A DNA stretch of 64,000 nt from a virus. Taxonomy: Duplodnaviria > Caudoviricetes. The notes under the pieces were generated by a model that worked only from the letters and a program-made list of their open reading frames with translations, had not been told where the DNA came from and ran no database searches. Both the position numbers and the translations under genes were made by a program. The stretch's first letter is position 1; every line of letters begins with the position of its first letter. This document shows positions 1 through 64,000 of this stretch, piece by piece. The DNA lies in the IMG/VR virus record IMGVR_UViG_3300016667_000797, positions 14,374 through 78,373 of that record, one strand, 5' to 3'.

Positions 1-393
1 GGCACGGTCAACTTTGCCGAGCTCATGGCCTACCTGCAACCGCTGGTCTGGTACGTACAACGTGAGATGAAGCGGCGCAAAGAAGGTAAGTCGGTCGTGA
101 TGCGTCAGGTCCATATCCTGACGGATTCGTCCTATGCCAGCAATCTACAAGGAAGCCCGCCCGACCGTCGGGCCGGTCACAATGTCGTGTTGTGGCAGGT
201 TTTCCGTCAATTTACATCGCAAGGTGTCCAGATTCACTGGCACTGGATCCCGCGTGAATCAGTCGAACTAAACCGATTGACCGACGCGATCAGCAAAAAG
301 GCGAGGATTCACCTGGAGTCGAAAGACCTGGTGACGGAATCGCTGGAACGATTCTCTCTGAACTCGATTTACGAATTTAACGCAAAGGACTGA
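1..393 (+). CDS. Ribonuclease H-like protein, 5' end outside window
   Basis: Frame open from base 1 (GTVNFAELMAY, N-x-AEL-x-A motif); ILTDSSYA, HWHWIP and NRLTDAIS match the RNase HI catalytic motifs. Confidence 0.8.
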   Translation, partial: GTVNFAELMAYLQPLVWYVQREMKRRKEGKSVVMRQVHILTDSSYASNLQGSPPDRRAGHNVVLWQVFRQFTSQGVQIHWHWIPRESVELNRLTDAISKKARIHLESKDLVTESLERFSLNSIYEFNAKD

Positions 394-396
394 CAC

Positions 397-978
397 GTGA
401 ATCAGTGGTGGCAATTCTGGCCGCAGCACTTCTGCGCCAAAGACTGTGACGAGATCATCCGCATGGCCAAGACCTTCCCGGTTGTGGAAGGTAGTGTCGG
501 TCACGGTGCCAACCGCAACATCATCGACACAACCATCCGGCGCAGTCAGCTGCGGTGGCTACCGCGATTCGACCATCAGTTCTATGCCTTGTTCGGGATC
601 ATGAAAACTCTGTTTGCCGAGGCAAATCGTAACGCGTTTGGATTCGACGTGACGGAGTTTCACGAAGTTCAGTTCACCGAGTACAACGCGGATAATGTCG
701 GACACTACACCTGGCACCACGACACCATGTGGACCAGTAACAAGCTGTTCCGACGCAAGCTGTCCATGGTTATCCAGCTGTCCGACCCCTCCGACTACGA
801 AGGCGGTCAACTGGAACTTGCGGAAGACGAGTGCCACGAGGTACCCAACGCCGCTGAAATCAAACAACGAGGAACCGTGATTGTATTCCCCAGTTTTCTC
901 CGACACCGGGTAACGCCTGTCACGAAGGGACGGCGTTACTCGCTGGTCTCCTGGATGGAAGGACCATTTTTCCGATGA
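397..978 (+). CDS. 2OG-Fe(II) oxygenase (PKHD/prolyl-hydroxylase-like)
   Basis: WHHDT (HxD), RKLSMVIQLSDPSDYEGGQL, FPSFLRHRVTPVTKGRRYSLVSW (distal His and Arg). Confidence 0.9.
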   Translation: MNQWWQFWPQHFCAKDCDEIIRMAKTFPVVEGSVGHGANRNIIDTTIRRSQLRWLPRFDHQFYALFGIMKTLFAEANRNAFGFDVTEFHEVQFTEYNADNVGHYTWHHDTMWTSNKLFRRKLSMVIQLSDPSDYEGGQLELAEDECHEVPNAAEIKQRGTVIVFPSFLRHRVTPVTKGRRYSLVSWMEGPFFR

Positions 979-1262
979 CCGAGTTTGACGACATGGTCAA
1001 CGCCTATCTCATGGACGCCCCAAAACCTCAGCCGCGCGCTGAGGTTTTTTCGTCTAAAGTGCGCCCGGCCGATGACCGAGTGCCGATCGACATGGAATAC
1101 CGCAAGGTACCGGAGCTGCGCGCCCAACCACTCTGTACCACCTGCGGCAAGAAATTGCACCACAACCGAAAAGCCTGGTACTACAGTGACGCGGTGTCGC
1201 GGAACTGGTTCTGTACCAAGTGCATGAAAACCTGCTGCGGTGTCAACCCGCCAAGAGGATAA
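975..1262 (+). CDS. Small Cys-rich (zinc-finger-like) hypothetical protein
   Basis: CTTC...CTKC pairs; ATGA overlap with the upstream gene. Confidence 0.6.
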   Translation: MTEFDDMVNAYLMDAPKPQPRAEVFSSKVRPADDRVPIDMEYRKVPELRAQPLCTTCGKKLHHNRKAWYYSDAVSRNWFCTKCMKTCCGVNPPRG

Positions 1263-1265
1263 ACC

Positions 1266-1484
1266 GTGACAAAAATCTCAGCCGACCATATTCCCAAACT
1301 GATCGTGCGCGACGAACAGAACGACGTGAGCACGCAGCTTCGCATTCAGCAAATCGCCAACGGGTTTGTCGTCCGCTCGGGCGGTGACCCGATCTTCTAC
1401 CCCAACATAGAAGAAGTGGCCGAGGCGGTGCGCCTGGGCATCCTCCAGATCCAATGGCCTATCATCACAAGGAAAACCAAATGA
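1266..1484 (+). CDS. Hypothetical protein
   Basis: 72-aa ORF packed between neighbours. Confidence 0.55.
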   Translation: MTKISADHIPKLIVRDEQNDVSTQLRIQQIANGFVVRSGGDPIFYPNIEEVAEAVRLGILQIQWPIITRKTK

Positions 1485-1918
1485 GCGACCTGGCCAGACA
1501 AGTTGCCGCCATCAAGCCCATCTGCGAATACCTCAGCAAGCTCGGCGTCGTCGGCGTCGTTGCCGAGTACGAGGGCAGTAGCGACGAAGGCGCCACAGAG
1601 GGCATCTACGCGGTTAAGGAAATCCTGGAAAGCCCACTCCTGACGGCTTACAACGCCGCCGACGATGAAGTCAAAACCAAGGAATTGACCGCGCTGGACG
1701 TACCCAAGGAATTGGATGCATTGACCAGCCATACCTACGGAACCGACCTACTGGAATGGCTCGGCGACTTTCTGGTCTTCTTTGCACCAGACGGCTACCA
1801 GGACGGCAACGGCGGCAAGGGTCGCGTCGTACTCGACGTGGCAGCCGGGCGCGTCGACGTCGAACATGACACGTACTACATCGAAACCAGTTCTGACAGC
1901 TACAGCTACCCGGAGTAA
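1481..1918 (+). CDS. DUF6878-like protein, paralog 1
   Basis: YEGSSDEG and GYQDGNGGKGRV motifs; AAGGAAA RBS; similar to next ORF; family name from memory. Confidence 0.55.
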   Translation: MSDLARQVAAIKPICEYLSKLGVVGVVAEYEGSSDEGATEGIYAVKEILESPLLTAYNAADDEVKTKELTALDVPKELDALTSHTYGTDLLEWLGDFLVFFAPDGYQDGNGGKGRVVLDVAAGRVDVEHDTYYIETSSDSYSYPE

Positions 1919-1921
1919 CTC

Positions 1922-2404
1922 ATGAAAAACTTTCGATTCGACTACACCCAACCCCTAAGTTCCAGTACCCGACGGGCGGAATTCAAGCGCAACCGAGATC
2001 TTGTCTGCAAGCTCCTGGCTGAACACAAAGTCCCGGCCGTGCTCATGCGTTATTCGGGCTACAGCGACAGCGGCTGCGTCGACGCAGTTTGGGTATTGAA
2101 TAACAGCTACGGAGACGACATCGACGATGCCGCTGCCTCCGAGGGCCTCGATGAGAGCAAAGCGCTCACGACGAAGCTGCGCACGACGCCGCTGCCGTCA
2201 GAGTTGGCTGCGGCGACCGGCTATACCACAAACCAAAACGTGCTGGATTGGGTGGGCGACATGCTCATGCTTGTCACACCCGACGGGTTCGAACTAGATG
2301 ATGGCGGCGACGGCTACGTCTTGCTTAACGTCAAAACCAAGGCGGTTCAAACCCGAAACCGGACCATTACGATCAACACCGAATACGACAGTATCGAGGA
2401 CTAA
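1922..2404 (+). CDS. DUF6878-like protein, paralog 2
   Basis: YSGYSDSG and GFELDDGGDG motifs; LDWVGD aligns with LEWLGD in the previous ORF. Confidence 0.6.
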   Translation: MKNFRFDYTQPLSSSTRRAEFKRNRDLVCKLLAEHKVPAVLMRYSGYSDSGCVDAVWVLNNSYGDDIDDAAASEGLDESKALTTKLRTTPLPSELAAATGYTTNQNVLDWVGDMLMLVTPDGFELDDGGDGYVLLNVKTKAVQTRNRTITINTEYDSIED

Positions 2405-2408
2405 GCCC

Positions 2409-3074
2409 ATGATTTGCAAAGAAAAACCAGGCGACCTGGAGCTTGATTTCTTCTACGAAATCTACCAAGCGCCCCCGGCTGAAAAGGATTGGGCACTTTC
2501 CAATTGCTGTTCACTGGCAGACTGTTGGAATCGGTTGCCCGCCAAGTATCTGATCTGGCTGGCCACACGCCCGCACGTCCTATCCGATGCTGATCAATAC
2601 CGGCTCGCCGCCTATTGTTGTCGCATGATTAAACATCTGGTGCGTCACCCAGTTACGAACCGGGTAATTCAACTCACCGAAGCGAGGGCCCGAGGGCGTG
2701 CTTCGGTGAGCAAGATAAACGAACTGTTTGCCACGCTGTCCGAGCTGCCATCTGCGCTGCCATCTGCCTCAGAACCTTTTGTGCATTATGCCGCGACATG
2801 CTGCCTCATGGAGGCGTTGAACGACGAGGCCTGGTCTGCCGCAAGCTGTGCCGCAGACCAAGCAAGCCATGCATTGTCACTATGCGTGCCATTCGAGTCG
2901 GCTGTTGCCAAAAAGGGTAAAGCGCAGGTTCGGATCGCCAACTACATCCGCAGAACCTATAAACCTCGGTTTAACTGGAAGATTCATCGCAGGTCCAGCA
3001 ACTACTGGGGTCCACCCAGCCTGGACCCTGGCGTTCCGGAAGCTGCTTTTCAGGAAGTAAATCCCAATGACTGA
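2409..3074 (+). CDS. Hypothetical protein with Imm5-like helical domain
   Basis: DCWNRLP-x3-LIWLA...RLAAYCCR segment aligns by eye with ECWDKLP-x3-LIWIA...RLFAVACCR in 5569..6549. Confidence 0.55.
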   Translation: MICKEKPGDLELDFFYEIYQAPPAEKDWALSNCCSLADCWNRLPAKYLIWLATRPHVLSDADQYRLAAYCCRMIKHLVRHPVTNRVIQLTEARARGRASVSKINELFATLSELPSALPSASEPFVHYAATCCLMEALNDEAWSAASCAADQASHALSLCVPFESAVAKKGKAQVRIANYIRRTYKPRFNWKIHRRSSNYWGPPSLDPGVPEAAFQEVNPND

Positions 3075-3321
3075 CACCGACGAACAGGACTTGGCCCACG
3101 CCAAGTATACCCGCCAAACCTACGGCGAGTCCGGCTGGCTTCTCAGCTGGGCCCGCACCCCGGACGGCAAGTGGGTCGCCCGGGTCAGCTGCCCTCAGTA
3201 CGACGAAACGATAGAGGGCGAAGGCCCTACCCGGCGTGCCGCAATCAATAAAGCCTCGGCCCAGCTGTTGGACCGACTGCACAAAGATTACAAGGCAATC
3301 AAGAAAGGGACATACACATGA
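3067..3321 (+). CDS. Hypothetical protein
   Basis: 84-aa ORF, GGAAG RBS, overlaps neighbours. Confidence 0.6.
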   Translation: MTDTDEQDLAHAKYTRQTYGESGWLLSWARTPDGKWVARVSCPQYDETIEGEGPTRRAAINKASAQLLDRLHKDYKAIKKGTYT

Positions 3322-3833
3322 TCGTCAATGACCGCGAGATCGCAATCATCACGGCCGCACTCTCCTACATGTTTAGCAACATCGCCGACGTCAACGAGGC
3401 CATGGACGCGACCTTCACCGAAACCGAAGTCAACAGCCTGCTGGAGACCTTCCGCCCGTTGGCAGGCTGGCAAGGGGTCAACCCCACCGGAACCGTCGCA
3501 CAGATTCAAGCTATCAAGTGCGCCTACGCGGACTTGGTCGGAGCTTACCAGGCCCGGCAACAACTGGATCTGTTTGCTCACGACTGGAAGGAACACTACA
3601 CCACAATCGACGAGCTTGAACAGGCGTTCGACTTCATCGAGCCTGTCTCGCTGGAGGAACCATTAGACGAAGACGGCCCGGACGACGAGGAAGATGAAGA
3701 CGATTTTGCCGACGAAGACTTCGATGACGACAAGAACGGCATCGAACCGCTCGATGCGCCTGGACTGGAAGCCTTTTTCGACAAATACGCCAAAGACACT
3801 GAAGAAGAGAAGGACGACGATGCCGCGATATAA
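3318..3833 (+). CDS. Hypothetical protein with strongly acidic C-terminus
   Basis: AAAGGGA RBS; D/E-rich run EDGPDDEEDEDDFADEDFDDD. Confidence 0.65.
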   Translation: MIVNDREIAIITAALSYMFSNIADVNEAMDATFTETEVNSLLETFRPLAGWQGVNPTGTVAQIQAIKCAYADLVGAYQARQQLDLFAHDWKEHYTTIDELEQAFDFIEPVSLEEPLDEDGPDDEEDEDDFADEDFDDDKNGIEPLDAPGLEAFFDKYAKDTEEEKDDDAAI

Positions 3834-4218
3834 GATCAAATACGGGATGGACGTGCCTGCTTACGGCGAGGCCATCATCAAGACAACCTCCAAAAACCTG
3901 AAACGACTCGTCCGCAATCTACACAGCGTAGACCAGTTGATTGACGACTGGGACCCTGTCGGCGAGATGAGTGAAAACCATCGCGTTCTGGAGATCTGGC
4001 GCGAGGGCAAAGATGACGAATGGGAGATCGTCGACTCGACCGGATTCTCCCTGGACGAGCCGGAGCCGACGTCGGTCTCGACAAAAGCCCAACTCTGGAT
4101 CGCCTACAACCCAATCACTGACAAAATCCTCGGCCACACCAACAACCTGGCCGGGGTCATACTGCTCCGTCGAGCACACATGGATCCAAATGTTCAAATT
4201 CTCAGCTGCGGCGAGTGA
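3820..4218 (+). CDS. Hypothetical protein
   Basis: Start chosen at ATG 3820 after AAGGA RBS. Confidence 0.55.
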   Translation: MPRYKIKYGMDVPAYGEAIIKTTSKNLKRLVRNLHSVDQLIDDWDPVGEMSENHRVLEIWREGKDDEWEIVDSTGFSLDEPEPTSVSTKAQLWIAYNPITDKILGHTNNLAGVILLRRAHMDPNVQILSCGE

Positions 4219-4264
4219 CGCAGCTGCTTTCCCGCACAAGACCTACCCTGAAGGAGAATAATTC

Positions 4265-4903
4265 ATGTCACACCCATACCATCATGCTCTCAGTAGCGTC
4301 AAGAAATACGGCGGCAAAGTATCAGACTACATGCGCATCCACCAATTCTTCGACGAAAGTAAGGAACACTTCGCTGACTTCCGGCACCGCGCCTTGCGCC
4401 ACCACAGCGAGGGCATCTTCCTGGCCGAACGCATGTTCGGCACCACGATCACCAACAGCGACGGCCGAGTAATCCCGGTGCGGTTCATCGGCGAGCAGCA
4501 CGTCATCGAGGATTGCGGTTTCATCCCGACGCTGGCGGACTGGCTCAAGTGCATCCAGGCTGAGCCCTGGATGAAGCGCGTCGGCGTCAAGCTGGGTCAG
4601 GAGCAACCGGAGCCAAAACCGGCTGACGAGGATCCGGAGTCTGTCCTTGTAGAGAAAATGTTTTCAGAATCGGCGCAACGTAAACAACTTGTGCGCGAAT
4701 GTCCTGAACGAGCAAGTCTTAGAGATTTAGGTATCTCAGTTCGGGCAAGGAATGTGTTGCACAAACACGAAATTGAGACCGTAGCCCAATTGATGACGCA
4801 CACGCCAAAAAGCCTACGACAATACCGTGGCCTTGGTTATGACTCCCTAAAAGATATTGTCGACGCGTTGGCACGGTTCGGGCACGCGTTGGCTGTTGAA
4901 TAA
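4265..4903 (+). CDS. DUF6915-like domain fused to RNA polymerase alpha C-terminal-domain-like HhH domain
   Basis: N-term HPYHHALSS...RHRALRHHSEGIF...IGEQHVIED; C-term SLRDLGISVRARNVLHKHEIETVAQL...RGLGYDSLKDI resembles alpha-CTD. Confidence 0.7.
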   Translation: MSHPYHHALSSVKKYGGKVSDYMRIHQFFDESKEHFADFRHRALRHHSEGIFLAERMFGTTITNSDGRVIPVRFIGEQHVIEDCGFIPTLADWLKCIQAEPWMKRVGVKLGQEQPEPKPADEDPESVLVEKMFSESAQRKQLVRECPERASLRDLGISVRARNVLHKHEIETVAQLMTHTPKSLRQYRGLGYDSLKDIVDALARFGHALAVE

Positions 4904-4969
4904 AGGCGCCCCGTTCGCGTTTGTGCTAAGCTATGGGGCGGATTCAACCGACCTCAAAGGAAGCAAGAC

Positions 4970-5509
4970 GTGAAACTCACAGGCAGCGCCATTCGGGAGG
5001 CGATTGAACGCGGCGACATCCTGATCGACCCGTTCAACCCGGCCCAGCTTAACCCCAACAGCTACGACCTGCGGCTGTCGCCGTATGTCGTGCAATATAC
5101 TGACGAGATCCTGGATGCCGCCAAGGCGCCGAAACTTCGTCACTACGAAATCTGCAAACGCGGCCTGGTACTTCTGCCGGGCGAACTCTACCTGATGTCC
5201 ACGGTAGAGCGTACAGCCACCGGCCTCTATGTGCCCTGTGTCGAAGGCCGGTCATCGACCGGGCGGCTCGGCATCAGTGTGCACGAGACGGCCGGGTTTG
5301 GCGACGTCGGCTTCGACGGCACCTGGACCCTGGAGGTCTCGGTCAAACGTCCCGTGCGTATATACGCCGGAATGCGCATCTGTCAGGTCTTCTTTGAGAC
5401 CTGCACAGAAATCAAGGAGCCGGGCGACCGATACAAAGGTAAATACAACGGGCAAATCACACCCAAGCCCAGCGGCATCTGGGTTGAACGTGACGAGTGG
5501 CTGCGCTGA
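4970..5509 (+). CDS. dcd: dCTP deaminase
   Basis: QLNPNSYDLRL, EGRSSTGRLG, AGFGDVGFDGTWTLE, GMRICQ, YKGKYNGQ motifs. Confidence 0.92.
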   Translation: MKLTGSAIREAIERGDILIDPFNPAQLNPNSYDLRLSPYVVQYTDEILDAAKAPKLRHYEICKRGLVLLPGELYLMSTVERTATGLYVPCVEGRSSTGRLGISVHETAGFGDVGFDGTWTLEVSVKRPVRIYAGMRICQVFFETCTEIKEPGDRYKGKYNGQITPKPSGIWVERDEWLR

Positions 5510-5521
5510 CACAAACTCACC

Positions 5522-5550
5522 GGCCCGGGGCGCAAGCTCCGGGCCTTTTT
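5522..5550 (+). terminator. Intrinsic terminator
   Basis: GGCCCGGGGC-GCAA-GCTCCGGGCC stem-loop then TTTTT. Confidence 0.8.
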
Positions 5551-5568
5551 CATTGAAGGAACCTATAC

Positions 5569-6549
5569 ATGGCAGAAATCAGCCAACTGAGAGACAAGAT
5601 CGAAAGCCTGAAGGTGGCCGAAGCCATCCTGCTGGAAGCCGGAATTCAGGACACCTCACTCCGGGCGATCGAGAAGGTGGTCGGCAACCTGGAGAGCCAG
5701 ATCCGCTCGACGCTACCGCGTGAGCTGCTGGAACAGCAAAACGCCGACCTGACCAATGCCAACATCCAGCTGAAGCTGGAGCTGGACGGCCGCACCCGAC
5801 AGATGAACCGAATCATCGCGGACCTCAAACTCGAGCTGAGCCAGCGTCCGCCCGTGTACGCCATCCACTGTCCCGATAAATGCGAATGGCTGCATGGTCC
5901 GTATGGAGAGATACCGGTCTTTCTTACAACAGACTTGGCCCAGGAATTCATGGTGTCTCGCGGCCTGTCGTCGATCTGGCGCGTGACCCAGTACTTCACG
6001 GCCCCCATTGAAGACCCCCGAGAGCTGACCATTGCCGATTTCTTCGGCAAGCACAAAGCCTATGGTCGCGTCCAGGACTGGGCACTGGCCAACTGCAAAG
6101 ACATGCAAGAATGCTGGGACAAGCTGCCGGACGGCGATCTGATCTGGATTGCCGGGTTTGCCGACGTGTTGACTGACAGAACGCAGCGGCTATTTGCTGT
6201 GGCCTGTTGTCGTGAGGCCTACCACCTGCTGGAAGATCAGCGCAGCCGCGATGCGCTGTACGTGGCAGAGTCTTACGCCCTGGGTCAGTCCGATAGTATC
6301 GAACTGTACAAAGCGTGGAACGAATCGCAGGCGGTTGGAAATCACTGGAAGAACGGAACGGCAAAAGATCTGGCGGCTACGGCGGCCGCCTTTGCGGCAA
6401 GCGCGGATCCGTTGCAAGCAGCAAGGGAAGCCTCAAATTACGCGATCAAGGCGTTGGCTGCGGCCTCGCCGGGCTGCGAAGCTGAGGTACAGGCAGCGCA
6501 AGCCAGGTGGCTGCGCGACAACTGTAAACCCAACTTCAAAGGATGGTGA
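5569..6549 (+). CDS. Multi-domain hypothetical protein: N-terminal coiled coil, C-terminal Imm5-like domain
   Basis: AAGGAA RBS; RLFAVACCREAYHLLEDQRSRDALYVAESYALG motif. Confidence 0.65.
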   Translation: MAEISQLRDKIESLKVAEAILLEAGIQDTSLRAIEKVVGNLESQIRSTLPRELLEQQNADLTNANIQLKLELDGRTRQMNRIIADLKLELSQRPPVYAIHCPDKCEWLHGPYGEIPVFLTTDLAQEFMVSRGLSSIWRVTQYFTAPIEDPRELTIADFFGKHKAYGRVQDWALANCKDMQECWDKLPDGDLIWIAGFADVLTDRTQRLFAVACCREAYHLLEDQRSRDALYVAESYALGQSDSIELYKAWNESQAVGNHWKNGTAKDLAATAAAFAASADPLQAAREASNYAIKALAAASPGCEAEVQAAQARWLRDNCKPNFKGW

Positions 6550-6550
6550 G

Positions 6551-6940
6551 ATGAGCGTGAGTGACGACACACACAGGCAAATCATGGCGCTGCACGAAGA
6601 AATACGCCAAGCCCAGCGTGTGGTGTGTATGTTTGCCGACAATGATGAAGACGGCAAACCATTCGATCTGGGCGGAAAAATCACTATGGCCTGGGCAAAT
6701 TGGATCGCGACAAAGAAAGTCGAGATCCGGAGGTTGCTTGGAGAGGAGGCAGGTTCAGACCCGTTCGACGTGATAATACACAATCCGGATCCTATCGTTG
6801 CGGCACAGCTGCAACGAGACTCCGACATACAAGATGTGCTACGCAGACAGCAAATAGCCAGGGATGAGGTTAAACGCGACGCCAAGGAGGAGCGTCTGAT
6901 GCGGAAATACGCTGAGAAAGAGGAGGATTGTGATGCCTAA
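6551..6940 (+). CDS. Hypothetical protein
   Basis: ATG 6551 immediately after the previous stop. Confidence 0.6.
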   Translation: MSVSDDTHRQIMALHEEIRQAQRVVCMFADNDEDGKPFDLGGKITMAWANWIATKKVEIRRLLGEEAGSDPFDVIIHNPDPIVAAQLQRDSDIQDVLRRQQIARDEVKRDAKEERLMRKYAEKEEDCDA

Positions 6941-7274
6941 AGAACTCACGGAAGCTGCGTTGTTCAGACTTCGCAAACGTGCCAAGTCCATGCTGTCCAC
7001 ACCCAACTTCATGGACCACCGGATAAGCCTTCAAAAATGGGCGGCCAGTGCCAGCCCTGAAGTTGTCTTGAGCCTGATTGACACGATCGAGTGTCTACAG
7101 ATGCAAGTCAAACCGGCTTGCACTCACTTTCAAATGCCCGACTACGGATCCAATGAGTGGGGATGTACTTGCCGACCCGGAACCTACCACATACCTGAGG
7201 GAGGCGAACTTGCCGACTTCTGCAGCTATTGTGGCGGGCCGGTAGAGATTGATCCCGAATCAAGTTGCGACTGA
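6933..7274 (+). CDS. ead/Ea22-like protein with C-terminal Cys cluster
   Basis: AASASPEVVLSLIDTIE resembles the Ea22/ead motif; CTC...CSYCGG. Confidence 0.45.
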   Translation: MPKELTEAALFRLRKRAKSMLSTPNFMDHRISLQKWAASASPEVVLSLIDTIECLQMQVKPACTHFQMPDYGSNEWGCTCRPGTYHIPEGGELADFCSYCGGPVEIDPESSCD

Positions 7275-7305
7275 ACCCGAACAGACCTAACCAAAGGAGA
7301 GAAGC

Positions 7306-7962
7306 ATGCAAAATCCGGAATTTAACACCCTGTGCGATGCAATCGCCGACGAGTTGCGACGCTTGGACTGGGTGTATTGTAAAGAAACAGACAAAGGCCT
7401 CCGGGTGTCCACCGAAGATTGCCTGAACAATCACGTCGCGCTGGTGGCTGAGGACGGTCGAGAATGGTCCGGACCTGCGGACCTGATACTGAGCCGATTG
7501 CGAGCTACGTCCAGCGGTACGACGATAAACAACTCCGCCCTGGATCTCTTGCTGGGCTCGCCTGTCAAACTAGCTAAATCAATAAGTCAGCAGCAAGACG
7601 AACTGACTAAGCTGGAAGCCAGTGCCCGTCTGTTACTGGATGACCTGGGCTACGTACCGGCCATGCTGGAAGACTCCATCGCAAAACGCATTGCTCGCCT
7701 GGCCAGGGCAAAGAAAGAAGTGCGGGATGATTTTGTCTGGACCCTTATGGGCAATAATCCCCGCTATCTTGTGGAGCGAGAAGCCAGCCAGGTCCTGGAC
7801 TACCTGCGTGAAACCCATGAACAGCAAATACGGCTATGTCTGACACTGAAGGACATTCTCGAGTTCTTTCAAGCGTCTGACAACTGCTGTAGCGCCGAGC
7901 TAAACTCACTGCTCAAGAAAGCCAACGCCGTTCTAGCGGAAGCCAAGGAGAATGTGCTATGA
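7306..7962 (+). CDS. Hypothetical protein
   Basis: AAAGGAG RBS; 218-aa ORF. Confidence 0.65.
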   Translation: MQNPEFNTLCDAIADELRRLDWVYCKETDKGLRVSTEDCLNNHVALVAEDGREWSGPADLILSRLRATSSGTTINNSALDLLLGSPVKLAKSISQQQDELTKLEASARLLLDDLGYVPAMLEDSIAKRIARLARAKKEVRDDFVWTLMGNNPRYLVEREASQVLDYLRETHEQQIRLCLTLKDILEFFQASDNCCSAELNSLLKKANAVLAEAKENVL

Positions 7963-8699
7963 AGTTGATCACGCCAGCGCCTGCTGTTACTCGCTTCACC
8001 GAGAACTTCAAGGCACCAAAACGCGGTGAAACCATCCTCTTCGACGCCCAGTCCTACATGGACTGGGCGTCTTTCGTACTGCCGCAGATGATCGGCATGA
8101 AACCGCTGCCCTACGACCGATCTCGTGTACTGAAGGAGGCCAAGGCGGTCGGGCAATACTACTTCTACGTCCGGCGACTGGAACCAGTTGGTTGCACGTT
8201 GTGGGGGCAGGAAGGACGATCCACGCTACCGATGGGTCGCAAGCAGAGAAAAACCTATTGCGCCTTTACAGACGCGGTAGACATTCCAATCGTGTGCAAC
8301 CGGTTCCTGGACCCGATCATGTCGCTCACGCCCAGCGAGGTCCTCACCCTCCGGTCGCAGGTGCGCTTGGCTCACGGTCAGGTGGCAATTGCCGGTCTGG
8401 GCATGGGTTGGCTTACCCGCCGTGTGCTTGACCGCACCAAGGTCGAGCATGTGACCGTAGTGGAGAAGGACCCCGGGATCCTGGCCTACTTTGGCGAGCC
8501 GATCAAACAGCAATATGGCGACCGCGTGACACTCGTGTGCGCAGACGCCTACGAATTCGACTACGCAAAGCACGATGTGGTGCTTTGGGATATTTGGTAC
8601 GGTTACAGCGATTCCAACAGTGACCCGAAGTTTCACCAGATCGCGACTGACCTGATCCAGCAGGGCAAGGTCTGCACAGGCTGGGGTTACGTTCACTGA
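7959..8699 (+). CDS. Class I SAM-dependent methyltransferase-like (spermidine-synthase-like fold)
   Basis: VAIAGLGMG motif I, VTVVEKD motif II, ADAYEF, VVLWDIW. Confidence 0.7.
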   Translation: MKLITPAPAVTRFTENFKAPKRGETILFDAQSYMDWASFVLPQMIGMKPLPYDRSRVLKEAKAVGQYYFYVRRLEPVGCTLWGQEGRSTLPMGRKQRKTYCAFTDAVDIPIVCNRFLDPIMSLTPSEVLTLRSQVRLAHGQVAIAGLGMGWLTRRVLDRTKVEHVTVVEKDPGILAYFGEPIKQQYGDRVTLVCADAYEFDYAKHDVVLWDIWYGYSDSNSDPKFHQIATDLIQQGKVCTGWGYVH

Positions 8700-8712
8700 T
8701 AAGGAGAGATTC

Positions 8713-9021
8713 ATGCTAGCAACGCAGTCGAAAACCCTGACCGTGGCAGGCAGCCACGGTTGGATTACAGCTGATGCTGAGACTGGATGTATTTTGCGGG
8801 TACAACTCAACGACTTTCCGTTTCTGTCCTCGGAGGACAGTTATACAAGGATCATTCGGATTGATGTAGCCGAATATCAACAGAAATACGGAAACCTTCC
8901 GGACGAGTTGGACATTCTTGACGTCGGCTATTGGACGGAAGACGATGGCTACGAACCTCCGTGCCAGGACTGGCGCGAAGATCGGGACAACATGAGAAAG
9001 TACGGTGATTTGTATGTCTGA
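8713..9021 (+). CDS. Hypothetical protein
   Basis: AAGGAG RBS. Confidence 0.6.
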   Translation: MLATQSKTLTVAGSHGWITADAETGCILRVQLNDFPFLSSEDSYTRIIRIDVAEYQQKYGNLPDELDILDVGYWTEDDGYEPPCQDWREDRDNMRKYGDLYV

Positions 9022-9451
9022 AGACACCTACAAGTGCCAGCGCTGCGGCGACGACAGCGACGACTTGCGCACACTCTGGCATGCCTGTCTCTACGACATG
9101 AATGAACTGAACGTACCATTCCGGCAACGACAAATTCACGGACAACTGATGGCCCACATCGGCGACGAGACGGTTGAGCTGTTGGGTCGCAAACGCACCG
9201 TGGCCAAGTTTGACAACATACCCGATGTGCCGCCGCGCAAATATCCGTTCTATACGCTGCGGGTCTGCAAGTCGTGCCGTGGCAGCTGGATGGCCGCGAT
9301 TGAGCACTGGTTCCAGCACGTCATCCCCGACCCAAGTCCTGGCACCGGTATCTTTGTCCGGCGCAACGGGGCCAACGTCGAGATCACTGAGGAGGAGTTC
9401 TATGCAGCCAGACAAAAGGTGGCTGACAGTCAAGCTCAACCGCCTGATTGA
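9014..9451 (+). CDS. Hypothetical protein with two CxxC pairs
   Basis: CQRC and CKSC. Confidence 0.6.
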   Translation: MSEDTYKCQRCGDDSDDLRTLWHACLYDMNELNVPFRQRQIHGQLMAHIGDETVELLGRKRTVAKFDNIPDVPPRKYPFYTLRVCKSCRGSWMAAIEHWFQHVIPDPSPGTGIFVRRNGANVEITEEEFYAARQKVADSQAQPPD

Positions 9452-9486
9452 CGTGCCGTGCGCAAACCCAGATAGGAGGTAACATA

Positions 9487-9717
9487 ATGCTGCCGTATGC
9501 TATCAAGCTAGTTGATACGCACATTTCCAACCTCAGGATTGGTGACACAGTCATCTATGCTGGCCATATGCGAACTTTGACCAAATCCAATCTTTCTCGC
9601 GGCTTCATGGGCCGTACGCTTTACGGTGACAGCCATAAGCTCGGATTGGTATCGGTTAAATTGGTACTGTTTCCCCGATTTCAACGGGGAAACTATGTTG
9701 GCCATTATCCCAAGTAA
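9487..9717 (+). CDS. Hypothetical protein
   Basis: AGGAGGT RBS before ATG 9487. Confidence 0.6.
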   Translation: MLPYAIKLVDTHISNLRIGDTVIYAGHMRTLTKSNLSRGFMGRTLYGDSHKLGLVSVKLVLFPRFQRGNYVGHYPK

Positions 9718-9865
9718 CGGAGTAACTGATGTCTCGAATAACCCAAACCAAGGGCGATGAGGCCCTGTCCGTGTTCCTGTTTCTGGTGCTGGCCTGTTGT
9801 GTGCTGGGTATGGAGTCTTGCGCCGAGTCCACAGCACGCTACCAGGCAGCCCAGCAGGCGCAGCC

Positions 9866-10426
9866 ATGATTACCGAACGTATGCTGCTCGACGAGCAGGA
9901 GCACTGGCGAACCTATTACCGTAACGCTTATCCGGTAAATCCGTTGTCTCATGACCCGTACGCGTCTCCTGAATCCGACCCGGTACAGAACGCAATCTAC
10001 AGTGAGCTGGGCGATCGCATTTGCCAGGCTTACCTGCGATTTGATTTGCTGGACCGTAAGATAGCTCAAGGTCATCTGTGCGACGGCTTGAGCTATGACA
10101 CGCTTACAGCGAAGTACGGCGTATCGAAAGAGTACATCCAGGTCATGCTGCATGACTTGCACGACCAAATTCACCAGATGCGTGGGTTTGGTCTGTATGT
10201 CGTCTCAATCTCCGAGTGGTTTCCCTCGCTAAGAGGTTATTACGCACTGGTAATGGAGGAACACACAGATGATCGCGGGCGAAACAAGGCGTACCGTTGT
10301 ACCTCTGACGCCCGAACAGCAGGCGCTCGTGTCACAAAACATGAGGCTGGTACCATGGTTCATGAAGCTCCATGGAATACCATTCGGGATGAGTTATTCC
10401 GATTACATGAGCTGCCTGTATCTTGA
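9866..10426 (+). CDS. Sigma-70 region-4-like HTH protein
   Basis: DPVQNAIYSELGDRI...DRKIAQGHLCDGLSYDTLTAKYGVSKEYIQ resembles sigma region 4; 3' end overlaps the next ORF and may be spurious. Confidence 0.45.
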   Translation: MITERMLLDEQEHWRTYYRNAYPVNPLSHDPYASPESDPVQNAIYSELGDRICQAYLRFDLLDRKIAQGHLCDGLSYDTLTAKYGVSKEYIQVMLHDLHDQIHQMRGFGLYVVSISEWFPSLRGYYALVMEEHTDDRGRNKAYRCTSDARTAGARVTKHEAGTMVHEAPWNTIRDELFRLHELPVS

Positions 10427-11102
10427 AATGTGCATAGTGACGCCCAAGCACGATGCCACTTTGGGCCGTTACAGCACTTTTATCATTGCCTGCCTCTGGC
10501 GCGCCCGCTGGCGTATCTTACGCAAGCTGGAGGCGCGACCGCGACCAGAGTCGTTGGATGCACATCTGGACGACCTGCTTCCCGGCGAAATGGATCAAGC
10601 TCTGGTAACGCCCGCGGTGGATTACTTGAGCAAAGTCTGTGATGCCGAGTTCTTGATCAACATCCGGTCGCTTGTCCGCGAACGTCACTGGAAGTTCTTC
10701 TGGGCTTACTATGCCGAAGACAAAACGCTCCAAGAAATTGGCGATATGCACAGGCTAACCCGAGAACGCATTCGCCAACTGGCAACAAAAACATTCGAGC
10801 GGGCCCAACACTGGGGTTATCTGTTCGAAACCTACGGCATATTGGCCTTGAGTACGATCAAGCGCAAACGTACCAGCCAAACCAAACAACCTAAACCTAC
10901 CAAAACGCAGGTGCTGGACGAACCTGATCAACCCACAAAGAAACCTAGGCAAATGCACATCTGGGCCGACTATGCGGCCAGTGAGCTGAAACCTCAAACG
11001 GAGGAATCCAAACATGAGTGCTACATCGACACAAGCGTCCACCAGCGCCGCTTTAGAATCGCTGGAACAGTGCCTGTACGGACACATCAGCAACGTCGCT
11101 GA
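10269..11102 (+). CDS. Sigma-70-family RNA polymerase sigma factor-like protein
   Basis: LTPEQQALVSQNMRLV...GRYSTFIIAC (region 2) and KTLQEIGDMHRLTRERIRQL (region 4.2); exact start uncertain. Confidence 0.75.
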   Translation: MIAGETRRTVVPLTPEQQALVSQNMRLVPWFMKLHGIPFGMSYSDYMSCLYLEMCIVTPKHDATLGRYSTFIIACLWRARWRILRKLEARPRPESLDAHLDDLLPGEMDQALVTPAVDYLSKVCDAEFLINIRSLVRERHWKFFWAYYAEDKTLQEIGDMHRLTRERIRQLATKTFERAQHWGYLFETYGILALSTIKRKRTSQTKQPKPTKTQVLDEPDQPTKKPRQMHIWADYAASELKPQTEESKHECYIDTSVHQRRFRIAGTVPVRTHQQRR

Positions 11103-11688
11103 TCGTTGGCGCTGGAGGCTCTACCTGACCGAGCAGGGCAGTATGCGCCTGGCCTCGATCGCGGGCTACATTCAAGCCCTGATACATGCCAGACAGGAAG
11201 AGTTTGCCGAGAAGATGTGGGCGGACTTGCAGGACAAACTGGACTGGCTGACACAACATGAGCAGCGGGTCGAGTATCCGGTGGCCGAAGGTGTGTCGCT
11301 CCAGATACCAGCACGCAAGGTCATCCTCTCCGACGATGGCACGCTGCATGGCTTCGGCTTTCAGATCTACCGACCAGTGGACTGGCAGGTTTACAGCGAT
11401 GCGCTGACCCGTCACGAGGCTGCAATTGAGGAAGAGCGAAAGCAAGGCAAAACAACCTACGACACCGCCCACAAACGCGCTGTCCAGGAATTGCGAATCC
11501 GCGAGACTATGGACAGCTCGGCACCCCACTCGTCCGAGTTGAGCGAGCGGCGTTACGCCAACGATCGGTTCTACATGATTCACTACGTGCCCTGGTATTA
11601 CGGCGGCCTGATCTATCACGGACCAGGCGCCGGGCAGACGTTTACGGTGTCGCTTGACACCCGTCACTTCTGGGGCATTCATACCTGA
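11014..11688 (+). CDS. Hypothetical protein
   Basis: GGAGG RBS; C-term WYYGGLIYHG...WGIHT. Confidence 0.7.
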   Translation: MSATSTQASTSAALESLEQCLYGHISNVADRWRWRLYLTEQGSMRLASIAGYIQALIHARQEEFAEKMWADLQDKLDWLTQHEQRVEYPVAEGVSLQIPARKVILSDDGTLHGFGFQIYRPVDWQVYSDALTRHEAAIEEERKQGKTTYDTAHKRAVQELRIRETMDSSAPHSSELSERRYANDRFYMIHYVPWYYGGLIYHGPGAGQTFTVSLDTRHFWGIHT

Positions 11689-11715
11689 TCTTGGAATAGC
11701 AACCTGAATAACTCG

Positions 11716-11740
11716 CCCGCCAGGCAACTGGCGGGTTTTT
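11716..11740 (+). terminator. Intrinsic terminator
   Basis: CCCGCCAG-GCAA-CTGGCGGG then TTTTT. Confidence 0.85.
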
Positions 11741-11776
11741 CTTTGTCCCGATTCAACTCGTGAATAGGAATTGACC

Positions 11777-12253
11777 ATGGGTTACACCCACTACTTCAGT
11801 ACCAAGAAGGGCAGACGGCTGAACCCTTATCTCTGGAAGCAGGCGTTTGTGCCGCTGGTCCGCAAGATCTTCGCCTTGGCAGAAGAGTGCGGCATTGAGT
11901 TGCAACAAACCTGCAGTGAAGGCATCACCAGCTATACGCCCGAGCGACTGGTACCACTGGCGACCAACACCCAGGTTCGGTTCAACGGCAAAGAGTCCTG
12001 CGAAGACTTTCTGCTGTTCCTCGACACCCTGCTGCGCAACAGCAGTTGGTTCTGCAAGACAAACCGGCTACCGTACGACACTGTCGTCGTGGCCGTACTG
12101 ATCGCCGCGGAGCATGTCTTCGGCGCCAACTTCGAATGGAGCAGCGACGGGACTGACGACGACCACGCAGCCGGGCGAGCGCTTTGCGACGCGGCCATGC
12201 AGCGTCTCACGTTCCCCCGACGCAAACACAAACCGCTAAAACTTGACGTGTAA
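11777..12253 (+). CDS. Conserved phage hypothetical protein
   Basis: MGYTHYF...FCKTNRLPYD pattern common in phage proteins (from memory). Confidence 0.7.
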   Translation: MGYTHYFSTKKGRRLNPYLWKQAFVPLVRKIFALAEECGIELQQTCSEGITSYTPERLVPLATNTQVRFNGKESCEDFLLFLDTLLRNSSWFCKTNRLPYDTVVVAVLIAAEHVFGANFEWSSDGTDDDHAAGRALCDAAMQRLTFPRRKHKPLKLDV

Positions 12254-12305
12254 GCCTTCCACGCCGCGCGCAGCTTGTTATTATGCTTGACATACACAGG
12301 CTCGC

Positions 12306-12635
12306 ATGGTGGGAGAACACGCAGGCATGGAAATGCACGGAGGCCCTGAACGGCGCAAGAGGCGCTGCAAGCCCGAACCTTACTGGGTGAAGTTCTTCAC
12401 TGAGGAAGATCGGGAAAAGAAAAGGGTCGCGCACTGGAACACCGTGTCGCTGGCCGATGTCGGCATTCCGGTCCGGCTGGCCAACACGCTTGAGCAATAT
12501 GGCATCCTTACAGTCGGCGATCTGACCAGGCTCACGCTTGCCGACCTGGAAGAGATACCCAACCTGGGTGAGATCACCCGGGTCAGGTGCAGCCAACTCT
12601 TGGACCAGCTCAAGCTGCCCAACCACCTAAAATGA
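12306..12635 (+). CDS. Stand-alone RNA polymerase alpha-CTD-like protein
   Basis: SLADVGIPVRLANTLEQYGILTVGDLTRLTLADLEEIPNLGEIT matches the alpha-CTD HhH pattern. Confidence 0.75.
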   Translation: MVGEHAGMEMHGGPERRKRRCKPEPYWVKFFTEEDREKKRVAHWNTVSLADVGIPVRLANTLEQYGILTVGDLTRLTLADLEEIPNLGEITRVRCSQLLDQLKLPNHLK

Positions 12636-12641
12636 GTAGAT

Positions 12642-12718
12642 GTAACGCATAAAAATATTATGCGTATCTTCTCCTATGGAGAAGATGTAAAACAAGCGTG
12701 CCATATGGCACGCTTGTT
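12642..12718. repeat. Left arm of long inverted repeat; three consecutive hairpins
   Basis: Stems at 12645-12666, 12666-12686 and a perfect 28-bp palindrome at 12691-12718; 12664-12696 is the exact reverse complement of 13126-13158. Confidence 0.9.
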
Positions 12719-12752
12719 GGCTTTACAGGTTGAATAGAAAAAGGAGTTGCGG

Positions 12753-12986
12753 ATGTATCTGCGTGTCGTCAGTGATTTCGTCAAAAACCAGTACGGGAGC
12801 TCGTATCCTGTAGCCAACATCCAGGTCATCAATGGAGATACCGGAGATCTGGTTGCAGATGTCTGTGTAGAGATCTATTACTGCGATAAACCTCGGGTGA
12901 TCCTAACACCGGCTATAGAGCTTCGGGAAAGTGAAGAGGCTACCCTCGCTATAGACCTGGTCACAGGGGAGAATATCCCCCTGTAG
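12753..12986 (+). CDS. Hypothetical protein enclosed by the inverted repeat
   Basis: AAGGAG RBS, 77 aa from ATG 12753. Confidence 0.55.
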   Translation: MYLRVVSDFVKNQYGSSYPVANIQVINGDTGDLVADVCVEIYYCDKPRVILTPAIELRESEEATLAIDLVTGENIPL

Positions 12987-13108
12987 AGGTAAACTATAGT
13001 TGTCGTAGGGCGGAAGACCTGCTTCTCCATTCGTGAACAGGTACTTGCCGCCCTTCCCTCTACCTGAGTCTCTATCGGCATTTTTTCTATACTAAACCCT
13101 GCTAAAAC

Positions 13109-13180
13109 AACAAGGCGTCAAACGCCTTGTTTTACATCTTCTCCATAGGAGAAGATACTCATAAAAATATTATGAGTTAC
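13109..13180. repeat. Right arm of long inverted repeat; three consecutive hairpins
   Basis: Stems at 13109-13131, 13136-13156 and 13157-13177; 13126-13180 matches the reverse complement of 12642-12696 at 50/55 positions. Confidence 0.9.
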
Positions 13181-13296
13181 GGTAAACTTGTAAATTTATA
13201 TGGTGTAGTGACTTATTGCAATTTTGTTGCTCATGCCATAATTTGCGGTAAATTACCTGCTGCACCCTTCTCTGCCGGACAAACTCGGAGGTTACT

Positions 13297-14181
13297 ATGG
13301 ATCCAAATCCGGATTTGAGTGAGGCCCTGTTTGCCTCTGCCTCGGTCGTTCCGAGGCTATCTGCTGTTACCGATAGTCTCGGACTTCGCCTGCTTCGAGC
13401 CTGCGTGTTACGTCCCTACTGTCAAGCTGGCGGCGCAACCGACGTGACGCAGGCGAGTTGGCTGCAACAGCAGCTTCGACAACAGTTCTTCCGCCTGATG
13501 CGTCAATACCCTGAAGCTCGGTTGCGATACACGTATCAGATGAACTGCCCTCCGGTTGGCCTTCGCATGCGACCTCAATCTCGCGTGTGCAACCATCCGG
13601 TTGTTTGTCCTTGGTGTCTGATCCGCAGACGAGCTCAACCTGCTTATGAGGAACTGATCAACGTACCAACGCTGGTTCGCGAGCCGCTTAAAGTTCTACT
13701 TTGGCGGCGAGTGGGTCCATTGAATTCGCGGTTCATCTTTTTTCCGGTTTACCAGGGGCCGCACACGTTGTGTCGGTCCGCCACCACAATTCAGCTGGGT
13801 ACCCCAGTGGGAGAGGCTGAGCACCAGTTGAGCATGCGCGTGACGGGTATCCAACTGGTTCCGAAGGACTTTGATGTAAAATCGGTATTGAGTTGTCCCA
13901 GCATACAACCCAAGCTGACGTTGAAGGAGTATCCCGACGCGGCGGATACCACGATATTTGACGCCGTGGTCCAGGCCTGCGCGTACGACTGTCGCGTCCC
14001 GCTGGCCGAAGCCAATCTTGCTACGTTCCATACACTGGCTCATTACCACAACACCCACGCCAAGACCCGGCTGTACCGGGTCAGCAAATACAAACCCCAA
14101 GGAGATCTTGATGGACATCAGCAGCCCACCGTATCCGAAGAACAACACCAGTCCTCAGCTGCTCTATCGCTATTTGACTGA
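13297..14181 (+). CDS. Hypothetical protein with Cys cluster
   Basis: GGAGG RBS; CNHPVVCPWC. Confidence 0.65.
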   Translation: MDPNPDLSEALFASASVVPRLSAVTDSLGLRLLRACVLRPYCQAGGATDVTQASWLQQQLRQQFFRLMRQYPEARLRYTYQMNCPPVGLRMRPQSRVCNHPVVCPWCLIRRRAQPAYEELINVPTLVREPLKVLLWRRVGPLNSRFIFFPVYQGPHTLCRSATTIQLGTPVGEAEHQLSMRVTGIQLVPKDFDVKSVLSCPSIQPKLTLKEYPDAADTTIFDAVVQACAYDCRVPLAEANLATFHTLAHYHNTHAKTRLYRVSKYKPQGDLDGHQQPTVSEEQHQSSAALSLFD

Positions 14182-14656
14182 ACTGTATGACTGGGCGGCC
14201 GAACAACGCGACTGGGCTAATGCGGAGGCCGAGCGCCTGGGTGCTCCGGAATCCCCGTTTGTACCTCCGCTAGGTCGTCGACCTGCCTCCGATCAGCTGG
14301 AGCGGTTTCTAAACCTGGCCGTGCCGGACATGTACGCCTCATGGCAAGCGCTTCGGTTTATTCGCGAGCGGCATGATGAGGTTGTGCGCAACTACGAACT
14401 GCAAGAAGAGTGGGATTCCAATCCTGCCATCTATCACCGCATCAACCTGGTCAAGGGTGCGTTGGTAATCCTGGACAATGCGTTTCTTGCCTACGAGCAG
14501 CGCGAAGCTCGCACGGCCACCGCCATTGACCAGAAAAAGAAAGAGATCATGGAACTGCTCAAGACCGTTTTCAAAGACGGCAAGATCAAGTTCTTGGACA
14601 CCGAAGAGGTTGAAAAGCTCGGCTTAGACAACCTGTTTGACGAAGATGATGAGTGA
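14111..14656 (+). CDS. Hypothetical protein
   Basis: AAGGAG RBS before ATG 14111. Confidence 0.65.
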   Translation: MDISSPPYPKNNTSPQLLYRYLTELYDWAAEQRDWANAEAERLGAPESPFVPPLGRRPASDQLERFLNLAVPDMYASWQALRFIRERHDEVVRNYELQEEWDSNPAIYHRINLVKGALVILDNAFLAYEQREARTATAIDQKKKEIMELLKTVFKDGKIKFLDTEEVEKLGLDNLFDEDDE

Positions 14657-14898
14657 GTTTCACAACTATTTGGCATTTAAGGACTTCTAAAAAATCCAAA
14701 ACGGATTTGTCAGAAGTCCTTATGCCTTAAATAGTTATTTTGTTCATTGCAACTAAATACGACGTAACGACTTATGGCGCTGCAGAAAAGCTAAACGCCA
14801 TAAATCGTTATAAACTTAAAGTTTGTGGCGCTGACTTGTGTCAGAGCTACGTAATCCTACTACACAGCATAGGTTGCGGAAACCCTAAGGAGAATCTC

Positions 14899-15615
14899 AT
14901 GCCCAATCATTGTGAATGTCGGTTGACGATCGGTGGTCGCGAGTCGGCAGTCCGTAAGGTGCTGAGCCGAATCAAGTCGACCAACGAGAAGGATGAAGTC
15001 ACGCATTTTGACTGCAATCAGATCATCCCCATGCCCGAGTCGCTGGAGGGGACAAGTGCCGGTCCGTGCGAGCAGACGCATGAGGCATTGTTTGGTCAGA
15101 TCACAGACGCCACGCATTTTACAGAAGACCACGACTACGTCTCGGACGCGCTGATCGGTGAGTACCGATTTGAAAACATTCGGGCGTTGAATCATTACGT
15201 GACTCGATTCAACATCATCCGCTCTGACATGTCTGACGAAGCTCGGATCAGTCAGGTGCGAGCCTGCGAAGAACAGGCCAAGCGCTACGAGTACAACATA
15301 CAGACGTACGGGTGCCGTACCTGGTACGACTGGGCGATTGAAAACTGGGGTACTAAGTGGGGTGCCTATGATGTTTGCGTACCGGAAATCAAGCCACTGT
15401 CCAAGGCGGGATGTATCCGGGCCAGTATCCGGTTTGATTCGGCCTGGGGTCCGCCGGAGCCGGTGATTCGTCGGATGATCGAGATGTTCCCCAAGTGCCG
15501 GGTTACGCTCCGCTACTGGGAGGGCGGCGCTGGATTTCAGGGCAAAATCTCCGGATACAAGGGCAAAGTGACGGAAGAATATTTGCATGAATATCATGGC
15601 CGTCGAGGGGGTTGA
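14899..15615 (+). CDS. DUF1281/YubB ferredoxin-like family protein
   Basis: MPNHC start; WYDWAIENWGTKW and FDSAWGPP motifs; AAGGAG RBS. Confidence 0.75.
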   Translation: MPNHCECRLTIGGRESAVRKVLSRIKSTNEKDEVTHFDCNQIIPMPESLEGTSAGPCEQTHEALFGQITDATHFTEDHDYVSDALIGEYRFENIRALNHYVTRFNIIRSDMSDEARISQVRACEEQAKRYEYNIQTYGCRTWYDWAIENWGTKWGAYDVCVPEIKPLSKAGCIRASIRFDSAWGPPEPVIRRMIEMFPKCRVTLRYWEGGAGFQGKISGYKGKVTEEYLHEYHGRRGG

Positions 15616-15640
15616 CTGGGTGATTAGACTACATTATAGT
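15612..15640 (+). promoter_or_regulatory. Sigma70-type promoter candidate
   Basis: TTGACT-17 nt-TATAGT in an AT-richer intergenic region upstream of 15729. Confidence 0.6.
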
Positions 15641-15728
15641 TCTACTCATCAGGATCAGTTGCTGGTCATGAGCCGCAGGCGGTCTGCGGCTTTGGCAGCT
15701 AATACACAAGATAAGAAGGAGAAACATT

Positions 15729-16082
15729 GTGGTGAAGTTAGCGCAAAAACCGGTTTTTAAGGCCAAAGACAAGGCCTTGCAGCGATTCGAGAACCTGCTG
15801 GTGTCGATCACTGGTCAGGTTCAAAGCGTTGATCGCCACGCTAAGGGTCATTTGTTCTTTGTCCTGAGCGACGCTCAGGTCACGGTGACAGGTCACGGTC
15901 CTGTGGATGATGTGAACTACATGCACCTCGGTTTGTTTGAATGGCAAACCTGGTTGAATCCGTCCATTGTGAAGGTCGGCGCAAAGCTGACTGCGACGGG
16001 TCTGGTTGAGCATTACCGTCGTCGTTCTAATGGCGAGGCGGGTTATGGAATCAGACGCATCATGGAACTACACCCGGGTTGA
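15729..16082 (+). CDS. Hypothetical protein, possible OB-fold
   Basis: AAGGAG RBS; VSITGQV...GHLFFVLSD...KVGAKLTATGLVEHY is OB-fold-like. Confidence 0.5.
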   Translation: MVKLAQKPVFKAKDKALQRFENLLVSITGQVQSVDRHAKGHLFFVLSDAQVTVTGHGPVDDVNYMHLGLFEWQTWLNPSIVKVGAKLTATGLVEHYRRRSNGEAGYGIRRIMELHPG

Positions 16083-16181
16083 TCCTGGGTTGTTGGGTTG
16101 AAGTCGATAGGTACAGCTCACGCTAAAGAAGATTGTGTTGATCTTTTTGGCGTGAGCACAACGAAGGAAGCGATTAGGAAC

Positions 16182-16790
16182 ATGGCAATTGCTACAGAAA
16201 CCAAGGTTCGGTTGGAAATCAAAGGCATTCGTCCGCTGTTGATGCACTCAGCCCGGGCTTGCGATCCGCTTTCCGAAGAAGCGAAAGCGATGAAGCGGCT
16301 GACATCCATTCGTAAGAAGTCCGAAGAAGATATTCGGGCAATCTGCAAAGCCGACTGGGCTGCTGCTTTCTATTCGGACGAAAAAGGTCGCCCGATTGTT
16401 CCTGGCGATGTCATGCTTGGTGCGCTCATCGCCGGAGCCAAGAAGTTGAAGCTCGGCCCGCAAGCCAAGGCCGGGATCATCGCGGTTGACGACTCGATCG
16501 TACTCAATCACGGACACCCTGCGGGCGAGTCTGCCACCGCGCTGGATTTCTGGAATGATGGTGTCGGTCCTTACGTCGACGCACGTGCTGTCAAGGTTCA
16601 GCAAGCTCGGTTGATCCGTTACCGCCCGCGGTTCAACTTCTGGACAATCAAGCCGGTTGTCTGGCTCTCTGACGAGGTGGACAAGGACATGCTTGAAAAC
16701 ATCGCCGAGACCGCTGGACGTCTTTGCGGCTTGGGTGATTTCCGACCCAGGTTTGGCGGGTTCGTCGTCGAACGTGTCACCGTGCTTTAA
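16182..16790 (+). CDS. RAMP/Cas7-like protein (Vipr-like candidate), 202 aa
   Basis: N-terminal strand VRLEIKGIRPLLMH; C-terminal Gly-rich loop AGRLCGLGDFRPRFGGFVV typical of RAMP folds; array starts 28 nt after the stop. Confidence 0.75.
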   Translation: MAIATETKVRLEIKGIRPLLMHSARACDPLSEEAKAMKRLTSIRKKSEEDIRAICKADWAAAFYSDEKGRPIVPGDVMLGALIAGAKKLKLGPQAKAGIIAVDDSIVLNHGHPAGESATALDFWNDGVGPYVDARAVKVQQARLIRYRPRFNFWTIKPVVWLSDEVDKDMLENIAETAGRLCGLGDFRPRFGGFVVERVTVL

Positions 16791-16814
16791 TCCTGTCAAC
16801 GCCTGACCAAACGT

Positions 16815-17793
16815 CTAGTTTAGGCTTGATATGTTAGGGCGCGGTTGGGTTTGCTACGGCGGGGTATGGTTGGGTATGGTGAGGCTCGGGCCGCAAGGCT
16901 AGTTTTGGCGAGGTACGGTTCGGCTGGGCGAGGCAAGGTCTGGCGAGGTCTGGTAATGCCTGGGCCGCAAGGCTAGTTGGGTGTGGTTGGACGCGGCGAG
17001 GTAGCGCCTGGTGTGGTGGGGCTTGGCAGGGCTCGACGTGGGCCGCAAGGCTAGCGAGGTTTGCTCTGGTTGGGCAGGGTCCGGTCTGTCAGGGTCCGGT
17101 CTGACAGGGGCCGAGAGGCTAGTTCAGGTTAGGCGAGCTAAGGTGAGGTGCGTCAAGGCGATGTCTGGCGGGGTCTGGTTGGGGCCGTAAGGCTAGTAAG
17201 GCCTGCCGTGGTGTGCAAAGGTAAGGCACGGTACGGCGTAGCAAGGTCAGGGCCGGAAGGCTAGTTTGGCAAGGCGTGGTGAGGCCTGTTCTAGGCTGGG
17301 CAGGGCAGGGGCCGCAAGGCTAGCATGGTGTGGTAAGGCACGGACTGGTCTGGTACGGTGAGGACAGGTGAGGACAGGCAAGGTCTGGGCCGTAAGGCTA
17401 GTTACGGTGTGACCTGGTTGGGTGAGGTATGGTAATGCGAGGCGCGGTTAGGCTGGGTCAGGCTTGGGCCGCAAGGCTAGTCCGGTGAGCCATGGTAAGG
17501 TCGGGTTTGGCAAGGTCGGGTATGGTGTGTCAAGGGCCGAAAGGCTAGTTTTGGTATGCCCTGCCAAGGTAAGCCACGGCAAGGTGCGGTTTGGAACGGT
17601 TTGGGCCACAAGGCTAGCAAGGCTGGGTGTGGCGTGGCGTGGCGAGGTATGTCGAGGTCTCGTCAGGCGCGGTCCGGTCTGGTTAGGGCCGCAAGGCTAG
17701 TACGGTTTGCCGTGGCGGGGTACGGTTTGCCATGGCGGGGTTCGGTCTGCCGTGGCGGGGTCAGGTTCGGTGAGGCAAGGGCCGCAAGGCTAG
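16815..17793 (+). repeat. Non-coding array of 13 units: (GGY-NN)8-15 tracts separated by a 15-nt repeat GGGCC-GNRA-GGCTAG (candidate guide-RNA array)
   Basis: Repeats start at 16888, 16962, 17040, 17108, 17182, 17250, 17309, 17387, 17466, 17534, 17603, 17686, 17779; tracts are 3 or 4 + 5n nt (one has 1 extra base); 114 of 147 pentamers begin GGY by hand count. Confidence 0.95.
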
Positions 17794-17823
17794 AGTTCAC
17801 ACAAACCATTTACAGAGGAAAAC

Positions 17824-18354
17824 ATGAGAATTGATCCACAGTTCATACAGTCGCTCAAAAAGGGCGACTGTTTGACGTTTGACGTCGTTTGTAGCTGCGC
17901 GGAGGCATCGGATGCTCTGCCTCGTTTGCTGAGTGATCAGGATAAGCGCATGTTGGCCTTGAAGGTGGCCAAAAAGATCGAACGTCAGCTGCATAAGATC
18001 GGACGTATCTGGACGTTAAGTGTAGGTAACGATTTTAGTGTGCAGGTTCTGACCGATTCTGACGCACTGACTTATCGACGACGGCAAGGCCGCAGCGGAG
18101 TCCGTAAGGTCCGCGGGTGCGCCAAAGGACTGGGCGGTATCGACACAGCTAACCTGTCCACCACAGAAAAAGTTGTGCATGACCGCGAGTTCACGCTGGC
18201 GGCATCTCGCGCGTTGGCATTGCGACGCCACTTGAGAAACAAAGATCCGTTTGAACGGATCAAACCAACCACAACAGAACAACTGGCCGCCTCACCTAAA
18301 CAGGTGCGGCTCGATCCGTTTGACAGATTCAAACAACCATCACAGGAGTCTTGA
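17824..18354 (+). CDS. Basic hypothetical protein immediately downstream of the array
   Basis: GAGGAAA RBS; K/R-rich, 176 aa. Confidence 0.7.
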   Translation: MRIDPQFIQSLKKGDCLTFDVVCSCAEASDALPRLLSDQDKRMLALKVAKKIERQLHKIGRIWTLSVGNDFSVQVLTDSDALTYRRRQGRSGVRKVRGCAKGLGGIDTANLSTTEKVVHDREFTLAASRALALRRHLRNKDPFERIKPTTTEQLAASPKQVRLDPFDRFKQPSQES

Positions 18355-18357
18355 TAG

Positions 18358-19035
18358 ATGAACGCAACGACAACCAAGCTCAAGGTCATCATCACATTGG
18401 ACGATGACGTAGACACGGACAGTCCGTTCAAGATGTCCGACTGGTCGCTACGTACGATACGCATGGGCAAGATTCATGACGTGGCGGATGGCTGGACGCT
18501 CAACGACGAGTTGGCTGCACCAGTCCTGGGCACTAACTGCTGGCAGATCAGCTGCTATCGTCATGGCTGCGAGTCCTGGTTCCTGGCGGGTGATCGTCCA
18601 GGTTCGTGCAAGTGGGACACGCGGCAGCTGGCGGGGTACCTGGTCTACAAGGGCGAAGACCCGCTAGAAAATCCCGAAGAAGCAGCTCGAGAGATGATCA
18701 AGGAATACGATCTCTGGGCCAATGGCGACTGCTACTGGTACCGGATCGAGCAGGAGCACGACACCGGTCGCATGCGTAGGCCACATGCCTGTGAAAGCTG
18801 CCAGTGTCCAATGATTTCGGAAGATCCGGAAATTGAAGAAGAGTCCTATTGCGGCGGCCTGATCGGCTGGGACTACACCAAGGAAACCATTCGGGATGAG
18901 CTGCGGGCTATGACCGAGCGCAAGCAAATCTCGCCCGAGGCTTACGTCCTCGCGCTCAATATTTCGTCCGAGTTGCGGTACCTGACGCAGGAACTACAAG
19001 AAGAGCTTCAGGCGCTAGGGTATTCCATCGTCTGA
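18358..19035 (+). CDS. Hypothetical protein
   Basis: 225-aa ORF starting 3 nt after the previous stop. Confidence 0.7.
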   Translation: MNATTTKLKVIITLDDDVDTDSPFKMSDWSLRTIRMGKIHDVADGWTLNDELAAPVLGTNCWQISCYRHGCESWFLAGDRPGSCKWDTRQLAGYLVYKGEDPLENPEEAAREMIKEYDLWANGDCYWYRIEQEHDTGRMRRPHACESCQCPMISEDPEIEEESYCGGLIGWDYTKETIRDELRAMTERKQISPEAYVLALNISSELRYLTQELQEELQALGYSIV

Positions 19036-19379
19036 ATTTCGGGCTAAGATAGGCACGACAACCAAACATTTACCCGGTGACTATGCTGATGTACATTTGG
19101 TTGGCGCGCGTCGTGTGGGTGGTCCTTTTTCAGCCGCTTTCGTTCCAAACAGATCAAGGGCAGGATCGGCCCTTGAGCGGCGCACGCCGACCAAATGTAC
19201 ATCAGTATCGCCGGTAGGTGTTTTGCATTTCTCCAGTGGTGATGCCGCCTTGTATCTCAGGCGGCGTGTGGTGGGTGTTCGGCTTTCCTTTGACTTTGTA
19301 GCCATAGCGCCTCAACCGAATCGAGAACAGGATCGGTTCTCGAGCGCCACACAAACCACTGGATGTTCAAATCTGGAAT

Positions 19380-19769
19380 TTAACCGCTGACGTGATTCAT
19401 CTTGCAGTCCGCAAACTCGTCCTGGTTCACCAGGCTGGTGATCTGGTTCTTCAACGCGACGCGTTGGCGGTTCAGATCGCGCACGACAATGGCACGGCGG
19501 CCGACCTCTTCCAGGCCCAGGCGGTCATCCAGACCCTTGCGGATTGCCCATTCGGCGTCCCAGATCTGGCCGTTGATCTCTCGCAGGTCGACGATCAGGT
19601 TTTGTAGTGGTATGTTGCGTGGGTCGACACCGGACCAGTAGTAGGCAATCTGTTTCCGCAATCCTTGTTTGTCCAGCTCGTCATCGGGCAACCGCTCGTA
19701 TTTGAGCTGGGCAATGGTCAGCCGGTCGCAGAGCTCGCAGATGGGCATGGCGATGGCTTTCACAGACAT
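19380..19769 (-). CDS. DUF6165-like protein
   Basis: CELCDRLTIAQLKYER...LREINGQIWDAEWAIR...DLNRQRVALKNQI resembles the DUF6165 pattern (from memory). Confidence 0.6.
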   Translation of the reverse strand: MSVKAIAMPICELCDRLTIAQLKYERLPDDELDKQGLRKQIAYYWSGVDPRNIPLQNLIVDLREINGQIWDAEWAIRKGLDDRLGLEEVGRRAIVVRDLNRQRVALKNQITSLVNQDEFADCKMNHVSG

Positions 19770-19788
19770 TCTAACCTCGGAGGTATCT

Positions 19789-20958
19789 ATGAAGTTGCTT
19801 GTGGCAAGTGATCTGCACTTGAGTGATCGTATCTGGCGGCACCGGCCCATCGAGGGCGACAGCTATCATAGCTGGAAGCAGATCGTGGACCTCGCGATTC
19901 AGGCCCGTGTCAATGGTGTGATTTTGGCTGGCGACATTCTGGACAAGCAGTCCAATCTTTCCGGACCGGCTCTTATGCTGACGCAAGGATTGGCTCGTTT
20001 GACTGAGGCCGCAATTCCAGTCTACTACAATCAAGGGCAGCATGAGTACCAAGGTAAACCTTGGATGTCTCTGATACCAGAAACGCAATGGATTCACGAA
20101 AAACTCGTACCATTGCCAGAAGGCTGGAAGATGGTCGGGTGCGACTATCAAAACGAAGAGAACTTTCAGGCGTTCTTGAGAAGCGACATGGCCCGCGCAG
20201 CCGACATCCTGGTATGTCACCAGGTCTGGCGAGACTTCATGGGCGACACAGGCAAACCCCAGGCCTCGTTTGATGATGTACCTGAAAACGTCAAGATACT
20301 GATTACTGGCGATTTTCATAAGCATCAATTAGTGACTAATGCTGCTGAGACGTTGGCGGTGTTGTCTCCCGGCAGTACGCATAAGCGGTCGATTGCCGAA
20401 CCGGATCCCCATGCGGTATTCCTGCTTAATCTGCGCAACGTGGCAAATTGTCCGACACCAGCCCTTGGAAGGCCGGTGGAAGGCTATACTGCGCGCACGA
20501 TCTACATACGGACACGGCAGTGTGTCCGAGTAACAGCTAAAGGGATAAGTTATGCGCAGCTGCAGGAGCAAACCGATGCCGCGCTGGCGGACGCCGCGGA
20601 ATTGGCCGAGGCATACCGTTTACCGGACCAACTTCGTATGCCCTTGATGCAGCTGACGCATACCAGGCAGGACGCGGATCTGGTGCGCAAGTGGCAACAG
20701 GCTTACCACGGCAAAGCCCACCTCTTCTTCAAACAAGTTGGTGAGACCGTGGACGAACACGAGGAGAATCGTGAGTTCATGCAGCATATGGACCCGACGG
20801 ACCGGGTTGGTATGCTGGGGTGCGTTGATAACTTTATCAACAGGCAGGAACATCCCGACAGGTATGGGCTCGCCCTATCGTTACTGCACAGCCCGGACTA
20901 CGAGCAAGCGCTCCACCGATGGGTCAAGGAACAGCTCACCCATGACAACCCTGTATGA
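19789..20958 (+). CDS. SbcD/Mre11-like metallophosphoesterase nuclease
   Basis: ASDLH, LAGDILD, NQGQHE, CHQ, TGDFH, PGS motifs; upstream of an SbcC-like ATPase. Confidence 0.85.
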   Translation: MKLLVASDLHLSDRIWRHRPIEGDSYHSWKQIVDLAIQARVNGVILAGDILDKQSNLSGPALMLTQGLARLTEAAIPVYYNQGQHEYQGKPWMSLIPETQWIHEKLVPLPEGWKMVGCDYQNEENFQAFLRSDMARAADILVCHQVWRDFMGDTGKPQASFDDVPENVKILITGDFHKHQLVTNAAETLAVLSPGSTHKRSIAEPDPHAVFLLNLRNVANCPTPALGRPVEGYTARTIYIRTRQCVRVTAKGISYAQLQEQTDAALADAAELAEAYRLPDQLRMPLMQLTHTRQDADLVRKWQQAYHGKAHLFFKQVGETVDEHEENREFMQHMDPTDRVGMLGCVDNFINRQEHPDRYGLALSLLHSPDYEQALHRWVKEQLTHDNPV

Positions 20959-21709
20959 CATCGTTGACCTTGGCACGAAGCACGGTAACGCGATTGACGA
21001 ATTTCGACGGCGAGGCTCACAGCGTGTGTTGCCTGCCGTTGATCCGAAATCGTGGATACCTGCTAAGTGCCTGGGCATCGAACGACCGGAAGCGGCCATG
21101 TATCGCACGGTTGTCGAAAACAAGGGTTATCGGTTTCAGCTAGGCAACCTGGCACAGGATCAGGTGCTGCGGGAATTGCCGCCTGCGCGTGTTTACCTCG
21201 GCTGGCATTTCCTGGAGCACCTGCCGAACAAAGATTTCTCCTACTTGGCAGCACAAGCCGCAATGGATAAGGCTACGGAGCTGGTCTGGTTTCGCTTGCC
21301 CAGCTTCGAGCCGGACGATATCTGCGGTGAAGGATTGCTCAAACGGATGGATCTGCGATTCACCTGGACACACTGGAAGGGGCACACCAGCCGATGGTTG
21401 CTTAAGGACGCAGAACGTGCGGCACGAGATTGGGCCGCAGTCAATCCCAAACGTCCGTTTGAATTCACGATTCGACCGGCGCGTTACATTCGTGAGGTAG
21501 CTGACCTGCGGGTTGTACCAATCGACGCTCCGATTGACACAAACAAATATCATCCAAGTCTCGGACCCAAGCCTCGAGATTACCGATTGGCGCGTCCAAT
21601 CATCTCGGAGTGGGAAGTCACCATGAGGTTCAAATGCAAATCCGAAATGTCCAACTACAAAATATTGGTCCCCACCGAACGCTCAACGTCGATTTCGGAA
21701 GCGGACTGA
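20942..21709 (+). CDS. Methyltransferase-fold hypothetical protein
   Basis: IVDLGTKHG, WHFLEHLP. Confidence 0.45.
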   Translation: MTTLYDIVDLGTKHGNAIDEFRRRGSQRVLPAVDPKSWIPAKCLGIERPEAAMYRTVVENKGYRFQLGNLAQDQVLRELPPARVYLGWHFLEHLPNKDFSYLAAQAAMDKATELVWFRLPSFEPDDICGEGLLKRMDLRFTWTHWKGHTSRWLLKDAERAARDWAAVNPKRPFEFTIRPARYIREVADLRVVPIDAPIDTNKYHPSLGPKPRDYRLARPIISEWEVTMRFKCKSEMSNYKILVPTERSTSISEAD

Positions 21710-23742
21710 TTGGCCTGACCGGCTCCAACGGAGCAGGCAAGTCCACCCTGGTCAACGCCATCTATGCGGCGCTGACCAATGACTTCTCCCGGTTCAATGC
21801 CACCAAGGCGGAGATCATCACCAACGGCTCGGGCACTGAACCGAGCTTCATCCGGCTGACAGGCGAACACCGCGGTCAGGAGTTTACCTTGACGCGCTGG
21901 TTGCGTCCCAGCAAAAACGAGTTTGAGATCGGTGGCCGGAGCTTTACCAAGGCTAACGATGTCAACGACGCGGTTATGGCCGAGCTGAACATCTCCAAGT
22001 CGGTGATTGACAAATATGTCTTTGTCGATCAGTGGCAGATGTTCGGGTTTCTGGATCAGACCGACAGCGAGCGGGCCAAGACCTTCCAGTATCTCTGCGG
22101 CACGGAATCCGCGTCGCAGATCTACAAGGTCTGCAACGACTATGTGACCAAGCAGAAAGGCACCGAGATCGTCGACAACAGCCTTGAGTTGCAGGAGGCA
22201 ATTGACGAGGCCCGGAAGAGCATGACGGACTGGCAGCAAGAGATTGCTCAACTCAAACCGTTCGCACTGGATGATGCAACGGCAAACGAGCTCCGACAAG
22301 TCTTGGCTCGGGCAGCTGCTGCCGAAGAGGCCGAAGCTGAGCTGGGGATCAAGGCAGAACTGCATGATCCCTGCCAGGACAAGTTGACTGCCGCAGTCAC
22401 AGCCTTGCAGGAAGTGCAAATCGAAAAGCGTGAAACGGAAGATTGGCTGGCCGAGAACGCCGACAAGGAGAAACGAGCGCACGATCGGGTACGTCAGTGG
22501 CAAGCCGAGCAGAAAACTCAGGCACAGCGGGCACAATGGGAGAAAACGCTGGCTGAGACTCAGGAATTCTTGGCTCAGTGTGACTGGCCAAAATTGCCGG
22601 AAGCCTACTGTCCGGCAGAACAACGCGAAGCCTTGAAACAAGAACGCGATCGGTACAAAGCCTTGCTGCAGGCAACACAAGGACTACAGCTGGACGATCC
22701 TGTTTGCGCTTACTGCGGACAGGAGATCAGCGAGAAACATCGGGAAAAACTACAAACACAACAAGACGGTAATCTAGATGCTTACAATGCCATCATGCTG
22801 CGGCTGTCCAGGTCCCAGGCCTATGACGAGCGTATGGTGCGGCGTAAGCAACAAATAGACGCGCTTGAATCAAAAATTCGGGAACTGGAAGCGAGACTGG
22901 AGACGCTCCCAGCCATCGGCACGCAAAGTTCCGCTCAGGGTGCCGAGGCATTTTTGCAGCGTGTTGCGTCTAAACGAGAATTGCTGGAACAGCTGCGGGA
23001 AAAGGTGGTGCGTTTGGAGAAATTGCGGACGCGCGCCGAGAGTGAGTTGCAGGTGCTGGAGCAACGGATTACCCACCTGCGCAACCAAATCAGCAAAAAG
23101 CCCACGGACGACGAGTTTGCTGAGGCACACGAACGGCTGACGGCAGATCGCGACGCAGTGCCGCGCATCGCAGAAGCCTCAGGAGCCTATCACGAAGCGG
23201 AACGCACGGCCAAGCGTGCGCAGCTGACACTGGATCAGCTTAAAGCACGGCTGGCCGGTCGAGTCAAAATCCGGAATTTGCTGGACACGATTTCTGCCGT
23301 AGGTGATGTGTTTCACTGGAACAATTTGCCTAAAATGGTGTCTCAGGCCAATCTTGAACTCTTGGTGGGCGACATCAATGCCAATCTCGAGTTGTTCAAC
23401 AATCCGTTCACGGTGGAAGCTGACGAGGACTTGACGTTCCGTGTCTACTTCCCAGGGCAACGGCCAGTCAAAGCCAAGCAGTTGTCCGGTGGGCAGAAGG
23501 TCATTTTGGCAATTGCGTTCCGGGCTGCGCTGGGGCGCGTGTTTGGTCACGATGTCGGTATGCTCTTTCTGGATGAGCCGACCAGCGGCCTGGACGCAGA
23601 TAACGTCTCCTACTTTCACGAGGCGTTGCAGCAATTGTCACAGAAGCTCGGCGCAAATCGTCAGTTGGTGGTGATTACGCACGTGCATGAGTTGAGCGAA
23701 GTTTTTGACCAACTCGTTGAGATTAAGAAGAACGGGACATGA
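21634..23742 (+). CDS. SbcC/Rad50-like SMC ATPase
   Basis: Walker A GSNGAGKST, coiled coil with CAYC zinc hook, LSGGQ signature, FLDEPT Walker B, VITH. Confidence 0.92.
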   Translation: MQIRNVQLQNIGPHRTLNVDFGSGLIGLTGSNGAGKSTLVNAIYAALTNDFSRFNATKAEIITNGSGTEPSFIRLTGEHRGQEFTLTRWLRPSKNEFEIGGRSFTKANDVNDAVMAELNISKSVIDKYVFVDQWQMFGFLDQTDSERAKTFQYLCGTESASQIYKVCNDYVTKQKGTEIVDNSLELQEAIDEARKSMTDWQQEIAQLKPFALDDATANELRQVLARAAAAEEAEAELGIKAELHDPCQDKLTAAVTALQEVQIEKRETEDWLAENADKEKRAHDRVRQWQAEQKTQAQRAQWEKTLAETQEFLAQCDWPKLPEAYCPAEQREALKQERDRYKALLQATQGLQLDDPVCAYCGQEISEKHREKLQTQQDGNLDAYNAIMLRLSRSQAYDERMVRRKQQIDALESKIRELEARLETLPAIGTQSSAQGAEAFLQRVASKRELLEQLREKVVRLEKLRTRAESELQVLEQRITHLRNQISKKPTDDEFAEAHERLTADRDAVPRIAEASGAYHEAERTAKRAQLTLDQLKARLAGRVKIRNLLDTISAVGDVFHWNNLPKMVSQANLELLVGDINANLELFNNPFTVEADEDLTFRVYFPGQRPVKAKQLSGGQKVILAIAFRAALGRVFGHDVGMLFLDEPTSGLDADNVSYFHEALQQLSQKLGANRQLVVITHVHELSEVFDQLVEIKKNGT

Positions 23743-24584
23743 TGCAGCGCGATCAGATTTGTCTCCATACGGGCTCCGACGGCATTGTGTGGGCCATGAC
23801 GTCCGCCGGGTTGCCCAAACCAATTGGTGACACAATCACCAAAGGTCCATTCTGGCCGGGACTCTATCGCATAGCAGCTGCCCCCTGCAATTACCGGTTG
23901 CTTGTTGAGCTCTACTCGTCGCTTACCAGCAAAGACATTCAGGCCACGCTTCTGGCGGGCAAGCCTACGCTCGCCAGAGGTTCGGTTCAGGATGTGTTGA
24001 ATCGGCTGACGCTGTTGGAGGTGCACGACAACCTGCCGCACACATGGCATGCCATGACGCGGGAAACCTATAACCATTACCTGCTGTTACGCCAAGCGCA
24101 TGAGCAGGGTTACGGCGCTCACCTGGAATACTTGTTCAATCATCATCAAATGCGCGAGCATTTGAAGTTTCTAGGTATCCAGTCGGTAGCCTTGGCTGTG
24201 GAGCTGTTGGCAGCTATCGGCGATCCGCGCTGGTTCATCAATCCGAACCGGCCGCATCGCCTGGATTGCCTTTACAGCTACTTCCGCCTGATGCCCAAGC
24301 AGTTCTCGGTTGTTCTGTTGCGGGAGCCGTACTTGTCGCCGTCCTGTCGGCGCGCAAAGTTGCTGCTGGAGATCCTGGGAGACTTACGGAAAGACAGCTT
24401 TCTGTTTCACGATTCCGGTCGTGCCACGGCCATGCAACACACCATGAAAGCCTGCCGCAGACTACTGAGCTTTGTGGCGTATAATTGGATTGAGTTGCTG
24501 ACCCACGGCGCCGCCAGCTTTGACGTTGACCGGTTCTTTCAGGACAGGGACAATCGTCGACACTACCGATCGGCTTTCAGGTGA
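23739..24584 (+). CDS. Hypothetical protein with IS110 C-terminal/Nop-domain-like motif
   Basis: FLGIQSVALAVELLAAIGDPRWF...LYSYFRL resembles IPGIG-x3-AA-x-LLAEIGD-x2-RF...L-x-SYAGL; no DEDD RuvC motif seen. Confidence 0.4.
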   Translation: MMQRDQICLHTGSDGIVWAMTSAGLPKPIGDTITKGPFWPGLYRIAAAPCNYRLLVELYSSLTSKDIQATLLAGKPTLARGSVQDVLNRLTLLEVHDNLPHTWHAMTRETYNHYLLLRQAHEQGYGAHLEYLFNHHQMREHLKFLGIQSVALAVELLAAIGDPRWFINPNRPHRLDCLYSYFRLMPKQFSVVLLREPYLSPSCRRAKLLLEILGDLRKDSFLFHDSGRATAMQHTMKACRRLLSFVAYNWIELLTHGAASFDVDRFFQDRDNRRHYRSAFR

Positions 24585-24590
24585 CAATCC

Positions 24591-25085
24591 ATGCGGGAAC
24601 TCAGCGTTCGGATCCGTTTTACAAACCCAAGTCTGGGAAATGAAAAAGACCCCAAGACCGGGCGTTTCAAGTTCCAGCGCAGCCCGGGTCGAGAAGGAAA
24701 AATTCTTTTCCTGGCCACCTGGCACCACAGCAACATGAAACTGGCGGCCGAGATGATGGGCCGACACCAGGAATCGGTAAAGCAGATCTGCTGGGACATC
24801 GAGGTTGATGCCCAGCTGCGCGAAAAGTGTCTGATCCGTTGCTTCTATCAGAAGTCACCGGGCGGGCGCGAGCGCTGGAGCCTGCACGAATCACTCATGG
24901 CCGGGCAAACCATCGTGGTCAACTGCGTGGTGCCTGCCGACATCGACGATCAGGATTTCTGGACGTTGATGCAGATTGCCGGGAAGTACAAAGGATTGTC
25001 GCCCTGGCAGCCAGGCAAGTACGGCCAATATGAGGTGGTCAGCATCCATCCTCGCCGGTCTCGATTTGAGTCCGACCTGGGTTAA
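24591..25085 (+). CDS. Second compact RAMP-like protein
   Basis: LSVRIRFTNPSLG first strand, HESLMAGQTIVV, C-terminal AGKYKGLSPWQPGKYGQYEV Gly-rich loop. Confidence 0.55.
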   Translation: MRELSVRIRFTNPSLGNEKDPKTGRFKFQRSPGREGKILFLATWHHSNMKLAAEMMGRHQESVKQICWDIEVDAQLREKCLIRCFYQKSPGGRERWSLHESLMAGQTIVVNCVVPADIDDQDFWTLMQIAGKYKGLSPWQPGKYGQYEVVSIHPRRSRFESDLG

Positions 25086-25210
25086 AACAAAAATGCCGTC
25101 CAGGTGGCGAATCCCGGACGGCAGGAGCGTGTAGCGGTTGGGGCGTATTTTGGCGCTCAACCGCTGCGTATTGTACATAGACACCACAAGAAAATCAACG
25201 AGGGGGACAA

Positions 25211-26707
25211 ATGAATGCCAAACGCATTGTGACCATGTACAAACATGGCAATACCATGTTCCTGGATCCGACGACGGATCGGATCTTCGCCATCCTGAAG
25301 CCAATTCTTAGCTTTCAGGAGCAGGTGCAATATCGTGGAATTGAGGCGACACAGCGTAAGCAGCTGGGTCTTTCTGTTCAGGAGCGCGTGCACCATACGC
25401 TCTTTGAACTGGATCACCGCCATCGGATCGTGACCACGTTCGGGTTTTGGAAGGTCGTGCGAGACGCGCTGCGCAAAGCCGGGTACGAAGTTCGGCTCAA
25501 AGACATGACGCCGTCAGACCCGGCCAAGTTTGAACCGCACTGGCACAACATCGCGCACTACAAGCTGCGGGAAAACCAACCAGAGTTTTTACAGAAGATC
25601 CTGACCAACCGGTGTGGTCGGTTCGATTGTCCACCCGGTTTTGGCAAGTCGTTCATGATTGGCTTGGTGGCAGCGCTGTTGCCCAAGGCCAAGATCGACG
25701 TCGTAACCCGCCGCGTGGCCGTGCTCCGCGACCGAATCTATCCGGAGCTGGTCCAGATGGTCGGTGATGTCGGTATCGTAGGCGGCGGCAAGAAGGTGCT
25801 CAATAAGCGGGTCATGTGTTATACCGTCGGTTCGATGGCACACAGCCCGGCCACAGCAGACATTCTGATTGCCGACGAAGTGCACGAGCTGGCTGCTGAT
25901 AACGCGGCGGCTCAGCTGGTGCGTTGGCAAAAGAGCCGCAACTACGGATTGTCAGCCAGCCACGACATGCGTTGGGATGGCAAGGATGCCCGGATGCATG
26001 GAGTTTTTGGTCCGATCATCTTTCGGGTCGATTATCAACAGGCGCAGGCGGCCAACATGGTGGTGCCGATCGAGGTGCACTGGTCTGACGTGGTCATGGA
26101 CGTTGACCCGGCCAGTGGGCGGGAAGACGTAGAGAAGAAACGATACGGTATCTGGCGTAACAAGTACCGCAATTCGGTGATCGCCCGGGATGCTCGCAAG
26201 TATGACGCCGACACGCAGGTGTTGATCACTGTCGATACGCTCGAGCACGCCATGCATTTGAAGAAACTCTTGCCTGAGTTCACCCTGGTCTACATGGAAA
26301 ATGGACTGACTTCCAGTGATCGGACCAAATATGCCAAAATGGGTTGTTGTGAGCCGGATGAACCGTTCATGGATTTCAACCGGCGACAGCAACTGACTCG
26401 CGATTTCGAATCAGGAAAACTGAAGAAGGCGATCTGTACTACGGTATGGAACGTCGGCGTCAGCTTCAATAAACTGTCAGTGCTGATCCGGGCAGCCGGA
26501 GGCGGCAGTTCAATCAATGACATCCAGATCCCGGGACGCGTTTCGCGGGTGGCGGAAGGTAAAGATTGTGGTGTCGTGCACGACTATCTGGATCAGTTCA
26601 ATCCCGGGTTTCGCAGGCAGGCGACCGCCAGGTCGCAGACCTACGACGACAACGGTTGGCGTCAACTGCGTCCGGGCAAAACGGAAATGGGAAAACGGTT
26701 GACCTGA
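25211..26707 (+). CDS. Superfamily 2 DExH helicase (UvsW-like)
   Basis: CPPGFGKS, ADEVH, GLSAS, TTVWNVGVS, QIPGRVSR motifs. Confidence 0.88.
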   Translation: MNAKRIVTMYKHGNTMFLDPTTDRIFAILKPILSFQEQVQYRGIEATQRKQLGLSVQERVHHTLFELDHRHRIVTTFGFWKVVRDALRKAGYEVRLKDMTPSDPAKFEPHWHNIAHYKLRENQPEFLQKILTNRCGRFDCPPGFGKSFMIGLVAALLPKAKIDVVTRRVAVLRDRIYPELVQMVGDVGIVGGGKKVLNKRVMCYTVGSMAHSPATADILIADEVHELAADNAAAQLVRWQKSRNYGLSASHDMRWDGKDARMHGVFGPIIFRVDYQQAQAANMVVPIEVHWSDVVMDVDPASGREDVEKKRYGIWRNKYRNSVIARDARKYDADTQVLITVDTLEHAMHLKKLLPEFTLVYMENGLTSSDRTKYAKMGCCEPDEPFMDFNRRQQLTRDFESGKLKKAICTTVWNVGVSFNKLSVLIRAAGGGSSINDIQIPGRVSRVAEGKDCGVVHDYLDQFNPGFRRQATARSQTYDDNGWRQLRPGKTEMGKRLT

Positions 26708-26735
26708 CTCACACAACGGAGGCGAAGTTGACCTG

Positions 26736-27509
26736 ATGACGCGTCGTCAATTCAGCCGTCAGCCGACTCCTGGCGCGACGGCACGACCGAGCCATCGGCT
26801 CGGATCCGGCGAAACTGATCCAATCATCGAGGCGTTCAAGCAAACCTATGTGCTTGAACGCCGCGTGCTTGAGCGTTTTCGTTTCGGCGATGTCCCGGCT
26901 TATCAGCCCTCGGCGAGCCTGGACGGCAATCAGCTGTTCGACACGCCCGAGGAGAAGCCAAAGGAAAACGAGTGGGCGATCGCTTACAACAAAATTCGAA
27001 CCGTACAGGCGATAGACCCCAACCATTACCTGAGATTGGTATTTCGGGTGTTGCGGGGTTCGGCGTTGTCAATTCCTACGATCAAACAGGTTGCAACTGC
27101 TCGTTGGTTCGAGCTGGCTCGAGAATTTGCGGAGGCCAGCAAGTTTGAAGTAAGCCAGCAATACTTGTCTGAAAGCCAACGGGCAAGGTCGGCGATCATA
27201 AGGCACCAAAAGGGGGGTGGTCACACACTCTCGTTGGCGGTATATTACGCGATCGTCGACGACCGGTTGGAGCTGTCGCCATTGTTCAGGTACTGCCTGG
27301 CGATGTCGTCCAGCAAACAGATCCGGGAGGCCGATAAAACCGATTTGTACTGCGACCGGCTCGAGAAGTTGGGCAAGCGGTACGAATTCCTGGCGGCGAT
27401 GGATTACACGTTGTTCCCCGATCTCTATGACCGGGCCTGGGGTAACGTGCTTCCATCGGGATTTCGTGTAGCGGCATTTGCTCTTCTGGAGGCTGCCCGT
27501 GGGCAGTAA
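26736..27509 (+). CDS. Hypothetical protein
   Basis: GGAGG RBS; 257 aa in the replication cluster. Confidence 0.7.
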   Translation: MTRRQFSRQPTPGATARPSHRLGSGETDPIIEAFKQTYVLERRVLERFRFGDVPAYQPSASLDGNQLFDTPEEKPKENEWAIAYNKIRTVQAIDPNHYLRLVFRVLRGSALSIPTIKQVATARWFELAREFAEASKFEVSQQYLSESQRARSAIIRHQKGGGHTLSLAVYYAIVDDRLELSPLFRYCLAMSSSKQIREADKTDLYCDRLEKLGKRYEFLAAMDYTLFPDLYDRAWGNVLPSGFRVAAFALLEAARGQ

Positions 27510-29218
27510 TGGGTGTATTTTGCGAAAGGAAGCTCATGCAGCAAGACCGGCAGTCTGCGAGACTGTCAGGCGCCCATGTACGGTTGTTTATGGCGATCCT
27601 GCTTCACAACGAAGCTGTGTTTGCCGATTTCCAGGGTAAGCTGACAGTCGATCATTTTTCTGAAGAAAGCTATCGCCTGCTCTACCGGGTGATGCTGGAC
27701 CTTTTCCAGGACAACGCTGCGTTGCCCACATCGGCGGAGGTCTGGACAGAACTCGAGAGCCACTTCGAGGCGGATTCGGAAATCGTCTCGGAAGAGAGTC
27801 GGCTGGATCTCGAGGAATTTCTCGAGTTCGCTTACGATCCCGAGCTGTTTCACGATAGTCCGCCCACCGGTAAAAAGATGGAGAACTTTGCCTTCAAGGT
27901 AGGCAAACGACTCCTCTGGCAATATACGCAGCACAAGATCGAGGTCACGGTGCGGAACGCGCCGTCCCTGGATCAGTTGCCGTTCATATTGCAGCAGCAC
28001 CAGGCTGAACTCGACGTCATTGAGATGACGTCGCAGAAGAAACAAGCGACCCTGACAATGGGTCCCAACTGGTCAAAGCATCGACCGATGGATATTCGGT
28101 CCACGGGACTTGGTTTCCTGGATCGTTATATGGGTGGCGGTGCGGCGGCAGGCGAAGCCTACGGCTTCATGGCCCCTTACGGTACCTGTAAGACGACCGT
28201 GGCCGTCATGCTCTGGTCCTGCGCAGCACAGCAGTGCTACGAGGATACGCTGTCTGAAAACTGGGACGGACGTAAAGGCCTTTCTGTGCTGGTGACCTAC
28301 GAAGCACCATTGGCACCAGAAATCCTGCATCGTCTGGTCATGTACTCGGCTCAGGTAAGCCGATACAGCCTGGAACGCATGGGTATGGATGGGATCGACG
28401 CACTGGGTGACGATCCGGATAATCCGTTGCCTTATGAAAAAGAACGCTTCAAGCAGCAATTGACTGATGTTGTATTCAAGACCGAAAAACAACGCGTGGC
28501 TGAGATCGAGCCCTGGGTAAACGCACATACCCTCTGTCTCGACTTCTCTGGCTCTGATCCGGAGCATCCAACGGCAGGCAGCGGAGGTATTCCGGAAATC
28601 GTTCAACGGATCCGTCAGGAGCTGAGGTTGCGTGGACCGGAATACTACGTCCGAAATGTGATTGTGGATTATCTGGGTTTGATGGTGGACCGTGACCTGG
28701 CAATCAAGAATGCCAAGAAGCAGGCTGAGGATCACAAGACTTATCAGCAGGCCGGTGAACAGGTCGTCCATCAGATTTCCAAGTTTTTCAACTGTCACAC
28801 TTGGCTCATGCACCAGCTTTCGGGCCAGGCCAACGCCAAGCTGAGCGCCACGGCGACGATGCACCACACCGACGCCAAAGGTTCCAAGTCGTTCGCAGAA
28901 AATCTCAACTTCGCGTTCGTGGTTGGCAACCTGAACATTGATGGCTTGGGTCAGATCACCTGTACCAAGCACCGGCGTTACCGAAAACTACCTGCCACGA
29001 TTATCAAAGTCGATGGTGAGTTCAATCTGGTACTCTCGCCAGACAACTATCAAATCGACAATCGGGGCAACATCGTGGACAAGGCCACGGCTTCGTTGGT
29101 TGGCAATGCGCCTGCGCTAAATCACGGTGTCTTCAATGACCTGGATCCACCAGAACTGCCTCCAATGACTACCGCAGCCGAGACAACGTACGAAGACACT
29201 GCTTCGTACACCGATTAA
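27509..29218 (+). CDS. DnaB-like replicative helicase
   Basis: STGLGFLD, Walker A variant APYGTCKTT, VIVDYLG Walker B, HQL, KHR; upstream of primase. Confidence 0.75.
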   Translation: MGVFCERKLMQQDRQSARLSGAHVRLFMAILLHNEAVFADFQGKLTVDHFSEESYRLLYRVMLDLFQDNAALPTSAEVWTELESHFEADSEIVSEESRLDLEEFLEFAYDPELFHDSPPTGKKMENFAFKVGKRLLWQYTQHKIEVTVRNAPSLDQLPFILQQHQAELDVIEMTSQKKQATLTMGPNWSKHRPMDIRSTGLGFLDRYMGGGAAAGEAYGFMAPYGTCKTTVAVMLWSCAAQQCYEDTLSENWDGRKGLSVLVTYEAPLAPEILHRLVMYSAQVSRYSLERMGMDGIDALGDDPDNPLPYEKERFKQQLTDVVFKTEKQRVAEIEPWVNAHTLCLDFSGSDPEHPTAGSGGIPEIVQRIRQELRLRGPEYYVRNVIVDYLGLMVDRDLAIKNAKKQAEDHKTYQQAGEQVVHQISKFFNCHTWLMHQLSGQANAKLSATATMHHTDAKGSKSFAENLNFAFVVGNLNIDGLGQITCTKHRRYRKLPATIIKVDGEFNLVLSPDNYQIDNRGNIVDKATASLVGNAPALNHGVFNDLDPPELPPMTTAAETTYEDTASYTD

Positions 29219-29228
29219 GGACAGAACC

Positions 29229-30311
29229 ATGACGAATGACGAAAAGCAGGCCCTGAACCGGGCTCTGTATCGTCGCTGTGTAGCTACCTTCAGGTACGTC
29301 AAGGTTCGTAACCCAGGAGAAAATCAGACCCGCAAGTTGCGCATGGATTTGACGAGCGGCAAGCATAAGCCGTTCATCATACATCCGGGTGAATACTACG
29401 CGGTCTGCTGCCCCTTCTGTAACGACACCCGCTTTCGGTGCTACATCAACCATCGGTACGGTACGGACGACGAATTCCGTCGACCGCAGACCCACCTGGC
29501 GACCTGCTTCAACGCGGGTTGCCCCCTCGCCAACAAAGACCAGGAAACGTATCAGCAGCTCGAGCAGATGCTGCTCGGACACAAGCTGGTTGAGCTGCGT
29601 ACCGCCCAGATCCAGCCCGGCCGTGACATCGACGTCGATGCCGTGCGAATGAACTGGCCGGGCAAGGTGACGCGTGTGGACAAACTCCCCGCCGCACACG
29701 AAGCCCGGATCTATCTGGAAAGCCGCGACTTTGACCCGGACGTGATCGGGCGGTTCTGGAATGTCCATTGGTGTTACGAGGCCGATCGCTACATCTGCCA
29801 GGATCGTCTGATCATCCCCATCTACCACAACAAACGTATGGTGGGCTGGCAGGCGCGTGCGGCCTATGAAACCAACTGGAAACTTTCCAATCTCCCCAAG
29901 TATTACACGGCACCAGGCACACCCAGACGTCAGATTCTCTACAACTTCGGCAACGCAGTCCGGCATCAGACCGGGATCGTTGTCGAAGGTGTGACGGACG
30001 TCTGGCGGATTGGGCCTCAAGCCATGTGCACGCTGGGGGCCAGCTTTACCACGCAGCAGCAGACCCTGTTTCGACGGGGCTTTCGCGACTATTCTGGCGT
30101 GCTACTCTACGATCCGGACGTGAAAGAGAAGCTGGCAGAGCGCTCTTCGGAAATCGAGACGAAGCTCAACGAACAACTCAAATCCGGATTTTGCAGCGTG
30201 CAATTACCGGACGGAACTGACCCGGGGTCACTCTCTCGGGATTTTCTCAGACCCTATATCAGCCAACAAGCCGCCGAAAAGGGCGTGCATATTTCTTGGA
30301 AACGGAGGTAA
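29229..30311 (+). CDS. DNA primase
   Basis: CCPFCND...CFNAGC zinc ribbon, RLIIPI, GWQAR, TOPRIM IVVEGVTDV and YDPD. Confidence 0.85.
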   Translation: MTNDEKQALNRALYRRCVATFRYVKVRNPGENQTRKLRMDLTSGKHKPFIIHPGEYYAVCCPFCNDTRFRCYINHRYGTDDEFRRPQTHLATCFNAGCPLANKDQETYQQLEQMLLGHKLVELRTAQIQPGRDIDVDAVRMNWPGKVTRVDKLPAAHEARIYLESRDFDPDVIGRFWNVHWCYEADRYICQDRLIIPIYHNKRMVGWQARAAYETNWKLSNLPKYYTAPGTPRRQILYNFGNAVRHQTGIVVEGVTDVWRIGPQAMCTLGASFTTQQQTLFRRGFRDYSGVLLYDPDVKEKLAERSSEIETKLNEQLKSGFCSVQLPDGTDPGSLSRDFLRPYISQQAAEKGVHISWKRR

Positions 30312-30314
30312 ACG

Positions 30315-33300
30315 ATGGCGTTGCCTGGTCGTAAGCTGCGGATACAGAAAGGCGGGATCGAGCTGACGGCCCCCGCTGTCAACCCCATGCGAGCCCAGGT
30401 GCAGGCCAAGCGTCTGCACGACATGCAGACTGGCTCGGCGATCTTCCCGCTGGATGCTCCTGGTCTGCCGATCCTGCCGCCCAACTCTGCTTTCATCAGC
30501 CACGTGAATGCGCTTGGCGATAAAGAGAGTCGGATCATAGAAGAATCGGTCAAAGGTGCCGACGGCAAGAAGACTGTTGTCAAAAAGCTGGCGTACGGTG
30601 ACGCACTCCAGGATTTGATTCAACGGGCGCTCCGCACACCTGAGTTCACCTTACCGGTGGAAGTCGGGCCGCACCAAGAAAAGGAAGCGATGTTCGTCCC
30701 TGGGCATATCTGGGGTGGCGACCACGGGACCGGGCCGAGGGCGGCCAAGGTCATGGTTATCAACAAGAATCCCTGGGTCACGGAGATCAACCAGCAGCGG
30801 TGCCTGAACGGTGAAGAGGGTAAGCTGCTGATTGACATCTTCCAGAGGCTCAAGGCCAAGGGCGTCGGCAAGTATTACGTGACACACCTGGTCAAGTTCA
30901 TGCCGCCTGACTACAAGACCGTGCTCAAGTCGGTCTGGGTCAAGGACTGCATGCACCTGCTCATGCAGGAGATCAAGATCGTCCAGCCGGACTACATCCT
31001 TTGTCTGGGTGGCGATGCCAGCAAGGCGATCCTGGGTAATGGGTCCAGCGTCACGGATATGGAAGGACGCGTCGGCACGTTCCGTTACAACACGGCGTAT
31101 TCGGCCAAGGAAGAAGCCGAAAGCTGGCGTGAAGCCAAGGTCATGACGGTCGTCCACCCTAAGCAGGTCCTCCGTGACCAGTCGGCCTTGCGCCAGCTGG
31201 AGAACGGCCTGGCCCGTTTTGTGGCGATGGTCAACGGCGCTGATGTCGGTGCCACTGAAACCGTTGACCACAAAACGGTGGACGATCACTGGGATTTGCT
31301 GGACCTGCTGATCCAGATCGAGCAGGATGAAACCAAAGAAGACGACGTGATCGCGGTGGATGCCGAGTGGCATGGCCAGCACCCGGTCAATGCGGGCAGC
31401 TACATGCGGACGATCCAGTTTGCCTGGAAGCCCAAGCACGCAGTCGGCATCAAGCTGCACGAGCCGGGCGGTCGACCAGTCGCCGGGTTTACTGGTGCGG
31501 ACGACGAGGTGACTGACCGGGGTATCCGCACCAAGTCGATCGAGCTCCTGAATACCTTCTTCAAGGGTGGCGAGTATGATCTGGGCCAGGAGAAGATCAA
31601 GTTCCGCCGCAAGCGTGTGGTCGGACACTTCTTCAATGCTGACTTGGAGTGGTTGGTGGCCTATGGCCTGAACATCCAGGAATGCTTCATGGCCCCGCTC
31701 TACGACTTTGTGTTGGATGCGACCAACCGGCACAAGAAGACCCGCAGGCTCTACCGGCTTTACCGCCAGGAGGGCTTCAAGGACGGCGACCGGGTTCCGG
31801 CCTGGTATCGCACCAAGTTTGAAGGCGGGGCCGACACCGGCCTGATGGCGCACGCCATCGAGGAGACGGCCAGCTACAAGCTGGAGACCCTGGCCATGCG
31901 TTACACCACCGCGCCACGGTACGACCAGGCGCTGCAACAGTGGAAGACCGACTACTGTCGCACAGAGGGGTTGAGCAACAAGGCGCTCGAAGGGTACGGC
32001 ATGTGCCCGGACGAGATCCTGCTGCCATACGGCATCTATGACGCCGACGTCACGCTCCGACTCTTCTACAAGTTCGACCTGCTGTTGGACGAGGACTACG
32101 AAGGCAACAACTGCCGGGAAGCGTTCTGGGAATCCCAGATCGCCACGCCCGCTGTGCTGGAGATCCACCGGACCGGCATCACGGTCGACCGTAACCGGAT
32201 CGACTTCCTCACGGCTCGGTTCATCGAGGCCAAGACCGGCCTGGAGTCAAAGCTGCGGGAAGAGATCCAGTGGCCCGACTTCAACATCCGGTCGACCCAC
32301 CACGTGCGCGAGTTTCTCTTCGGGCACAAGCTGAACGGTCGCCTGGACAAGACGACGGGTAATCCGGTGCGGATCCGGCCGGAAGGTGCGGCGACGCTTG
32401 GGCTGACACCGATTTTTGACACGTCTAAGCCGCCCAAGCCGTGGCGGGAAATCCAGCGGATGAATCGGGAGCACGAACATGCCCCGTCAACCAACAAGCA
32501 GGTGATGTCGCTCCTGGCGCAAAGTGCGCCTAGTGAACGACAGGGCCGCCTGGTCAACATGCTGCGTGACTACCGGTTCCTCGACCAGGTCCTGAAGACG
32601 TTGCTTCGGCCGCCCAAGACGGACGACGTCACCGAAGAGACCATCTACAACGAAGACGGCTTCATGGAGTACGAGGACGGTCTGGCGTCGATGTGTTGCG
32701 ATGACGGCAAGGTCAGGACGCACATTTACCAGACCAAGGAAACCGGCCGGTGGTCGAGCGCGCGCCCCAACTTGCAGAATATCAGCAAGCAGCGCGATCC
32801 TGACTACAAGCGGCTCCTGGGTGACCAGTACAAATACAGCCTGCGGAGCGTCCTCAAGGCGTCGCCCGGGCACACGCTGGTGGAAGCTGACTATGTCGGT
32901 GCCGAGCTCTTCGGTATGGCGGTCATGTCGGGCGACCCGAACATGATTGCCCATGCCCAGCGTAACCAGCTGCCGGAAGACCACCCGGATTACTATGACA
33001 TCCACAGTAATGTGGCGTGCTTTGCGTTCAAGCTGACCTGTCCGCCTACCAAGAGCGGCCTGGAAAGCATTGGCAAGAAGCACATCCGGATCGTGGCCAA
33101 GTCGGTGATCTTCGGGATCGCTTATGGTCGTGGGGCCAAGGCGATCGCGGTGGCGGCCAAGGAGCAGGGCATTCAGATCGACGTCAACGAGGCCCAGGCC
33201 GTGATTGACGCGATCTTCCAGATGTACCCGCTCCTCAAGCCGTTCTTTGATGAGTGTCAACAACGTGCGGCCGGGGTCTATATTGATCCGCGCACCAACG

Positions 33301-33956
33301 AACCGGTCACCGAGCGTTACCTCTGTAACTGCTACGGCCGGTTCCGGCGGTTCCCTGATTCCAGCAGCGACGAGTCGTTGCGTGCGGAGTTCGGGCGACA
33401 GGCCATGAATTTTCCGATCCAGTCAATGATTGCCTCGGCCGTGAGCCGCGCCCTGGCCTACATCTACGACTACAAAGCACGCCAGCTCAAGCGGGGCCGG
33501 GACGTCTTCAAGATTGTCTTGCAGATCCACGACGCCATCCTGCTGGAGGTGCCCAACGAATATGTCGAGCACGTGTGTGAGTATGTGCTGCCGACTTTCA
33601 TGCGCAAAGCGGTGCCGATCTATCCCAGCACGCTGGACGGTATTCCAACCGGCAGCGGTCCGTATTACCTCGGCATTGAAGCTGAGGTAATGAATCACTG
33701 GGGCGAGAAGCTGACAGCCCAGGAAGCCGAGGAACGGGGTATTCCTGTGGGCCACGGCGGTGCCGAGGGCTGCGTGGTGACCTACAGCAAGCCCGGCCCA
33801 CCCAAGCCGCAGCGTTCGGTGGTACAGGCCAGCAAGGTCCGGCCACCGCGCGAGCTGGAGGACAAGGAATACACTAACTGGCTCAGGAAAAAAGAACGGA
33901 GGAAATGGTGTTCGTTGTCATTGATGGACTGGATGGATCAGGCAAAGGGACAGTAA
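30315..33956 (+). CDS. polA: Family A DNA polymerase with N-terminal uracil-DNA-glycosylase-like domain and 3'-5' exonuclease
   Basis: UDG-like LMQEIKIVQPDYILCLGGDA and HPKQVLR; exo VDAEW, HFFNAD, YDAD; pol GRWSSARPNLQN, EADY, KSVIFGIAYG, QIHDAI. Confidence 0.92.
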   Translation: MALPGRKLRIQKGGIELTAPAVNPMRAQVQAKRLHDMQTGSAIFPLDAPGLPILPPNSAFISHVNALGDKESRIIEESVKGADGKKTVVKKLAYGDALQDLIQRALRTPEFTLPVEVGPHQEKEAMFVPGHIWGGDHGTGPRAAKVMVINKNPWVTEINQQRCLNGEEGKLLIDIFQRLKAKGVGKYYVTHLVKFMPPDYKTVLKSVWVKDCMHLLMQEIKIVQPDYILCLGGDASKAILGNGSSVTDMEGRVGTFRYNTAYSAKEEAESWREAKVMTVVHPKQVLRDQSALRQLENGLARFVAMVNGADVGATETVDHKTVDDHWDLLDLLIQIEQDETKEDDVIAVDAEWHGQHPVNAGSYMRTIQFAWKPKHAVGIKLHEPGGRPVAGFTGADDEVTDRGIRTKSIELLNTFFKGGEYDLGQEKIKFRRKRVVGHFFNADLEWLVAYGLNIQECFMAPLYDFVLDATNRHKKTRRLYRLYRQEGFKDGDRVPAWYRTKFEGGADTGLMAHAIEETASYKLETLAMRYTTAPRYDQALQQWKTDYCRTEGLSNKALEGYGMCPDEILLPYGIYDADVTLRLFYKFDLLLDEDYEGNNCREAFWESQIATPAVLEIHRTGITVDRNRIDFLTARFIEAKTGLESKLREEIQWPDFNIRSTHHVREFLFGHKLNGRLDKTTGNPVRIRPEGAATLGLTPIFDTSKPPKPWREIQRMNREHEHAPSTNKQVMSLLAQSAPSERQGRLVNMLRDYRFLDQVLKTLLRPPKTDDVTEETIYNEDGFMEYEDGLASMCCDDGKVRTHIYQTKETGRWSSARPNLQNISKQRDPDYKRLLGDQYKYSLRSVLKASPGHTLVEADYVGAELFGMAVMSGDPNMIAHAQRNQLPEDHPDYYDIHSNVACFAFKLTCPPTKSGLESIGKKHIRIVAKSVIFGIAYGRGAKAIAVAAKEQGIQIDVNEAQAVIDAIFQMYPLLKPFFDECQQRAAGVYIDPRTNEPVTERYLCNCYGRFRRFPDSSSDESLRAEFGRQAMNFPIQSMIASAVSRALAYIYDYKARQLKRGRDVFKIVLQIHDAILLEVPNEYVEHVCEYVLPTFMRKAVPIYPSTLDGIPTGSGPYYLGIEAEVMNHWGEKLTAQEAEERGIPVGHGGAEGCVVTYSKPGPPKPQRSVVQASKVRPPRELEDKEYTNWLRKKERRKWCSLSLMDWMDQAKGQ

Positions 33957-34588
33957 CCGGATTGCTGAACGAGCGTCTGCAGAAGCTGGGCTACAAATCC
34001 AGCAAGTTCAGCTTTCCGGGTTACGACAAGACGAGCTGCGGCAAACTGGTGGGCCGATACCTGAACGGCGAGTTCGGGACCGGCATCCATCCCTACCTCT
34101 GGGGCTCGCTCTACGCCCTGGACCGGTTTGAGCTCAAGCCTGCGCTTGAGCGGGAACTGGCCCAAAACGACTTCGTACTGGCCGACCGGTACGTCACGTC
34201 GAATCTCTGTTATGCCGCGATGCAGTCGTCTCCGGACGAGCGCGACGCGGTGGTCAACCACTTCGTGACGCTGGAATACGGCATCCTCCGGATGCCCATT
34301 CCGGATGTCATCATCTTTCTGGATATGCCGGTGAATTTCGCCGTCCAGAATATTGCAAAGAAGGAGACCAGGACGTACACTGGTCGAGCTGCCGACATCA
34401 ATGAGGCAGACGTAAACCTACTAGCACGGACGCGGGAGTTTTACGCCAAGGAGCTGATGGCTCGCCATCCACTTCAGTCGCGTTTCATTCCCGTTGAATG
34501 TACAGCCAACAATCAGCTCGTCGCGATCGCAAAGATCGTTGAGCAAGTCTTCGGCACTATCTCGAATCTACACTCAAGGAGCATCTAA
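33905..34588 (+). CDS. tmk: Thymidylate (dTMP) kinase
   Basis: IDGLDGSGKGT P-loop, FSFP, LADRY, PDVIIFLD. Confidence 0.9.
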   Translation: MVFVVIDGLDGSGKGTVTGLLNERLQKLGYKSSKFSFPGYDKTSCGKLVGRYLNGEFGTGIHPYLWGSLYALDRFELKPALERELAQNDFVLADRYVTSNLCYAAMQSSPDERDAVVNHFVTLEYGILRMPIPDVIIFLDMPVNFAVQNIAKKETRTYTGRAADINEADVNLLARTREFYAKELMARHPLQSRFIPVECTANNQLVAIAKIVEQVFGTISNLHSRSI

Positions 34589-34591
34589 CCC

Positions 34592-36463
34592 ATGCGCGCC
34601 AAACGTACTCTCGTTCCTCGCACACGTGAATCCATCAATCGCCGAATGGAGCCCGATCAAGACCAAGGCAATAACGGCTTACTACGCGGTGACTACACAA
34701 TCAATCCAAAACTCCAGAACGTCCGTTACGACCGCCTGCGTTGCTACGAAGGCGGTAAAGCGGTCATTCGTATCTGGAACATGCTTGACCCCGAACAACC
34801 GGGTGACGCACTTCTCAATGGACGCCTAAGCACCCAGCAGACCGCTGGTCTGGGCGGCATGTCAATTTCCGAGCCTGCTACCTGCGTACAATTCGCCGGT
34901 CTGAGTAAGAAGTCCGGCTACGCCCTGCTGAATGGGCAGGACCCCGCACAGTTCAGCTACATCATTGCACGTAACCGCCAACGCGTGGTGGATGACATCA
35001 GCTTCTGGGACGAGCCCTATGTCAAGCTCTACGTCACGGCCAAGAAGGCTCGCGACATGGGTGAGTTTGGCAACGGCCGCATGTGGGATCCGCGCTGGAA
35101 TCAGCTCATGGCTGGCCAGTATCACGCGCTCTCGGCCTTCAAGTCCAAGTATTTCGTGGTCGCCTCAGTCTACGAGAACGGTTCAAATCTGGATTTGACT
35201 CGGGAGCACATTGAGTACACCAAAGGCAGCAAGACGATCGTCAAGGATATACTACGCAACGGCCTGCCGTTGGGTGAGGCACCCAACGATCCGCTGGTCG
35301 TGTTGCAGCTGCCCGTTTCGGCAGGCAGCCGGATCTTCAAGCTCGCCAACAAGGAGAAGCAGGAATGGACCGGCGACGAAACCATCGACCCGAGCGTGCT
35401 TTTCACCTACGGTGATCCGTGCGGCCGGTTCCAGCCTGCGACCAACACGGTCAAGGGTGGTCTGTTCTTCACGTTCTATAATCCGGATCACGTGACGATC
35501 GACAAGCACACGACGTTCAAAGGCTCGTCTTCGGACAAGGCGATCGTCGAGTATGAAGTCGCGGTCAGCACCAAGTATGAGGGTCCAAACGGCACTCTTT
35601 CGGCCAGTCTAAATGCTGATCAGGTGGACAACATCCTGGCCAAGCACCTCTTCTTCTGGAAGGAGTTCGACCAGGATCCGGCCGACAGTTACCTGCTGCA
35701 TGAGCCGTCCCTGGAAGAACGCTGCGTCTGGATTGCCAAAGGCTTCCGCACGATTCCGAAGCTGCTGGAGTTCTCCTGGATGTCCAATCCGGAATACCTC
35801 AACTTCAGCTCGGTGCAGGGCATACTCAACAACCGGACTTCGGTTGTCATGCCTGCCATCGAAGCAGACGAGGAGGATGCCGAACCGCAAGCCCCTCCGG
35901 CCCGCCGTACGATAGAGACCACGGCCAAGCGTTCCCGGCCCGCTCAGGTGGAACCGGACGAGGACTTTGCAGAGGAAGCTCCGGTACATCGCCGGGCGGC
36001 GACGTCTGACCTGTCGCAGTCCGGGTACAAAAAGTCGAGGGAACGTGACGACGAGTTTGAAGTCGAAGCTCCCAAGTCCAAAGCGGCCGCGATTGCGGAC
36101 GAGTTCGAAGCCGAAAATCTCAAGCGAGCTTCCAGCAAACCCAAGTCCAAAGCGGCCGCGATTGCGGACGAGCTTGAACTTGAGTTGGACGAGGATGCCG
36201 AAGAGGAAATTCCGAGCAAGCCGAGCCGTACTCAGGCTCAGATTGAAGAGGATGACGACTACGGCGACGATGATGAGCTTGAGGAAACCGACGACGAAGA
36301 GTCGGAAGATTCCGAAGACTTTAATAGCTGGGACGATGAAGCGGCGGGCGACGCGCTCACCGACCAGTTGAACAACAGCATGGCCAAAGCCAAGGGTCTT
36401 GCTCGTAGCCAGAGTCGGCCGTCAAGTGCGCCTGAACCGGCACCCAAGCGTCGCACCCGCTGA
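34592..36463 (+). CDS. Large protein with acidic C-terminal third, possible ssDNA-binding protein
   Basis: Position between tmk and RecA-like gene; long D/E-rich tail; function inferred only. Confidence 0.4.
   Translation: MRAKRTLVPRTRESINRRMEPDQDQGNNGLLRGDYTINPKLQNVRYDRLRCYEGGKAVIRIWNMLDPEQPGDALLNGRLSTQQTAGLGGMSISEPATCVQFAGLSKKSGYALLNGQDPAQFSYIIARNRQRVVDDISFWDEPYVKLYVTAKKARDMGEFGNGRMWDPRWNQLMAGQYHALSAFKSKYFVVASVYENGSNLDLTREHIEYTKGSKTIVKDILRNGLPLGEAPNDPLVVLQLPVSAGSRIFKLANKEKQEWTGDETIDPSVLFTYGDPCGRFQPATNTVKGGLFFTFYNPDHVTIDKHTTFKGSSSDKAIVEYEVAVSTKYEGPNGTLSASLNADQVDNILAKHLFFWKEFDQDPADSYLLHEPSLEERCVWIAKGFRTIPKLLEFSWMSNPEYLNFSSVQGILNNRTSVVMPAIEADEEDAEPQAPPARRTIETTAKRSRPAQVEPDEDFAEEAPVHRRAATSDLSQSGYKKSRERDDEFEVEAPKSKAAAIADEFEAENLKRASSKPKSKAAAIADELELELDEDAEEEIPSKPSRTQAQIEEDDDYGDDDELEETDDEESEDSEDFNSWDDEAAGDALTDQLNNSMAKAKGLARSQSRPSSAPEPAPKRRTR
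36071..36172 (+). repeat. Exact 33-bp in-frame direct repeat (PKSKAAAIADE x2)
   Basis: CCCAAGTCCAAAGCGGCCGCGATTGCGGACGAG at 36071-36103 and 36140-36172. Confidence 0.9.
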
Positions 36464-36533
36464 TCGTTGTTTTCACAGAGGGTCGGGGCTCGGTGCCCCG
36501 GCCTTTCCCTTTGCCTGACATACGGAGTAACTA

Positions 36534-38045
36534 ATGGCAGATCTTGAAGATGAATTTGAAAGCATGGCGGGAGATACTTCGCAGCCAATCAAACCGCTGG
36601 TGCGTCCCGGGCAAAATTCGGAATTGAAAAAACCAAAACCCGAGGCAACCAAAAAGGTGGCCCCAACAAAAAAGACCAAACCGGAAGTTGGCAAGAAAGC
36701 CAAACCCGAAGCCGAACCTGAACCTGAACCGACTGTTGTGCGCCGACCGATGATCTCGATGGTGGACAATCGCAAGCTGAACAAGCAGGAGAAGGAGACG
36801 GTTCGGCAGCGTTGGTCTGCCAGCAACGGTGCCGAGTCGCGTTCCAAAATGATGGCCAGTCTGCTGGATCAGGGTCGAGACAAGTTCGGTGCCGACCGCG
36901 TTTTTGGTTCGCGTGAGGAGTTGGCTCAGCTAGCCATCGGTATTCCCACGCCGTCCCTGGCGTTCGAGTATCTGATTGCTAATGACGTTTTCCCGCTCTC
37001 CAGCGTCATGATGCTGGCTGGATCGTGGGGTAGCTGTAAGTCAGCCCTCTCTTACGAGTTCTTCCGTTGGTTCTATGAGCGGAATGGCATCGCAGTGCAT
37101 ATCGACACCGAGGACAAGTTTGACGCAGACTTCGCTTGCGACATCATGCGGGTGCAGCACGATCAGACGCCGATCATTTCAAACCGAGCCAACTCGGTCG
37201 AGGTGATGCAGCAGATCCTCTCGTACTATGTAACCGAGATGCAGCGGAAGATGCTGGATAAGACCAGCGATCCGCCTGGTCCCGGCAAGACGGTGCCGAT
37301 CTGTTTCTGTATCGACTCCCTGGCTGGGGCCACGTCGGAGGAGATTCAGGAAAAAATTCGTAAGGACGGTATGGTCGGACGGTCCCACCCGATCAACGCC
37401 CTCAAGAACTCGAACTATCTGCCCGGCATCAAGCGATACTTCGAGGGTTGGCCGTTTACCCTGTTGATCGTCAATCACCTCAAGGAAAAGACGGACGACA
37501 TGGGTAACACGCACCAGTACACGCTGGGCGGACAGACCTTCAACTTCCACGAAAGTTTTGAATTGCGGAACTCAGTCTGGAAGTCCAAGTTCAAGAATTC
37601 CCAGTTTGAGGGGATTGGCATCAAGATCGCCTGCTCCAAGAATTCCTTTGGGCCAACGGGCCGGGCGATCAAGACCCGGTTCCTTTGGTGGATCGAGGAC
37701 GACCCGGAAACAGGTCGCCCACGTGACGTCTTCATGTGGGACTGGAACTGGGCCATCTGCACCCTGCTCAACGAGCTGGACGGCACGGCCCGACAGCGGC
37801 TCAAGGATCGGGAACTGTTGATTGACTGCAAGAGTCCGACAGCGGATATCGAGTGCCTGGCCAACTTCCGGGCGGTCGGCATGGCCAAGGGCGAGTACCT
37901 GCCGTTCCAGGAAGTGGGCCAGATGATTCAGGACAACGAGGAAGTCTGCGAGCGGATTCGTGACGCTTTGAACATCAAACGTCGTGTACGGCTTGAACTT
38001 CCGTTTGACGATCTCGTGGCGCAACATAAACAACAAGCGGAGTGA
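36534..38045 (+). CDS. RecA/UvsX-like recombinase with N-terminal low-complexity extension
   Basis: LAGSWGSCKS Walker A variant, IDTEDKFD, CIDSLAG Walker B, LIVNHL, YTLGG. Confidence 0.8.
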   Translation: MADLEDEFESMAGDTSQPIKPLVRPGQNSELKKPKPEATKKVAPTKKTKPEVGKKAKPEAEPEPEPTVVRRPMISMVDNRKLNKQEKETVRQRWSASNGAESRSKMMASLLDQGRDKFGADRVFGSREELAQLAIGIPTPSLAFEYLIANDVFPLSSVMMLAGSWGSCKSALSYEFFRWFYERNGIAVHIDTEDKFDADFACDIMRVQHDQTPIISNRANSVEVMQQILSYYVTEMQRKMLDKTSDPPGPGKTVPICFCIDSLAGATSEEIQEKIRKDGMVGRSHPINALKNSNYLPGIKRYFEGWPFTLLIVNHLKEKTDDMGNTHQYTLGGQTFNFHESFELRNSVWKSKFKNSQFEGIGIKIACSKNSFGPTGRAIKTRFLWWIEDDPETGRPRDVFMWDWNWAICTLLNELDGTARQRLKDRELLIDCKSPTADIECLANFRAVGMAKGEYLPFQEVGQMIQDNEEVCERIRDALNIKRRVRLELPFDDLVAQHKQQAE

Positions 38046-38048
38046 CCG

Positions 38049-38612
38049 ATGGATCGCATCAACCCGTTGAACCCGTTGCTGAGTCTAATCGAAAGATTTG
38101 AGCAGGCAGAAGGGCGGATCAGGCACTGGGAATCAGCTAGGGTAGAATGGACGTTGCGCCGCCTCAAACTCGAGGCGCCGCGACGGGAACTTCAGTCTAG
38201 TGCGGATTTTACCGGGTATACTTGCGACGATTTCAACCGCGTTGTCGGGACTTTTCCGATGTATCTCTTTGCCGAACAGTTGGAAGACGAACCGCCAATC
38301 CACCGGGATGGACGAGCTGTCCATCCCAACTGGTTCAAGACGTTTCGTAATCTGCCGTTCGTCAAGAAGTACGAAGAGCGGTTTGAAGAGTTGTATCCTA
38401 AGTACAAAGACCGGCCGCTGGCGATGATCTTCCCCCGCAAGGGGTTCGCCCAGGGGCTGGTCTTACATAACGGGAACTGGGACTTGTTTGTTCCGCCCCA
38501 GGCCAGTTGTCACCTGTTCAAGGGTGGCAAGAAACACGCGATGACCCTGGCCGTACAACCTTACGCCGGGTTTATCGACCACATCCACCAGGGACTGGCC
38601 TGGCGGATGTGA
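38049..38612 (+). CDS. Hypothetical protein
   Basis: 187-aa ORF directly after the RecA-like gene. Confidence 0.65.
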   Translation: MDRINPLNPLLSLIERFEQAEGRIRHWESARVEWTLRRLKLEAPRRELQSSADFTGYTCDDFNRVVGTFPMYLFAEQLEDEPPIHRDGRAVHPNWFKTFRNLPFVKKYEERFEELYPKYKDRPLAMIFPRKGFAQGLVLHNGNWDLFVPPQASCHLFKGGKKHAMTLAVQPYAGFIDHIHQGLAWRM

Positions 38613-38645
38613 CTTCAATTCCAGATTTTAAGAAGGACCCATGAC

Positions 38646-39533
38646 ATGTTGGCACAGACATCGGATATGACTCTCAAGTCCCGGGAAGCAATTTTCGAGG
38701 ACATGGCAGAAGTGACGCGGCACGCGGCCCTGGAGGGTGCTCGCAAGATCACAGCCGGTTACAAGATTGCACTCATGGTTCAGTATGACCTGGGTTCAAT
38801 TGTCAACCAGGTTCACGAGGATGCAGCCCTTAATGAACACCAGAAGCGTAACGAAATCCGTAAGCTGGCCGCCTACTGGAACCAGCCGAACTTGAATCCG
38901 ACCACGCTCTACGATCTGCGGAACGTGTCGGCCGCGTTTTCTCGGGATTTCGTGCAGTCCCAGGTGGAAGAGCGGATGGCCAACGGCCTTTACCTGACCT
39001 GGAGTCACTTCAAGGAACTCCAGAAAATTGGTGACGAGAAGAAACAGCTGGCGGTGCTCAAGAAAATTCGGCAGCATTGCTGGAGTGCCAACGAGCTGGC
39101 CCTGGAACTTCAGGGCAAGAAGGAAGCCGCCATTCAACGCTCGGGCGGGCGCAAGCCGCTGCTGCCCAAGACGCCCAATGCCATGATGCAAAAGCTCTAC
39201 ACTACGACACAGCTGGCCGACAACTATGTGGCCGCGCTGGCTGAGCCCCTGGAGAGCACTTTCCTGGAAATGGCGCCCGCAGAGATCGACAGCCAGTTTG
39301 TCGAGAACGTCAGCAGCACCAAAGCCAAGATCGAGGAAGCCATTCGTCACTTCCAGGAAACAGTAAACCGGCTGGACAAGGTTATGCACCGAGCCCAGAA
39401 AGTGGTCACGACTTCAGCAACGATGGCGGCCAAGCAGGCTGCCGCGGAGCCTGAACTGGAGGAATACGAAGAGGAAGCCCCAGCGCCCGTCGTTGAGCGA
39501 AAGCTGCCTCGCCGGGCCAGCGTCGCTCGCTGA
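38646..39533 (+). CDS. Hypothetical protein
   Basis: AGAAGGA RBS; 295 aa. Confidence 0.7.
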   Translation: MLAQTSDMTLKSREAIFEDMAEVTRHAALEGARKITAGYKIALMVQYDLGSIVNQVHEDAALNEHQKRNEIRKLAAYWNQPNLNPTTLYDLRNVSAAFSRDFVQSQVEERMANGLYLTWSHFKELQKIGDEKKQLAVLKKIRQHCWSANELALELQGKKEAAIQRSGGRKPLLPKTPNAMMQKLYTTTQLADNYVAALAEPLESTFLEMAPAEIDSQFVENVSSTKAKIEEAIRHFQETVNRLDKVMHRAQKVVTTSATMAAKQAAAEPELEEYEEEAPAPVVERKLPRRASVAR

Positions 39534-39551
39534 CGGCTGGTCTTCTTCGTC

Positions 39552-39581
39552 GCCCGCGAACAGGTTTCGCGGGCTTTTTTT
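39552..39581 (+). terminator. Intrinsic terminator
   Basis: GCCCGCGAA-CAGGT-TTCGCGGGC then T7. Confidence 0.85.
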
Positions 39582-39605
39582 ATCACTTGGCGCTCGGAGG
39601 TTCTT

Positions 39606-40433
39606 ATGTTTTCCGTATGTGCCGTGCTCTACGGCGACCATCCACAACTGGCCCGACGACTTCTGAACTCGCTGGAAAGCCATGCCTACGTGCAGGATTT
39701 CCGTCTAGGTCTGAATGCAGTCTGTGATGAGACGAAAGAAGTCGTTGTCGCCTGGGCGTTGCAGCAGATGCATCGCTGTCCGGTCTACACCTACGAAGAA
39801 GACATGGGGCTGAACCTGGGTAAATACCCACTGATGCGTCAGATGTTTCGTGACCGTACTCCGGCTGACAAGATTATGTGGTTTGATGACGATAGCTACC
39901 TCGACCACACCACTGGCGTGCCTTGGTGGCATCGGATCGCAGAGCACAGTCGCGGCATGCTACAACTGGGCGTCCCGCACTACATCCAGCAACGTGGGCG
40001 GCAGCATGAGGTAATCGTGCGCCAGCCCTGGTACAACAACAAGCCCGTAGATGCCAAGCATCGGTACCGGTTTGCTACCGGCGGCTGGTGGGTGGCTGAT
40101 ACGGCATTCCTACTTCAGTGGAACTATCCGTTCCCGGCCCTCTACCACAATGGCGGTGATTCGATCCTGGGCGAGCTGATCCGCCAACAGAATGGATCGG
40201 TGATACATGCGATCGAAGAAGCGCAGTGTCATTGTGAAAGCTGCGCCATGCGGGGACTGCGTACGGGTGTGCCCGTGGTACACATCAATGTGGGCGGTCG
40301 TAAGGGTCGCCGCGGTATCGGCGTGCAGAACGAACGCTATGTCTGGGCAGACGGCAATACCAAACCGCCGCTGACTCATCAGGATTTTGATTTGCGCATC
40401 TCGCGGTACGAGGTCGCGCTCTATCAGGCATAA
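39606..40433 (+). CDS. GT-A fold glycosyltransferase-like protein
   Basis: GGAGG RBS; IMWFDDDSY (DxD), ATGGWW, GGDSILG. Confidence 0.65.
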   Translation: MFSVCAVLYGDHPQLARRLLNSLESHAYVQDFRLGLNAVCDETKEVVVAWALQQMHRCPVYTYEEDMGLNLGKYPLMRQMFRDRTPADKIMWFDDDSYLDHTTGVPWWHRIAEHSRGMLQLGVPHYIQQRGRQHEVIVRQPWYNNKPVDAKHRYRFATGGWWVADTAFLLQWNYPFPALYHNGGDSILGELIRQQNGSVIHAIEEAQCHCESCAMRGLRTGVPVVHINVGGRKGRRGIGVQNERYVWADGNTKPPLTHQDFDLRISRYEVALYQA

Positions 40434-40442
40434 GGAGAAACG

Positions 40443-40883
40443 ATGAGCTTTGACTGGAAACAAATGCAGCCGGGCGATGGTTACTTTGCTGAACGGCGCC
40501 ATGACGTACACAACTACACCAGCGAGCTGGTGGTGGGTTTGAACATACGAGGCAACGCGTCGCATGTTCAGGTGCTGGAGAGCAGCTTCAATCCAACCCC
40601 GGATCAGGTGGCCGCACACAAGCGGAAACTGATGTTCTTGGAAGCCTACGCGTCCTACCTGAATGCAGGTGGTTCTCCGGCCGAGGCTACGCGACTGCTT
40701 GAGACCTGGACTTCGTACGGCGGCTTGGTCTTCGACGGCTGGTTTTACTTTGACTGCGGCCGGTCGGAGGACGGACACGTCTGCCACGAGTTCCGCAACA
40801 AAACGTCCGATCGGTTTGTGCGCTGGGTCGAGAACGAGTACATCGACACTGATTTGACCGCACAAGACATTTTGGAGGGGTGA
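40443..40883 (+). CDS. Hypothetical protein
   Basis: AAGGAG RBS. Confidence 0.65.
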   Translation: MSFDWKQMQPGDGYFAERRHDVHNYTSELVVGLNIRGNASHVQVLESSFNPTPDQVAAHKRKLMFLEAYASYLNAGGSPAEATRLLETWTSYGGLVFDGWFYFDCGRSEDGHVCHEFRNKTSDRFVRWVENEYIDTDLTAQDILEG

Positions 40884-41794
40884 TGACGCAAGCCAAACAT
40901 CCACCGCTGCCGTCGATCTCGATCAAGGCGATTGTGGCGCGTCGCAATGCGCTGATTTCCAAACTGGCTCCTTTTGTCGGGCAGCAGCTGATCGCGGACA
41001 AGTATTATGAGTTCGTGGATCGGCTGCACTATGCATTGCCGGAAGGAATCTTGCGCGACGTGGTGCATGACAGCGTCAAGAGCCTACTCAAGAAGGAGCT
41101 GACCAACGACCTGCTGGTGTCAACCTGCTGGCGCCTGGCAGCCAATATCGAGCAACTGCGGTCGGTCAAGCCGGTACCACCCTGGACACGACAGCGTGTA
41201 TTTGAGTGGATTCCGGTGCAGATCTGCGGTGTGGAGACACATCGTAAGGGTAAAAGCCTGACCAACCTTTTCACGTTTCAAAGTCTGGGTGGTTCCCTGG
41301 TGCCCAAGACTCTGGCACAGAGCTGGTCGCTCAACAAGACAAACTATATGGCTCGGTATCGCAACGAAAAGGGCCTGGGATTCGGCTTCGGCCGGTCGCA
41401 CGTCAACCAGCGTGGTGAGCAGAAAGGTCGTGGCCTTTTTCTGGATGTGCAGCAGTTTTACGGACTGCGCTGTTTTCTGCTGCTGGATCCAAACCGGTCG
41501 CAAACCGACCCGTTTGCTGTTGAAGTAGGCCATACGCATTCCACGATGGAATATAATAAGCAACTCATCGCTGCCCGAGACCGGCAGCAGAACCCATGCA
41601 TCAACGGAATTTCGGATTCCTTGGAGTGTTTTCTTTGCCCGTATGGAGTAGACCGCTGCGTCTTGGCGACACATGCGGTAACTTATAGGCGGCAAACTTG
41701 TCCGCGGTGCAAACAGCTCGGGTTCACAGACCCAAACGAGTTTGATCATCCGGGGACGTGTGTCAACTGTGTCTTTGAACTGAGGAAGCTATGA
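40883..41794 (+). CDS. Hypothetical protein with C-terminal Cys-rich (zinc-binding) region
   Basis: CFLCPYGVDRC, CPRC, CVNC. Confidence 0.65.
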   Translation: MTQAKHPPLPSISIKAIVARRNALISKLAPFVGQQLIADKYYEFVDRLHYALPEGILRDVVHDSVKSLLKKELTNDLLVSTCWRLAANIEQLRSVKPVPPWTRQRVFEWIPVQICGVETHRKGKSLTNLFTFQSLGGSLVPKTLAQSWSLNKTNYMARYRNEKGLGFGFGRSHVNQRGEQKGRGLFLDVQQFYGLRCFLLLDPNRSQTDPFAVEVGHTHSTMEYNKQLIAARDRQQNPCINGISDSLECFLCPYGVDRCVLATHAVTYRRQTCPRCKQLGFTDPNEFDHPGTCVNCVFELRKL

Positions 41795-42300
41795 CGTTAC
41801 AGGCTCGGATGAGTTCCAGTGACCCGCGGTTGTATAACCCGTCTCGTGACGTGGCACACAACTTTCAGCAGGTGATGGAGCTGGTCGCAGGTAGGTTAGA
41901 GGATCGTGTCTGGCCCGAGTTGGACAGCGTGCTCGATCGAGAGCAGATTACGCTTGACGATCTGGGGGCGGCGTGCGGCGCCTATTGCTGCTATCTGGCG
42001 TCTGCGGCGCAGGAACCGGAACTTAGCCTGTTCGAGGGGTTGAAGAAATCCGGCTTTCTGGATTGCAAGCCTGCGGCTCAGGTTGCTGTAATGGCACATA
42101 TTGGCGCGTGTTACGCTGCCATCCAGTATGCCGGTGTGCGCGAGGCTACGATCAACGGAGAAGGCCCGCTCATGACAGTGACCGACCTGTTGGGCTACGC
42201 TGACCAGTTCTACCGGTACACCGGCATGTCCAGACGCCGTCGGCGCTGGGAGCAATTTAAGGTCCGATTGCGCGCAGGGCTGCAAGCAATCCGTAAGTGA
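41791..42300 (+). CDS. Hypothetical protein
   Basis: ATGA overlap. Confidence 0.65.
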   Translation: MTLQARMSSSDPRLYNPSRDVAHNFQQVMELVAGRLEDRVWPELDSVLDREQITLDDLGAACGAYCCYLASAAQEPELSLFEGLKKSGFLDCKPAAQVAVMAHIGACYAAIQYAGVREATINGEGPLMTVTDLLGYADQFYRYTGMSRRRRRWEQFKVRLRAGLQAIRK

Positions 42301-42321
42301 GGGAAGGTCTAGGGAAGCTGC

Positions 42322-43272
42322 ATGATCATCAATGATTGGGATCAGACGTTCACCGTCAAGTATGGGCATCAGTTTCCCCGGTCTTATCTTTGCTTTGATA
42401 CGGAGTTCACCGGCTCCGACGATCGCAATGATCTGATTGTCGAAATCGGTCATACGATGGTAGAAGACGGCAAAATCGTCGACCAGCTTAACCTGGTGTT
42501 GAACTGGTACAACCATCCGGAAGTTCAAGCCACCTGGCTGGACTACAAGCTCAACAACATGCGATCGCTGGTCGGTCCCGGCTGGCGACTGTTACCCCAT
42601 GTCGTCAAAGGTGAAGGGCAGGATCCGCTTCAGGTACTTCGGTTTTACCACAAGCTGTTCGCCACCTGGAGCAAACGCGGGCTCCCTTTTGTAGCGCAAA
42701 ATGGCCAGTCCGCCGACGAGCGGCTGCTTCGTGGTAATTTCGATCGCTTCCTGAACAAGAGCTTCGAACTTCCGGCGAACGGCTACTTTGACACAGGCGC
42801 GATTTTCAAGGCAAACCAGATCTGGCAAGCCCAGGATTCCAATCTGGCAAACTATCGACTGGCCATGATGCCGACACGAGCAGACACGCTGAAATCTTAC
42901 TTTCAGCGTGTCTGCCATACCCGGGTCACGGGAGTGAAGTGGGGCCTGAAATTTATCCTCGAACATTACGATCTCATCTCCCGGCACGGGGTGGACGTTA
43001 ATCAACTGCATAACGCAGGATACGATTCACTCTGCTTACATTGGGTGATGGAGGAATATCGGAATCGAGTCCTGCCTCGCCCCGCTGGCGAATTAAACGC
43101 CGCAAACTTACAGCAGATTTTCGAGGAGGAAACCGCCAAATATCAAAAAGATAGGGCAAGAGCGGCAGCCGTATCAGGAAAATCGGAACCGGAGGGTCCG
43201 GTTCGTCCTGTGCGAACGACTCCGGCCCTGTCACAATCACGGCGGCCACAACGCAGACAACGCTTGATTTGA
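42322..43272 (+). CDS. DEDDh 3'-5' exonuclease
   Basis: CFDTEFTG (ExoI), AQNGQSAD (ExoII), LHNAGYDS (ExoIII). Confidence 0.8.
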   Translation: MIINDWDQTFTVKYGHQFPRSYLCFDTEFTGSDDRNDLIVEIGHTMVEDGKIVDQLNLVLNWYNHPEVQATWLDYKLNNMRSLVGPGWRLLPHVVKGEGQDPLQVLRFYHKLFATWSKRGLPFVAQNGQSADERLLRGNFDRFLNKSFELPANGYFDTGAIFKANQIWQAQDSNLANYRLAMMPTRADTLKSYFQRVCHTRVTGVKWGLKFILEHYDLISRHGVDVNQLHNAGYDSLCLHWVMEEYRNRVLPRPAGELNAANLQQIFEEETAKYQKDRARAAAVSGKSEPEGPVRPVRTTPALSQSRRPQRRQRLI

Positions 43273-43282
43273 GGAGAATCGG

Positions 43283-43639
43283 ATGGCCAAGAAAAGGATC
43301 AATTCCCGTGCCAAGGGCGCGGTCGGCGAGCGAGAGTTGGCCGGTGAGTTCAATCGCCTGTTTGGGACGCAGGCACGTCGTGGTCAACAGTTCAGCGGGA
43401 TTGAAGGTGAAGACGTGGTCGGCCTGACAGGCATTCACGTGGAGTGTAAGCGGGTCGAAGCCCTCAACATCCACAACGCGATTGCCCAGGCCAAGCGCGA
43501 CGCCAAAGAAGGGAACGTCCCTGTGGTGTTCCACCGCAAGAATCGGACCAACTGGCTGGTAACATTCGAGCTCGACGAAGTCGAGTCGTTCGTGGCCCGG
43601 ATCGGCGATCTGCTGGCCGCGGCTGAAGGCGTGGAGTGA
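43283..43639 (+). CDS. Hjc-type PD-(D/E)XK Holliday junction resolvase
   Basis: NSRAKGAVGERE, EDVV, HVECKR. Confidence 0.8.
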   Translation: MAKKRINSRAKGAVGERELAGEFNRLFGTQARRGQQFSGIEGEDVVGLTGIHVECKRVEALNIHNAIAQAKRDAKEGNVPVVFHRKNRTNWLVTFELDEVESFVARIGDLLAAAEGVE

Positions 43640-43670
43640 GTTTCAATTCCGGATTTTAGGAAGGACACCG

Positions 43671-44759
43671 ATGTCGGACCAGGAAGCAGTGAACCCGAGC
43701 GACGACGAGGCGCTCAAGCAGGAGATGGAGCAGGCGGGCGATCTGGCCAATCTGCTGGTCAAACAGAACGCCAAGTTCGTGAAGGCCGTCTCCGGCATGC
43801 TGGCGTCGAGGCAGCTTTACACAGTCTGCGTCTACGAGCTGGACTCGTTGCTCAAGGAGTTCAAAACCGTCGATCCCGACGGCACGTCGATCACCGACCG
43901 GCAGCGGGAGATGATTCGTGAGTTGCTGGTCAACTCGGCTGCCGTGCAGGCGCAGCAGCCGTTTGACGAGCGCACACTCTTTGACGGACTGACCAAGGTG
44001 ATCTTTCCTTGGCTTGAGTCGATCGTGGAGCACCACACACACCAGCAGGAAGAGGCACGCAAGCGGGCCGAAGCCGCTCGGCTACAGTTGCGAATCAATT
44101 CCAAGATCGACCTAGGCGACATGTTTATTGACGCTCCGGCTGAAGGCCTGGGTCGAACGTCGCGCGTGCTGTTTGTGGGTGACCCGACTGCGCTGCGGTT
44201 CGTGGCGGCCCAGATTGCAGACAAGCTGCTGACCGCGGAAGACCAACAGCTGCAGGTCGTGCACCTGGCGGAAAAGCGATACGTTCCGGCACAGCCGACG
44301 GCGTATCTGGTCACTGTACCACCCAACGTCTGGGCTGACTGTGCCAAGAATGGCGTAGGCTTCCAGAAGGTTTACCAGTCGTTCGTCCTGGCGCAGATCA
44401 ACCACACGCCGGACGTGCTGCTGGTCTCGAACCTGCCCAAGACCAACACCGGCCTGCATACCAGTGTCGGGGCGGTCTCATTGGCCAACGTCAACGAGGC
44501 CCAGCACAGGCTGGCCAAGTGGTGCGAGCTGGCCGCGGCGCTGTTGGTCAGTTTCCTGCCGCTGGATCGACCACTGCGGGACGACGAGCTGAACTCGGAA
44601 GCCTGGGAGCAGATCAACCGCCACAACCTGGTGCGGACCGTGACTGTCCGTCCAGCGGATGGCGGCATGGTCGAGATCTTCACCGGCGACACCAGGCTGT
44701 GCGAGGTGTCCCGCGAGACACTCGACCAGTTCAAAGACAAGTTGATCATCACCAGCTGA
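43671..44759 (+). CDS. Hypothetical protein
   Basis: GGAAGGA RBS; 362 aa. Confidence 0.7.
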   Translation: MSDQEAVNPSDDEALKQEMEQAGDLANLLVKQNAKFVKAVSGMLASRQLYTVCVYELDSLLKEFKTVDPDGTSITDRQREMIRELLVNSAAVQAQQPFDERTLFDGLTKVIFPWLESIVEHHTHQQEEARKRAEAARLQLRINSKIDLGDMFIDAPAEGLGRTSRVLFVGDPTALRFVAAQIADKLLTAEDQQLQVVHLAEKRYVPAQPTAYLVTVPPNVWADCAKNGVGFQKVYQSFVLAQINHTPDVLLVSNLPKTNTGLHTSVGAVSLANVNEAQHRLAKWCELAAALLVSFLPLDRPLRDDELNSEAWEQINRHNLVRTVTVRPADGGMVEIFTGDTRLCEVSRETLDQFKDKLIITS

Positions 44760-44769
44760 GGAAGCAAAG

Positions 44770-45417
44770 ATGGATGTCCTATTGAGCTGGGCCTATCTCG
44801 ATCTGGCCGAGCAGTTCTACGCCGATTTACCTGACAAAAAGGCGCGGAGCGCGGCGGAAGTTTCGGTACCCGAGCTGATCGAGTATCACAAGCGAATGGA
44901 AAAACCGCCCGAGCGGTTGCCGGACGAGTTGAACAACAACTTGCTGGCGATCCGAATCGTGGTGCCCGAGGAAAACGATGTGAGCACATTCCGGCTGGCC
45001 AAGCGCATGCCGGGTGATTCGCAGTTACCTCCGGCACTGGCAGCTCGGAGTTATATGCTTTCCCGGTTTCCGACCGAATGGCACATCGCTCCGGGCAAGA
45101 AACGGCAGCTTCGATTTATCGGGTTGCCGGGGCTTTCTCAGTTCCTGGAATACTGGGCGGTGTCGTGTGCTGCTCTAGGGCAGTCGCTGCCGACCTCGCT
45201 TTGGCGAGACACACCGGTCCTGGAGCTGCCTGAGACTGAGCTGCTTTGCAAGCTCTTGTGGGCTTGCGCCTACAACGACAAGGGAGACAATCAGCAGATA
45301 TTTGCCAATCTGCATACGAACTGGCACGGGCCCGGCCGTAGCGCCGACCTGGACAGTACCGTCTTGTTGGCATTGACCCATCGGTTGGGCGTATACCAGG
45401 GGCCAACCGATGAGTGA
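44770..45417 (+). CDS. Hypothetical protein
   Basis: GAGGAAG RBS. Confidence 0.65.
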   Translation: MDVLLSWAYLDLAEQFYADLPDKKARSAAEVSVPELIEYHKRMEKPPERLPDELNNNLLAIRIVVPEENDVSTFRLAKRMPGDSQLPPALAARSYMLSRFPTEWHIAPGKKRQLRFIGLPGLSQFLEYWAVSCAALGQSLPTSLWRDTPVLELPETELLCKLLWACAYNDKGDNQQIFANLHTNWHGPGRSADLDSTVLLALTHRLGVYQGPTDE

Positions 45418-46108
45418 TATGCCTCGTCCCCAGGAAGACCAGTTCTACACGTTCAAGCCGTTTGTGGTACCCAAGTATCACATCAAGTTTGAACGGGCGG
45501 CTCAGCTGGCGGACATTCCGGGCTATGTCTGGTACAGCCCGGCACCGCTCTATCTCTGGGGTCGCTTCTCGGAGTCGAACCTGGCGGACGCGGTGCAGCG
45601 CCACGACCTGAAGATCTTTTGGTACAAGTTCGACCAGCCGATCTTCGGCGGGCTTCAGCTGCCGGGCGACAACAGCTGGAACCATGCCCTTTGGGCCGCA
45701 CGCGAAGACCAGTGGAACCTCCTGGTGGATGCGATCCTGGAAACCGTACAGTTCGACATTCCGCAGTCGCGGCTCTACCAGTACGCGCTGCAGAAGTTCT
45801 CAATCTACGATCCACTGGCGGTGGACGCTCAAAAGCTGGTGACAGCCAAAACGCCTCGCGTGCCGGTCAACGTCTTCGCGGTGCTGACCAACGAGCGGCA
45901 ATATGCGTTTGACACACGCAAGCCGGAGATGCCTCAGGCTCCGGCGATTGCCAGCTTCAAGCCAAGCCAGATTCACGTGGATGCAGCCCGCACCCTGTTT
46001 GCAGCCAAGAACCTGACGCAGGACAAGGCGTTTGCGCGTTACAAGGAAATCATGACCCAGGCACAGGACCTGGAGCATCAGAAGAAAATCAACCAATATC
46101 GAAGGTGA
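45410..46108 (+). CDS. Hypothetical protein
   Basis: 232-aa ORF overlapping the previous stop. Confidence 0.65.
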   Translation: MSDMPRPQEDQFYTFKPFVVPKYHIKFERAAQLADIPGYVWYSPAPLYLWGRFSESNLADAVQRHDLKIFWYKFDQPIFGGLQLPGDNSWNHALWAAREDQWNLLVDAILETVQFDIPQSRLYQYALQKFSIYDPLAVDAQKLVTAKTPRVPVNVFAVLTNERQYAFDTRKPEMPQAPAIASFKPSQIHVDAARTLFAAKNLTQDKAFARYKEIMTQAQDLEHQKKINQYRR

Positions 46109-46115
46109 GTGAGTC

Positions 46116-46334
46116 GTGTCTGAGTTTCCCATTCCATCGTTGCGGCAATTCCTGCTGCCGGATCAATTGGTCAAGGTCATGGTCTTTGCTGCGGCGGATC
46201 TGGCCGAACTGAACCAGGTGGTCAATGCCTGGGTCAACGAGACCAAGGCGATTGTGGCCACCGTGAGTGCCCCAGCAATTACTGACACAGGTGCAACCCT
46301 GTCGTTGACCTATATACCTGCGACGGGAGCCTGA
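46116..46334 (+). CDS. Small hypothetical protein
   Basis: 72-aa ORF filling the gap between neighbours. Confidence 0.5.
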   Translation: MSEFPIPSLRQFLLPDQLVKVMVFAAADLAELNQVVNAWVNETKAIVATVSAPAITDTGATLSLTYIPATGA

Positions 46335-46335
46335 G

Positions 46336-46923
46336 ATGAAGGATAAGAAGGCGGTCGAACGCTGGAGCGCTTTTCAGGCCAAGGTTCCCGGCCTGGTGGA
46401 GGCTATGCGGGAGGTTCAGGAGGTCGTCACTGATCAAGACATCGAACTGGCTGACCTGAAGAAGCGATTGCCGCAGGACGTAGTGGACTGGCTGGACGAC
46501 AGCAAGCGCAAGCATGACCCCAGACGCTGGAGCCGGGATCTGGCCCACAAGTGGATTCTGTGTGAGATGCCGTCAGGCAGCTATCCGGTGATTCGCGAGT
46601 TTGAGACTCTGGACGAACTGCGAGAGGCCCTGGCGGCACTCGAAGACACAGAGACGGCTGCGGTGGTCACCTACGGGGCTCACATCCCGTTCTCGACCCC
46701 GCTGACTCGGATGGACGGGCGCAAGTTTCGCTACCTGATGTTGCCCAACGAGACGTCGGTTGTGGTGGGCAACGGCGAAACCCAGCAGCTGATCTTTAAC
46801 GACGAATTGCCCGAGGATTTGGAAGTCCAGCCACACCACTGGCTGGGCGATCCGCGTGATCTGGAAGGTGGCTACTACACGCCGGGATCAGATGACGCCG
46901 GGGCCGACGGGGCCTCGGCGTAA
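46336..46923 (+). CDS. Hypothetical protein
   Basis: 195-aa ORF. Confidence 0.65.
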   Translation: MKDKKAVERWSAFQAKVPGLVEAMREVQEVVTDQDIELADLKKRLPQDVVDWLDDSKRKHDPRRWSRDLAHKWILCEMPSGSYPVIREFETLDELREALAALEDTETAAVVTYGAHIPFSTPLTRMDGRKFRYLMLPNETSVVVGNGETQQLIFNDELPEDLEVQPHHWLGDPRDLEGGYYTPGSDDAGADGASA

Positions 46924-46958
46924 CAACCCTTTCTTTTAGCTATCAGAAGGAACAACGC

Positions 46959-47891
46959 ATGGCAAACAATGAATTTCGCGCAGACACGCCGGATCCCACC
47001 CAGTATTTCGTGGACAAGGGTCCACGGCCGGGTACGATGATTCCGCGCTCCAACGACGAGGGCGTCTCCCTGGGTTTTGATCACAATCAACCGCAGAAGG
47101 TGATTGTCGATCCCGGTATGCCGGATGGCGGATTCGTGCTCGACCTAGGTGCGATGCGGGAAAGCTCGGCATTCAAAAACGCAAGAGTGCGATCAAGCTC
47201 GGACGTGGCATCGTTTTATCGTGAAATAAGTCAAAAGCTGGCAGAAGAGGCTGCGCAGCCAAAAAAGGAGAAACCTGTGAGTGCCCCGTTGAAGCCGTTG
47301 CCGGAAGCGCCTGCCGAGGTCAAAGTCGAATTGACGTCACAGATCAATCAACTGCTGCAAGAGGAAGCGGCCAAGGCCGCAGCAGTCAAGGCCCATTACT
47401 TTGACCAGGCAGGCGGTTTTCCACCACCCCAGATGCCCTCCCCTGCTGAGCTGCTCCTGCGAGCACAGCTGGCGCAGCAAGCGCAGGTCCTCAATTCGCT
47501 GGTCGAGCGAATCAACACCATGCAACCAACCCCGGCAGAAGAACCTCCTGCGGTTGAGCCGTCTAACTTCGCCTCGTTTCAAATTCCGTTTTTTAACGGA
47601 GCCAAGCCTGAGCGACCCCAGTACGAAATCTACTTCGAAATGGCGCGAATGGGTACAATGGCAGCTCGGTATCATGCTGTTGTTGACGGGACCGACTGCG
47701 TCGCCCTGGTTTACGACACGCGGTTTGAAGACGGTTTCCAGTATCTGCCTCCCAACCTAGGTGAAGAGCAGATTACCATCACGGTGCCCAAGCTCAAGCA
47801 GAAGTTTACCTGTTCCTCACTGGGGCTACATTGGTCACTGGGCTGTCTGGATATTGTCATTCTGCTCAAACATGCAGGAGAATCGGTATGA
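46959..47891 (+). CDS. Hypothetical Pro/Ala-rich protein
   Basis: GAAGGAA RBS; 310 aa. Confidence 0.65.
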   Translation: MANNEFRADTPDPTQYFVDKGPRPGTMIPRSNDEGVSLGFDHNQPQKVIVDPGMPDGGFVLDLGAMRESSAFKNARVRSSSDVASFYREISQKLAEEAAQPKKEKPVSAPLKPLPEAPAEVKVELTSQINQLLQEEAAKAAAVKAHYFDQAGGFPPPQMPSPAELLLRAQLAQQAQVLNSLVERINTMQPTPAEEPPAVEPSNFASFQIPFFNGAKPERPQYEIYFEMARMGTMAARYHAVVDGTDCVALVYDTRFEDGFQYLPPNLGEEQITITVPKLKQKFTCSSLGLHWSLGCLDIVILLKHAGESV

Positions 47892-48091
47892 TGGAAAAGA
47901 ACGGCGCAATCAATAGTTGCACACCCGGCGGCTGCAAGAACGGCTGTCAGTCCAAGCAGGCCAGCGACACACCACGGTTGAAGCAGCAGACGCGCTTCCC
48001 GATGGATGACGAGCAGGCTAATCGGATCGACAACGATCTGACGAAGCAGGCGGCCGAGATTGTGCGCGACGCCACCAAAACCAGCCGGTAA
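47888..48091 (+). CDS. Small hypothetical protein
   Basis: ATGA overlap; CTPGGCKNGC. Confidence 0.45.
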   Translation: MMEKNGAINSCTPGGCKNGCQSKQASDTPRLKQQTRFPMDDEQANRIDNDLTKQAAEIVRDATKTSR

Positions 48092-48118
48092 GACTGTCCG
48101 AATCACGGAGGATCCTCG

Positions 48119-51025
48119 ATGTCGCTTTACGGCTCCAGTAGCCCCTTTTTCAACCGTGGCGCCGCTTCGGCCTCAAGCGATGTCGGTTTCGCCGATCCGT
48201 TCAATGACATCGCCACAACCCAGATGCCCACCACGATGCGTTCGGCGTTGTGGTGGTCTGAGTATATCTGGATGGTGCAAGGCACCTACCGGATGGCGAT
48301 GGAACGTATCGTCAGTTACTTCCTCACCGACATCGAGCTGGGCGGCGACACCAGCGATGACGAGAAGAAAAAGTACAAGGATTACCTCGACAACCAGCTG
48401 CACGCCACCAGCTTTCTAGGCCTGTTGCTGCGCGACCGCATGTGTTTTCACGGCGACGTGAAGACCACCACAAGGAACGGGGTGTTCAAACTTCGTGACC
48501 TGGTTGGGCAGACTGTCGATGTCCTGTCTCGCGACGGCGTGTATCGTCCCGCGACGTTCAAATCTTTTGGCCGCCAGGAGCTGCTGGAAGTTGAATTTTC
48601 GGACGGCCGCACCGTACTGGCCACGCCAGATCACGAGTGGGTTGTGTTGAACTGCTCCAACAAGGAAGTCGTTGTGCCGACCAGCGAGTTGCGCACCGGC
48701 TACAAGATTCGCAGGACCGTGGCACCGCGTCCGGAACGCAACGAAGATTACTTCGAAGGTATTCGACACGGTTTCACGTTCGGCGACGGTTACCTGCATG
48801 AACGCGTGCCATCCCGGCCTGGCGGTGCGGAGCGCCCGGCTGTTGCCTGTGCCTGCTTCTTCGGAGACAAGGACGCTGAAATGCTGTCCTACTTTGAAGG
48901 GCACGGTTACAGGCCGTATAAGAAGGCAGAACAGAACTGTACGGTCATTGACGGCCTGCCTGCCCACTACAAGCAGCTGCCGGACAATGCTGCCAGTGCA
49001 AGCTACTGGTATGGCTTCGTGTGCGGCTTCCTGGCTGCGGACGGCACTGTGGATACCTATGGCTGCTCTGTGCTGACACAGATCTCCAAGGCGACGCTGG
49101 AGGCCGTTGAAGCGCAGTTGCCGCGTATTGGCATGTGCGCTGGTCCGATTCGAGCACAACAGCGAATCACGGACCTAAGCAAGTACAACAAAAATTACCG
49201 GTCAAATTCCGGAATTTACGACACCACAATCCACTACATGACACTGCTGAAGCAGTTCATGCAGCCGGAAGACATTCTCCTGAGCAAGCACCGGGAGAAG
49301 TTTGAAGAGAACTGGAACCCGGACAGCAAGTACGGGCAGTATGTCGGGATTCGCGGCGTAACCGAAACCGGAATCGTCGACGAAGTCTTCTGCTGTCAGG
49401 AAATGGAGACGCACACATTCGTTGTGGATCAGGCGATCCTGACGAAAAACTGCTACGGTAACGGCTTTGCCAGCGTGATGGTACCGTTCCGGCGCTATTT
49501 GCAATGCCCCAAGACCGGCGCCATGTATCCGCTCAAGGTCGTCTACCACAACTTCAACTTTGAGTTCAACTCGGAGTTCGAGTTTGTGGCCACCTGCCCC
49601 CAGACCGGCTGGCGTGGTCCTTGGCAGGTGATTGACAAGCCGCGTGAAGAGGCCGATCACCTGATCCTGAAGCGGTGGAATCCGCACGAGATGGAGCTGC
49701 TGCACGATCCGTACACGGACGAAGTGGCCTACCTCTGGCGGATTCCGGAGTATTACAAGCGGATGGTGCGCGAGGGTAACCTCTTCCACCTGGAGCGAGC
49801 CAGCAAGCAGGTGCTTGAGGCGGTCAAACACAACAAGCTCTTCCGCTTCAACTCTGACGCGATCTTCCATATGAAAGAACCAACCCTGGCGGGCATCCGC
49901 AACATGGGTTGGGGTATTCCCCGCAGTCTGGTCAACTATCGTCAGATCTGGTATGTCCAGGTGCTGCGTCGGTACAACGAGGCGATCGCGCTCGACTACG
50001 TGATTCCGTTCCGTCTGATCACACCGGAAAGCCGCAACGGTACGGCTGCGGGCGGCATTTCGACCCAGGATCCGATGTCGATCTACTCGATGGGTGACTT
50101 CCGCTCTCAGGTGCGGAACATGATCAATCGCCGTCGACGCGACCCGGCCAGCTGGCAGATGCTGCCGTTCCCTGTGAACTATCAGGTCCTGGGCGGCGAC
50201 GCCAAGCAGCTGGCACCGACCGAACTGATTCAGCAAGGCTTCGAGACATTGCTCAACGAGGCCGGAACGCCGGTCGACTTCTACAACGGCAGCTTGAACG
50301 TCCAGGCCGCTCCGGTGGCCTTGCGTCTGTTTGAGAGTACACACCGCCCGCTGGTGACCGATGCCAACGAGTTTGTGCAGTGGATGTGCATGACAATCAG
50401 CCGCATCATGAGCTGGGAGCCGGTCCAGTCTTCGCTCAAGCGGGTCACAATTGCCGACGACGTCCAAAAGCAGATGTCGGCCCTGCAACTCATGATGGGT
50501 CAGCAGCTCTCGGGCACTTCGGGCCTGGCTGCCATCGGCTACGACTGGGAAACCGAACAGAAGCGGATCGCCGACGAGGCGCGCAAGCAGCAAGAAATGC
50601 AGGCACGCAACCAGGAGCTCATGGAACAATCCGGATTTGCGGCTCAAGTCGCCAAGGGTGTCAACCCAATGGCACCACAAGGCGGCCAGCCAGCACAAGG
50701 CGGTCAACCTGCCCAAGGTGGTGGCGATCCGGCTCAGGGCGGCGGTCAGGCGCCCGGCGGGGCTTCGATGTCGCCGGTCTCCGACTACATCCAGAGCATG
50801 GGACCGAATTCGTCGGTCACGCCCAACGACCTACAAGCCGCAGGTGCTCAACTGGCCAGCGAATTGCTGGGGCTGCCGGAGTCGATCAAGGACTCCCAGC
50901 TTCGTCAGCTGCGCCAGTGGAACCCGACGCTGCACTCGATCACACGTTCCAAGATGGACGAGATCCGGCAGCAGGCCCGCACGCAAGGCGGTGCCATGAT
51001 GATGCAGCAGCAATACGGAGGCTGA
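48119..51025 (+). CDS. Probable portal protein containing an intein
   Basis: GGAGG RBS; extein joins as RDRM/CYGNGF, resembling the portal YGNAF motif; spliced length about 632 aa; C-terminal QGGQPA repeats. Confidence 0.55.
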   Translation: MSLYGSSSPFFNRGAASASSDVGFADPFNDIATTQMPTTMRSALWWSEYIWMVQGTYRMAMERIVSYFLTDIELGGDTSDDEKKKYKDYLDNQLHATSFLGLLLRDRMCFHGDVKTTTRNGVFKLRDLVGQTVDVLSRDGVYRPATFKSFGRQELLEVEFSDGRTVLATPDHEWVVLNCSNKEVVVPTSELRTGYKIRRTVAPRPERNEDYFEGIRHGFTFGDGYLHERVPSRPGGAERPAVACACFFGDKDAEMLSYFEGHGYRPYKKAEQNCTVIDGLPAHYKQLPDNAASASYWYGFVCGFLAADGTVDTYGCSVLTQISKATLEAVEAQLPRIGMCAGPIRAQQRITDLSKYNKNYRSNSGIYDTTIHYMTLLKQFMQPEDILLSKHREKFEENWNPDSKYGQYVGIRGVTETGIVDEVFCCQEMETHTFVVDQAILTKNCYGNGFASVMVPFRRYLQCPKTGAMYPLKVVYHNFNFEFNSEFEFVATCPQTGWRGPWQVIDKPREEADHLILKRWNPHEMELLHDPYTDEVAYLWRIPEYYKRMVREGNLFHLERASKQVLEAVKHNKLFRFNSDAIFHMKEPTLAGIRNMGWGIPRSLVNYRQIWYVQVLRRYNEAIALDYVIPFRLITPESRNGTAAGGISTQDPMSIYSMGDFRSQVRNMINRRRRDPASWQMLPFPVNYQVLGGDAKQLAPTELIQQGFETLLNEAGTPVDFYNGSLNVQAAPVALRLFESTHRPLVTDANEFVQWMCMTISRIMSWEPVQSSLKRVTIADDVQKQMSALQLMMGQQLSGTSGLAAIGYDWETEQKRIADEARKQQEMQARNQELMEQSGFAAQVAKGVNPMAPQGGQPAQGGQPAQGGGDPAQGGGQAPGGASMSPVSDYIQSMGPNSSVTPNDLQAAGAQLASELLGLPESIKDSQLRQLRQWNPTLHSITRSKMDEIRQQARTQGGAMMMQQQYGG
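48443..49450 (+). mobile_element. Intein (336 aa) with LAGLIDADG homing endonuclease
   Basis: Starts CFHGD (block A), ATPDHEW (block B), LAGLIDADG-like GFTFGDG and GFLAADG, ends HTFVVDQAILTKN followed by Cys+1. Confidence 0.9.
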
Positions 51026-51026
51026 T

Positions 51027-51827
51027 ATGGCGGCGAAGATCGGTTTCATCTGCCCGACGTATGACGCGATCGTCCTGGACGGTTACACGCGCAAGGCGTT
51101 GTCGTCGTTCTTCGCCAACACTCCAGACGGCGTAGCCATCGTGGTTGACGATGGCTCGACGGACTGGAACGACGACTACGAGCAGTCGTTGCGGGATCTG
51201 GCGGCGAAATATCACGACGCCAGCATCCACATCCATCACTTTGCAGGCAACGGCGGTTTGACGCGAAGCTGGAACAAGGGCCTGGCGATCGCGGATGAGC
51301 TGGGCCTGGACTACGCCATCGCAGGCAACAATGACATTGTCTTTTCTACCCATTACTATCCGCCGCTGCTGCAAGTGCTGGAGCGGGGTTATGCCCTGGT
51401 TGGACCGCTCTCGAATGCTCCCGGTATTACGGCCAAGGGTCGGCAGGAGATTGATCGACACTTTCCCGACTACGAGTTGAGTGACGATGACCTTTACGTC
51501 AACACGGTTTCGGTAAAACTACAGCAGAAGTTCGGCACCACAGCGTTGGAGAGTCCGATCAACGGATTCTTCCAAATGGCCAAAATGGAGAGCTGGCGGG
51601 CTGGTAAATACGACGAAACATATTATTATCGTCCCGTGAACACGCACACATCACGCGGCCAACGTAATCCGACGCCGCTGATGACGCTCAATGAGGATGA
51701 GCTGCAAGAGCGCTGGCGAGCCAAAGGCATGAAAGCCGCCATCGCACTGGGCAGCTTTATCTTCCACTACCGAGCCGTGTCGCGTGGTGACCGCTATAAA
51801 CGAGGCAAGTGGTACAGGCAAACATGA
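51027..51827 (+). CDS. Glycosyltransferase family 2-like
   Basis: FICPTY, VVDDGS, GLTRSWNKG, GNNDIVF, FIFHY. Confidence 0.8.
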   Translation: MAAKIGFICPTYDAIVLDGYTRKALSSFFANTPDGVAIVVDDGSTDWNDDYEQSLRDLAAKYHDASIHIHHFAGNGGLTRSWNKGLAIADELGLDYAIAGNNDIVFSTHYYPPLLQVLERGYALVGPLSNAPGITAKGRQEIDRHFPDYELSDDDLYVNTVSVKLQQKFGTTALESPINGFFQMAKMESWRAGKYDETYYYRPVNTHTSRGQRNPTPLMTLNEDELQERWRAKGMKAAIALGSFIFHYRAVSRGDRYKRGKWYRQT

Positions 51828-52546
51828 GTACGGTATTGGTCTACAGCTGCGTCACGGGTGATTACGACAAAGTCCACAACTCGCTGCTCGCGTCGATAGG
51901 CCAAGCTGAAGAGGATGTTCGCTACGTGCTCTATACCGACCAAGTCGTCAATCCTGACGGCTCGAGTCGGTTTCGTCATTCCAGCTCCAACATCCAGTGG
52001 GAAATCAAGCCGCTGGTTTGGCAGCACCCGTTCTGTAACCGCCGCACGGCCCGCTGGCACAAGATCAACAGTCACCTGCTGCCGGACAAGGCCGACATCA
52101 CGATCTGGCTGGACGGCTCACAGCGGTTGAAGGATGTCGGCATCCGTGACCATGTGCTGGATGTGCTGCCCAAGTATTTCGGACTGGCTACGTTTCGCCA
52201 TCCGCAACGTGTTTGTGCCTACCAGGAGCTGGATGCCTGTATTCAGCTCAAGAAAGACAACGTGGCTTTGATGCAGCGACAGATTTCCAACTACAGGGCC
52301 GAGGGTTATCCACCCTATAACGGCCTGGTTGAGACTGCCTGCGTAGTACGGCAATCCATAAGCGCGGGCTCAACACGCGCAGCTACGGCGTTCAACCAGC
52401 TCTGGTGGGATCAGGTCAACACCCACAGCTACCGGGATCAACTTAGTTTCAACTATGTTGCCTGGCGGCTGAAGCAGCGCTACTCCGTCATCCCCGGATG
52501 CCGCGCAAAATCCGGATTTTGCGATTTTGTGCCTCATGCATCCTGA
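51824..52546 (+). CDS. DUF616 (TOD1/MUCI70-like) glycosyltransferase
   Basis: VYSCVTGDYD, IWLDGS, RHPQRVCAYQELDAC, RDQLSFNYVAW. Confidence 0.75.
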   Translation: MSTVLVYSCVTGDYDKVHNSLLASIGQAEEDVRYVLYTDQVVNPDGSSRFRHSSSNIQWEIKPLVWQHPFCNRRTARWHKINSHLLPDKADITIWLDGSQRLKDVGIRDHVLDVLPKYFGLATFRHPQRVCAYQELDACIQLKKDNVALMQRQISNYRAEGYPPYNGLVETACVVRQSISAGSTRAATAFNQLWWDQVNTHSYRDQLSFNYVAWRLKQRYSVIPGCRAKSGFCDFVPHAS

Positions 52547-52563
52547 GATCTGGAGATCGAGCA

Positions 52564-53634
52564 ATGCTCAAAGTAGGCATTTACGTCGATTACGTGCGAG
52601 GTGAGACTGCGCTGGCGGCAACCATGCTGGCCGACTGGCTGACCCGGCTCGGCTTCGGCGTGGTGCTGATGTCGGATGGCGTGGTCCAGCGTGGCATTCA
52701 CCCGTACTGGGATAATCACGTGCGCCGGGCCTTGAAGCGGAATGATGTCTGTGCCTGGGCTTATGGCTGCACGCACATTTGTTGGTTCACGCCCAGTCTG
52801 TTTGCCATGGAAGCCGCCTACGTGGTAGCACCGGACAGCGTCAAACGAAAGATGCGGCACTTCTACTTCCCCAGCTGGGGCAGCTGGATGCAGCTGGACG
52901 AAGAGTTTCTGATGCTGGTGGATCGAGTCATCTGCCTGTCTCGTGATATGGCCAGCTGGCTCGATCACAAGTATCCGACGCTGGCCGTGCCTCGCACGCA
53001 CCACTTGCTCGCGTCACCCACGCAAGTCACCCAGGGTCGATATGGTCGGACGCAGCGGGACAGTACGAGCCTGCTGGTCGTCCTACCCCGCACAATTGAC
53101 ATCGACCTCGACATTGATTTCCTGGAGATCTTCAGCGAGCTGATGGACTGGCATCCGCATCTGTATGTCAGCTTCCTGCCGGAACGCTCCATGCTCAAGG
53201 ATTATCGCAGGCACATGCAGCGAACAATCATACGGTTTCAGCATCGTGCCCAGCTTTTGCCAGTGTCCAACTATAGTGACTATGCGCGCATCGCCCGTGA
53301 GCACGACTGGGTCTATCTGGCCAGCACGCGACACAAGTACGGGTCATTGCTGGCTTCACTGCTGCCGGGCACTTCGCCCGTGATTACATCCAATCTGCCG
53401 CCAGCTCCGCGGTATATCTCGGACACGACCAGCGGCCTGCTGGTAGGCTGCGATACGATTGAGCATCCGTATCCGATTGCCGAGGTAGACAAGTCAGCGA
53501 CTCACTCTATACTGGACAAGCTCTTCATGGCACCGGAGACGACGTTACGGGGTATGCAGGCGGTCGCCCTGTCGTCGTTTCAACGCAAACAGCGCCTGTT
53601 CTCCGAGTTTCTGCATCAAGAATTCATGGCATGA
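52564..53634 (+). CDS. Possible GT-B glycosyltransferase-like protein
   Basis: Located in the GT cluster; AREHDWVYLAS...SPVITSNLP resembles the GT-B C-terminal region. Confidence 0.4.
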   Translation: MLKVGIYVDYVRGETALAATMLADWLTRLGFGVVLMSDGVVQRGIHPYWDNHVRRALKRNDVCAWAYGCTHICWFTPSLFAMEAAYVVAPDSVKRKMRHFYFPSWGSWMQLDEEFLMLVDRVICLSRDMASWLDHKYPTLAVPRTHHLLASPTQVTQGRYGRTQRDSTSLLVVLPRTIDIDLDIDFLEIFSELMDWHPHLYVSFLPERSMLKDYRRHMQRTIIRFQHRAQLLPVSNYSDYARIAREHDWVYLASTRHKYGSLLASLLPGTSPVITSNLPPAPRYISDTTSGLLVGCDTIEHPYPIAEVDKSATHSILDKLFMAPETTLRGMQAVALSSFQRKQRLFSEFLHQEFMA

Positions 53635-54242
53635 CGCACCATCCATACAACATCCTCGTCGCAGGGACGCCCGGGGCATACACCTATATCGTGGCCAGGC
53701 ATCTCGCGCGCAGGGGATGGTCGGTGCTTTGGCCGGGCCAGGAACGGGAGATCGAGCCCGTTCACTTTGCGTTCCAGCAAAGCGCGCAAAACTACGAAGC
53801 GCAGCGGATCCACGAACGGATCTGCGCCAACGCCGAGGCAAACATCCTGTCGGATGCACTGCCCACCTACTACGACATGCCGTATCCTGGACCGCAGGAG
53901 TTCATCCAGCAGTTCGGGAAAGCCAACGAGGTTGTCATTTCGGCGCCTTCAATCTCCCCCTTTCTTGACATCTGGCTGCCGACGGCGGACATCGTCATCG
54001 ACATCCAGGCGACCGAGGAGGAAGACCTGCGCGTCTTGGCGCAGTGGACCCAAAAATCGTTTCCTGAGAACTACCTCAGGGCGATTCGCCGTTGTTACCT
54101 GGAGCGGTACAATAGGCACTTGAAGCTCTTTCCCCGTGTAATCACCTTGGCGAACGCGGATGTCGCCCTGGAATTGCTGGATCCGGTTACCGCGCTTGCG
54201 GACGAGGCCAAAAACCCATGGACAATCTTGAAGATCGACTGA
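53631..54242 (+). CDS. Hypothetical protein, weak sulfotransferase/P-loop-like N-terminus
   Basis: ILVAGTPGAYTYIVARHL. Confidence 0.35.
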   Translation: MTHHPYNILVAGTPGAYTYIVARHLARRGWSVLWPGQEREIEPVHFAFQQSAQNYEAQRIHERICANAEANILSDALPTYYDMPYPGPQEFIQQFGKANEVVISAPSISPFLDIWLPTADIVIDIQATEEEDLRVLAQWTQKSFPENYLRAIRRCYLERYNRHLKLFPRVITLANADVALELLDPVTALADEAKNPWTILKID

Positions 54243-55615
54243 ATGCATCCTTGAGTCAGGCGACAGGCTCATTCAAGCCTGCACTCGCCCCATCAATCGA
54301 CGCACCCAATATGCCTACGGCTCCGGACTCGATCACACCGGTGGCACCCAAGAAGAAGATAATCAAGCCCAGCGGTCCGCTCGAGCTGGCCCCAGGTAGC
54401 TCTCCGGCGCTGCCGATTGCACCGCCACCGCCCCAGCAGACAGTCGCTCCTGTGCAAGTGGCCCCTGGCGTCGTCCCGATCGGAAATGTCGCCGCCACGC
54501 TCGCTCCCTCAGCCCATCGTCAAGCCATGACCCAAGTCGTGGTCAACGATACTTTTCCCTATGACGTGGCGTTCAACATGGCCTTCTTAGGCTCAGGTCA
54601 AGGCGGCGCCCGCCTTGCGTCGAGCTTCTATGGCCTGGGTTACCGTCGGATCGGCCTGTTCAACACGGCCGAGAGCGACTTCCAGGGTCTGCCTGACGAG
54701 ATCCAGCGACACACGCTGCAGCTGGGTGGTGCAGCGAAAGATGCTCGATTTGCGGAACAAGCCATCAACGGCCACGAAGAAGAGATCTGGGACCTGCTTC
54801 AACGCAGCTGGGGCAACGACATGGACTACGGTCTGGTGTGCGTTGGCCTGGGTGGCGGTACAGGCTCGGGCACGAGTGGTCGCCTGGTGCAGATCGCTCG
54901 TGAGTACATGCAGTCCAAGGGTAAGCCACCCCGTGTGGGCGTGATCGCGTCGATCCCGAGTCCGAACGAAGGGCAGCAAGTCTGCCGCAACGCCGTCACG
55001 GCGTTCCAGCGATTGCTCGAACTCAAGGTCAGCCCGCTGATCCTGATTGACAACGCGAGGATCAATGCCCTGTATCGTCCAGGCATGACGCAGCTCTACC
55101 CGGTGGCCAACAACACCGTGAGCCAACTCTTCCACCTGTTCAACCAGCTTGCTGCGGTACATAGCCCGCTCATCACGTTTGACCGGAGTGAACTGGCGCA
55201 GCTCCTGGACAACGGCATCTGTGTCATGGGCGCGGCGAGCATCAACAACGTCACCAGCCCAGCGGATATTTCAGCCGCGATCAGGGACCAGCTCACCAAC
55301 AATGTCCTGGCTGAGGTCGATCTCACGCAGGGCACCAAGGGCGCGTGCTTGTTCGTGGGTGACCAGAACCACCTGGACAACCTGAGCCTCGACTTCTTCG
55401 AAGCGGGCTTCACGCAGATGAACCGGACGCTCAAGGGTGGCACATCTGTGGTGCACCGTGGTGTCTACATTGGCGCGGCACCGGGCCTGCAAGCCTATGC
55501 CATGATCAGTGACCTGAAGCCACCGGTAGCGACCCTGGCGAAGCTGGCCAAGGAGGCCAACATCACCAAGGCGCAGCTGGGGGGACTGGCGCAGTTTTTG
55601 GGTGTGAATGACTGA
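54218..55615 (+). CDS. Tubulin/FtsZ-family GTPase (PhuZ/TubZ-like) with Pro-rich N-terminal extension
   Basis: FLGSGQGGARLA (GQxG), FNTA, GLGGGTGSG tubulin signature, IDNA, TFDRSEL T7-loop equivalent. Confidence 0.88.
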   Translation: MDNLEDRLNASLSQATGSFKPALAPSIDAPNMPTAPDSITPVAPKKKIIKPSGPLELAPGSSPALPIAPPPPQQTVAPVQVAPGVVPIGNVAATLAPSAHRQAMTQVVVNDTFPYDVAFNMAFLGSGQGGARLASSFYGLGYRRIGLFNTAESDFQGLPDEIQRHTLQLGGAAKDARFAEQAINGHEEEIWDLLQRSWGNDMDYGLVCVGLGGGTGSGTSGRLVQIAREYMQSKGKPPRVGVIASIPSPNEGQQVCRNAVTAFQRLLELKVSPLILIDNARINALYRPGMTQLYPVANNTVSQLFHLFNQLAAVHSPLITFDRSELAQLLDNGICVMGAASINNVTSPADISAAIRDQLTNNVLAEVDLTQGTKGACLFVGDQNHLDNLSLDFFEAGFTQMNRTLKGGTSVVHRGVYIGAAPGLQAYAMISDLKPPVATLAKLAKEANITKAQLGGLAQFLGVND

Positions 55616-55656
55616 CTCGATTTTTCAAGCACTTTCATCTTTCCCTGGAGGAAGCC

Positions 55657-55968
55657 ATGAATGACATCACGGAATACGGTCGATCGGGTGAACTCAGTGA
55701 CCTGATCACGTATCTGGAAGCCAACTATCGTCGGGAGCGCGGGCTTTTGCCCACTGATATGCTGCTCGATGATGACTTCGTATCCTGGGCCAAGCAGCAT
55801 CTGTCTGACAACAGGCCCAACGAAGTCTTCGCGGTGGATAACAACTACGGCATCTTGTTGACCAATGGTCAGCGGATTAAACTCTCGCCTGATCCGCAAG
55901 GCTATGTGCCGTCCAACGGCGACATGGCCAACCCGGATTCGTCGATCTCGATCATGCAGACCCGCTGA
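55657..55968 (+). CDS. Hypothetical protein
   Basis: GGAGG RBS. Confidence 0.6.
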   Translation: MNDITEYGRSGELSDLITYLEANYRRERGLLPTDMLLDDDFVSWAKQHLSDNRPNEVFAVDNNYGILLTNGQRIKLSPDPQGYVPSNGDMANPDSSISIMQTR

Positions 55969-55976
55969 GGTAATAC

Positions 55977-56681
55977 GTGAGCAATCCACTCTTCATCGGC
56001 CTTGTCACCTACGTCATCCAGCTCACCACCACGGCCAGCTTCGACGAGTTCGAAGAAGCCATGATGGAGTGCCTGGATGACCTCAAGTCCGTTGAAGAGC
56101 TGGAAGACGTCGCCTGGTGGGAAGACTTGCAGGAACACTGGGAAAAGCATTGGCCCAAATCACAGATCAACGAAGTCTTTGATTCGTTCAAGCAGTACGT
56201 TACCTACCTGTCGATCGAGGATCTCTGTATCCTCGCCTCACTGCTGCGCAACACCATCATGCTGGAGAGCCTCTCGGATCTCACGTATCCGGTGCAGTCA
56301 TTGAGAGCCGTCTATCACATCAAGTGGGAAGATGGCAGCCAGGTCGAATGCGCAGGCAAGCATACCGCACGACGTGGACTGGATCAGACGGGCATAGGGG
56401 AACTGACCGATGCTTACGAGCAGAGCTTCATTGACATGATCGTCGATCCAGGACTCGATACGCTTCATGACCAGGCCGCTGTGGGCTACGACATGGCTAA
56501 GTTTGACGAGCTCACGCAGCTGATGCGTGTGTACGTCAATCAGAAGCCAGCTGGGGAGCGGGACGAGTATACGAGGCTGATCGACCGGTTTGTGCACATC
56601 TACAAGCCTGAGCCGGTGACACTGGCCAACGAAAACAACAAGCGCACACTGAAATGGCTGGAAGGGAAGGGCGGGTTTTGA
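55977..56681 (+). CDS. Hypothetical protein
   Basis: GAGGT RBS, GTG start. Confidence 0.65.
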   Translation: MSNPLFIGLVTYVIQLTTTASFDEFEEAMMECLDDLKSVEELEDVAWWEDLQEHWEKHWPKSQINEVFDSFKQYVTYLSIEDLCILASLLRNTIMLESLSDLTYPVQSLRAVYHIKWEDGSQVECAGKHTARRGLDQTGIGELTDAYEQSFIDMIVDPGLDTLHDQAAVGYDMAKFDELTQLMRVYVNQKPAGERDEYTRLIDRFVHIYKPEPVTLANENNKRTLKWLEGKGGF

Positions 56682-57262
56682 GTGACTTCGAATATGACTA
56701 CTGGGGTGACTGTACCAACACGTTCGATGAAGAGCGCAAGCACTATATATATGCACAGTGTATGGGCCTGACAGCGGGTTCAGTGAACCGTGGACTCGCG
56801 ATTCACAACCACACGATTCTGCTTTCTGGCAAGCGTATCCTGGATGTTGGCGGTGGTCCTGTGTCCATGTTGTTGAAGTGTTCAGGGCTACAGGAAGGGC
56901 TGGTCTGGGATCCGCTGGAATACCCGGACTGGACTGTCGATCGCTACCGAACCAAGCACATCCACGTCGTGCGCAAACCGGCCGAAGAGCTGGACGAGAC
57001 GGGTTGGGATGAAGTCTGGATGTACAATTGCCTGCAACATACCGAAGACCCGGCCAAGGTCATCGCCAACTGCATGAAGGCGGGCAAAGTCTTCCGCATC
57101 TTCGAGTGGATCGACATCCCGCCGCATGACGGTCACCCGCAGATGCTGACCCGGCCGCTGCTGGACAAGTGGATTGGTCAGGAAGGCAAAATCGGCCTGT
57201 TTGACAATGTCATGGGCTGCACGGGTCGGGCTTATTTTGGTGCGTTTGTAACAGGAAACTGA
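56678..57262 (+). CDS. Class I SAM-dependent methyltransferase
   Basis: RILDVGGGP, WDP, DEVWMYNCLQHTEDP. Confidence 0.75.
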   Translation: MSDFEYDYWGDCTNTFDEERKHYIYAQCMGLTAGSVNRGLAIHNHTILLSGKRILDVGGGPVSMLLKCSGLQEGLVWDPLEYPDWTVDRYRTKHIHVVRKPAEELDETGWDEVWMYNCLQHTEDPAKVIANCMKAGKVFRIFEWIDIPPHDGHPQMLTRPLLDKWIGQEGKIGLFDNVMGCTGRAYFGAFVTGN

Positions 57263-57264
57263 TC

Positions 57265-57636
57265 ATGTGGCTGGCACTCTCGAGTGATGGCGAACTGACC
57301 CGCGTACAAATGGTCCGCGAGTTGCAAGAGAACCAGTACATGCCGGTGATGTACTACGAGAAGGACGGTCAACTCGTGGTGCCGTTCTTCGCATCGGCTG
57401 CATTGGCCACGCAGTTCGCCCGACGTAACACACCGCGAGGTTTCTCGGTCGCCTGTGTGACCCTGGACGACGAATGCCGAGACAGCCTGAAGGCGGATGG
57501 TTTCGTCTTCGAGGAACTCAACTGGCCCAATCGACGTGACACCAAGGTGCATGTGGTTTACACAACAGACGAGGTCCGTACACATGTGTGTGGCTTGCGT
57601 AATGACCGCGTGATTCGGGGTGGGGTGTTTCAATGA
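57265..57636 (+). CDS. Hypothetical protein
   Basis: 123-aa ORF. Confidence 0.6.
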   Translation: MWLALSSDGELTRVQMVRELQENQYMPVMYYEKDGQLVVPFFASAALATQFARRNTPRGFSVACVTLDDECRDSLKADGFVFEELNWPNRRDTKVHVVYTTDEVRTHVCGLRNDRVIRGGVFQ

Positions 57637-57833
57637 ATGAAGAACCGATACTGGTCTGGTTTGAGTATTACCATCTGCCGAAGCATTTGCAGGCGGTGTC
57701 CAAGTCGTTTTTCGAGCTGGCAGATCTGGTCTGCTCGACGTGCGAACCGGGGCCGGAGCGCAGCGTGGCCTTGCGTAAGTTACTTGAAGCCAAGGATGCA
57801 GCCGTGCGTGCACGGTTGAAGCCTGGCAGCTGA
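57633..57833 (+). CDS. Conserved small phage protein
   Basis: FEYYHLPKHLQAVSK...GPERSVALRKLLEAKDAAVRA is a widespread phage motif (from memory). Confidence 0.75.
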   Translation: MNEEPILVWFEYYHLPKHLQAVSKSFFELADLVCSTCEPGPERSVALRKLLEAKDAAVRARLKPGS

Positions 57834-58008
57834 GCTATCACCCTGACGAAGGAACGCAGGTTTTGTTCGACGGAAGCGTACCTCAATCAGACGAGGGTCG
57901 CCATGAGCTTGGACAAGGGTATTCGGCATACGAATTGGGGCTTTTGTCGCGGCAAACGCACCCATAGGCAACATCAGAAACTTAAAAAAGCCCAGCGAGA
58001 GCTTCAGG

Positions 58009-58416
58009 ATGAATATGCGCACCGGCAACGGAAAACAATCGAAGATCCGGCAGACGTTCGCAAAAATCTATGACTGGCTCTTCACACCCAACCATGTGCC
58101 TGCCTACGGTCACGTGCGCGTCAGTGGTACTCGAACCGTGCACCGCACTTTTGAGCTGCCGGTGCGGTTCGTTATTGAGGGGCGAATCATCTCGTCCACA
58201 GGTAGGGTTACCTATCTATGCATGCCCACACCCAGAAACACAGGAGATCTGGAGTGGCTTGAACCAGACTCTGTCCGAATCGGTAACGATTTGCGAAACT
58301 TGGTTCGAGCGCCCAGTGTTTGCAAACTAGCCGATCCGATCTTGTTTCGCGGTGAGCTTCACTATCCTGCGGGTGGAGAACGCTCCCATATCAAATTCAC
58401 GGTGTACGCTGAATGA
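58009..58416 (+). CDS. Hypothetical protein
   Basis: 135-aa ORF. Confidence 0.45.
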   Translation: MNMRTGNGKQSKIRQTFAKIYDWLFTPNHVPAYGHVRVSGTRTVHRTFELPVRFVIEGRIISSTGRVTYLCMPTPRNTGDLEWLEPDSVRIGNDLRNLVRAPSVCKLADPILFRGELHYPAGGERSHIKFTVYAE

Positions 58417-58640
58417 TCATCTATGAACCGCGCAACCAGCTGGAGGTGGAGACGCCCAAAGGGCGTGCCACCGTCTGGCTGGTGACGGAATATGGGGCAG
58501 AGACAGAGAAGGTCATGACCTGTATCATTAAGGCGACCGGCGAGATCTGGGAGTTCACCAACCGCGAGGTGCGGGCGGTGTGCAACCTGACGTTTGGTCG
58601 AGGAGTGTACCGTGAAGATTCTCAAACTGACCCAAGCTGA
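58413..58640 (+). CDS. Small hypothetical protein
   Basis: LEVETPKGRATVWLVTEYG...TGEIWEFTNREVR. Confidence 0.6.
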   Translation: MIIYEPRNQLEVETPKGRATVWLVTEYGAETEKVMTCIIKATGEIWEFTNREVRAVCNLTFGRGVYREDSQTDPS

Positions 58641-58949
58641 AGTGAACCACCTGCTCGGACTCGTAGAAGAATCTGAGCGTTCGGGGATTTACACGGCGCC
58701 GATCGAGCACTATAAAAAGCGGACCCAAAGTCTCAAGCGCAAGTTGGAGAATGCACCGGATGCACCCAAACGAGCCAAAGCCGCTGGAGAGTTACTGTCC
58801 GGTCTGTCGCCGGGCGATGAATTATCACAAGGGATATGGGGCGAACCCGGTGACATGCAGTCGGGCCTGTCACAAGGAGTTCGGATGGCGGATGAGCCTG
58901 TCCGTACGCCAGCAAGACTACGAGCCCGACCCAGATCGCGACAGGAACT

Positions 58950-59525
58950 TTGATGTCACGTAAGGATGCCGAAATCGAGCAAAAGGTCAAAGACAACATT
59001 CGGCTGGTACCGTACATCCTCAAGGATATGCGGAACATACCTGAGGTGCGGGATGACCGGGATTGGGCTGAGTCGTGCGCGCTATGGGGACTCTACAAGG
59101 CGGCACGCACTTATAATCCTACGGTCGGTAAATTCAGCACCTATGCCGCAGTCTGTATCAAACGTGAGATCTTGCGCGAGGTTGCCCAGTATTGCCGGGC
59201 GCAGAAGCGGGACTCTCGCCGCACCCGAGTCTCGGACAAGGTTGGTTTGCGGAAATCAACACCAGCAGAGCTACCTACATTTGAAGGTTATGGTCGTCTG
59301 CCTGAGTTGCTCGACTGTTTGACCCCAGGGCAACGTCACGTGGTGGAAGAACACTTTGGGCTTTATGCTGAACCAAAGACGCTGGCACAGCTTGGACGTG
59401 AGCTGCGCATCACGCGCAATGGTGCGCGCACGCGTCTCACTGCGGCGTTGTCGCGCATGCAGCGCTACGCCGAGAAGCAGCGACTTGAGCTGCAAGACAA
59501 TCAGGTTATCCGCGCAGGAGCCTAA
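58950..59525 (+). CDS. Sigma-70-family sigma factor-like protein, tandem paralog A
   Basis: NIRLV, GLYKAARTYNPTVGKFSTYAAVCIKREI (region 2), KTLAQLGRELRITRNGAR (region 4). Confidence 0.8.
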   Translation: MMSRKDAEIEQKVKDNIRLVPYILKDMRNIPEVRDDRDWAESCALWGLYKAARTYNPTVGKFSTYAAVCIKREILREVAQYCRAQKRDSRRTRVSDKVGLRKSTPAELPTFEGYGRLPELLDCLTPGQRHVVEEHFGLYAEPKTLAQLGRELRITRNGARTRLTAALSRMQRYAEKQRLELQDNQVIRAGA

Positions 59526-59539
59526 GGAGTCGTAGTAGC

Positions 59540-60118
59540 ATGACAAAGGAATTGACAGCTACGCCCGAAGAAATCGAGCAACGGGTCAACCAGAACCAAA
59601 AACTGGCCTGGCTGGCCGTGCGGCGCACGCAAGGATATGCAGAAGTGCGTCGAGACCCGGACTGGTTTTTATCTTCAGCCATGTTCGGCCTGTTCAAGGC
59701 TGCGCGTACCTATGATCAGTCAAAGGGACAGTTCAGTACTTACGCGGTGACTTGCGCACGTTGGGAGATCACGCGAGAAGTTCACTTTTTGCGATCCAAG
59801 AAGCGAGATCAGACGCGTACACGCCAGCTTGAGGACTTTGACGCAATCGGCACGGCGGACGCGCCTCCGGAATTTGAGGGCTACGCGCATCTGGATACTC
59901 TGCTGTCGTGTCTGAACGCCGAACAGCGTGAGTTGATCAGCAAGCACTATGGCTTGATTGGCCAGCCGATGTCCCGCACGGAGCTTGCTCAGGAACAGCG
60001 GTGTTCGGTGGAATCTGTCCGAACCCGGCTGTTGAGGATTTATCGCAAACTGCAGTTACAGGCAAACCATCTCAAGCTGGATTTGCGCGATTGTCAACTT
60101 GTACCGCGGGATTCGTAA
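59540..60118 (+). CDS. Sigma-70-family sigma factor-like protein, tandem paralog B
   Basis: NQKLA, GLFKAARTYDQSKGQFSTYAVTCARWEI, MSRTELAQEQRCSVESVR. Confidence 0.8.
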   Translation: MTKELTATPEEIEQRVNQNQKLAWLAVRRTQGYAEVRRDPDWFLSSAMFGLFKAARTYDQSKGQFSTYAVTCARWEITREVHFLRSKKRDQTRTRQLEDFDAIGTADAPPEFEGYAHLDTLLSCLNAEQRELISKHYGLIGQPMSRTELAQEQRCSVESVRTRLLRIYRKLQLQANHLKLDLRDCQLVPRDS

Positions 60119-60269
60119 CATGTTCGACGACGACGATGAGTTGGGTGAATTCTTCGGGCCAGATCAGTTTTGGCGGATACTTTTGTCGATCTGTGGATTG
60201 TTGTGGATTGCGGCTGTGTTATCGTTTATCACGGGATAAGCAACCAACACAACAAGGAGTCAAACGCAA

Positions 60270-60656
60270 GTGAACAACGCTCAATACTATTTCGACCTGT
60301 CGCTCTACCAGGCCGTGCGTTCGGCCATGGAATGCAACGGGCAGAAGTGGACGGCACCGGTCTCGCGCAACTACATGACGGACGGCTATGTCTGGCCGCA
60401 AGAAGTGCAGGCGATCAACTGCCTGACGGCCGCGGGAAAGCCGATTCCTACGTACCCGGTGATTCCCAATCCCAACCCGGCACGGCAGCAGGCGATCAGT
60501 CGCTGGGCTGTGGATGAGAAGCTCTGGGCCACGGCGCTGACGCAGTGCCAGATCTCGCTGCCCAAGCCGGACCTGCAAAGTTATATCGACAGCCCAACCT
60601 ACGTGTGGCCGCACGTGGCCGAGGCCAAGAAGTGTCCGGCCAACAACCCTGCTTGA
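60270..60656 (+). CDS. Hypothetical protein
   Basis: AAGGAG RBS, GTG start. Confidence 0.6.
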   Translation: MNNAQYYFDLSLYQAVRSAMECNGQKWTAPVSRNYMTDGYVWPQEVQAINCLTAAGKPIPTYPVIPNPNPARQQAISRWAVDEKLWATALTQCQISLPKPDLQSYIDSPTYVWPHVAEAKKCPANNPA

Positions 60657-60666
60657 GGAGCACAGC

Positions 60667-61014
60667 ATGTCGGAACCTGAATACCTGAAGCTGATTCCGG
60701 ACGAGATCACGCAGGCGATGCTGGACCAGCTGGAGTCGCTGGCAATCCAGCTGGTCTCTAACCAGTCGCTTTCAATTCCGGATTTTAACAATTGGATCTG
60801 GAAGTTCGCCCCGGCGCTGGTGCTGGGCCTGCTCAGGAAAGACAAAACAAAAGAACAGGAGATCGCCGCCTTGAAGCTGACGATCTCCCGGTTGGCTGAG
60901 ATGCTGTACGACGCACAGCGACGGATCTACCCGGACATCAAGCCGATTGACATCGAGGCACTGTTGGCTGAGTCGCGTAAGATTCTAGCTGATGCCCAAC
61001 AGACCTCTTCCTGA
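60667..61014 (+). CDS. Hypothetical protein
   Basis: GAGGAG RBS. Confidence 0.65.
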   Translation: MSEPEYLKLIPDEITQAMLDQLESLAIQLVSNQSLSIPDFNNWIWKFAPALVLGLLRKDKTKEQEIAALKLTISRLAEMLYDAQRRIYPDIKPIDIEALLAESRKILADAQQTSS

Positions 61015-61039
61015 CCCAGAGCCGCCAAGAGGTACTTAA

Positions 61040-61246
61040 ATGCGAAAGCCAAAACGTAACAAGGCAAAGTTTCGCACGCCGCCACCTACCATGAAACGTG
61101 TCATCTGCCCTGACTGCGGCAAAGTCAACGTAAGATGCGATGTTTTTGACGGGTCTGAGTGCATATTTGGCGTTTGTCCGAAGTGCCGCGCCGAATTGTA
61201 TTTTGCAACCCCGATGGTCAATGCAGGCGCGATGAGATTCTCATAG
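61040..61246 (+). CDS. Small zinc-ribbon protein
   Basis: CPDCG and CPKC; GAGGT RBS. Confidence 0.6.
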   Translation: MRKPKRNKAKFRTPPPTMKRVICPDCGKVNVRCDVFDGSECIFGVCPKCRAELYFATPMVNAGAMRFS

Positions 61247-61498
61247 CGCCTGCCGCCTCCGCCTGACGTATTGGGCCACCTTGCCGTCCAGCTCCCCGAT
61301 CAGCTCGTCGAGCTTTTCGGGGTAATGGCGGATGATCGCAGCGAACAACCGGTCGGCGTGGGGATAGTTGAGCTGATCCGGAGCATCGACATGATTCTCG
61401 ACCACGAAGACCAGATGCATCCAGTCGAGCGAATCCATGTCTTGGTCCGCGACTTGCTCGGTCAGTTCCTGGATCTCTTCGATCTGATTATTCGACAT
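61241..61498 (-). CDS. Small minus-strand hypothetical protein
   Basis: AGGAGA RBS on minus strand before MSNNQIEEIQ; converges with 61040..61246. Confidence 0.55.
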   Translation of the reverse strand: MSNNQIEEIQELTEQVADQDMDSLDWMHLVFVVENHVDAPDQLNYPHADRLFAAIIRHYPEKLDELIGELDGKVAQYVRRRRQAL

Positions 61499-61576
61499 TG
61501 GGTTTCTCCTGGGTTGAGAAATGGAACTTGGACATGGTAGCAACCACAGCCGCGAACGCCAAGAAGGAGACGACCC

Positions 61577-61855
61577 GTGACCGTTGAAGAAGAAATTGCC
61601 TGGCACCATCAACAACACGCGCATGCGCTGGCGTTGCTCAACGCCCCCTGGACGGCGTCTGTGAATGAGTATTTCGAAACAATTCCGGAGTCGTATCGCA
61701 CCGAGCTTGTGGTTCGAGCCAAACAGGTGCGTGAGCGACAACTGATTGCAGAAACCAAGGTCGAGCGTATCACTCCGTGGTTGCACTCGATGAAAGACAA
61801 ACTGGCGTGGCTGGAGAAGTATGTCTTTGGCCCATTTCCGCCTGGAGAACTGTGA
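61577..61855 (+). CDS. Hypothetical protein
   Basis: AAGGAG RBS. Confidence 0.55.
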   Translation: MTVEEEIAWHHQQHAHALALLNAPWTASVNEYFETIPESYRTELVVRAKQVRERQLIAETKVERITPWLHSMKDKLAWLEKYVFGPFPPGEL

Positions 61856-61856
61856 C

Positions 61857-62084
61857 ATGGATCTGGAGGAGTTGCGGGCGCGATACGAGAAAGAGGCCAG
61901 ATACACCAACCGGTGGCTGGCTTTTTTGCTTTTGATCTGTATGATTGGTCTGACCTTGGCGTTCTACGAGATCTACCAAGAGGAACAGAAGTATGTGCGG
62001 AGCCGATGGAAAACGCCCTGTCGGCCTGTAACGAGTCCCGCAACAGCTTTGCCTTTTACCGGGGCGAAGAGCCCACCGACATGA
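61857..62084 (+). CDS. Small single-pass membrane protein
   Basis: WLAFLLLICMIGLTLAFY hydrophobic segment. Confidence 0.45.
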   Translation: MDLEELRARYEKEARYTNRWLAFLLLICMIGLTLAFYEIYQEEQKYVRSRWKTPCRPVTSPATALPFTGAKSPPT

Positions 62085-62284
62085 AGGACTGGACGGTATG
62101 AAACTGATGCTGATTTCAATGCTGGTTTCCACTCTTACTGCGCTGGCAGTCTGGGGGGTATTCCTCACAATACTTATTTTGCGAGAGCAGTCAGGTCTGG
62201 CATCGTTCCGACCCAATAAGGATCGTAAGGAATGATCGGCGAAACTGCTGCGGCGCTGAAGACGAATGTTCACGGGGGCAATCA

Positions 62285-62527
62285 ATGGGCAGCGTTACAA
62301 CACACTACTGCGATAGATGCAAGAAAACAGTCAGCAAAGATAAGCTCATTGCAGTTCTTGTAGGTAGCTCACAGGGAGAAGAAGTCTGCCGCGAATGCGC
62401 TATAAGAGCACATACTTCTGGAGTTGTCGTTTCCATAGCTGATGGCACTCTGGATGCGTTTGAAAATCAGATCCAGCTGTTAAAAACTCAGGAGGCCGGA
62501 CTTACATGGTCGGGAGCACAGACGTGA
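62285..62527 (+). CDS. Small Cys-pair hypothetical protein
   Basis: YCDRC and VCREC. Confidence 0.5.
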   Translation: MGSVTTHYCDRCKKTVSKDKLIAVLVGSSQGEEVCRECAIRAHTSGVVVSIADGTLDAFENQIQLLKTQEAGLTWSGAQT

Positions 62528-62871
62528 CGCTGAAGGCGGTGGGCGATCCGGAGACCGTGGAAGCCTTCGCAAGGCTAATCCAGCATGTCTGGCCTACGGC
62601 CCAGTACGAGGACGCAGGCACCGGCGCCAAGTATGACGACCTGGGTGACATTCCCTTTGGGCAAGCCAAGGAGCTATTGGTCTATCCCGATTGGAGCACG
62701 ATGCAGCTCTGGGACGAGGGGCGAGAGGCACCGGAGAATTCCTTGACTGCCCTTGTGTGCCGGGATCAGGATGTTACACTGGTTTGCGACGCTCCCCAAA
62801 GGGGGACAATTCAAACCATTCTGGAAGGCGCCCGTGGCCTGACCCGGTCGCTGCGAGGAAGCTGGGTATGA
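62506..62871 (+). CDS. Hypothetical protein
   Basis: 121-aa ORF with AGGAGG upstream. Confidence 0.55.
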   Translation: MVGSTDVTLKAVGDPETVEAFARLIQHVWPTAQYEDAGTGAKYDDLGDIPFGQAKELLVYPDWSTMQLWDEGREAPENSLTALVCRDQDVTLVCDAPQRGTIQTILEGARGLTRSLRGSWV

Positions 62872-63218
62872 GTGACAATCATTTGCTGCTGAAACTCTAT
62901 TCGGCGTTACAACTGGCGTACCCGCTGATCAAAGCCAACTCTATGGAGAGTGGTGAGAAGTATGACCGCTACGTTTACCAGGAAGCCCACAACGCCCTGG
63001 TAGAAATGGACGGTCGGGACGAACCCTGTAAGGTCGTCAAGGTTGGCATTCCGGAGATCCGCAAGTACATGAAGACCTGTGAGGATCCGATGACCAAGCT
63101 GATCTACCGCCGCTGGGAAGAGGCTCGCCGGAAGAATTCCATGTGGTGTAGCCGGGTGGCCAAGCTGGAAGAAGAAGTCGCACGGCTGAAGGGTTGGCTT
63201 GCACCGCAGGAGGAGTGA
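62868..63218 (+). CDS. Hypothetical protein
   Basis: Start chosen at MSDNHLLL by ATGA overlap. Confidence 0.5.
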   Translation: MSDNHLLLKLYSALQLAYPLIKANSMESGEKYDRYVYQEAHNALVEMDGRDEPCKVVKVGIPEIRKYMKTCEDPMTKLIYRRWEEARRKNSMWCSRVAKLEEEVARLKGWLAPQEE

Positions 63219-63910
63219 TGTGGGTTGACATAGATGCCGTCAACGACAACGATGAGCGCACGGACATCACGGCCGAGGTCTACCGGATCTTCGATCACTG
63301 GATTCAGGTGGAGCGGGATACCAAGACAAAAACCTGTGACCTGCTGGTGTGCGACCTGGTCAACACTCTGATCAGTGTAGGTCTGGTCAGACCGATCCCA
63401 AAGGAGCAGCAAGTGACGAAACTCAAAGATAAGTGTGTCGTTGAGCTAGTGGCAGATGACGACAGGGCTCTGGTAGCTTGTCTTAACCGGCATGATATAG
63501 GCTATGAGCTGGTCACGACCGATTATGCGAATAACAATAGTCCCGTCATATTTAAGTTGGCGGTAAGCGACTACCTGAAAGTGAAGGACGAATTGCAGCT
63601 GATTTTGAAGAAGCAGCAAGTGAAAGACGGAGATCGGCTGAACTGTCTGTTTGATTTGAGGGAAGCGTTGATACGCGCGCTCAAGGCGTACACGCCAATA
63701 CTGCCAACACCACCGTCGTTGGCAGTCGAGCTGAAAAAGGTGGATGACGAGATTTGCACTCTCGACAGGTTCTACTTCACGCGCCTGCAGTTGCATGGCA
63801 CACCGGATGGTTGGACGAAGGAGGCAACGCAGCTGTTCGCGACCTACGCACTGTACCTGGAAGACGAACTGAAGAAGCTAAAATCCGGAATTGAAGGATC
63901 CACGACATGA
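63218..63910 (+). CDS. Hypothetical protein
   Basis: AGGAGGAG RBS before MWVDIDAV. Confidence 0.55.
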   Translation: MWVDIDAVNDNDERTDITAEVYRIFDHWIQVERDTKTKTCDLLVCDLVNTLISVGLVRPIPKEQQVTKLKDKCVVELVADDDRALVACLNRHDIGYELVTTDYANNNSPVIFKLAVSDYLKVKDELQLILKKQQVKDGDRLNCLFDLREALIRALKAYTPILPTPPSLAVELKKVDDEICTLDRFYFTRLQLHGTPDGWTKEATQLFATYALYLEDELKKLKSGIEGSTT

Positions 63911-64000
63911 AGCCTCAGCTTGACGACAAGTATCTGAATCGGCTGCGCCACAAGGCTGAGTATGCCACCGCGGGCCCCTACGTAGCCAACGGGGTCGGCG

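Follow-up and report, generated by a model that had tools for sequence, protein, structure and literature searches.

The window analysed here is a 64,000-nucleotide stretch of viral DNA (bases 14374-78373 of a 78,373-bp contig that is 37% complete). It comes from a lineage of uncultured phages with ~190-kb genomes transcribed almost entirely one way; the lineage also carries tubulin and its own RNA polymerase. The palindrome AAWTCCGGAWTT occurs in nine exact copies in the window and in 11 in the whole contig (78 kb), the two further copies lying upstream of the window. All nine copies listed by the original prediction were found at their coordinates, as were its near-copies at 19369, 36614, 38617 and 50627; two more near-copies were located at 35185 and 42046. 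The predicted 17-mer is present at 43642, at 60771 and, reverse-complemented, at 63879. The sites, listed without strand, and two alpha-CTD-like genes are as follows.

4265-4903, plus strand: second alpha-CTD-like domain, fused here to DUF6915; the relatives' orthologs are shorter (119-137 aa)
7311-7322: gene-junction site, exact (AAATCCGGAATT), 5 nt beyond the ATG of ORF 7306-7962; the preceding gene ends 37 nt before
12327-12635, plus strand: candidate reader of the palindrome, a 102-aa protein whose N-terminal arm is basic and which carries an RNA polymerase alpha C-terminal (HhH) domain
13305-13316: exact site AAATCCGGATTT; the surrounding stretch, downstream of the alpha-CTD-like gene, is poorly coding
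19369-19380: one-mismatch site AAATCTGGAATT adjoining a minus-strand gene upstream of the SbcD-like gene
23267-23278: exact site within the SbcC/Rad50-like gene, in reading frame 1; lineage-specific
30180-30191: exact site within the primase gene; 126 nt separate it from the gene's stop and the start of the DNA polymerase
35185-35196: one-mismatch site AAATCTGGATTT, a TCTGGA variant
36614-36625: one-mismatch site AAATTCGGAATT
38617-38628: one-mismatch site AATTCCAGATTT in a 33-nt gap; the gene before the gap is the one following the recombinase
42046-42057: one-mismatch site AAATCCGGCTTT
43645-43656: exact site, intergenic between a RusA-like/PDDEXK_15 gene and a conserved 362-aa gene, its centre 21 nt before the ATG
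49205-49216: exact site AATTCCGGAATT within an intein-like insertion of a 968-aa gene
50627-50638: one-mismatch site CAATCCGGATTT
52508-52519: exact site within the final 39 nt of a glycosyltransferase gene, the next gene starting ~50 nt further on; core of the 20-bp palindrome 52504-52523, which is perfect as claimed
60774-60785: exact site within a genome-specific 115-aa ORF; two tandem ECF-like sigma genes lie ~650 nt upstream
63881-63892: exact site 24 nt ahead of the stop of a 230-aa ORF

The copy at 49205, earlier described as lying inside an intein, does lie inside an insertion of ~330 aa that occurs in this genome only (orthologs of the 968-aa gene are ~636 aa long), and the identity of the insertion is less secure, its match to Intein_splicing being weak (E 5.5e-5) and below the Pfam cut-off. 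Dinucleotide-preserving shuffles gave an expectation of ~0 for the exact word, with a copy in 0 of 100 shuffles, and of 0.46 for sites at up to one mismatch, of which 15 were observed. A codon-preserving null, which the original prediction had named as its check, leaves the enrichment intact: the contig holds 8 intragenic copies against a mean of 0.05 and a maximum of 2 in 200 synonymous-codon shuffles, and two relatives hold 9 against 0.15 and 12 against 0.17. All 13 related contigs that were found carry 2-15 copies, with zero for the reversed-word control, and the word is common to genomes of 43-56% GC. The 15 unrelated viral contigs, picked for holding one copy, contained only that copy each.

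The full element is the symmetric 18-mer TTAAAWTCCGGAWTTTAA, of which AAWTCCGGAWTT is the core. A weight matrix of 94 sites, oriented by the coding strand, showed mirror symmetry out to +/-9 and neither a further asymmetric element nor an AT-rich flank. No orientation bias was found, though more than 90% of the genes lie on one strand, and mixed half-sites are present in both orientations on this one-strand genome. The two W positions do not co-vary: AAATCC is joined to AATTCC in 40 of 62 sites, indicating that they are unpaired.

Sites occur in all three reading frames as well as between genes, most being intragenic and some lying inside essential genes (primase, RNAP and baseplate). Gene junctions are nevertheless 5-fold enriched; there the site falls directly between the stop codon and the next ribosome-binding site, and in nine cases 20-28 nt separate its centre from the ATG. 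Selection acts on the DNA itself. In a 741-aa gene the peptide changes (QIPDF versus SNPEF) while the DNA remains within the motif, and elsewhere the [KN]SG[FI] peptide is retained while synonymous changes destroy the site. Among codons for the same residue, third-position identity was 0.63 in the motif versus 0.42 in the flanks (p=0.004). One site is found every ~6-12 kb, and the spacing is more even than chance: across seven genomes the coefficient of variation of the intervals was 0.35-0.61 (p=0.002-0.04 for six, p=0.17 for G002). This evenness could partly stem from a one-site-per-operon logic rather than from a structural role.

The conservation in relatives that the original prediction called for was found at some positions in orthologous genes and junctions, across genomes of 43-56% GC. 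The primase site at 30180 occupies identical codons in G001-G003 and takes a one-mismatch form in G004; the intergenic site at 43645 is retained in G004 and G003 and deviates at one base in G001; and exact sites occur in the neighbourhood of 19369 in G001, G003 and G004. More distant syntenic relatives (G007, G008 and G010) lack the AAWTCCGGAWTT word and carry sister A-tract palindromes, namely TAAATAGYRCTATTTA, CTCAAAASCGSTTTTGAG and CAAAACSGTTTTG, respectively. All three sister words lie mostly at junctions; those of G008 and G010 are evenly spaced, the five copies of G007 are not, and the asymmetric centres of the G008 and G010 words point either way. The 38617 junction is the most deeply conserved position, occupied in G001, G003, G004, G007, G008 and G010, each with the word of its own clade. 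Two homologous positions are common to distant relatives: the post-recombinase-operon junction, occupied in each of the four word-clades, and the primase 3' site, which is filled in G010 by that genome's own word AAAACCGTTTT. Because sister lineages each retain a palindrome of their own at these same places, the palindrome represents a real DNA signal, one that is symmetric, selected at the DNA level, evenly spaced, lineage-specific and partly conserved in position.

The earlier proposal that these are sites bound by a dimeric protein has good support in the strict two-fold symmetry to 18 bp, the absence of orientation bias, the non-covarying W positions, the DNA-level selection and the sister palindromes in sister clades. 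A reader that is phage-encoded and co-evolving is suggested by the single word common to genomes of 43-56% GC and by the separate words of the syntenic relatives. We infer that a protein dimer reads the site, that this reader is of phage origin, and that its binding acts as follows. A phage-encoded homodimeric DNA-binding protein would dock on the 18-bp two-fold symmetric double-stranded site and co-evolve with it, while selection would hold one site per ~6-12 kb of the unidirectionally transcribed genome, placed in junctions where possible and otherwise written through coding sequence. Bound dimers could then serve as genome-wide boundaries or organisers, that is, as roadblocks, insulators between transcription units or chromosome anchors, and would act like KorB operators or Cluster O dyad repeats rather than as transcription starts. 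This role of boundary or organiser is preferred over initiation as our leading, still tentative, reading. A roadblock within the primase, RNAP or baseplate gene would be costly unless binding were timed, and the position at junctions would also be compatible with a promoter giving a very short leader or with a signal at the RNA level.

Among published systems the Cluster O mycobacteriophages come closest; their lytic-looking genomes contain dozens of invariant 17-bp dyad repeats (TGTTCGG-NNN-CCGAACA), many intergenic and about one third coding, with an asymmetric centre that has no fixed orientation to transcription (Cresawn et al. 2015, PMC4351075). Those authors predicted a dimeric DNA-binding protein with a role other than initiation (PMC4351075). 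The phages studied here share with Cluster O inverted repeats that are dispersed, both inter- and intragenic, and not tied to promoters. However, the present lineage is unrelated, the sequence differs, the geometry is 9-0-9 rather than 7-3-7, and the density of ~1 per 6-12 kb is lower than the ~1 per 2 kb of Cluster O; even spacing, intragenic DNA-level selection and clade-specific words at homologous positions further distinguish the sites described here. The KorB operators (OB) of the IncP-1 plasmid RK2 are another dispersed set, with about a dozen copies of a ~13-bp palindrome whose arms are A/T and whose centre is G/C, some at promoters and some far away, all read by one dimeric protein that acts globally. 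KorB is a ParB-family protein on a plasmid, whereas the sites here belong to phages and no ParB_N domain was detectable in five genomes. Noc and SlmA, which both interact with the tubulin homolog FtsZ, dock as dimeric organisers on 12-16 bp palindromes (NBS and SBS) scattered along bacterial chromosomes. The NBS of Noc (ATTTCCCGGGAAAT), with A/T arms and a CCGG-like centre, appears similar in layout to the present palindrome; the two host systems rely on ParB or TetR folds, and no such domain was found here. Cluster A mycobacteriophages, which are temperate, carry many dispersed short stoperators in short intergenic gaps, where the bound protein (L5 gp71) blocks elongation. Stoperators are asymmetric and oriented with transcription, whereas the present sites are symmetric, unoriented and mostly intragenic; in site design they do not match the suggested repressor/stoperator network.

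An unlikely alternative is that the palindrome recruits the polymerase of the phage's own transcription system, with transcripts beginning at its edge and having very short leaders. The relatives encode a fused beta/beta'-N RNAP, the window contains two ECF-like sigmas and two alpha-CTD-like proteins, and the distance to the ATG at the nine junction sites would suit such leaders. Intergenic searches returned no other repeated word apart from the Shine-Dalgarno sequence, and in G004 a terminator-like hairpin immediately precedes two of the sites, which would leave the next gene in need of a promoter at that point. Sigma promoters, however, are bipartite and asymmetric, whereas the matrix shows a single symmetric 18-mer, with no conserved asymmetric flank and no -35/-10 layout. 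The perfect symmetry without orientation bias and the G008 and G010 centres facing either way also argue against a promoter, as does a site lying upstream of the terminator in two orthologous loci. Furthermore, many conserved sites lie deep within genes, remote from any start; conserved intragenic sites are 600-1000 nt away from the next gene start, as are about half of the deeply conserved sites. The phage-sigma or activator element suggested earlier is accordingly not favoured. The palindrome was also rejected as an intrinsic terminator: it lacks a stable G+C-rich hairpin and T run, and ordinary hairpin-plus-T terminators are present elsewhere in these genomes, separate from the sites.

Slightly less probable still are replication or recombination sites, at which an initiator, priming, nicking or loading event would be regularly placed for multi-point copying or recombination of the ~190-kb genome. 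The even spacing across lineages (the five copies of G007 excepted) is consistent with this, a palindrome presents its word on both strands, and several of the most deeply conserved sites fall in the replication/recombination module: one within the primase gene ahead of polA, others behind the recombinase operon, ahead of sbcD-sbcC and behind the resolvase. Yet AT-rich unwinding flanks and iterons are absent, known primase and nick motifs are short or asymmetric, and a nick at a symmetric site would yield a double-strand break.

Improbable, too, are centromere-like sites through which an adaptor would tie phage DNA to the phage tubulin filament, as had been suggested earlier. Dispersed centromeres are known in prophage N15, and a tubulin-family gene is present at 54218-55615, in all close relatives and in G008. 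This suggestion is weakened by the distribution of the sites, which do not cluster near the tubulin gene (the nearest is 1.7 kb away), and by G010, which has 10 spaced palindromes and lacks tubulin both at the syntenic locus and in the rest of its 88-kb contig, an absence that counts weakly because the contig is 39% complete. No TubR-like or ParB-like partner was detected, and the genes neighbouring tubulin gave no HTH match. The sites being dispersed, they do not correspond to a TubZRC-type tubC, with iterated sites beside tubR-tubZ and a small wHTH TubR.

An RNA-level element, either a short hairpin or a GGA site through which phage CsrA homologs would control translation of the downstream gene, is highly improbable. 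Two CsrA homologs occur in relatives, TCCGGA contains GGA, the Shine-Dalgarno sequence that follows junction sites by 12-18 nt contains GGA as well, and the G008 word could form a 7-bp stem. However, the sister words lack GGA, most sites are intragenic, the W pair is mismatched in 65% of sites, and the halves are equally conserved as sequence without compensatory variation. No stable hairpin was predicted: the mean MFE was -1.2 to -2.4 kcal/mol, no better than random windows in G000, G004 and G010. Finally, that the word simply reflects composition, codon usage or a recurrent peptide, or marks a miniature mobile element, is already refuted, since the recurring [KN]SG[FI] peptide encoded by frame-0 sites outlives the DNA site and is itself outlived by it, copies occur in three frames plus intergenic DNA and number ~0 under both shuffles, and the common sequence is the 18 bp alone, with no repeat in the flanks.

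For the preferred docking sites of a phage dimer, two candidate readers were considered. The 102-aa alpha-CTD-like protein has orthologs in 8 of the 8 genomes compared and keeps the residues, Arg and Asn, that match R265 and N268 of the E. coli domain. A candidate GerE-type HTH protein of 69-73 aa is encoded in G001, G003, G004 and G011; its region lies outside the G000, G007, G008 and G010 contigs, and in G002, which has 7 exact sites, a glycosyltransferase-like gene occupies its syntenic place. The palindromic, dispersed, orientation-independent layout is that expected of parS-like sites. A six-frame search of G000-G004 for ParB_N (PF02195, E<=0.01) gave 0 matches, with control genomes positive, which is no proof of absence because the proteins here are very divergent. 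It is conceivable, if doubtful, that an undescribed family of phages, with tubulin, a multisubunit RNAP of its own and UDG-PolA, employs a private word and its co-evolving reader to mark the chromosome at regular intervals of ~6-12 kb as a phage organisation or self-marking system without a described equivalent, the reader perhaps being the stand-alone alpha-CTD-like HhH protein gripping the A-tract arms.

Dispersed dyad repeats of the Cluster O type have been seen before in lytic phage genomes and never explained. The new element is comparative evidence that DNA-level selection on the word extends through essential genes, that spacing and not just exact positions is maintained, and that sister lineages swap the word and retain some places. 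If the sites serve genome-wide organisation or self-marking rather than gene regulation, they would add a new layer to the chromosome biology of phages. The question can be tested, since an 18-bp probe is defined, four specificity variants occur naturally and the candidate readers form a short list.

Nine exact copies of the palindromic word AAWTCCGGAWTT were found in the window, at precisely the positions of the original prediction, compared with none in 100 dinucleotide-preserving shuffles. With up to one mismatch, 15 sites were obtained against 0.46 expected, comprising the exact copies, the four near-copies already recorded and two additional one-mismatch sites at 35185 and 42046. The predicted 17-mer was likewise correct (43642, 60771 and, reverse-complemented, 63879), as was the perfect 20-bp palindrome at 52504-52523. 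Two further copies were located upstream of the window on the contig, whose 78,373 bp (the window being bases 14374-78373) were estimated to be 37% complete. The enrichment also withstood the codon-preserving null proposed with the prediction: when synonymous codons were shuffled within genes, eight intragenic copies were observed on the contig against a mean of 0.05 (maximum 2), and the same shuffle in two relatives gave 9 observed against 0.15 and 12 against 0.17.

The motif is a trait of the lineage. Between 2 and 15 exact copies were present in each of the 13 contigs that encoded a recombinase at least 61% identical or had the GerE gene in common, and the reversed-word control was zero in every one of them. 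The G+C content of these contigs ranged from 43% to 56%. A collection-wide 16-mer scan retrieved clade members and unrelated viral contigs; of 17 such contigs examined (up to 328 kb), 15 had a single copy only, and the other two had 3-4 copies and are probably additional fragments from the clade. The lineage has no cultured relative, since an 8-kb megablast query matched nothing among cultured-phage records and tblastn of the DNA polymerase returned matches only ~25% identical. Relatives of 157-194 kb were retrieved via the recombinase. One of them, G004 (194 kb, 94% complete), was shown by its gene order to be circularly permuted with respect to the window's contig (G000) and the close relative G001, its 174-190 kb region matching the start of G000; this would fit a complete genome of ~194 kb with circular permutation or terminal redundancy.

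A weight matrix derived from 94 sites, exact or with one mismatch and oriented by coding strand, was mirror-symmetric (TTA-AAWTCCGGAWTT-TAA), and past +/-9 it contained no conserved base and no AT-rich flank. The W positions were unpaired, AAATCC being combined with AATTCC in 40 of 62 exact sites, and in three of four lineages the sites did not surpass random windows in RNA folding energy, indicating that two half-sites are selected rather than a hairpin or cruciform. The orientation of mixed half-sites followed no consistent pattern. Near-cognate sites, mostly TCTGGA/TCCAGA variants, also greatly exceeded expectation, and one junction conserved them in variant form. The original proposal of binding sites for a dimeric protein is upheld to the extent that these facts fit sites on double-stranded DNA for a putative homodimer (hereafter the reader); the effect of its binding is what we infer.

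Sites occurred intergenically and in all three reading frames. In a 741-aa gene, the peptide was QIPDF in one lineage and SNPEF in another, and the motif was satisfied by both DNAs; in several genes, the [KN]SG[FI] peptide was retained and the site was abolished by synonymous changes. Among three divergent lineages, third-position identity in codons for the same residue was 0.63 within the motif versus 0.42 for flanking sequence (Fisher p=0.004). This signal held even though approximately half of the intragenic sites were lineage-specific in the same comparison, showing that sites persist yet turn over.

Exact sites were intergenic in 29% of cases versus 5.6% of random positions. The gaps bearing them were short, made up almost wholly of the site plus the ribosome-binding site that follows, and junction sites often overlapped or followed a stop codon, with the centre 20-28 nt upstream of the next ATG. 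The other sites were intragenic, often 600-1400 nt from any boundary, within genes including those for the primase, a repair exonuclease, a baseplate protein and an RNAP subunit. Spacing was more even than chance (interval CV 0.35-0.61; p=0.002-0.04 in six of seven genomes tested), and the minimum gap between sites exceeded 1.4 kb. For the close relative G002 (7 sites), the evenness p was 0.17; its exact-site density, 0.45 per 10 kb, was the lowest. A link between sites and terminators was rejected, as their adjacency did not go beyond that explained by a common intergenic location.

The motif was absent from three more distant syntenic relatives (recombinase 32-44% identical); each of them had a private palindrome flanked by A/T arms:

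G008: CTCAAAA[GCGG/CCGC]TTTTGAG, eight copies, mean interval 12.5 kb
G010: (C)AAAAC[C/G]GTTTT(G), ten copies, mean interval 7.8 kb, CV 0.35
G007: TAAATAGYRCTATTTA, five copies, four of them intergenic

Seven of the eight G008 copies sit 3-9 nt past a stop codon, and the asymmetric centres of the G008 and G010 words showed no consistent orientation. The short gap after the recombinase-following gene (window 38617, one mismatch) held a site in all four word-clades, and the site at the primase 3' end, ~128 nt upstream of polA, was common to the motif clade and G010. Approximately 3 of 21 mappable sister-clade sites lay within ~25 nt of a motif-clade site, where chance is ~1% per site by our own arithmetic. 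The retention of one word over a 13-point G+C spread, together with different words at the same places in sister clades, argues that the putative reader would be phage-encoded and co-evolving with its sites.

Pfam and PHROGs searches of ~70 proteins from the window or its relatives were mostly blank. The following features were recognised, in window coordinates except for the last, which lies on a contig of G001:

4970-5509: dCTP-deaminase-like gene
10269-11102: 277-aa protein with a sigma region-4 HTH
30315-33956: UDG-PolA fusion DNA polymerase (PF03167 and PF00476)
33908-34588: thymidylate kinase gene, adjoining the polymerase
48119-51025: 968-aa protein (conserved form ~636 aa) with a ~330-aa insertion, a weak intein-splicing match
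51027-52546: two glycosyltransferase genes
58953-59525 and 59540-60118: two tandem ECF-like sigma factors (regions 2 and 4)
L027:12695-17161: 1488-aa fused RNAP subunit, with beta Rpb2 domains 3 and 6 and N-terminal beta' Rpb1 domains 1 and 2

The window further encodes replication and recombination genes (SbcC-like, helicases, a DnaB-like helicase, primase, PolA-type polymerase and UvsX-like recombinase), a RusA-like resolvase and a tubulin-family GTPase. The UDG-PolA protein is 1213 aa long versus ~1150-1160 aa in relatives. The dCTP-deaminase-like, thymidylate kinase and glycosyltransferase genes, and ThyX, which is present in relatives, may be a sign that nucleotides, DNA or virions are modified. 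The ~330-aa insertion contains one palindrome copy; none of the seven relatives compared has it. A 623-aa conserved protein was rejected as a nucleus-shell protein, its profile finding no match among PDB sequences. Orthologs of the fused RNAP subunit occur in G002-G004, and the encoding of this beta/beta'-N fusion indicates a lineage with its own multisubunit RNA polymerase, which co-occurs there with tubulin and a family-A DNA polymerase. BLAST found no orthologs of the two ECF-like sigma factors or the 277-aa protein in close relatives; in G010, three tandem region-4 proteins closely precede one of the palindromes. In every genome, over 90% of genes are on one strand.

In the favoured reading, bound dimers would act genome-wide as a boundary or organiser. 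This is preferred over initiation because the element lacks polarity in a genome read in one direction, conserved sites lie deep within genes, and density and spacing stay constant despite turnover of individual sites. The first two points weigh against a promoter or activator element, an option of the original prediction that is nevertheless kept alive by the junction placement of sites, by the phage's own transcription apparatus and by a k-mer search for other repeated intergenic words (e.g. a separate promoter), which returned only the Shine-Dalgarno sequence and the palindrome. A role in replication or recombination is possible, as several of the deepest sites fall in that module. The suggestion of tubulin-centromere sites is weakened: sites were not associated with the tubulin gene, and G010 retains its palindromes with no tubulin at the syntenic position or anywhere in its 88 kb. 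There, G010:77508-79020 matches window 52564-55968 as an otherwise syntenic block lacking the tubulin gene and the preceding 172-aa gene, and a G010 palindrome is located inside the resulting gap. A CsrA/GGA RNA reading was rejected on the grounds of site symmetry and the sister words. Each of the relatives G001-G005 has two CsrA-family genes (in G001, for example, 105934-106086 on the minus strand and 9559-9714), one of them being among the few minority-strand genes.

Among published cases, the nearest is a 17-bp dyad repeat in Cluster O mycobacteriophages, which is present in more than 30 copies, one third of these within coding sequence, and has no orientation; the authors of that study predict binding by a dimer for a process distinct from initiation (PMC4351075). 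KorB operators, stoperators and Noc/SlmA sites work comparably, but tests on the window's sites did not find their defining features.

Two weak candidates for the reader were found, the 102-aa alpha-CTD-like protein and a GerE-type HTH protein; they are listed with a second alpha-CTD-like protein of the window:

12327-12635: stand-alone 102-aa alpha-CTD-like protein, with a basic arm and an alpha C-terminal (HhH) domain
4265-4903: second alpha-CTD-like protein, fused to DUF6915 in the window's genome only
L015:10422-10643 (a relative's contig): 73-aa GerE-type HTH protein

The 102-aa protein is conserved in all eight genomes compared and keeps the Arg and Asn equivalents of E. coli alpha R265 and N268, which enter the A-tract minor groove; A-tract arms are present in all four words. 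A literature search for such palindromic sites and for phage-encoded alpha-CTD proteins gave no result. GerE-type HTH proteins, which occur in relatives at 69-73 aa, belong to a class whose dimers bind palindromes of 16-20 bp. This candidate is weakened by being missing in G002, and its homologs are confined to the motif clade, so that they offer no independent test; the region of the gene lies outside the coverage of partial contigs. In G002, a 253-aa glycosyltransferase-like gene (G002:86736-87497) stands where G001, G003 and G004 have the GerE-type gene. No ParB_N domain was present in a six-frame domain search of G000-G004, and Pfam and PHROGs were uninformative for the genes flanking the most conserved site.

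Other short words unrelated to the palindrome were also highly repeated, for example CGCAAGGCTAG (9 copies, window ~16800-17800), GGTCCACAAGG (G001, 43 copies) and GGAATTAGCG (G004, 12 copies), which look like tandem arrays; highly repeated short words of this kind also occur in G002, G003 and G007.

Follow-up and report, generated by a model that had tools for sequence, protein, structure and literature searches.

VIPR (Viral Interference Programmable Repeat) is an RNA-guided DNA silencing system first described in 2026 from NCBI records (bioRxiv 10.64898/2026.04.26.720920 and 10.64898/2026.04.26.720927). The type II system of Escherichia phage SUSP1 comprises the protein Vipr, the associated protein Vap1 and four guide RNAs, or vrRNAs (10.64898/2026.04.26.720920, 10.64898/2026.04.26.720927, 10.64898/2026.10.15.759431; PDB 36pp). 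Cryo-EM of the SUSP1 system revealed one protomer per pentamer, with GGY held in the protein and NN free for pairing, and recognition of G1, G2 and Y3 and clamping of DNA were attributed to residues H17, R138, D177, W178, R179, C173, K33, R39 and K82 (10.64898/2026.04.26.720927). In the targeting described, one DNA base is passed over at each repeat (1-nt skip rule), and the published target criterion is an NN match of at least 80%. vrRNAs of the family were reported to carry 9-16 repeats, and the experimental models have at most four guides and long pseudoknot tails. Vipr shares an RRM core, a G-rich loop and a thumb with the Cas7 proteins of class 1 CRISPR-Cas (Csm3, Cmr4, type VII Cas7), and both polymerise along the guide RNA with a fixed period, as is established for Cas7. 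However, the Vipr protein of the locus described below is 12-14% identical to them in sequence, and Vipr has a published period of 5 nt, three of the five bases being sequestered, whereas that of Cas7 is 6 nt with one base flipped.

Here, we describe a locus from an uncultured freshwater tailed phage (IMG/VR virus record), found in a 64,000-nucleotide stretch of its DNA (referred to as the window). We assign this locus to VIPR with high confidence, as it combines vipr (16182-16790), a 13-guide array (16818-17793) and a vap-like gene (17824-18354). It adds a member to the published family (bioRxiv 2026) rather than a system of a new kind. Three oddities distinguish it from 12 other Vipr loci, namely a 15-nt tail on each guide, an array lying between vipr and its partner gene, and a fast turnover of guide cassettes; since the known mechanism is unchanged by any of these features, the locus extends the known family. 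Its features are as follows, L004 being the second phage compared below and X4 and X7 being sequencing runs.

16182..16790, + strand: vipr, coding for Vipr (ancestral RAMP, Cas7-like), 202 aa, ATG start; from phmmer, phrog, model and residues
16791..16817, + strand: conserved leader before the array, ending CTAG like the tails; from collinearity of contigs
16818..17793, + strand: vrRNA array, 13 head-to-tail units, 976 nt; from repeat parse, with no second tract of this type in the 78-kb record
16818..16902, + strand: vrRNA unit 1, 14 pentamers, of which the initial four are degenerate; same sequence in L004
16903..16976, + strand: vrRNA unit 2, 11 pentamers; identical in L004
16977..17054, + strand: vrRNA unit 3, 12 pentamers
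17055..17122, + strand: vrRNA unit 4, 10 pentamers, internal 15-nt duplication
17123..17196, + strand: vrRNA unit 5, 11 pentamers
17197..17264, + strand: vrRNA unit 6, 10 pentamers
17265..17323, + strand: vrRNA unit 7, 8 repeats, including a mid-unit step of 6 nt
17324..17401, + strand: vrRNA unit 8, 12 pentamers; variant copy is L004 unit 6
17402..17480, + strand: vrRNA unit 9, 12 pentamers
17481..17548, + strand: vrRNA unit 10, 10 pentamers
17549..17617, + strand: vrRNA unit 11, 10 pentamers
17618..17700, + strand: vrRNA unit 12, 13 pentamers; found in variant form as L004 unit 7 and in runs X4 and X7
17701..17793, + strand: vrRNA unit 13, 15 pentamers, internal 20-nt repeat present three times
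17824..18354, + strand: vap-like (vipr-associated) gene, 176 aa; homologs beside other vipr genes

Vipr and its partner gene

The sole RAMP gene at the locus is vipr. Its product matched the SUSP1 Vipr protein 36pp_D over nearly its full length (residues 10-198, E 4.8e-25, phmmer against PDB; 33% identity) as well as phrog_4652 (E 2.7e-42), and thereby falls within a family of 2,245 cluster representatives (E ≤ 0.001) with homologs in 131 phage records including phiSUSP1 (tblastn). The AlphaFold2 model of the protein (pLDDT 96.7, pTM 0.90) returned Csm3, Cmr4 and type VII Cas7 as its top Foldseek matches (probability 1.00), with E values of 4e-6 to 1e-4 and a TM of ~0.5 against the Cas7 family. 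The modelled Vipr shows the elements of a RAMP fold (RRM core, glycine-rich loop, thumb), the C-terminal G-loop motif being GLGDFRPRFGG. A three-way alignment placed SUSP1 residues H17, R138, D177 and R179 at H22, R148, D186 and R188, and C173, K33, R39 and K82 at C182, K38, R44 and K87. The exception was W178, which stacks on G2 in SUSP1 and is replaced by F187 here. A sequence-only reading of this DNA had singled out a 202-aa ORF with a C-terminal glycine-rich loop, which is indeed present at 16182-16790, and had correctly pointed to the VIPR reports (10.64898/2026.04.26.720920, 10.64898/2026.04.26.720927). Homology with SUSP1 Vipr, the conserved GGY residues and a Cas7/Csm3-like fold all support that identification; the structure prediction it had proposed as a check (AlphaFold2, Foldseek) gave a RAMP fold with Csm3 and Cas7 as best matches.

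The locus resembles SUSP1 in having a homologous Vipr of ~200 aa with conserved GGY-binding and DNA-clamping residues, GGY-NN vrRNAs whose 3′ extension is invariant, a partner gene for a small non-enzymatic protein and a phage location beside replication genes, and in lacking cas1 and cas2. It differs in several respects. The tail is a ~40-nt pseudoknot in SUSP1 and a 15-nt GNRA hairpin here; one guide upstream and three downstream are found there, against 13 in one array with 3-4 nt linkers here. Moreover, vap1 begins a few bases past the vipr stop in SUSP1, whereas the array separates vipr from its partner in the window, and the window partner is not demonstrably homologous to Vap1. Indeed, the similarity between the 176-aa partner and SUSP1 Vap1 was weak (blastp E 0.099; hhalign probability 1.4-3%).

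The partner has relatives beside other vipr genes. It shares 33% identity (E 5e-19) with L005_165, whose gene overlaps the stop codon of the L005 vipr (Vipr 48% identical to that of the window), an overlap that is seen in most other loci examined. Two further homologs, P0159 and P0161, occupy the same position after genes coding for Vipr proteins 46-48% identical to the window's. Over loci with a Vipr of 46-57% identity, the partner gene is conserved beside vipr. The predicted structure of the partner matched a protein of 146 aa from phage adrianh, which also carries Vipr (Foldseek E 5e-4), and had no significant match among solved structures; the protein sequence matched no nuclease family, no PDB sequence and no phage by tblastn.

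Anatomy of the guide array

Each unit of the array consists of a 3-4 nt linker, 8-15 GGY-NN pentamers and the 15-nt tail GGGCC-GNRA-GGCTAG, for ~59-93 nt in all; the 13 unit bodies measure 45-79 nt and keep a 5-nt register. The sequence-only reading had described ~980 nt, 13 units of 8-15 pentamers and a closing 15-nt repeat, and the array of 976 nt has that anatomy. Its count of GGY pentamers (114 of 147) became 111 of 148 upon re-parsing, and the strict 5-nt register that it claimed holds except for the 6-nt step in unit 7. Its remarks that the other pentamers are one base off and that NN is free were both borne out, as 146 of the 148 pentamers lie within one mismatch of GGY (GNY in 134) and NN is nearly free, with all 16 dinucleotides present. 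Position 1 is G in 141 pentamers (95%), position 2 is G in 124 (84%) and position 3 is C or T in 140 (95%). The 25% of pentamers that depart from GGY do so mostly at G2, whereas the degenerate repeats of SUSP1 mostly lose G1. Comparable tracts numbered 0-1 in 20 mononucleotide shuffles of the record.

The tail of each unit folds alone as a 4-bp GNRA hairpin in which variation is confined to the loop, the stem being unchanged in 24 units from two phages (window and L004). Throughout the 78-kb record, the terminal repeat GGCC-NNNN-GGCTAG occurs in 13 copies, on the + strand only and within 16889-17793 only. Since a 15-nt tail cannot form a pseudoknot of the SUSP1 type, assembly or capping may differ at this locus.

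Two other interpretations of the tract were rejected. Translation into a glycine-rich protein is contradicted by the longest overlapping ORF, which has 92 aa and extends past the 3′ end of the array, and a 5-nt period is not a coding period. A CRISPR array does not fit either, because what separates the 15-nt repeats is again made of pentamer repeats and Cas1 and Cas2 are lacking: the 78-kb record had no match to either family, in agreement with the sequence-only reading. Unlike class 1 CRISPR-Cas, the locus is virus-borne and without CRISPR repeats, spacers or other effector subunits. No Rfam family matched within 15500-18500, so the array holds no hammerhead ribozymes. No sigma-70-like promoter or terminator was predicted on the + strand within the locus, no RNA run carrying the locus was present among the listed sequencing runs, and no tRNA gene was found in the record.

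Relatives and guide turnover

GGY-NN tracts were found on the vipr strand in 12 of 12 other Vipr loci examined (SUSP1, LESphi2, MakoManhole, Medea1, L005-L010 and L013-L017), which bears out the co-occurrence of homologs and arrays that had been proposed as a check. Tails in these 12 loci measure ~35-45 nt, against 15 nt here. The nearest Vipr clade is formed by the metagenomic and MAG loci L005/L006, L013/L014 and L015-L017, whose Vipr proteins are 46-57% identical to that of the window. These share its Vipr subclade, its partner-gene family and same-strand GGY-NN vrRNAs, but have hairpin tails of ~35-45 nt, a partner gene overlapping the vipr stop, and fewer guides, which are placed upstream and downstream of the gene pair.

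Near-identical phages were drawn from several freshwater, wetland and soil studies. L004 codes for a Vipr protein 100% identical to the window's, and its flanks are 88-96.5% identical. Exact sharing of guides between the two arrays is limited to units 1 and 2; two more units are copies with variant NN, and the rest differ. In contigs of four runs, collinearity with the window ends at 16825; the flanks are kept while units are skipped, reordered or replaced, and several of the junctions coincide precisely with the end of a unit. Turnover of guide cassettes is fast, against a constant Vipr protein. A single-protein scan of viral contigs found no close relatives, nor did a megablast of phages, and the two-tail pattern had no match in viral contigs. 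In metagenome and genome contigs, 17 two-tail matches were rejected for their background GGY content and lack of a Vipr gene; most of the checked two-tail matches are tandem tRNA-Cys genes.

Tentatively, we propose that the locus may represent an undescribed VIPR array subtype, a reading we consider possible though doubtful, in which the 15-nt hairpin, whose conformity to the 5-nt register hints at an origin from three degenerate pentamers, replaces the pseudoknot and the repeated tails serve as sites of guide-cassette recombination between co-circulating phages. If so, the minimal hairpin tail would permit dense multiplexed arrays (13 guides in <1 kb), and guides would be acquired by recombination without Cas1-Cas2, with cassettes shuffled, deleted and exchanged. 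The short tail, about one third of the usual length, would set a limit on the 3′-terminal structure that a Vipr filament requires. Likewise, the 13 guides in less than 1 kb offer a natural template for compact multiplexed guide arrays, and the comparison of the window with its relatives offers a natural dataset on the evolution of a guide repertoire without an adaptation module.

Proposed function and targets

The function proposed for the locus is drawn from homology, and its transcription, processing, binding, skip rule and targets are modelled on the characterised systems of SUSP1 and Pseudomonas fulva. The array would be transcribed from the + strand, probably together with the flanking genes, and the transcript cut into units of ~59-93 nt. 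Vipr protomers would polymerise along each unit, one per pentamer, holding G1, G2 and Y3 and displaying N4 and N5, while the 3′ end would be capped by the 15-nt GNRA hairpin, where SUSP1 has its ~40-nt pseudoknot tail. The sequence-only reading had proposed such protein-coated guides, in agreement with the SUSP1 structure. The filament may then bind double-stranded DNA by reading NN-x-NN-x (1-nt skip) and block transcription, so that the phage, with 13 different guides, could shut down genes of rival phages, satellites or prophages within its host.

We searched for targets of these guides. In viral contigs, exact 1-nt-skip patterns of units 2, 12, 13, 9 and 8 and of the last ten repeats of unit 13 had no match, nor did that of unit 12 in metagenome contigs or that of unit 13 in genome contigs. 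Degenerate pentamers were masked in these exact-pattern scans, and an exact match asks for more than the published threshold of 80%, making these negative scans weak evidence. When the 13 window guides were compared with the 78-kb record under skips of 0-3, nothing rose above permuted-guide controls, and no self-target at 80% NN match was found in the record, as in published controls. When the window guides were scored against the L004 phage and vice versa, and both sets against all 213 kb of fetched loci, matches stayed at chance level; only the shortest guides (7-8 repeats) attained ~80% NN, by chance.

These scans bear on the idea that the guides regulate the phage's own genes or those of its host, for developmental timing or host takeover, and not competing mobile elements. 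In its favour, units 1 and 2 are identical in the window phage and L004; the mismatch-tolerant scans covered the phage record and fetched loci. Nevertheless, no site above chance was found under any skip rule in the 78-kb record (~37% complete according to CheckV), satellites, prophages and other VIPR loci are what published work names as natural targets, and the quick turnover of guides between near-identical phages suits an arms race better. We therefore regard regulation of phage or host genes as very unlikely.

A second alternative to silencing of competitors is target destruction, in which a nuclease or helicase would be brought in by the Vipr-vrRNA filaments, a mode put forward for types III-V, here from the downstream SbcD-like, SbcC-like or helicase genes. 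The sequence-only reading had stated that neither cas1/cas2 nor a nuclease gene is adjacent. The latter part needs qualification, for an SbcD/Mre11-like phosphoesterase (Metallophos, 19669-20958) and an SbcC/Rad50-like (SMC) ATPase (21610-23742) are encoded 1.9-4 kb downstream. Together with a helicase gene (25211-26707), they lie on the same strand and within 2-9 kb; AAA and Metallophos genes also follow vipr-vap in L007 and L008, and nuclease or helicase vap genes were reported in VIPR types III-V. However, the SbcD/Mre11-like and SbcC/Rad50-like genes look like phage recombination genes, SbcCD-like pairs and helicases being common in phage replication and recombination, and L005 and L013-L017 retain vipr and its partner without them. 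What is conserved directly beside Vipr in the clade is the gene for the small 176-aa protein with no nuclease match, and the closest systems to the window Vipr are phage-borne ones whose partners are small and non-enzymatic, so that we consider destruction by these genes very unlikely.

Finally, it is extremely unlikely that the array is a fossil or a selfish recombining minisatellite beside a Vipr gene now doing something else: although 25% of its pentamers are degenerate, one unit slips out of register and all other loci examined have much longer tails, G1 and Y3 persist at 95% over 148 pentamers with NN free to vary, the tail stem is invariant across 24 units of two phages, Vipr is 100% conserved between phages with differing arrays, unit boundaries act as those of modular cassettes, and degenerate pentamers are reported in working vrRNAs and visible in SUSP1.

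A Vipr protein and its probable guide array

The locus very probably belongs to the VIPR (Viral Interference Programmable Repeat) systems. This is an already-known kind of system, from a family published in 2026, to which the locus adds a member with useful unusual features. Its genes and array are arranged as follows.

14740-15615, + strand: DUF1281_C/Api92-like gene, upstream of the OB-fold gene
15729-16082, + strand: OB-fold gene, 117 aa (tRNA_anti_2, E = 4e-5, below the Pfam cut-off), directly upstream of vipr
16182-16790, + strand: vipr, 202 aa, ATG start, glycine-rich loop at the C-terminal end
16818-17793, + strand: array of predicted guide RNAs (vrRNAs), 976 nt, starting 28 bases after vipr, 13 motif copies with pentamer bodies
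17824-18354, + strand: vap-like partner gene, 176 aa

The 202-aa gene with a Gly-rich C-terminal loop claimed by the sequence-only reading is present as the ATG-initiated ORF 16182-16790. Its product had no match in Pfam. A phmmer search of PDB sequences returned one strong match, 36pp_D 'SUSP1 Vipr protein' (E = 4.8e-25), aligned over nearly all of both 202-residue chains. The protein also matched phrog_4652, a PHROG of unknown function (E = 2.7e-42). With tblastn, 131 phage records contained homologs, none of which reached 40% identity; most of these records were Felixounavirus-like coliphages, phiSUSP1 and SUSP2 among them. An exhaustive HMMER search (E ≤ 0.001) yielded 2,245 cluster representatives, of which the closest was 53% identical. 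The AlphaFold2 model, built on 101 homologs (pLDDT 96.7), was closest to Csm3, Cmr4 and type VII Cas7 subunits (12-14% identity). Given these structural matches and the homology with SUSP1 Vipr, the initial RAMP/Cas7-like call was correct; by sequence and predicted fold, the protein is more precisely a Vipr. In SUSP1 Vipr, G1 is read by H17 and D177, G2 by R138 and W178, and Y3 by R179, C173 and others, while K33, R39 and K82 hold the skipped base and the non-target strand (10.64898/2026.04.26.720927). A three-way alignment revealed that all these named contact residues are identical in our Vipr except W178, which is replaced by Phe.

The motif GGCC-NNNN-GGCTAG occurs in 13 copies, on the + strand only; all lie inside the array, and the rest of the window and of the 78,373-nt record has none. 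The bodies between these tail motifs span 45-79 nt in strict 5-nt register, thereby bearing out the proposed 13-unit array of pentamer tracts closed by a 15-nt repeat. An earlier hand count of 114 of 147 GGY pentamers became 111 of 148 upon re-parsing, with 146 of 148 within one mismatch of GGY. Over the 148 pentamers, G1 is conserved in 95%, G2 in 84% and a pyrimidine at position 3 in 95%. All 16 dinucleotides are used at positions 4-5, with A or T somewhat favoured at position 5 and few CC, CG, GC or GG pairs (17/148). Shuffled copies of the record contained essentially no comparable tracts, and no long ORF spans the array, the longest overlapping one (92 aa) continuing beyond its 3′ end. 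The units fit the published description of vrRNAs, in which an invariant structured tail comes after 9-16 GGY-NN repeats (bioRxiv 10.64898/2026.04.26.720920, 10.64898/2026.04.26.720927). GGY-NN tracts likewise adjoin vipr on the same strand in all 12 other Vipr loci examined (SUSP1, LESphi2, MakoManhole, Medea1, three metagenomic groups and one MAG), as expected if arrays accompany Vipr homologs.

Among the 37 non-GGY repeats, 23 read GNY-NN, having lost G2 while keeping G1 and Y3, whereas the degenerate repeats of SUSP1 vrRNAs mostly lack G1. This G2-centred degeneracy coincides with the Phe in place of W178, the G2-stacking residue of SUSP1 Vipr.

Unit 13 (17701-17793) contains a 20-nt block of four pentamers in three copies, and unit 4 (17055-17122) a 15-nt block in two-plus copies; unit 13 alone folds unusually well (z = −3.1). 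Under the 1-nt skip rule, such internally repetitive guides would match DNA that repeats every 12 bp or 9 bp, for example iterons or short peptide repeats. Alternatively, units 13 and 4 may record guide growth by internal duplication.

Guide turnover and the tail hairpin

CheckV completeness of the IMG/VR virus contig is about 37%. Its DNA was found in full in one freshwater metagenome, and freshwater, wetland and soil runs of several studies contained about 30-43% of the sampled words of a 2.7-kb stretch covering the locus. Gene order is the same in a Logan contig of 22.7 kb, L004, whose flanks are 88-96.5% identical to the window and whose Vipr protein is 100% identical to ours. The L004 array has 11 units. 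Its units 1-2 are identical to window units 1-2, another two are variants of window units 8 and 12 with changes mostly at Y3 and NN, and the rest are unrelated to window units. The guide repertoire thus changes faster than Vipr gains one amino-acid change. Contigs from four runs agreed with the locus in both flanks, in the leader of roughly 35 nt and at the end of the last unit, with units skipped, reordered or replaced inside the array; several joints fell exactly at unit ends (17323, 17401, 17617 and 17793). These rearrangements indicate that vrRNA units behave as exchangeable cassettes.

Taken alone, the tail, GGGCC-GNRA-GGCTAG, forms a 4-bp stem capped by a GNRA tetraloop. Variation is confined to the loop and the stem is intact in all but one of 24 units from the two phages, the exception being the degenerate tail of one L004 unit. 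A linker of 3-4 nt separates each tail from the next unit, and the 15-nt tail length preserves the pentamer register. Neither hammerhead nor any other Rfam family matched at the locus. Tails measure about 35-45 nt in all 12 other loci, making the short tail an unusual feature of this phage. A two-tail pattern scan of IMG/VR, JGI contigs and GTDB genomes returned no further instance of such an array, and tandem tRNA-Cys genes explained most of the matches checked.

In those metagenome and GTDB contigs (L018-L033), the tail motif GGCCGNRAGGCTAG coincides with a tRNA-Cys stretch near the 5′ end (D-arm region); these genes form tandem pairs in Myxococcota and other MAGs. Another contig, L034, carries GGCCGNRAGGCTAG 19 times in a different repeat without tRNAs.

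Partner gene, proposed action and classification

The 176-aa partner protein had no Pfam or PHROG match. It shares 33% identity (E = 5e-19) with the product of a gene overlapping the stop codon of a 48%-identical Vipr in locus L005. A profile search added five homologs, two of which (P0159 and P0161) could be placed on contigs, where both occupy the equivalent position behind a Vipr gene; these Vipr genes are 46-48% identical to ours. The Vipr identity matrix forms two clusters, and the partner proteins divide likewise. Similarity of the family to SUSP1 Vap1 is weak and recurs over the same region (blastp E = 0.099, hhalign probability 1.4-3%), and the L005 partner scored a weak 14.5 bits against a small Vap1-group HMM. 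The predicted structure (pLDDT 70) matched a 146-aa protein of the Vipr-carrying phage adrianh (Foldseek E = 5e-4), whose vap-position gene also codes for 146 aa, an agreement by length only; no solved structure matched significantly. For these reasons we call the gene vap-like, without assigning it a vap type. An array placed between vipr and the partner gene is seen in this phage alone.

By homology, the array would be transcribed, presumably along with its + strand neighbours, and cleaved into single units. Each unit would then be covered by Vipr, with a protomer on every pentamer, so that GGY is sequestered and NN displayed, and the filament would bind double-stranded DNA by reading NN-x-NN-x, thereby blocking transcription. 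The Vipr homology supports both the VIPR match and the protomer-per-pentamer guide first proposed, the mechanism itself being drawn by homology. None of the searched sequencing runs on record as RNA contained the locus, and no promoter or terminator was predicted within it. The natural role could be the silencing of competing phages, satellites or prophages. Exact 1-nt-skip patterns found no target in any collection scanned, namely IMG/VR with five guides (one of them additionally as a 10-repeat subpattern), JGI metagenome contigs with one guide and GTDB genomes with one guide; we therefore hold this role with lower confidence than the VIPR identity. When mismatches were allowed, scores against the phage's own record and all collected loci were no better than chance, and this lack of self-targets agrees with published VIPR controls (bioRxiv 10.64898/2026.04.26.720920, 10.64898/2026.04.26.720927).

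The locus differs from CRISPR-Cas in that it lacks a repeat-spacer array; Cas1 and Cas2 matches were absent too, as the sequence-only reading had stated for the adjacent genes. Every testable feature of VIPR membership was found, vap type and natural targets being outside that count. The locus may count as a variant on three points: its minimal hairpin tail, the placement of a 13-guide array between vipr and its partner, and the G2 degeneracy with the W-to-F change at the G2-stacking residue. Since published VIPR work mentions other array layouts, including 'staggered' arrays (bioRxiv 10.64898/2026.04.26.720920, 10.64898/2026.04.26.720927), we claim no new subtype.

Neighbouring genes

The OB-fold and DUF1281_C/Api92-like genes keep their order in L004. 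They are probably outside the VIPR system, because their neighbourhood is not kept in more distant Vipr loci.

Further downstream, 24591-25085 (+) codes for a 164-aa protein, preceded by a gene at 23739-24584, with no array beside it. In hhalign it aligned over 40 columns with the Vipr profile, in the region of the C-terminal G-loop (probability 90.6%, E = 1.3e-6). The Asp and Arg used for reading GGY in SUSP1 are missing, and the protein had no PHROG, PDB or phage tblastn match. L004 carries a gene of equal length (164 aa) at the matching position. The protein could be a RAMP-like paralog that has diverged.

The OB-fold gene and vipr are separated by 99 nt, and this gap contains a long hairpin (16118-16166, +), read from the sequence only, with an 8-bp outer stem (GCTCACGC / GCGTGAGC), an inner 5-bp stem and no T-run after it, which could be a processing or regulatory element.
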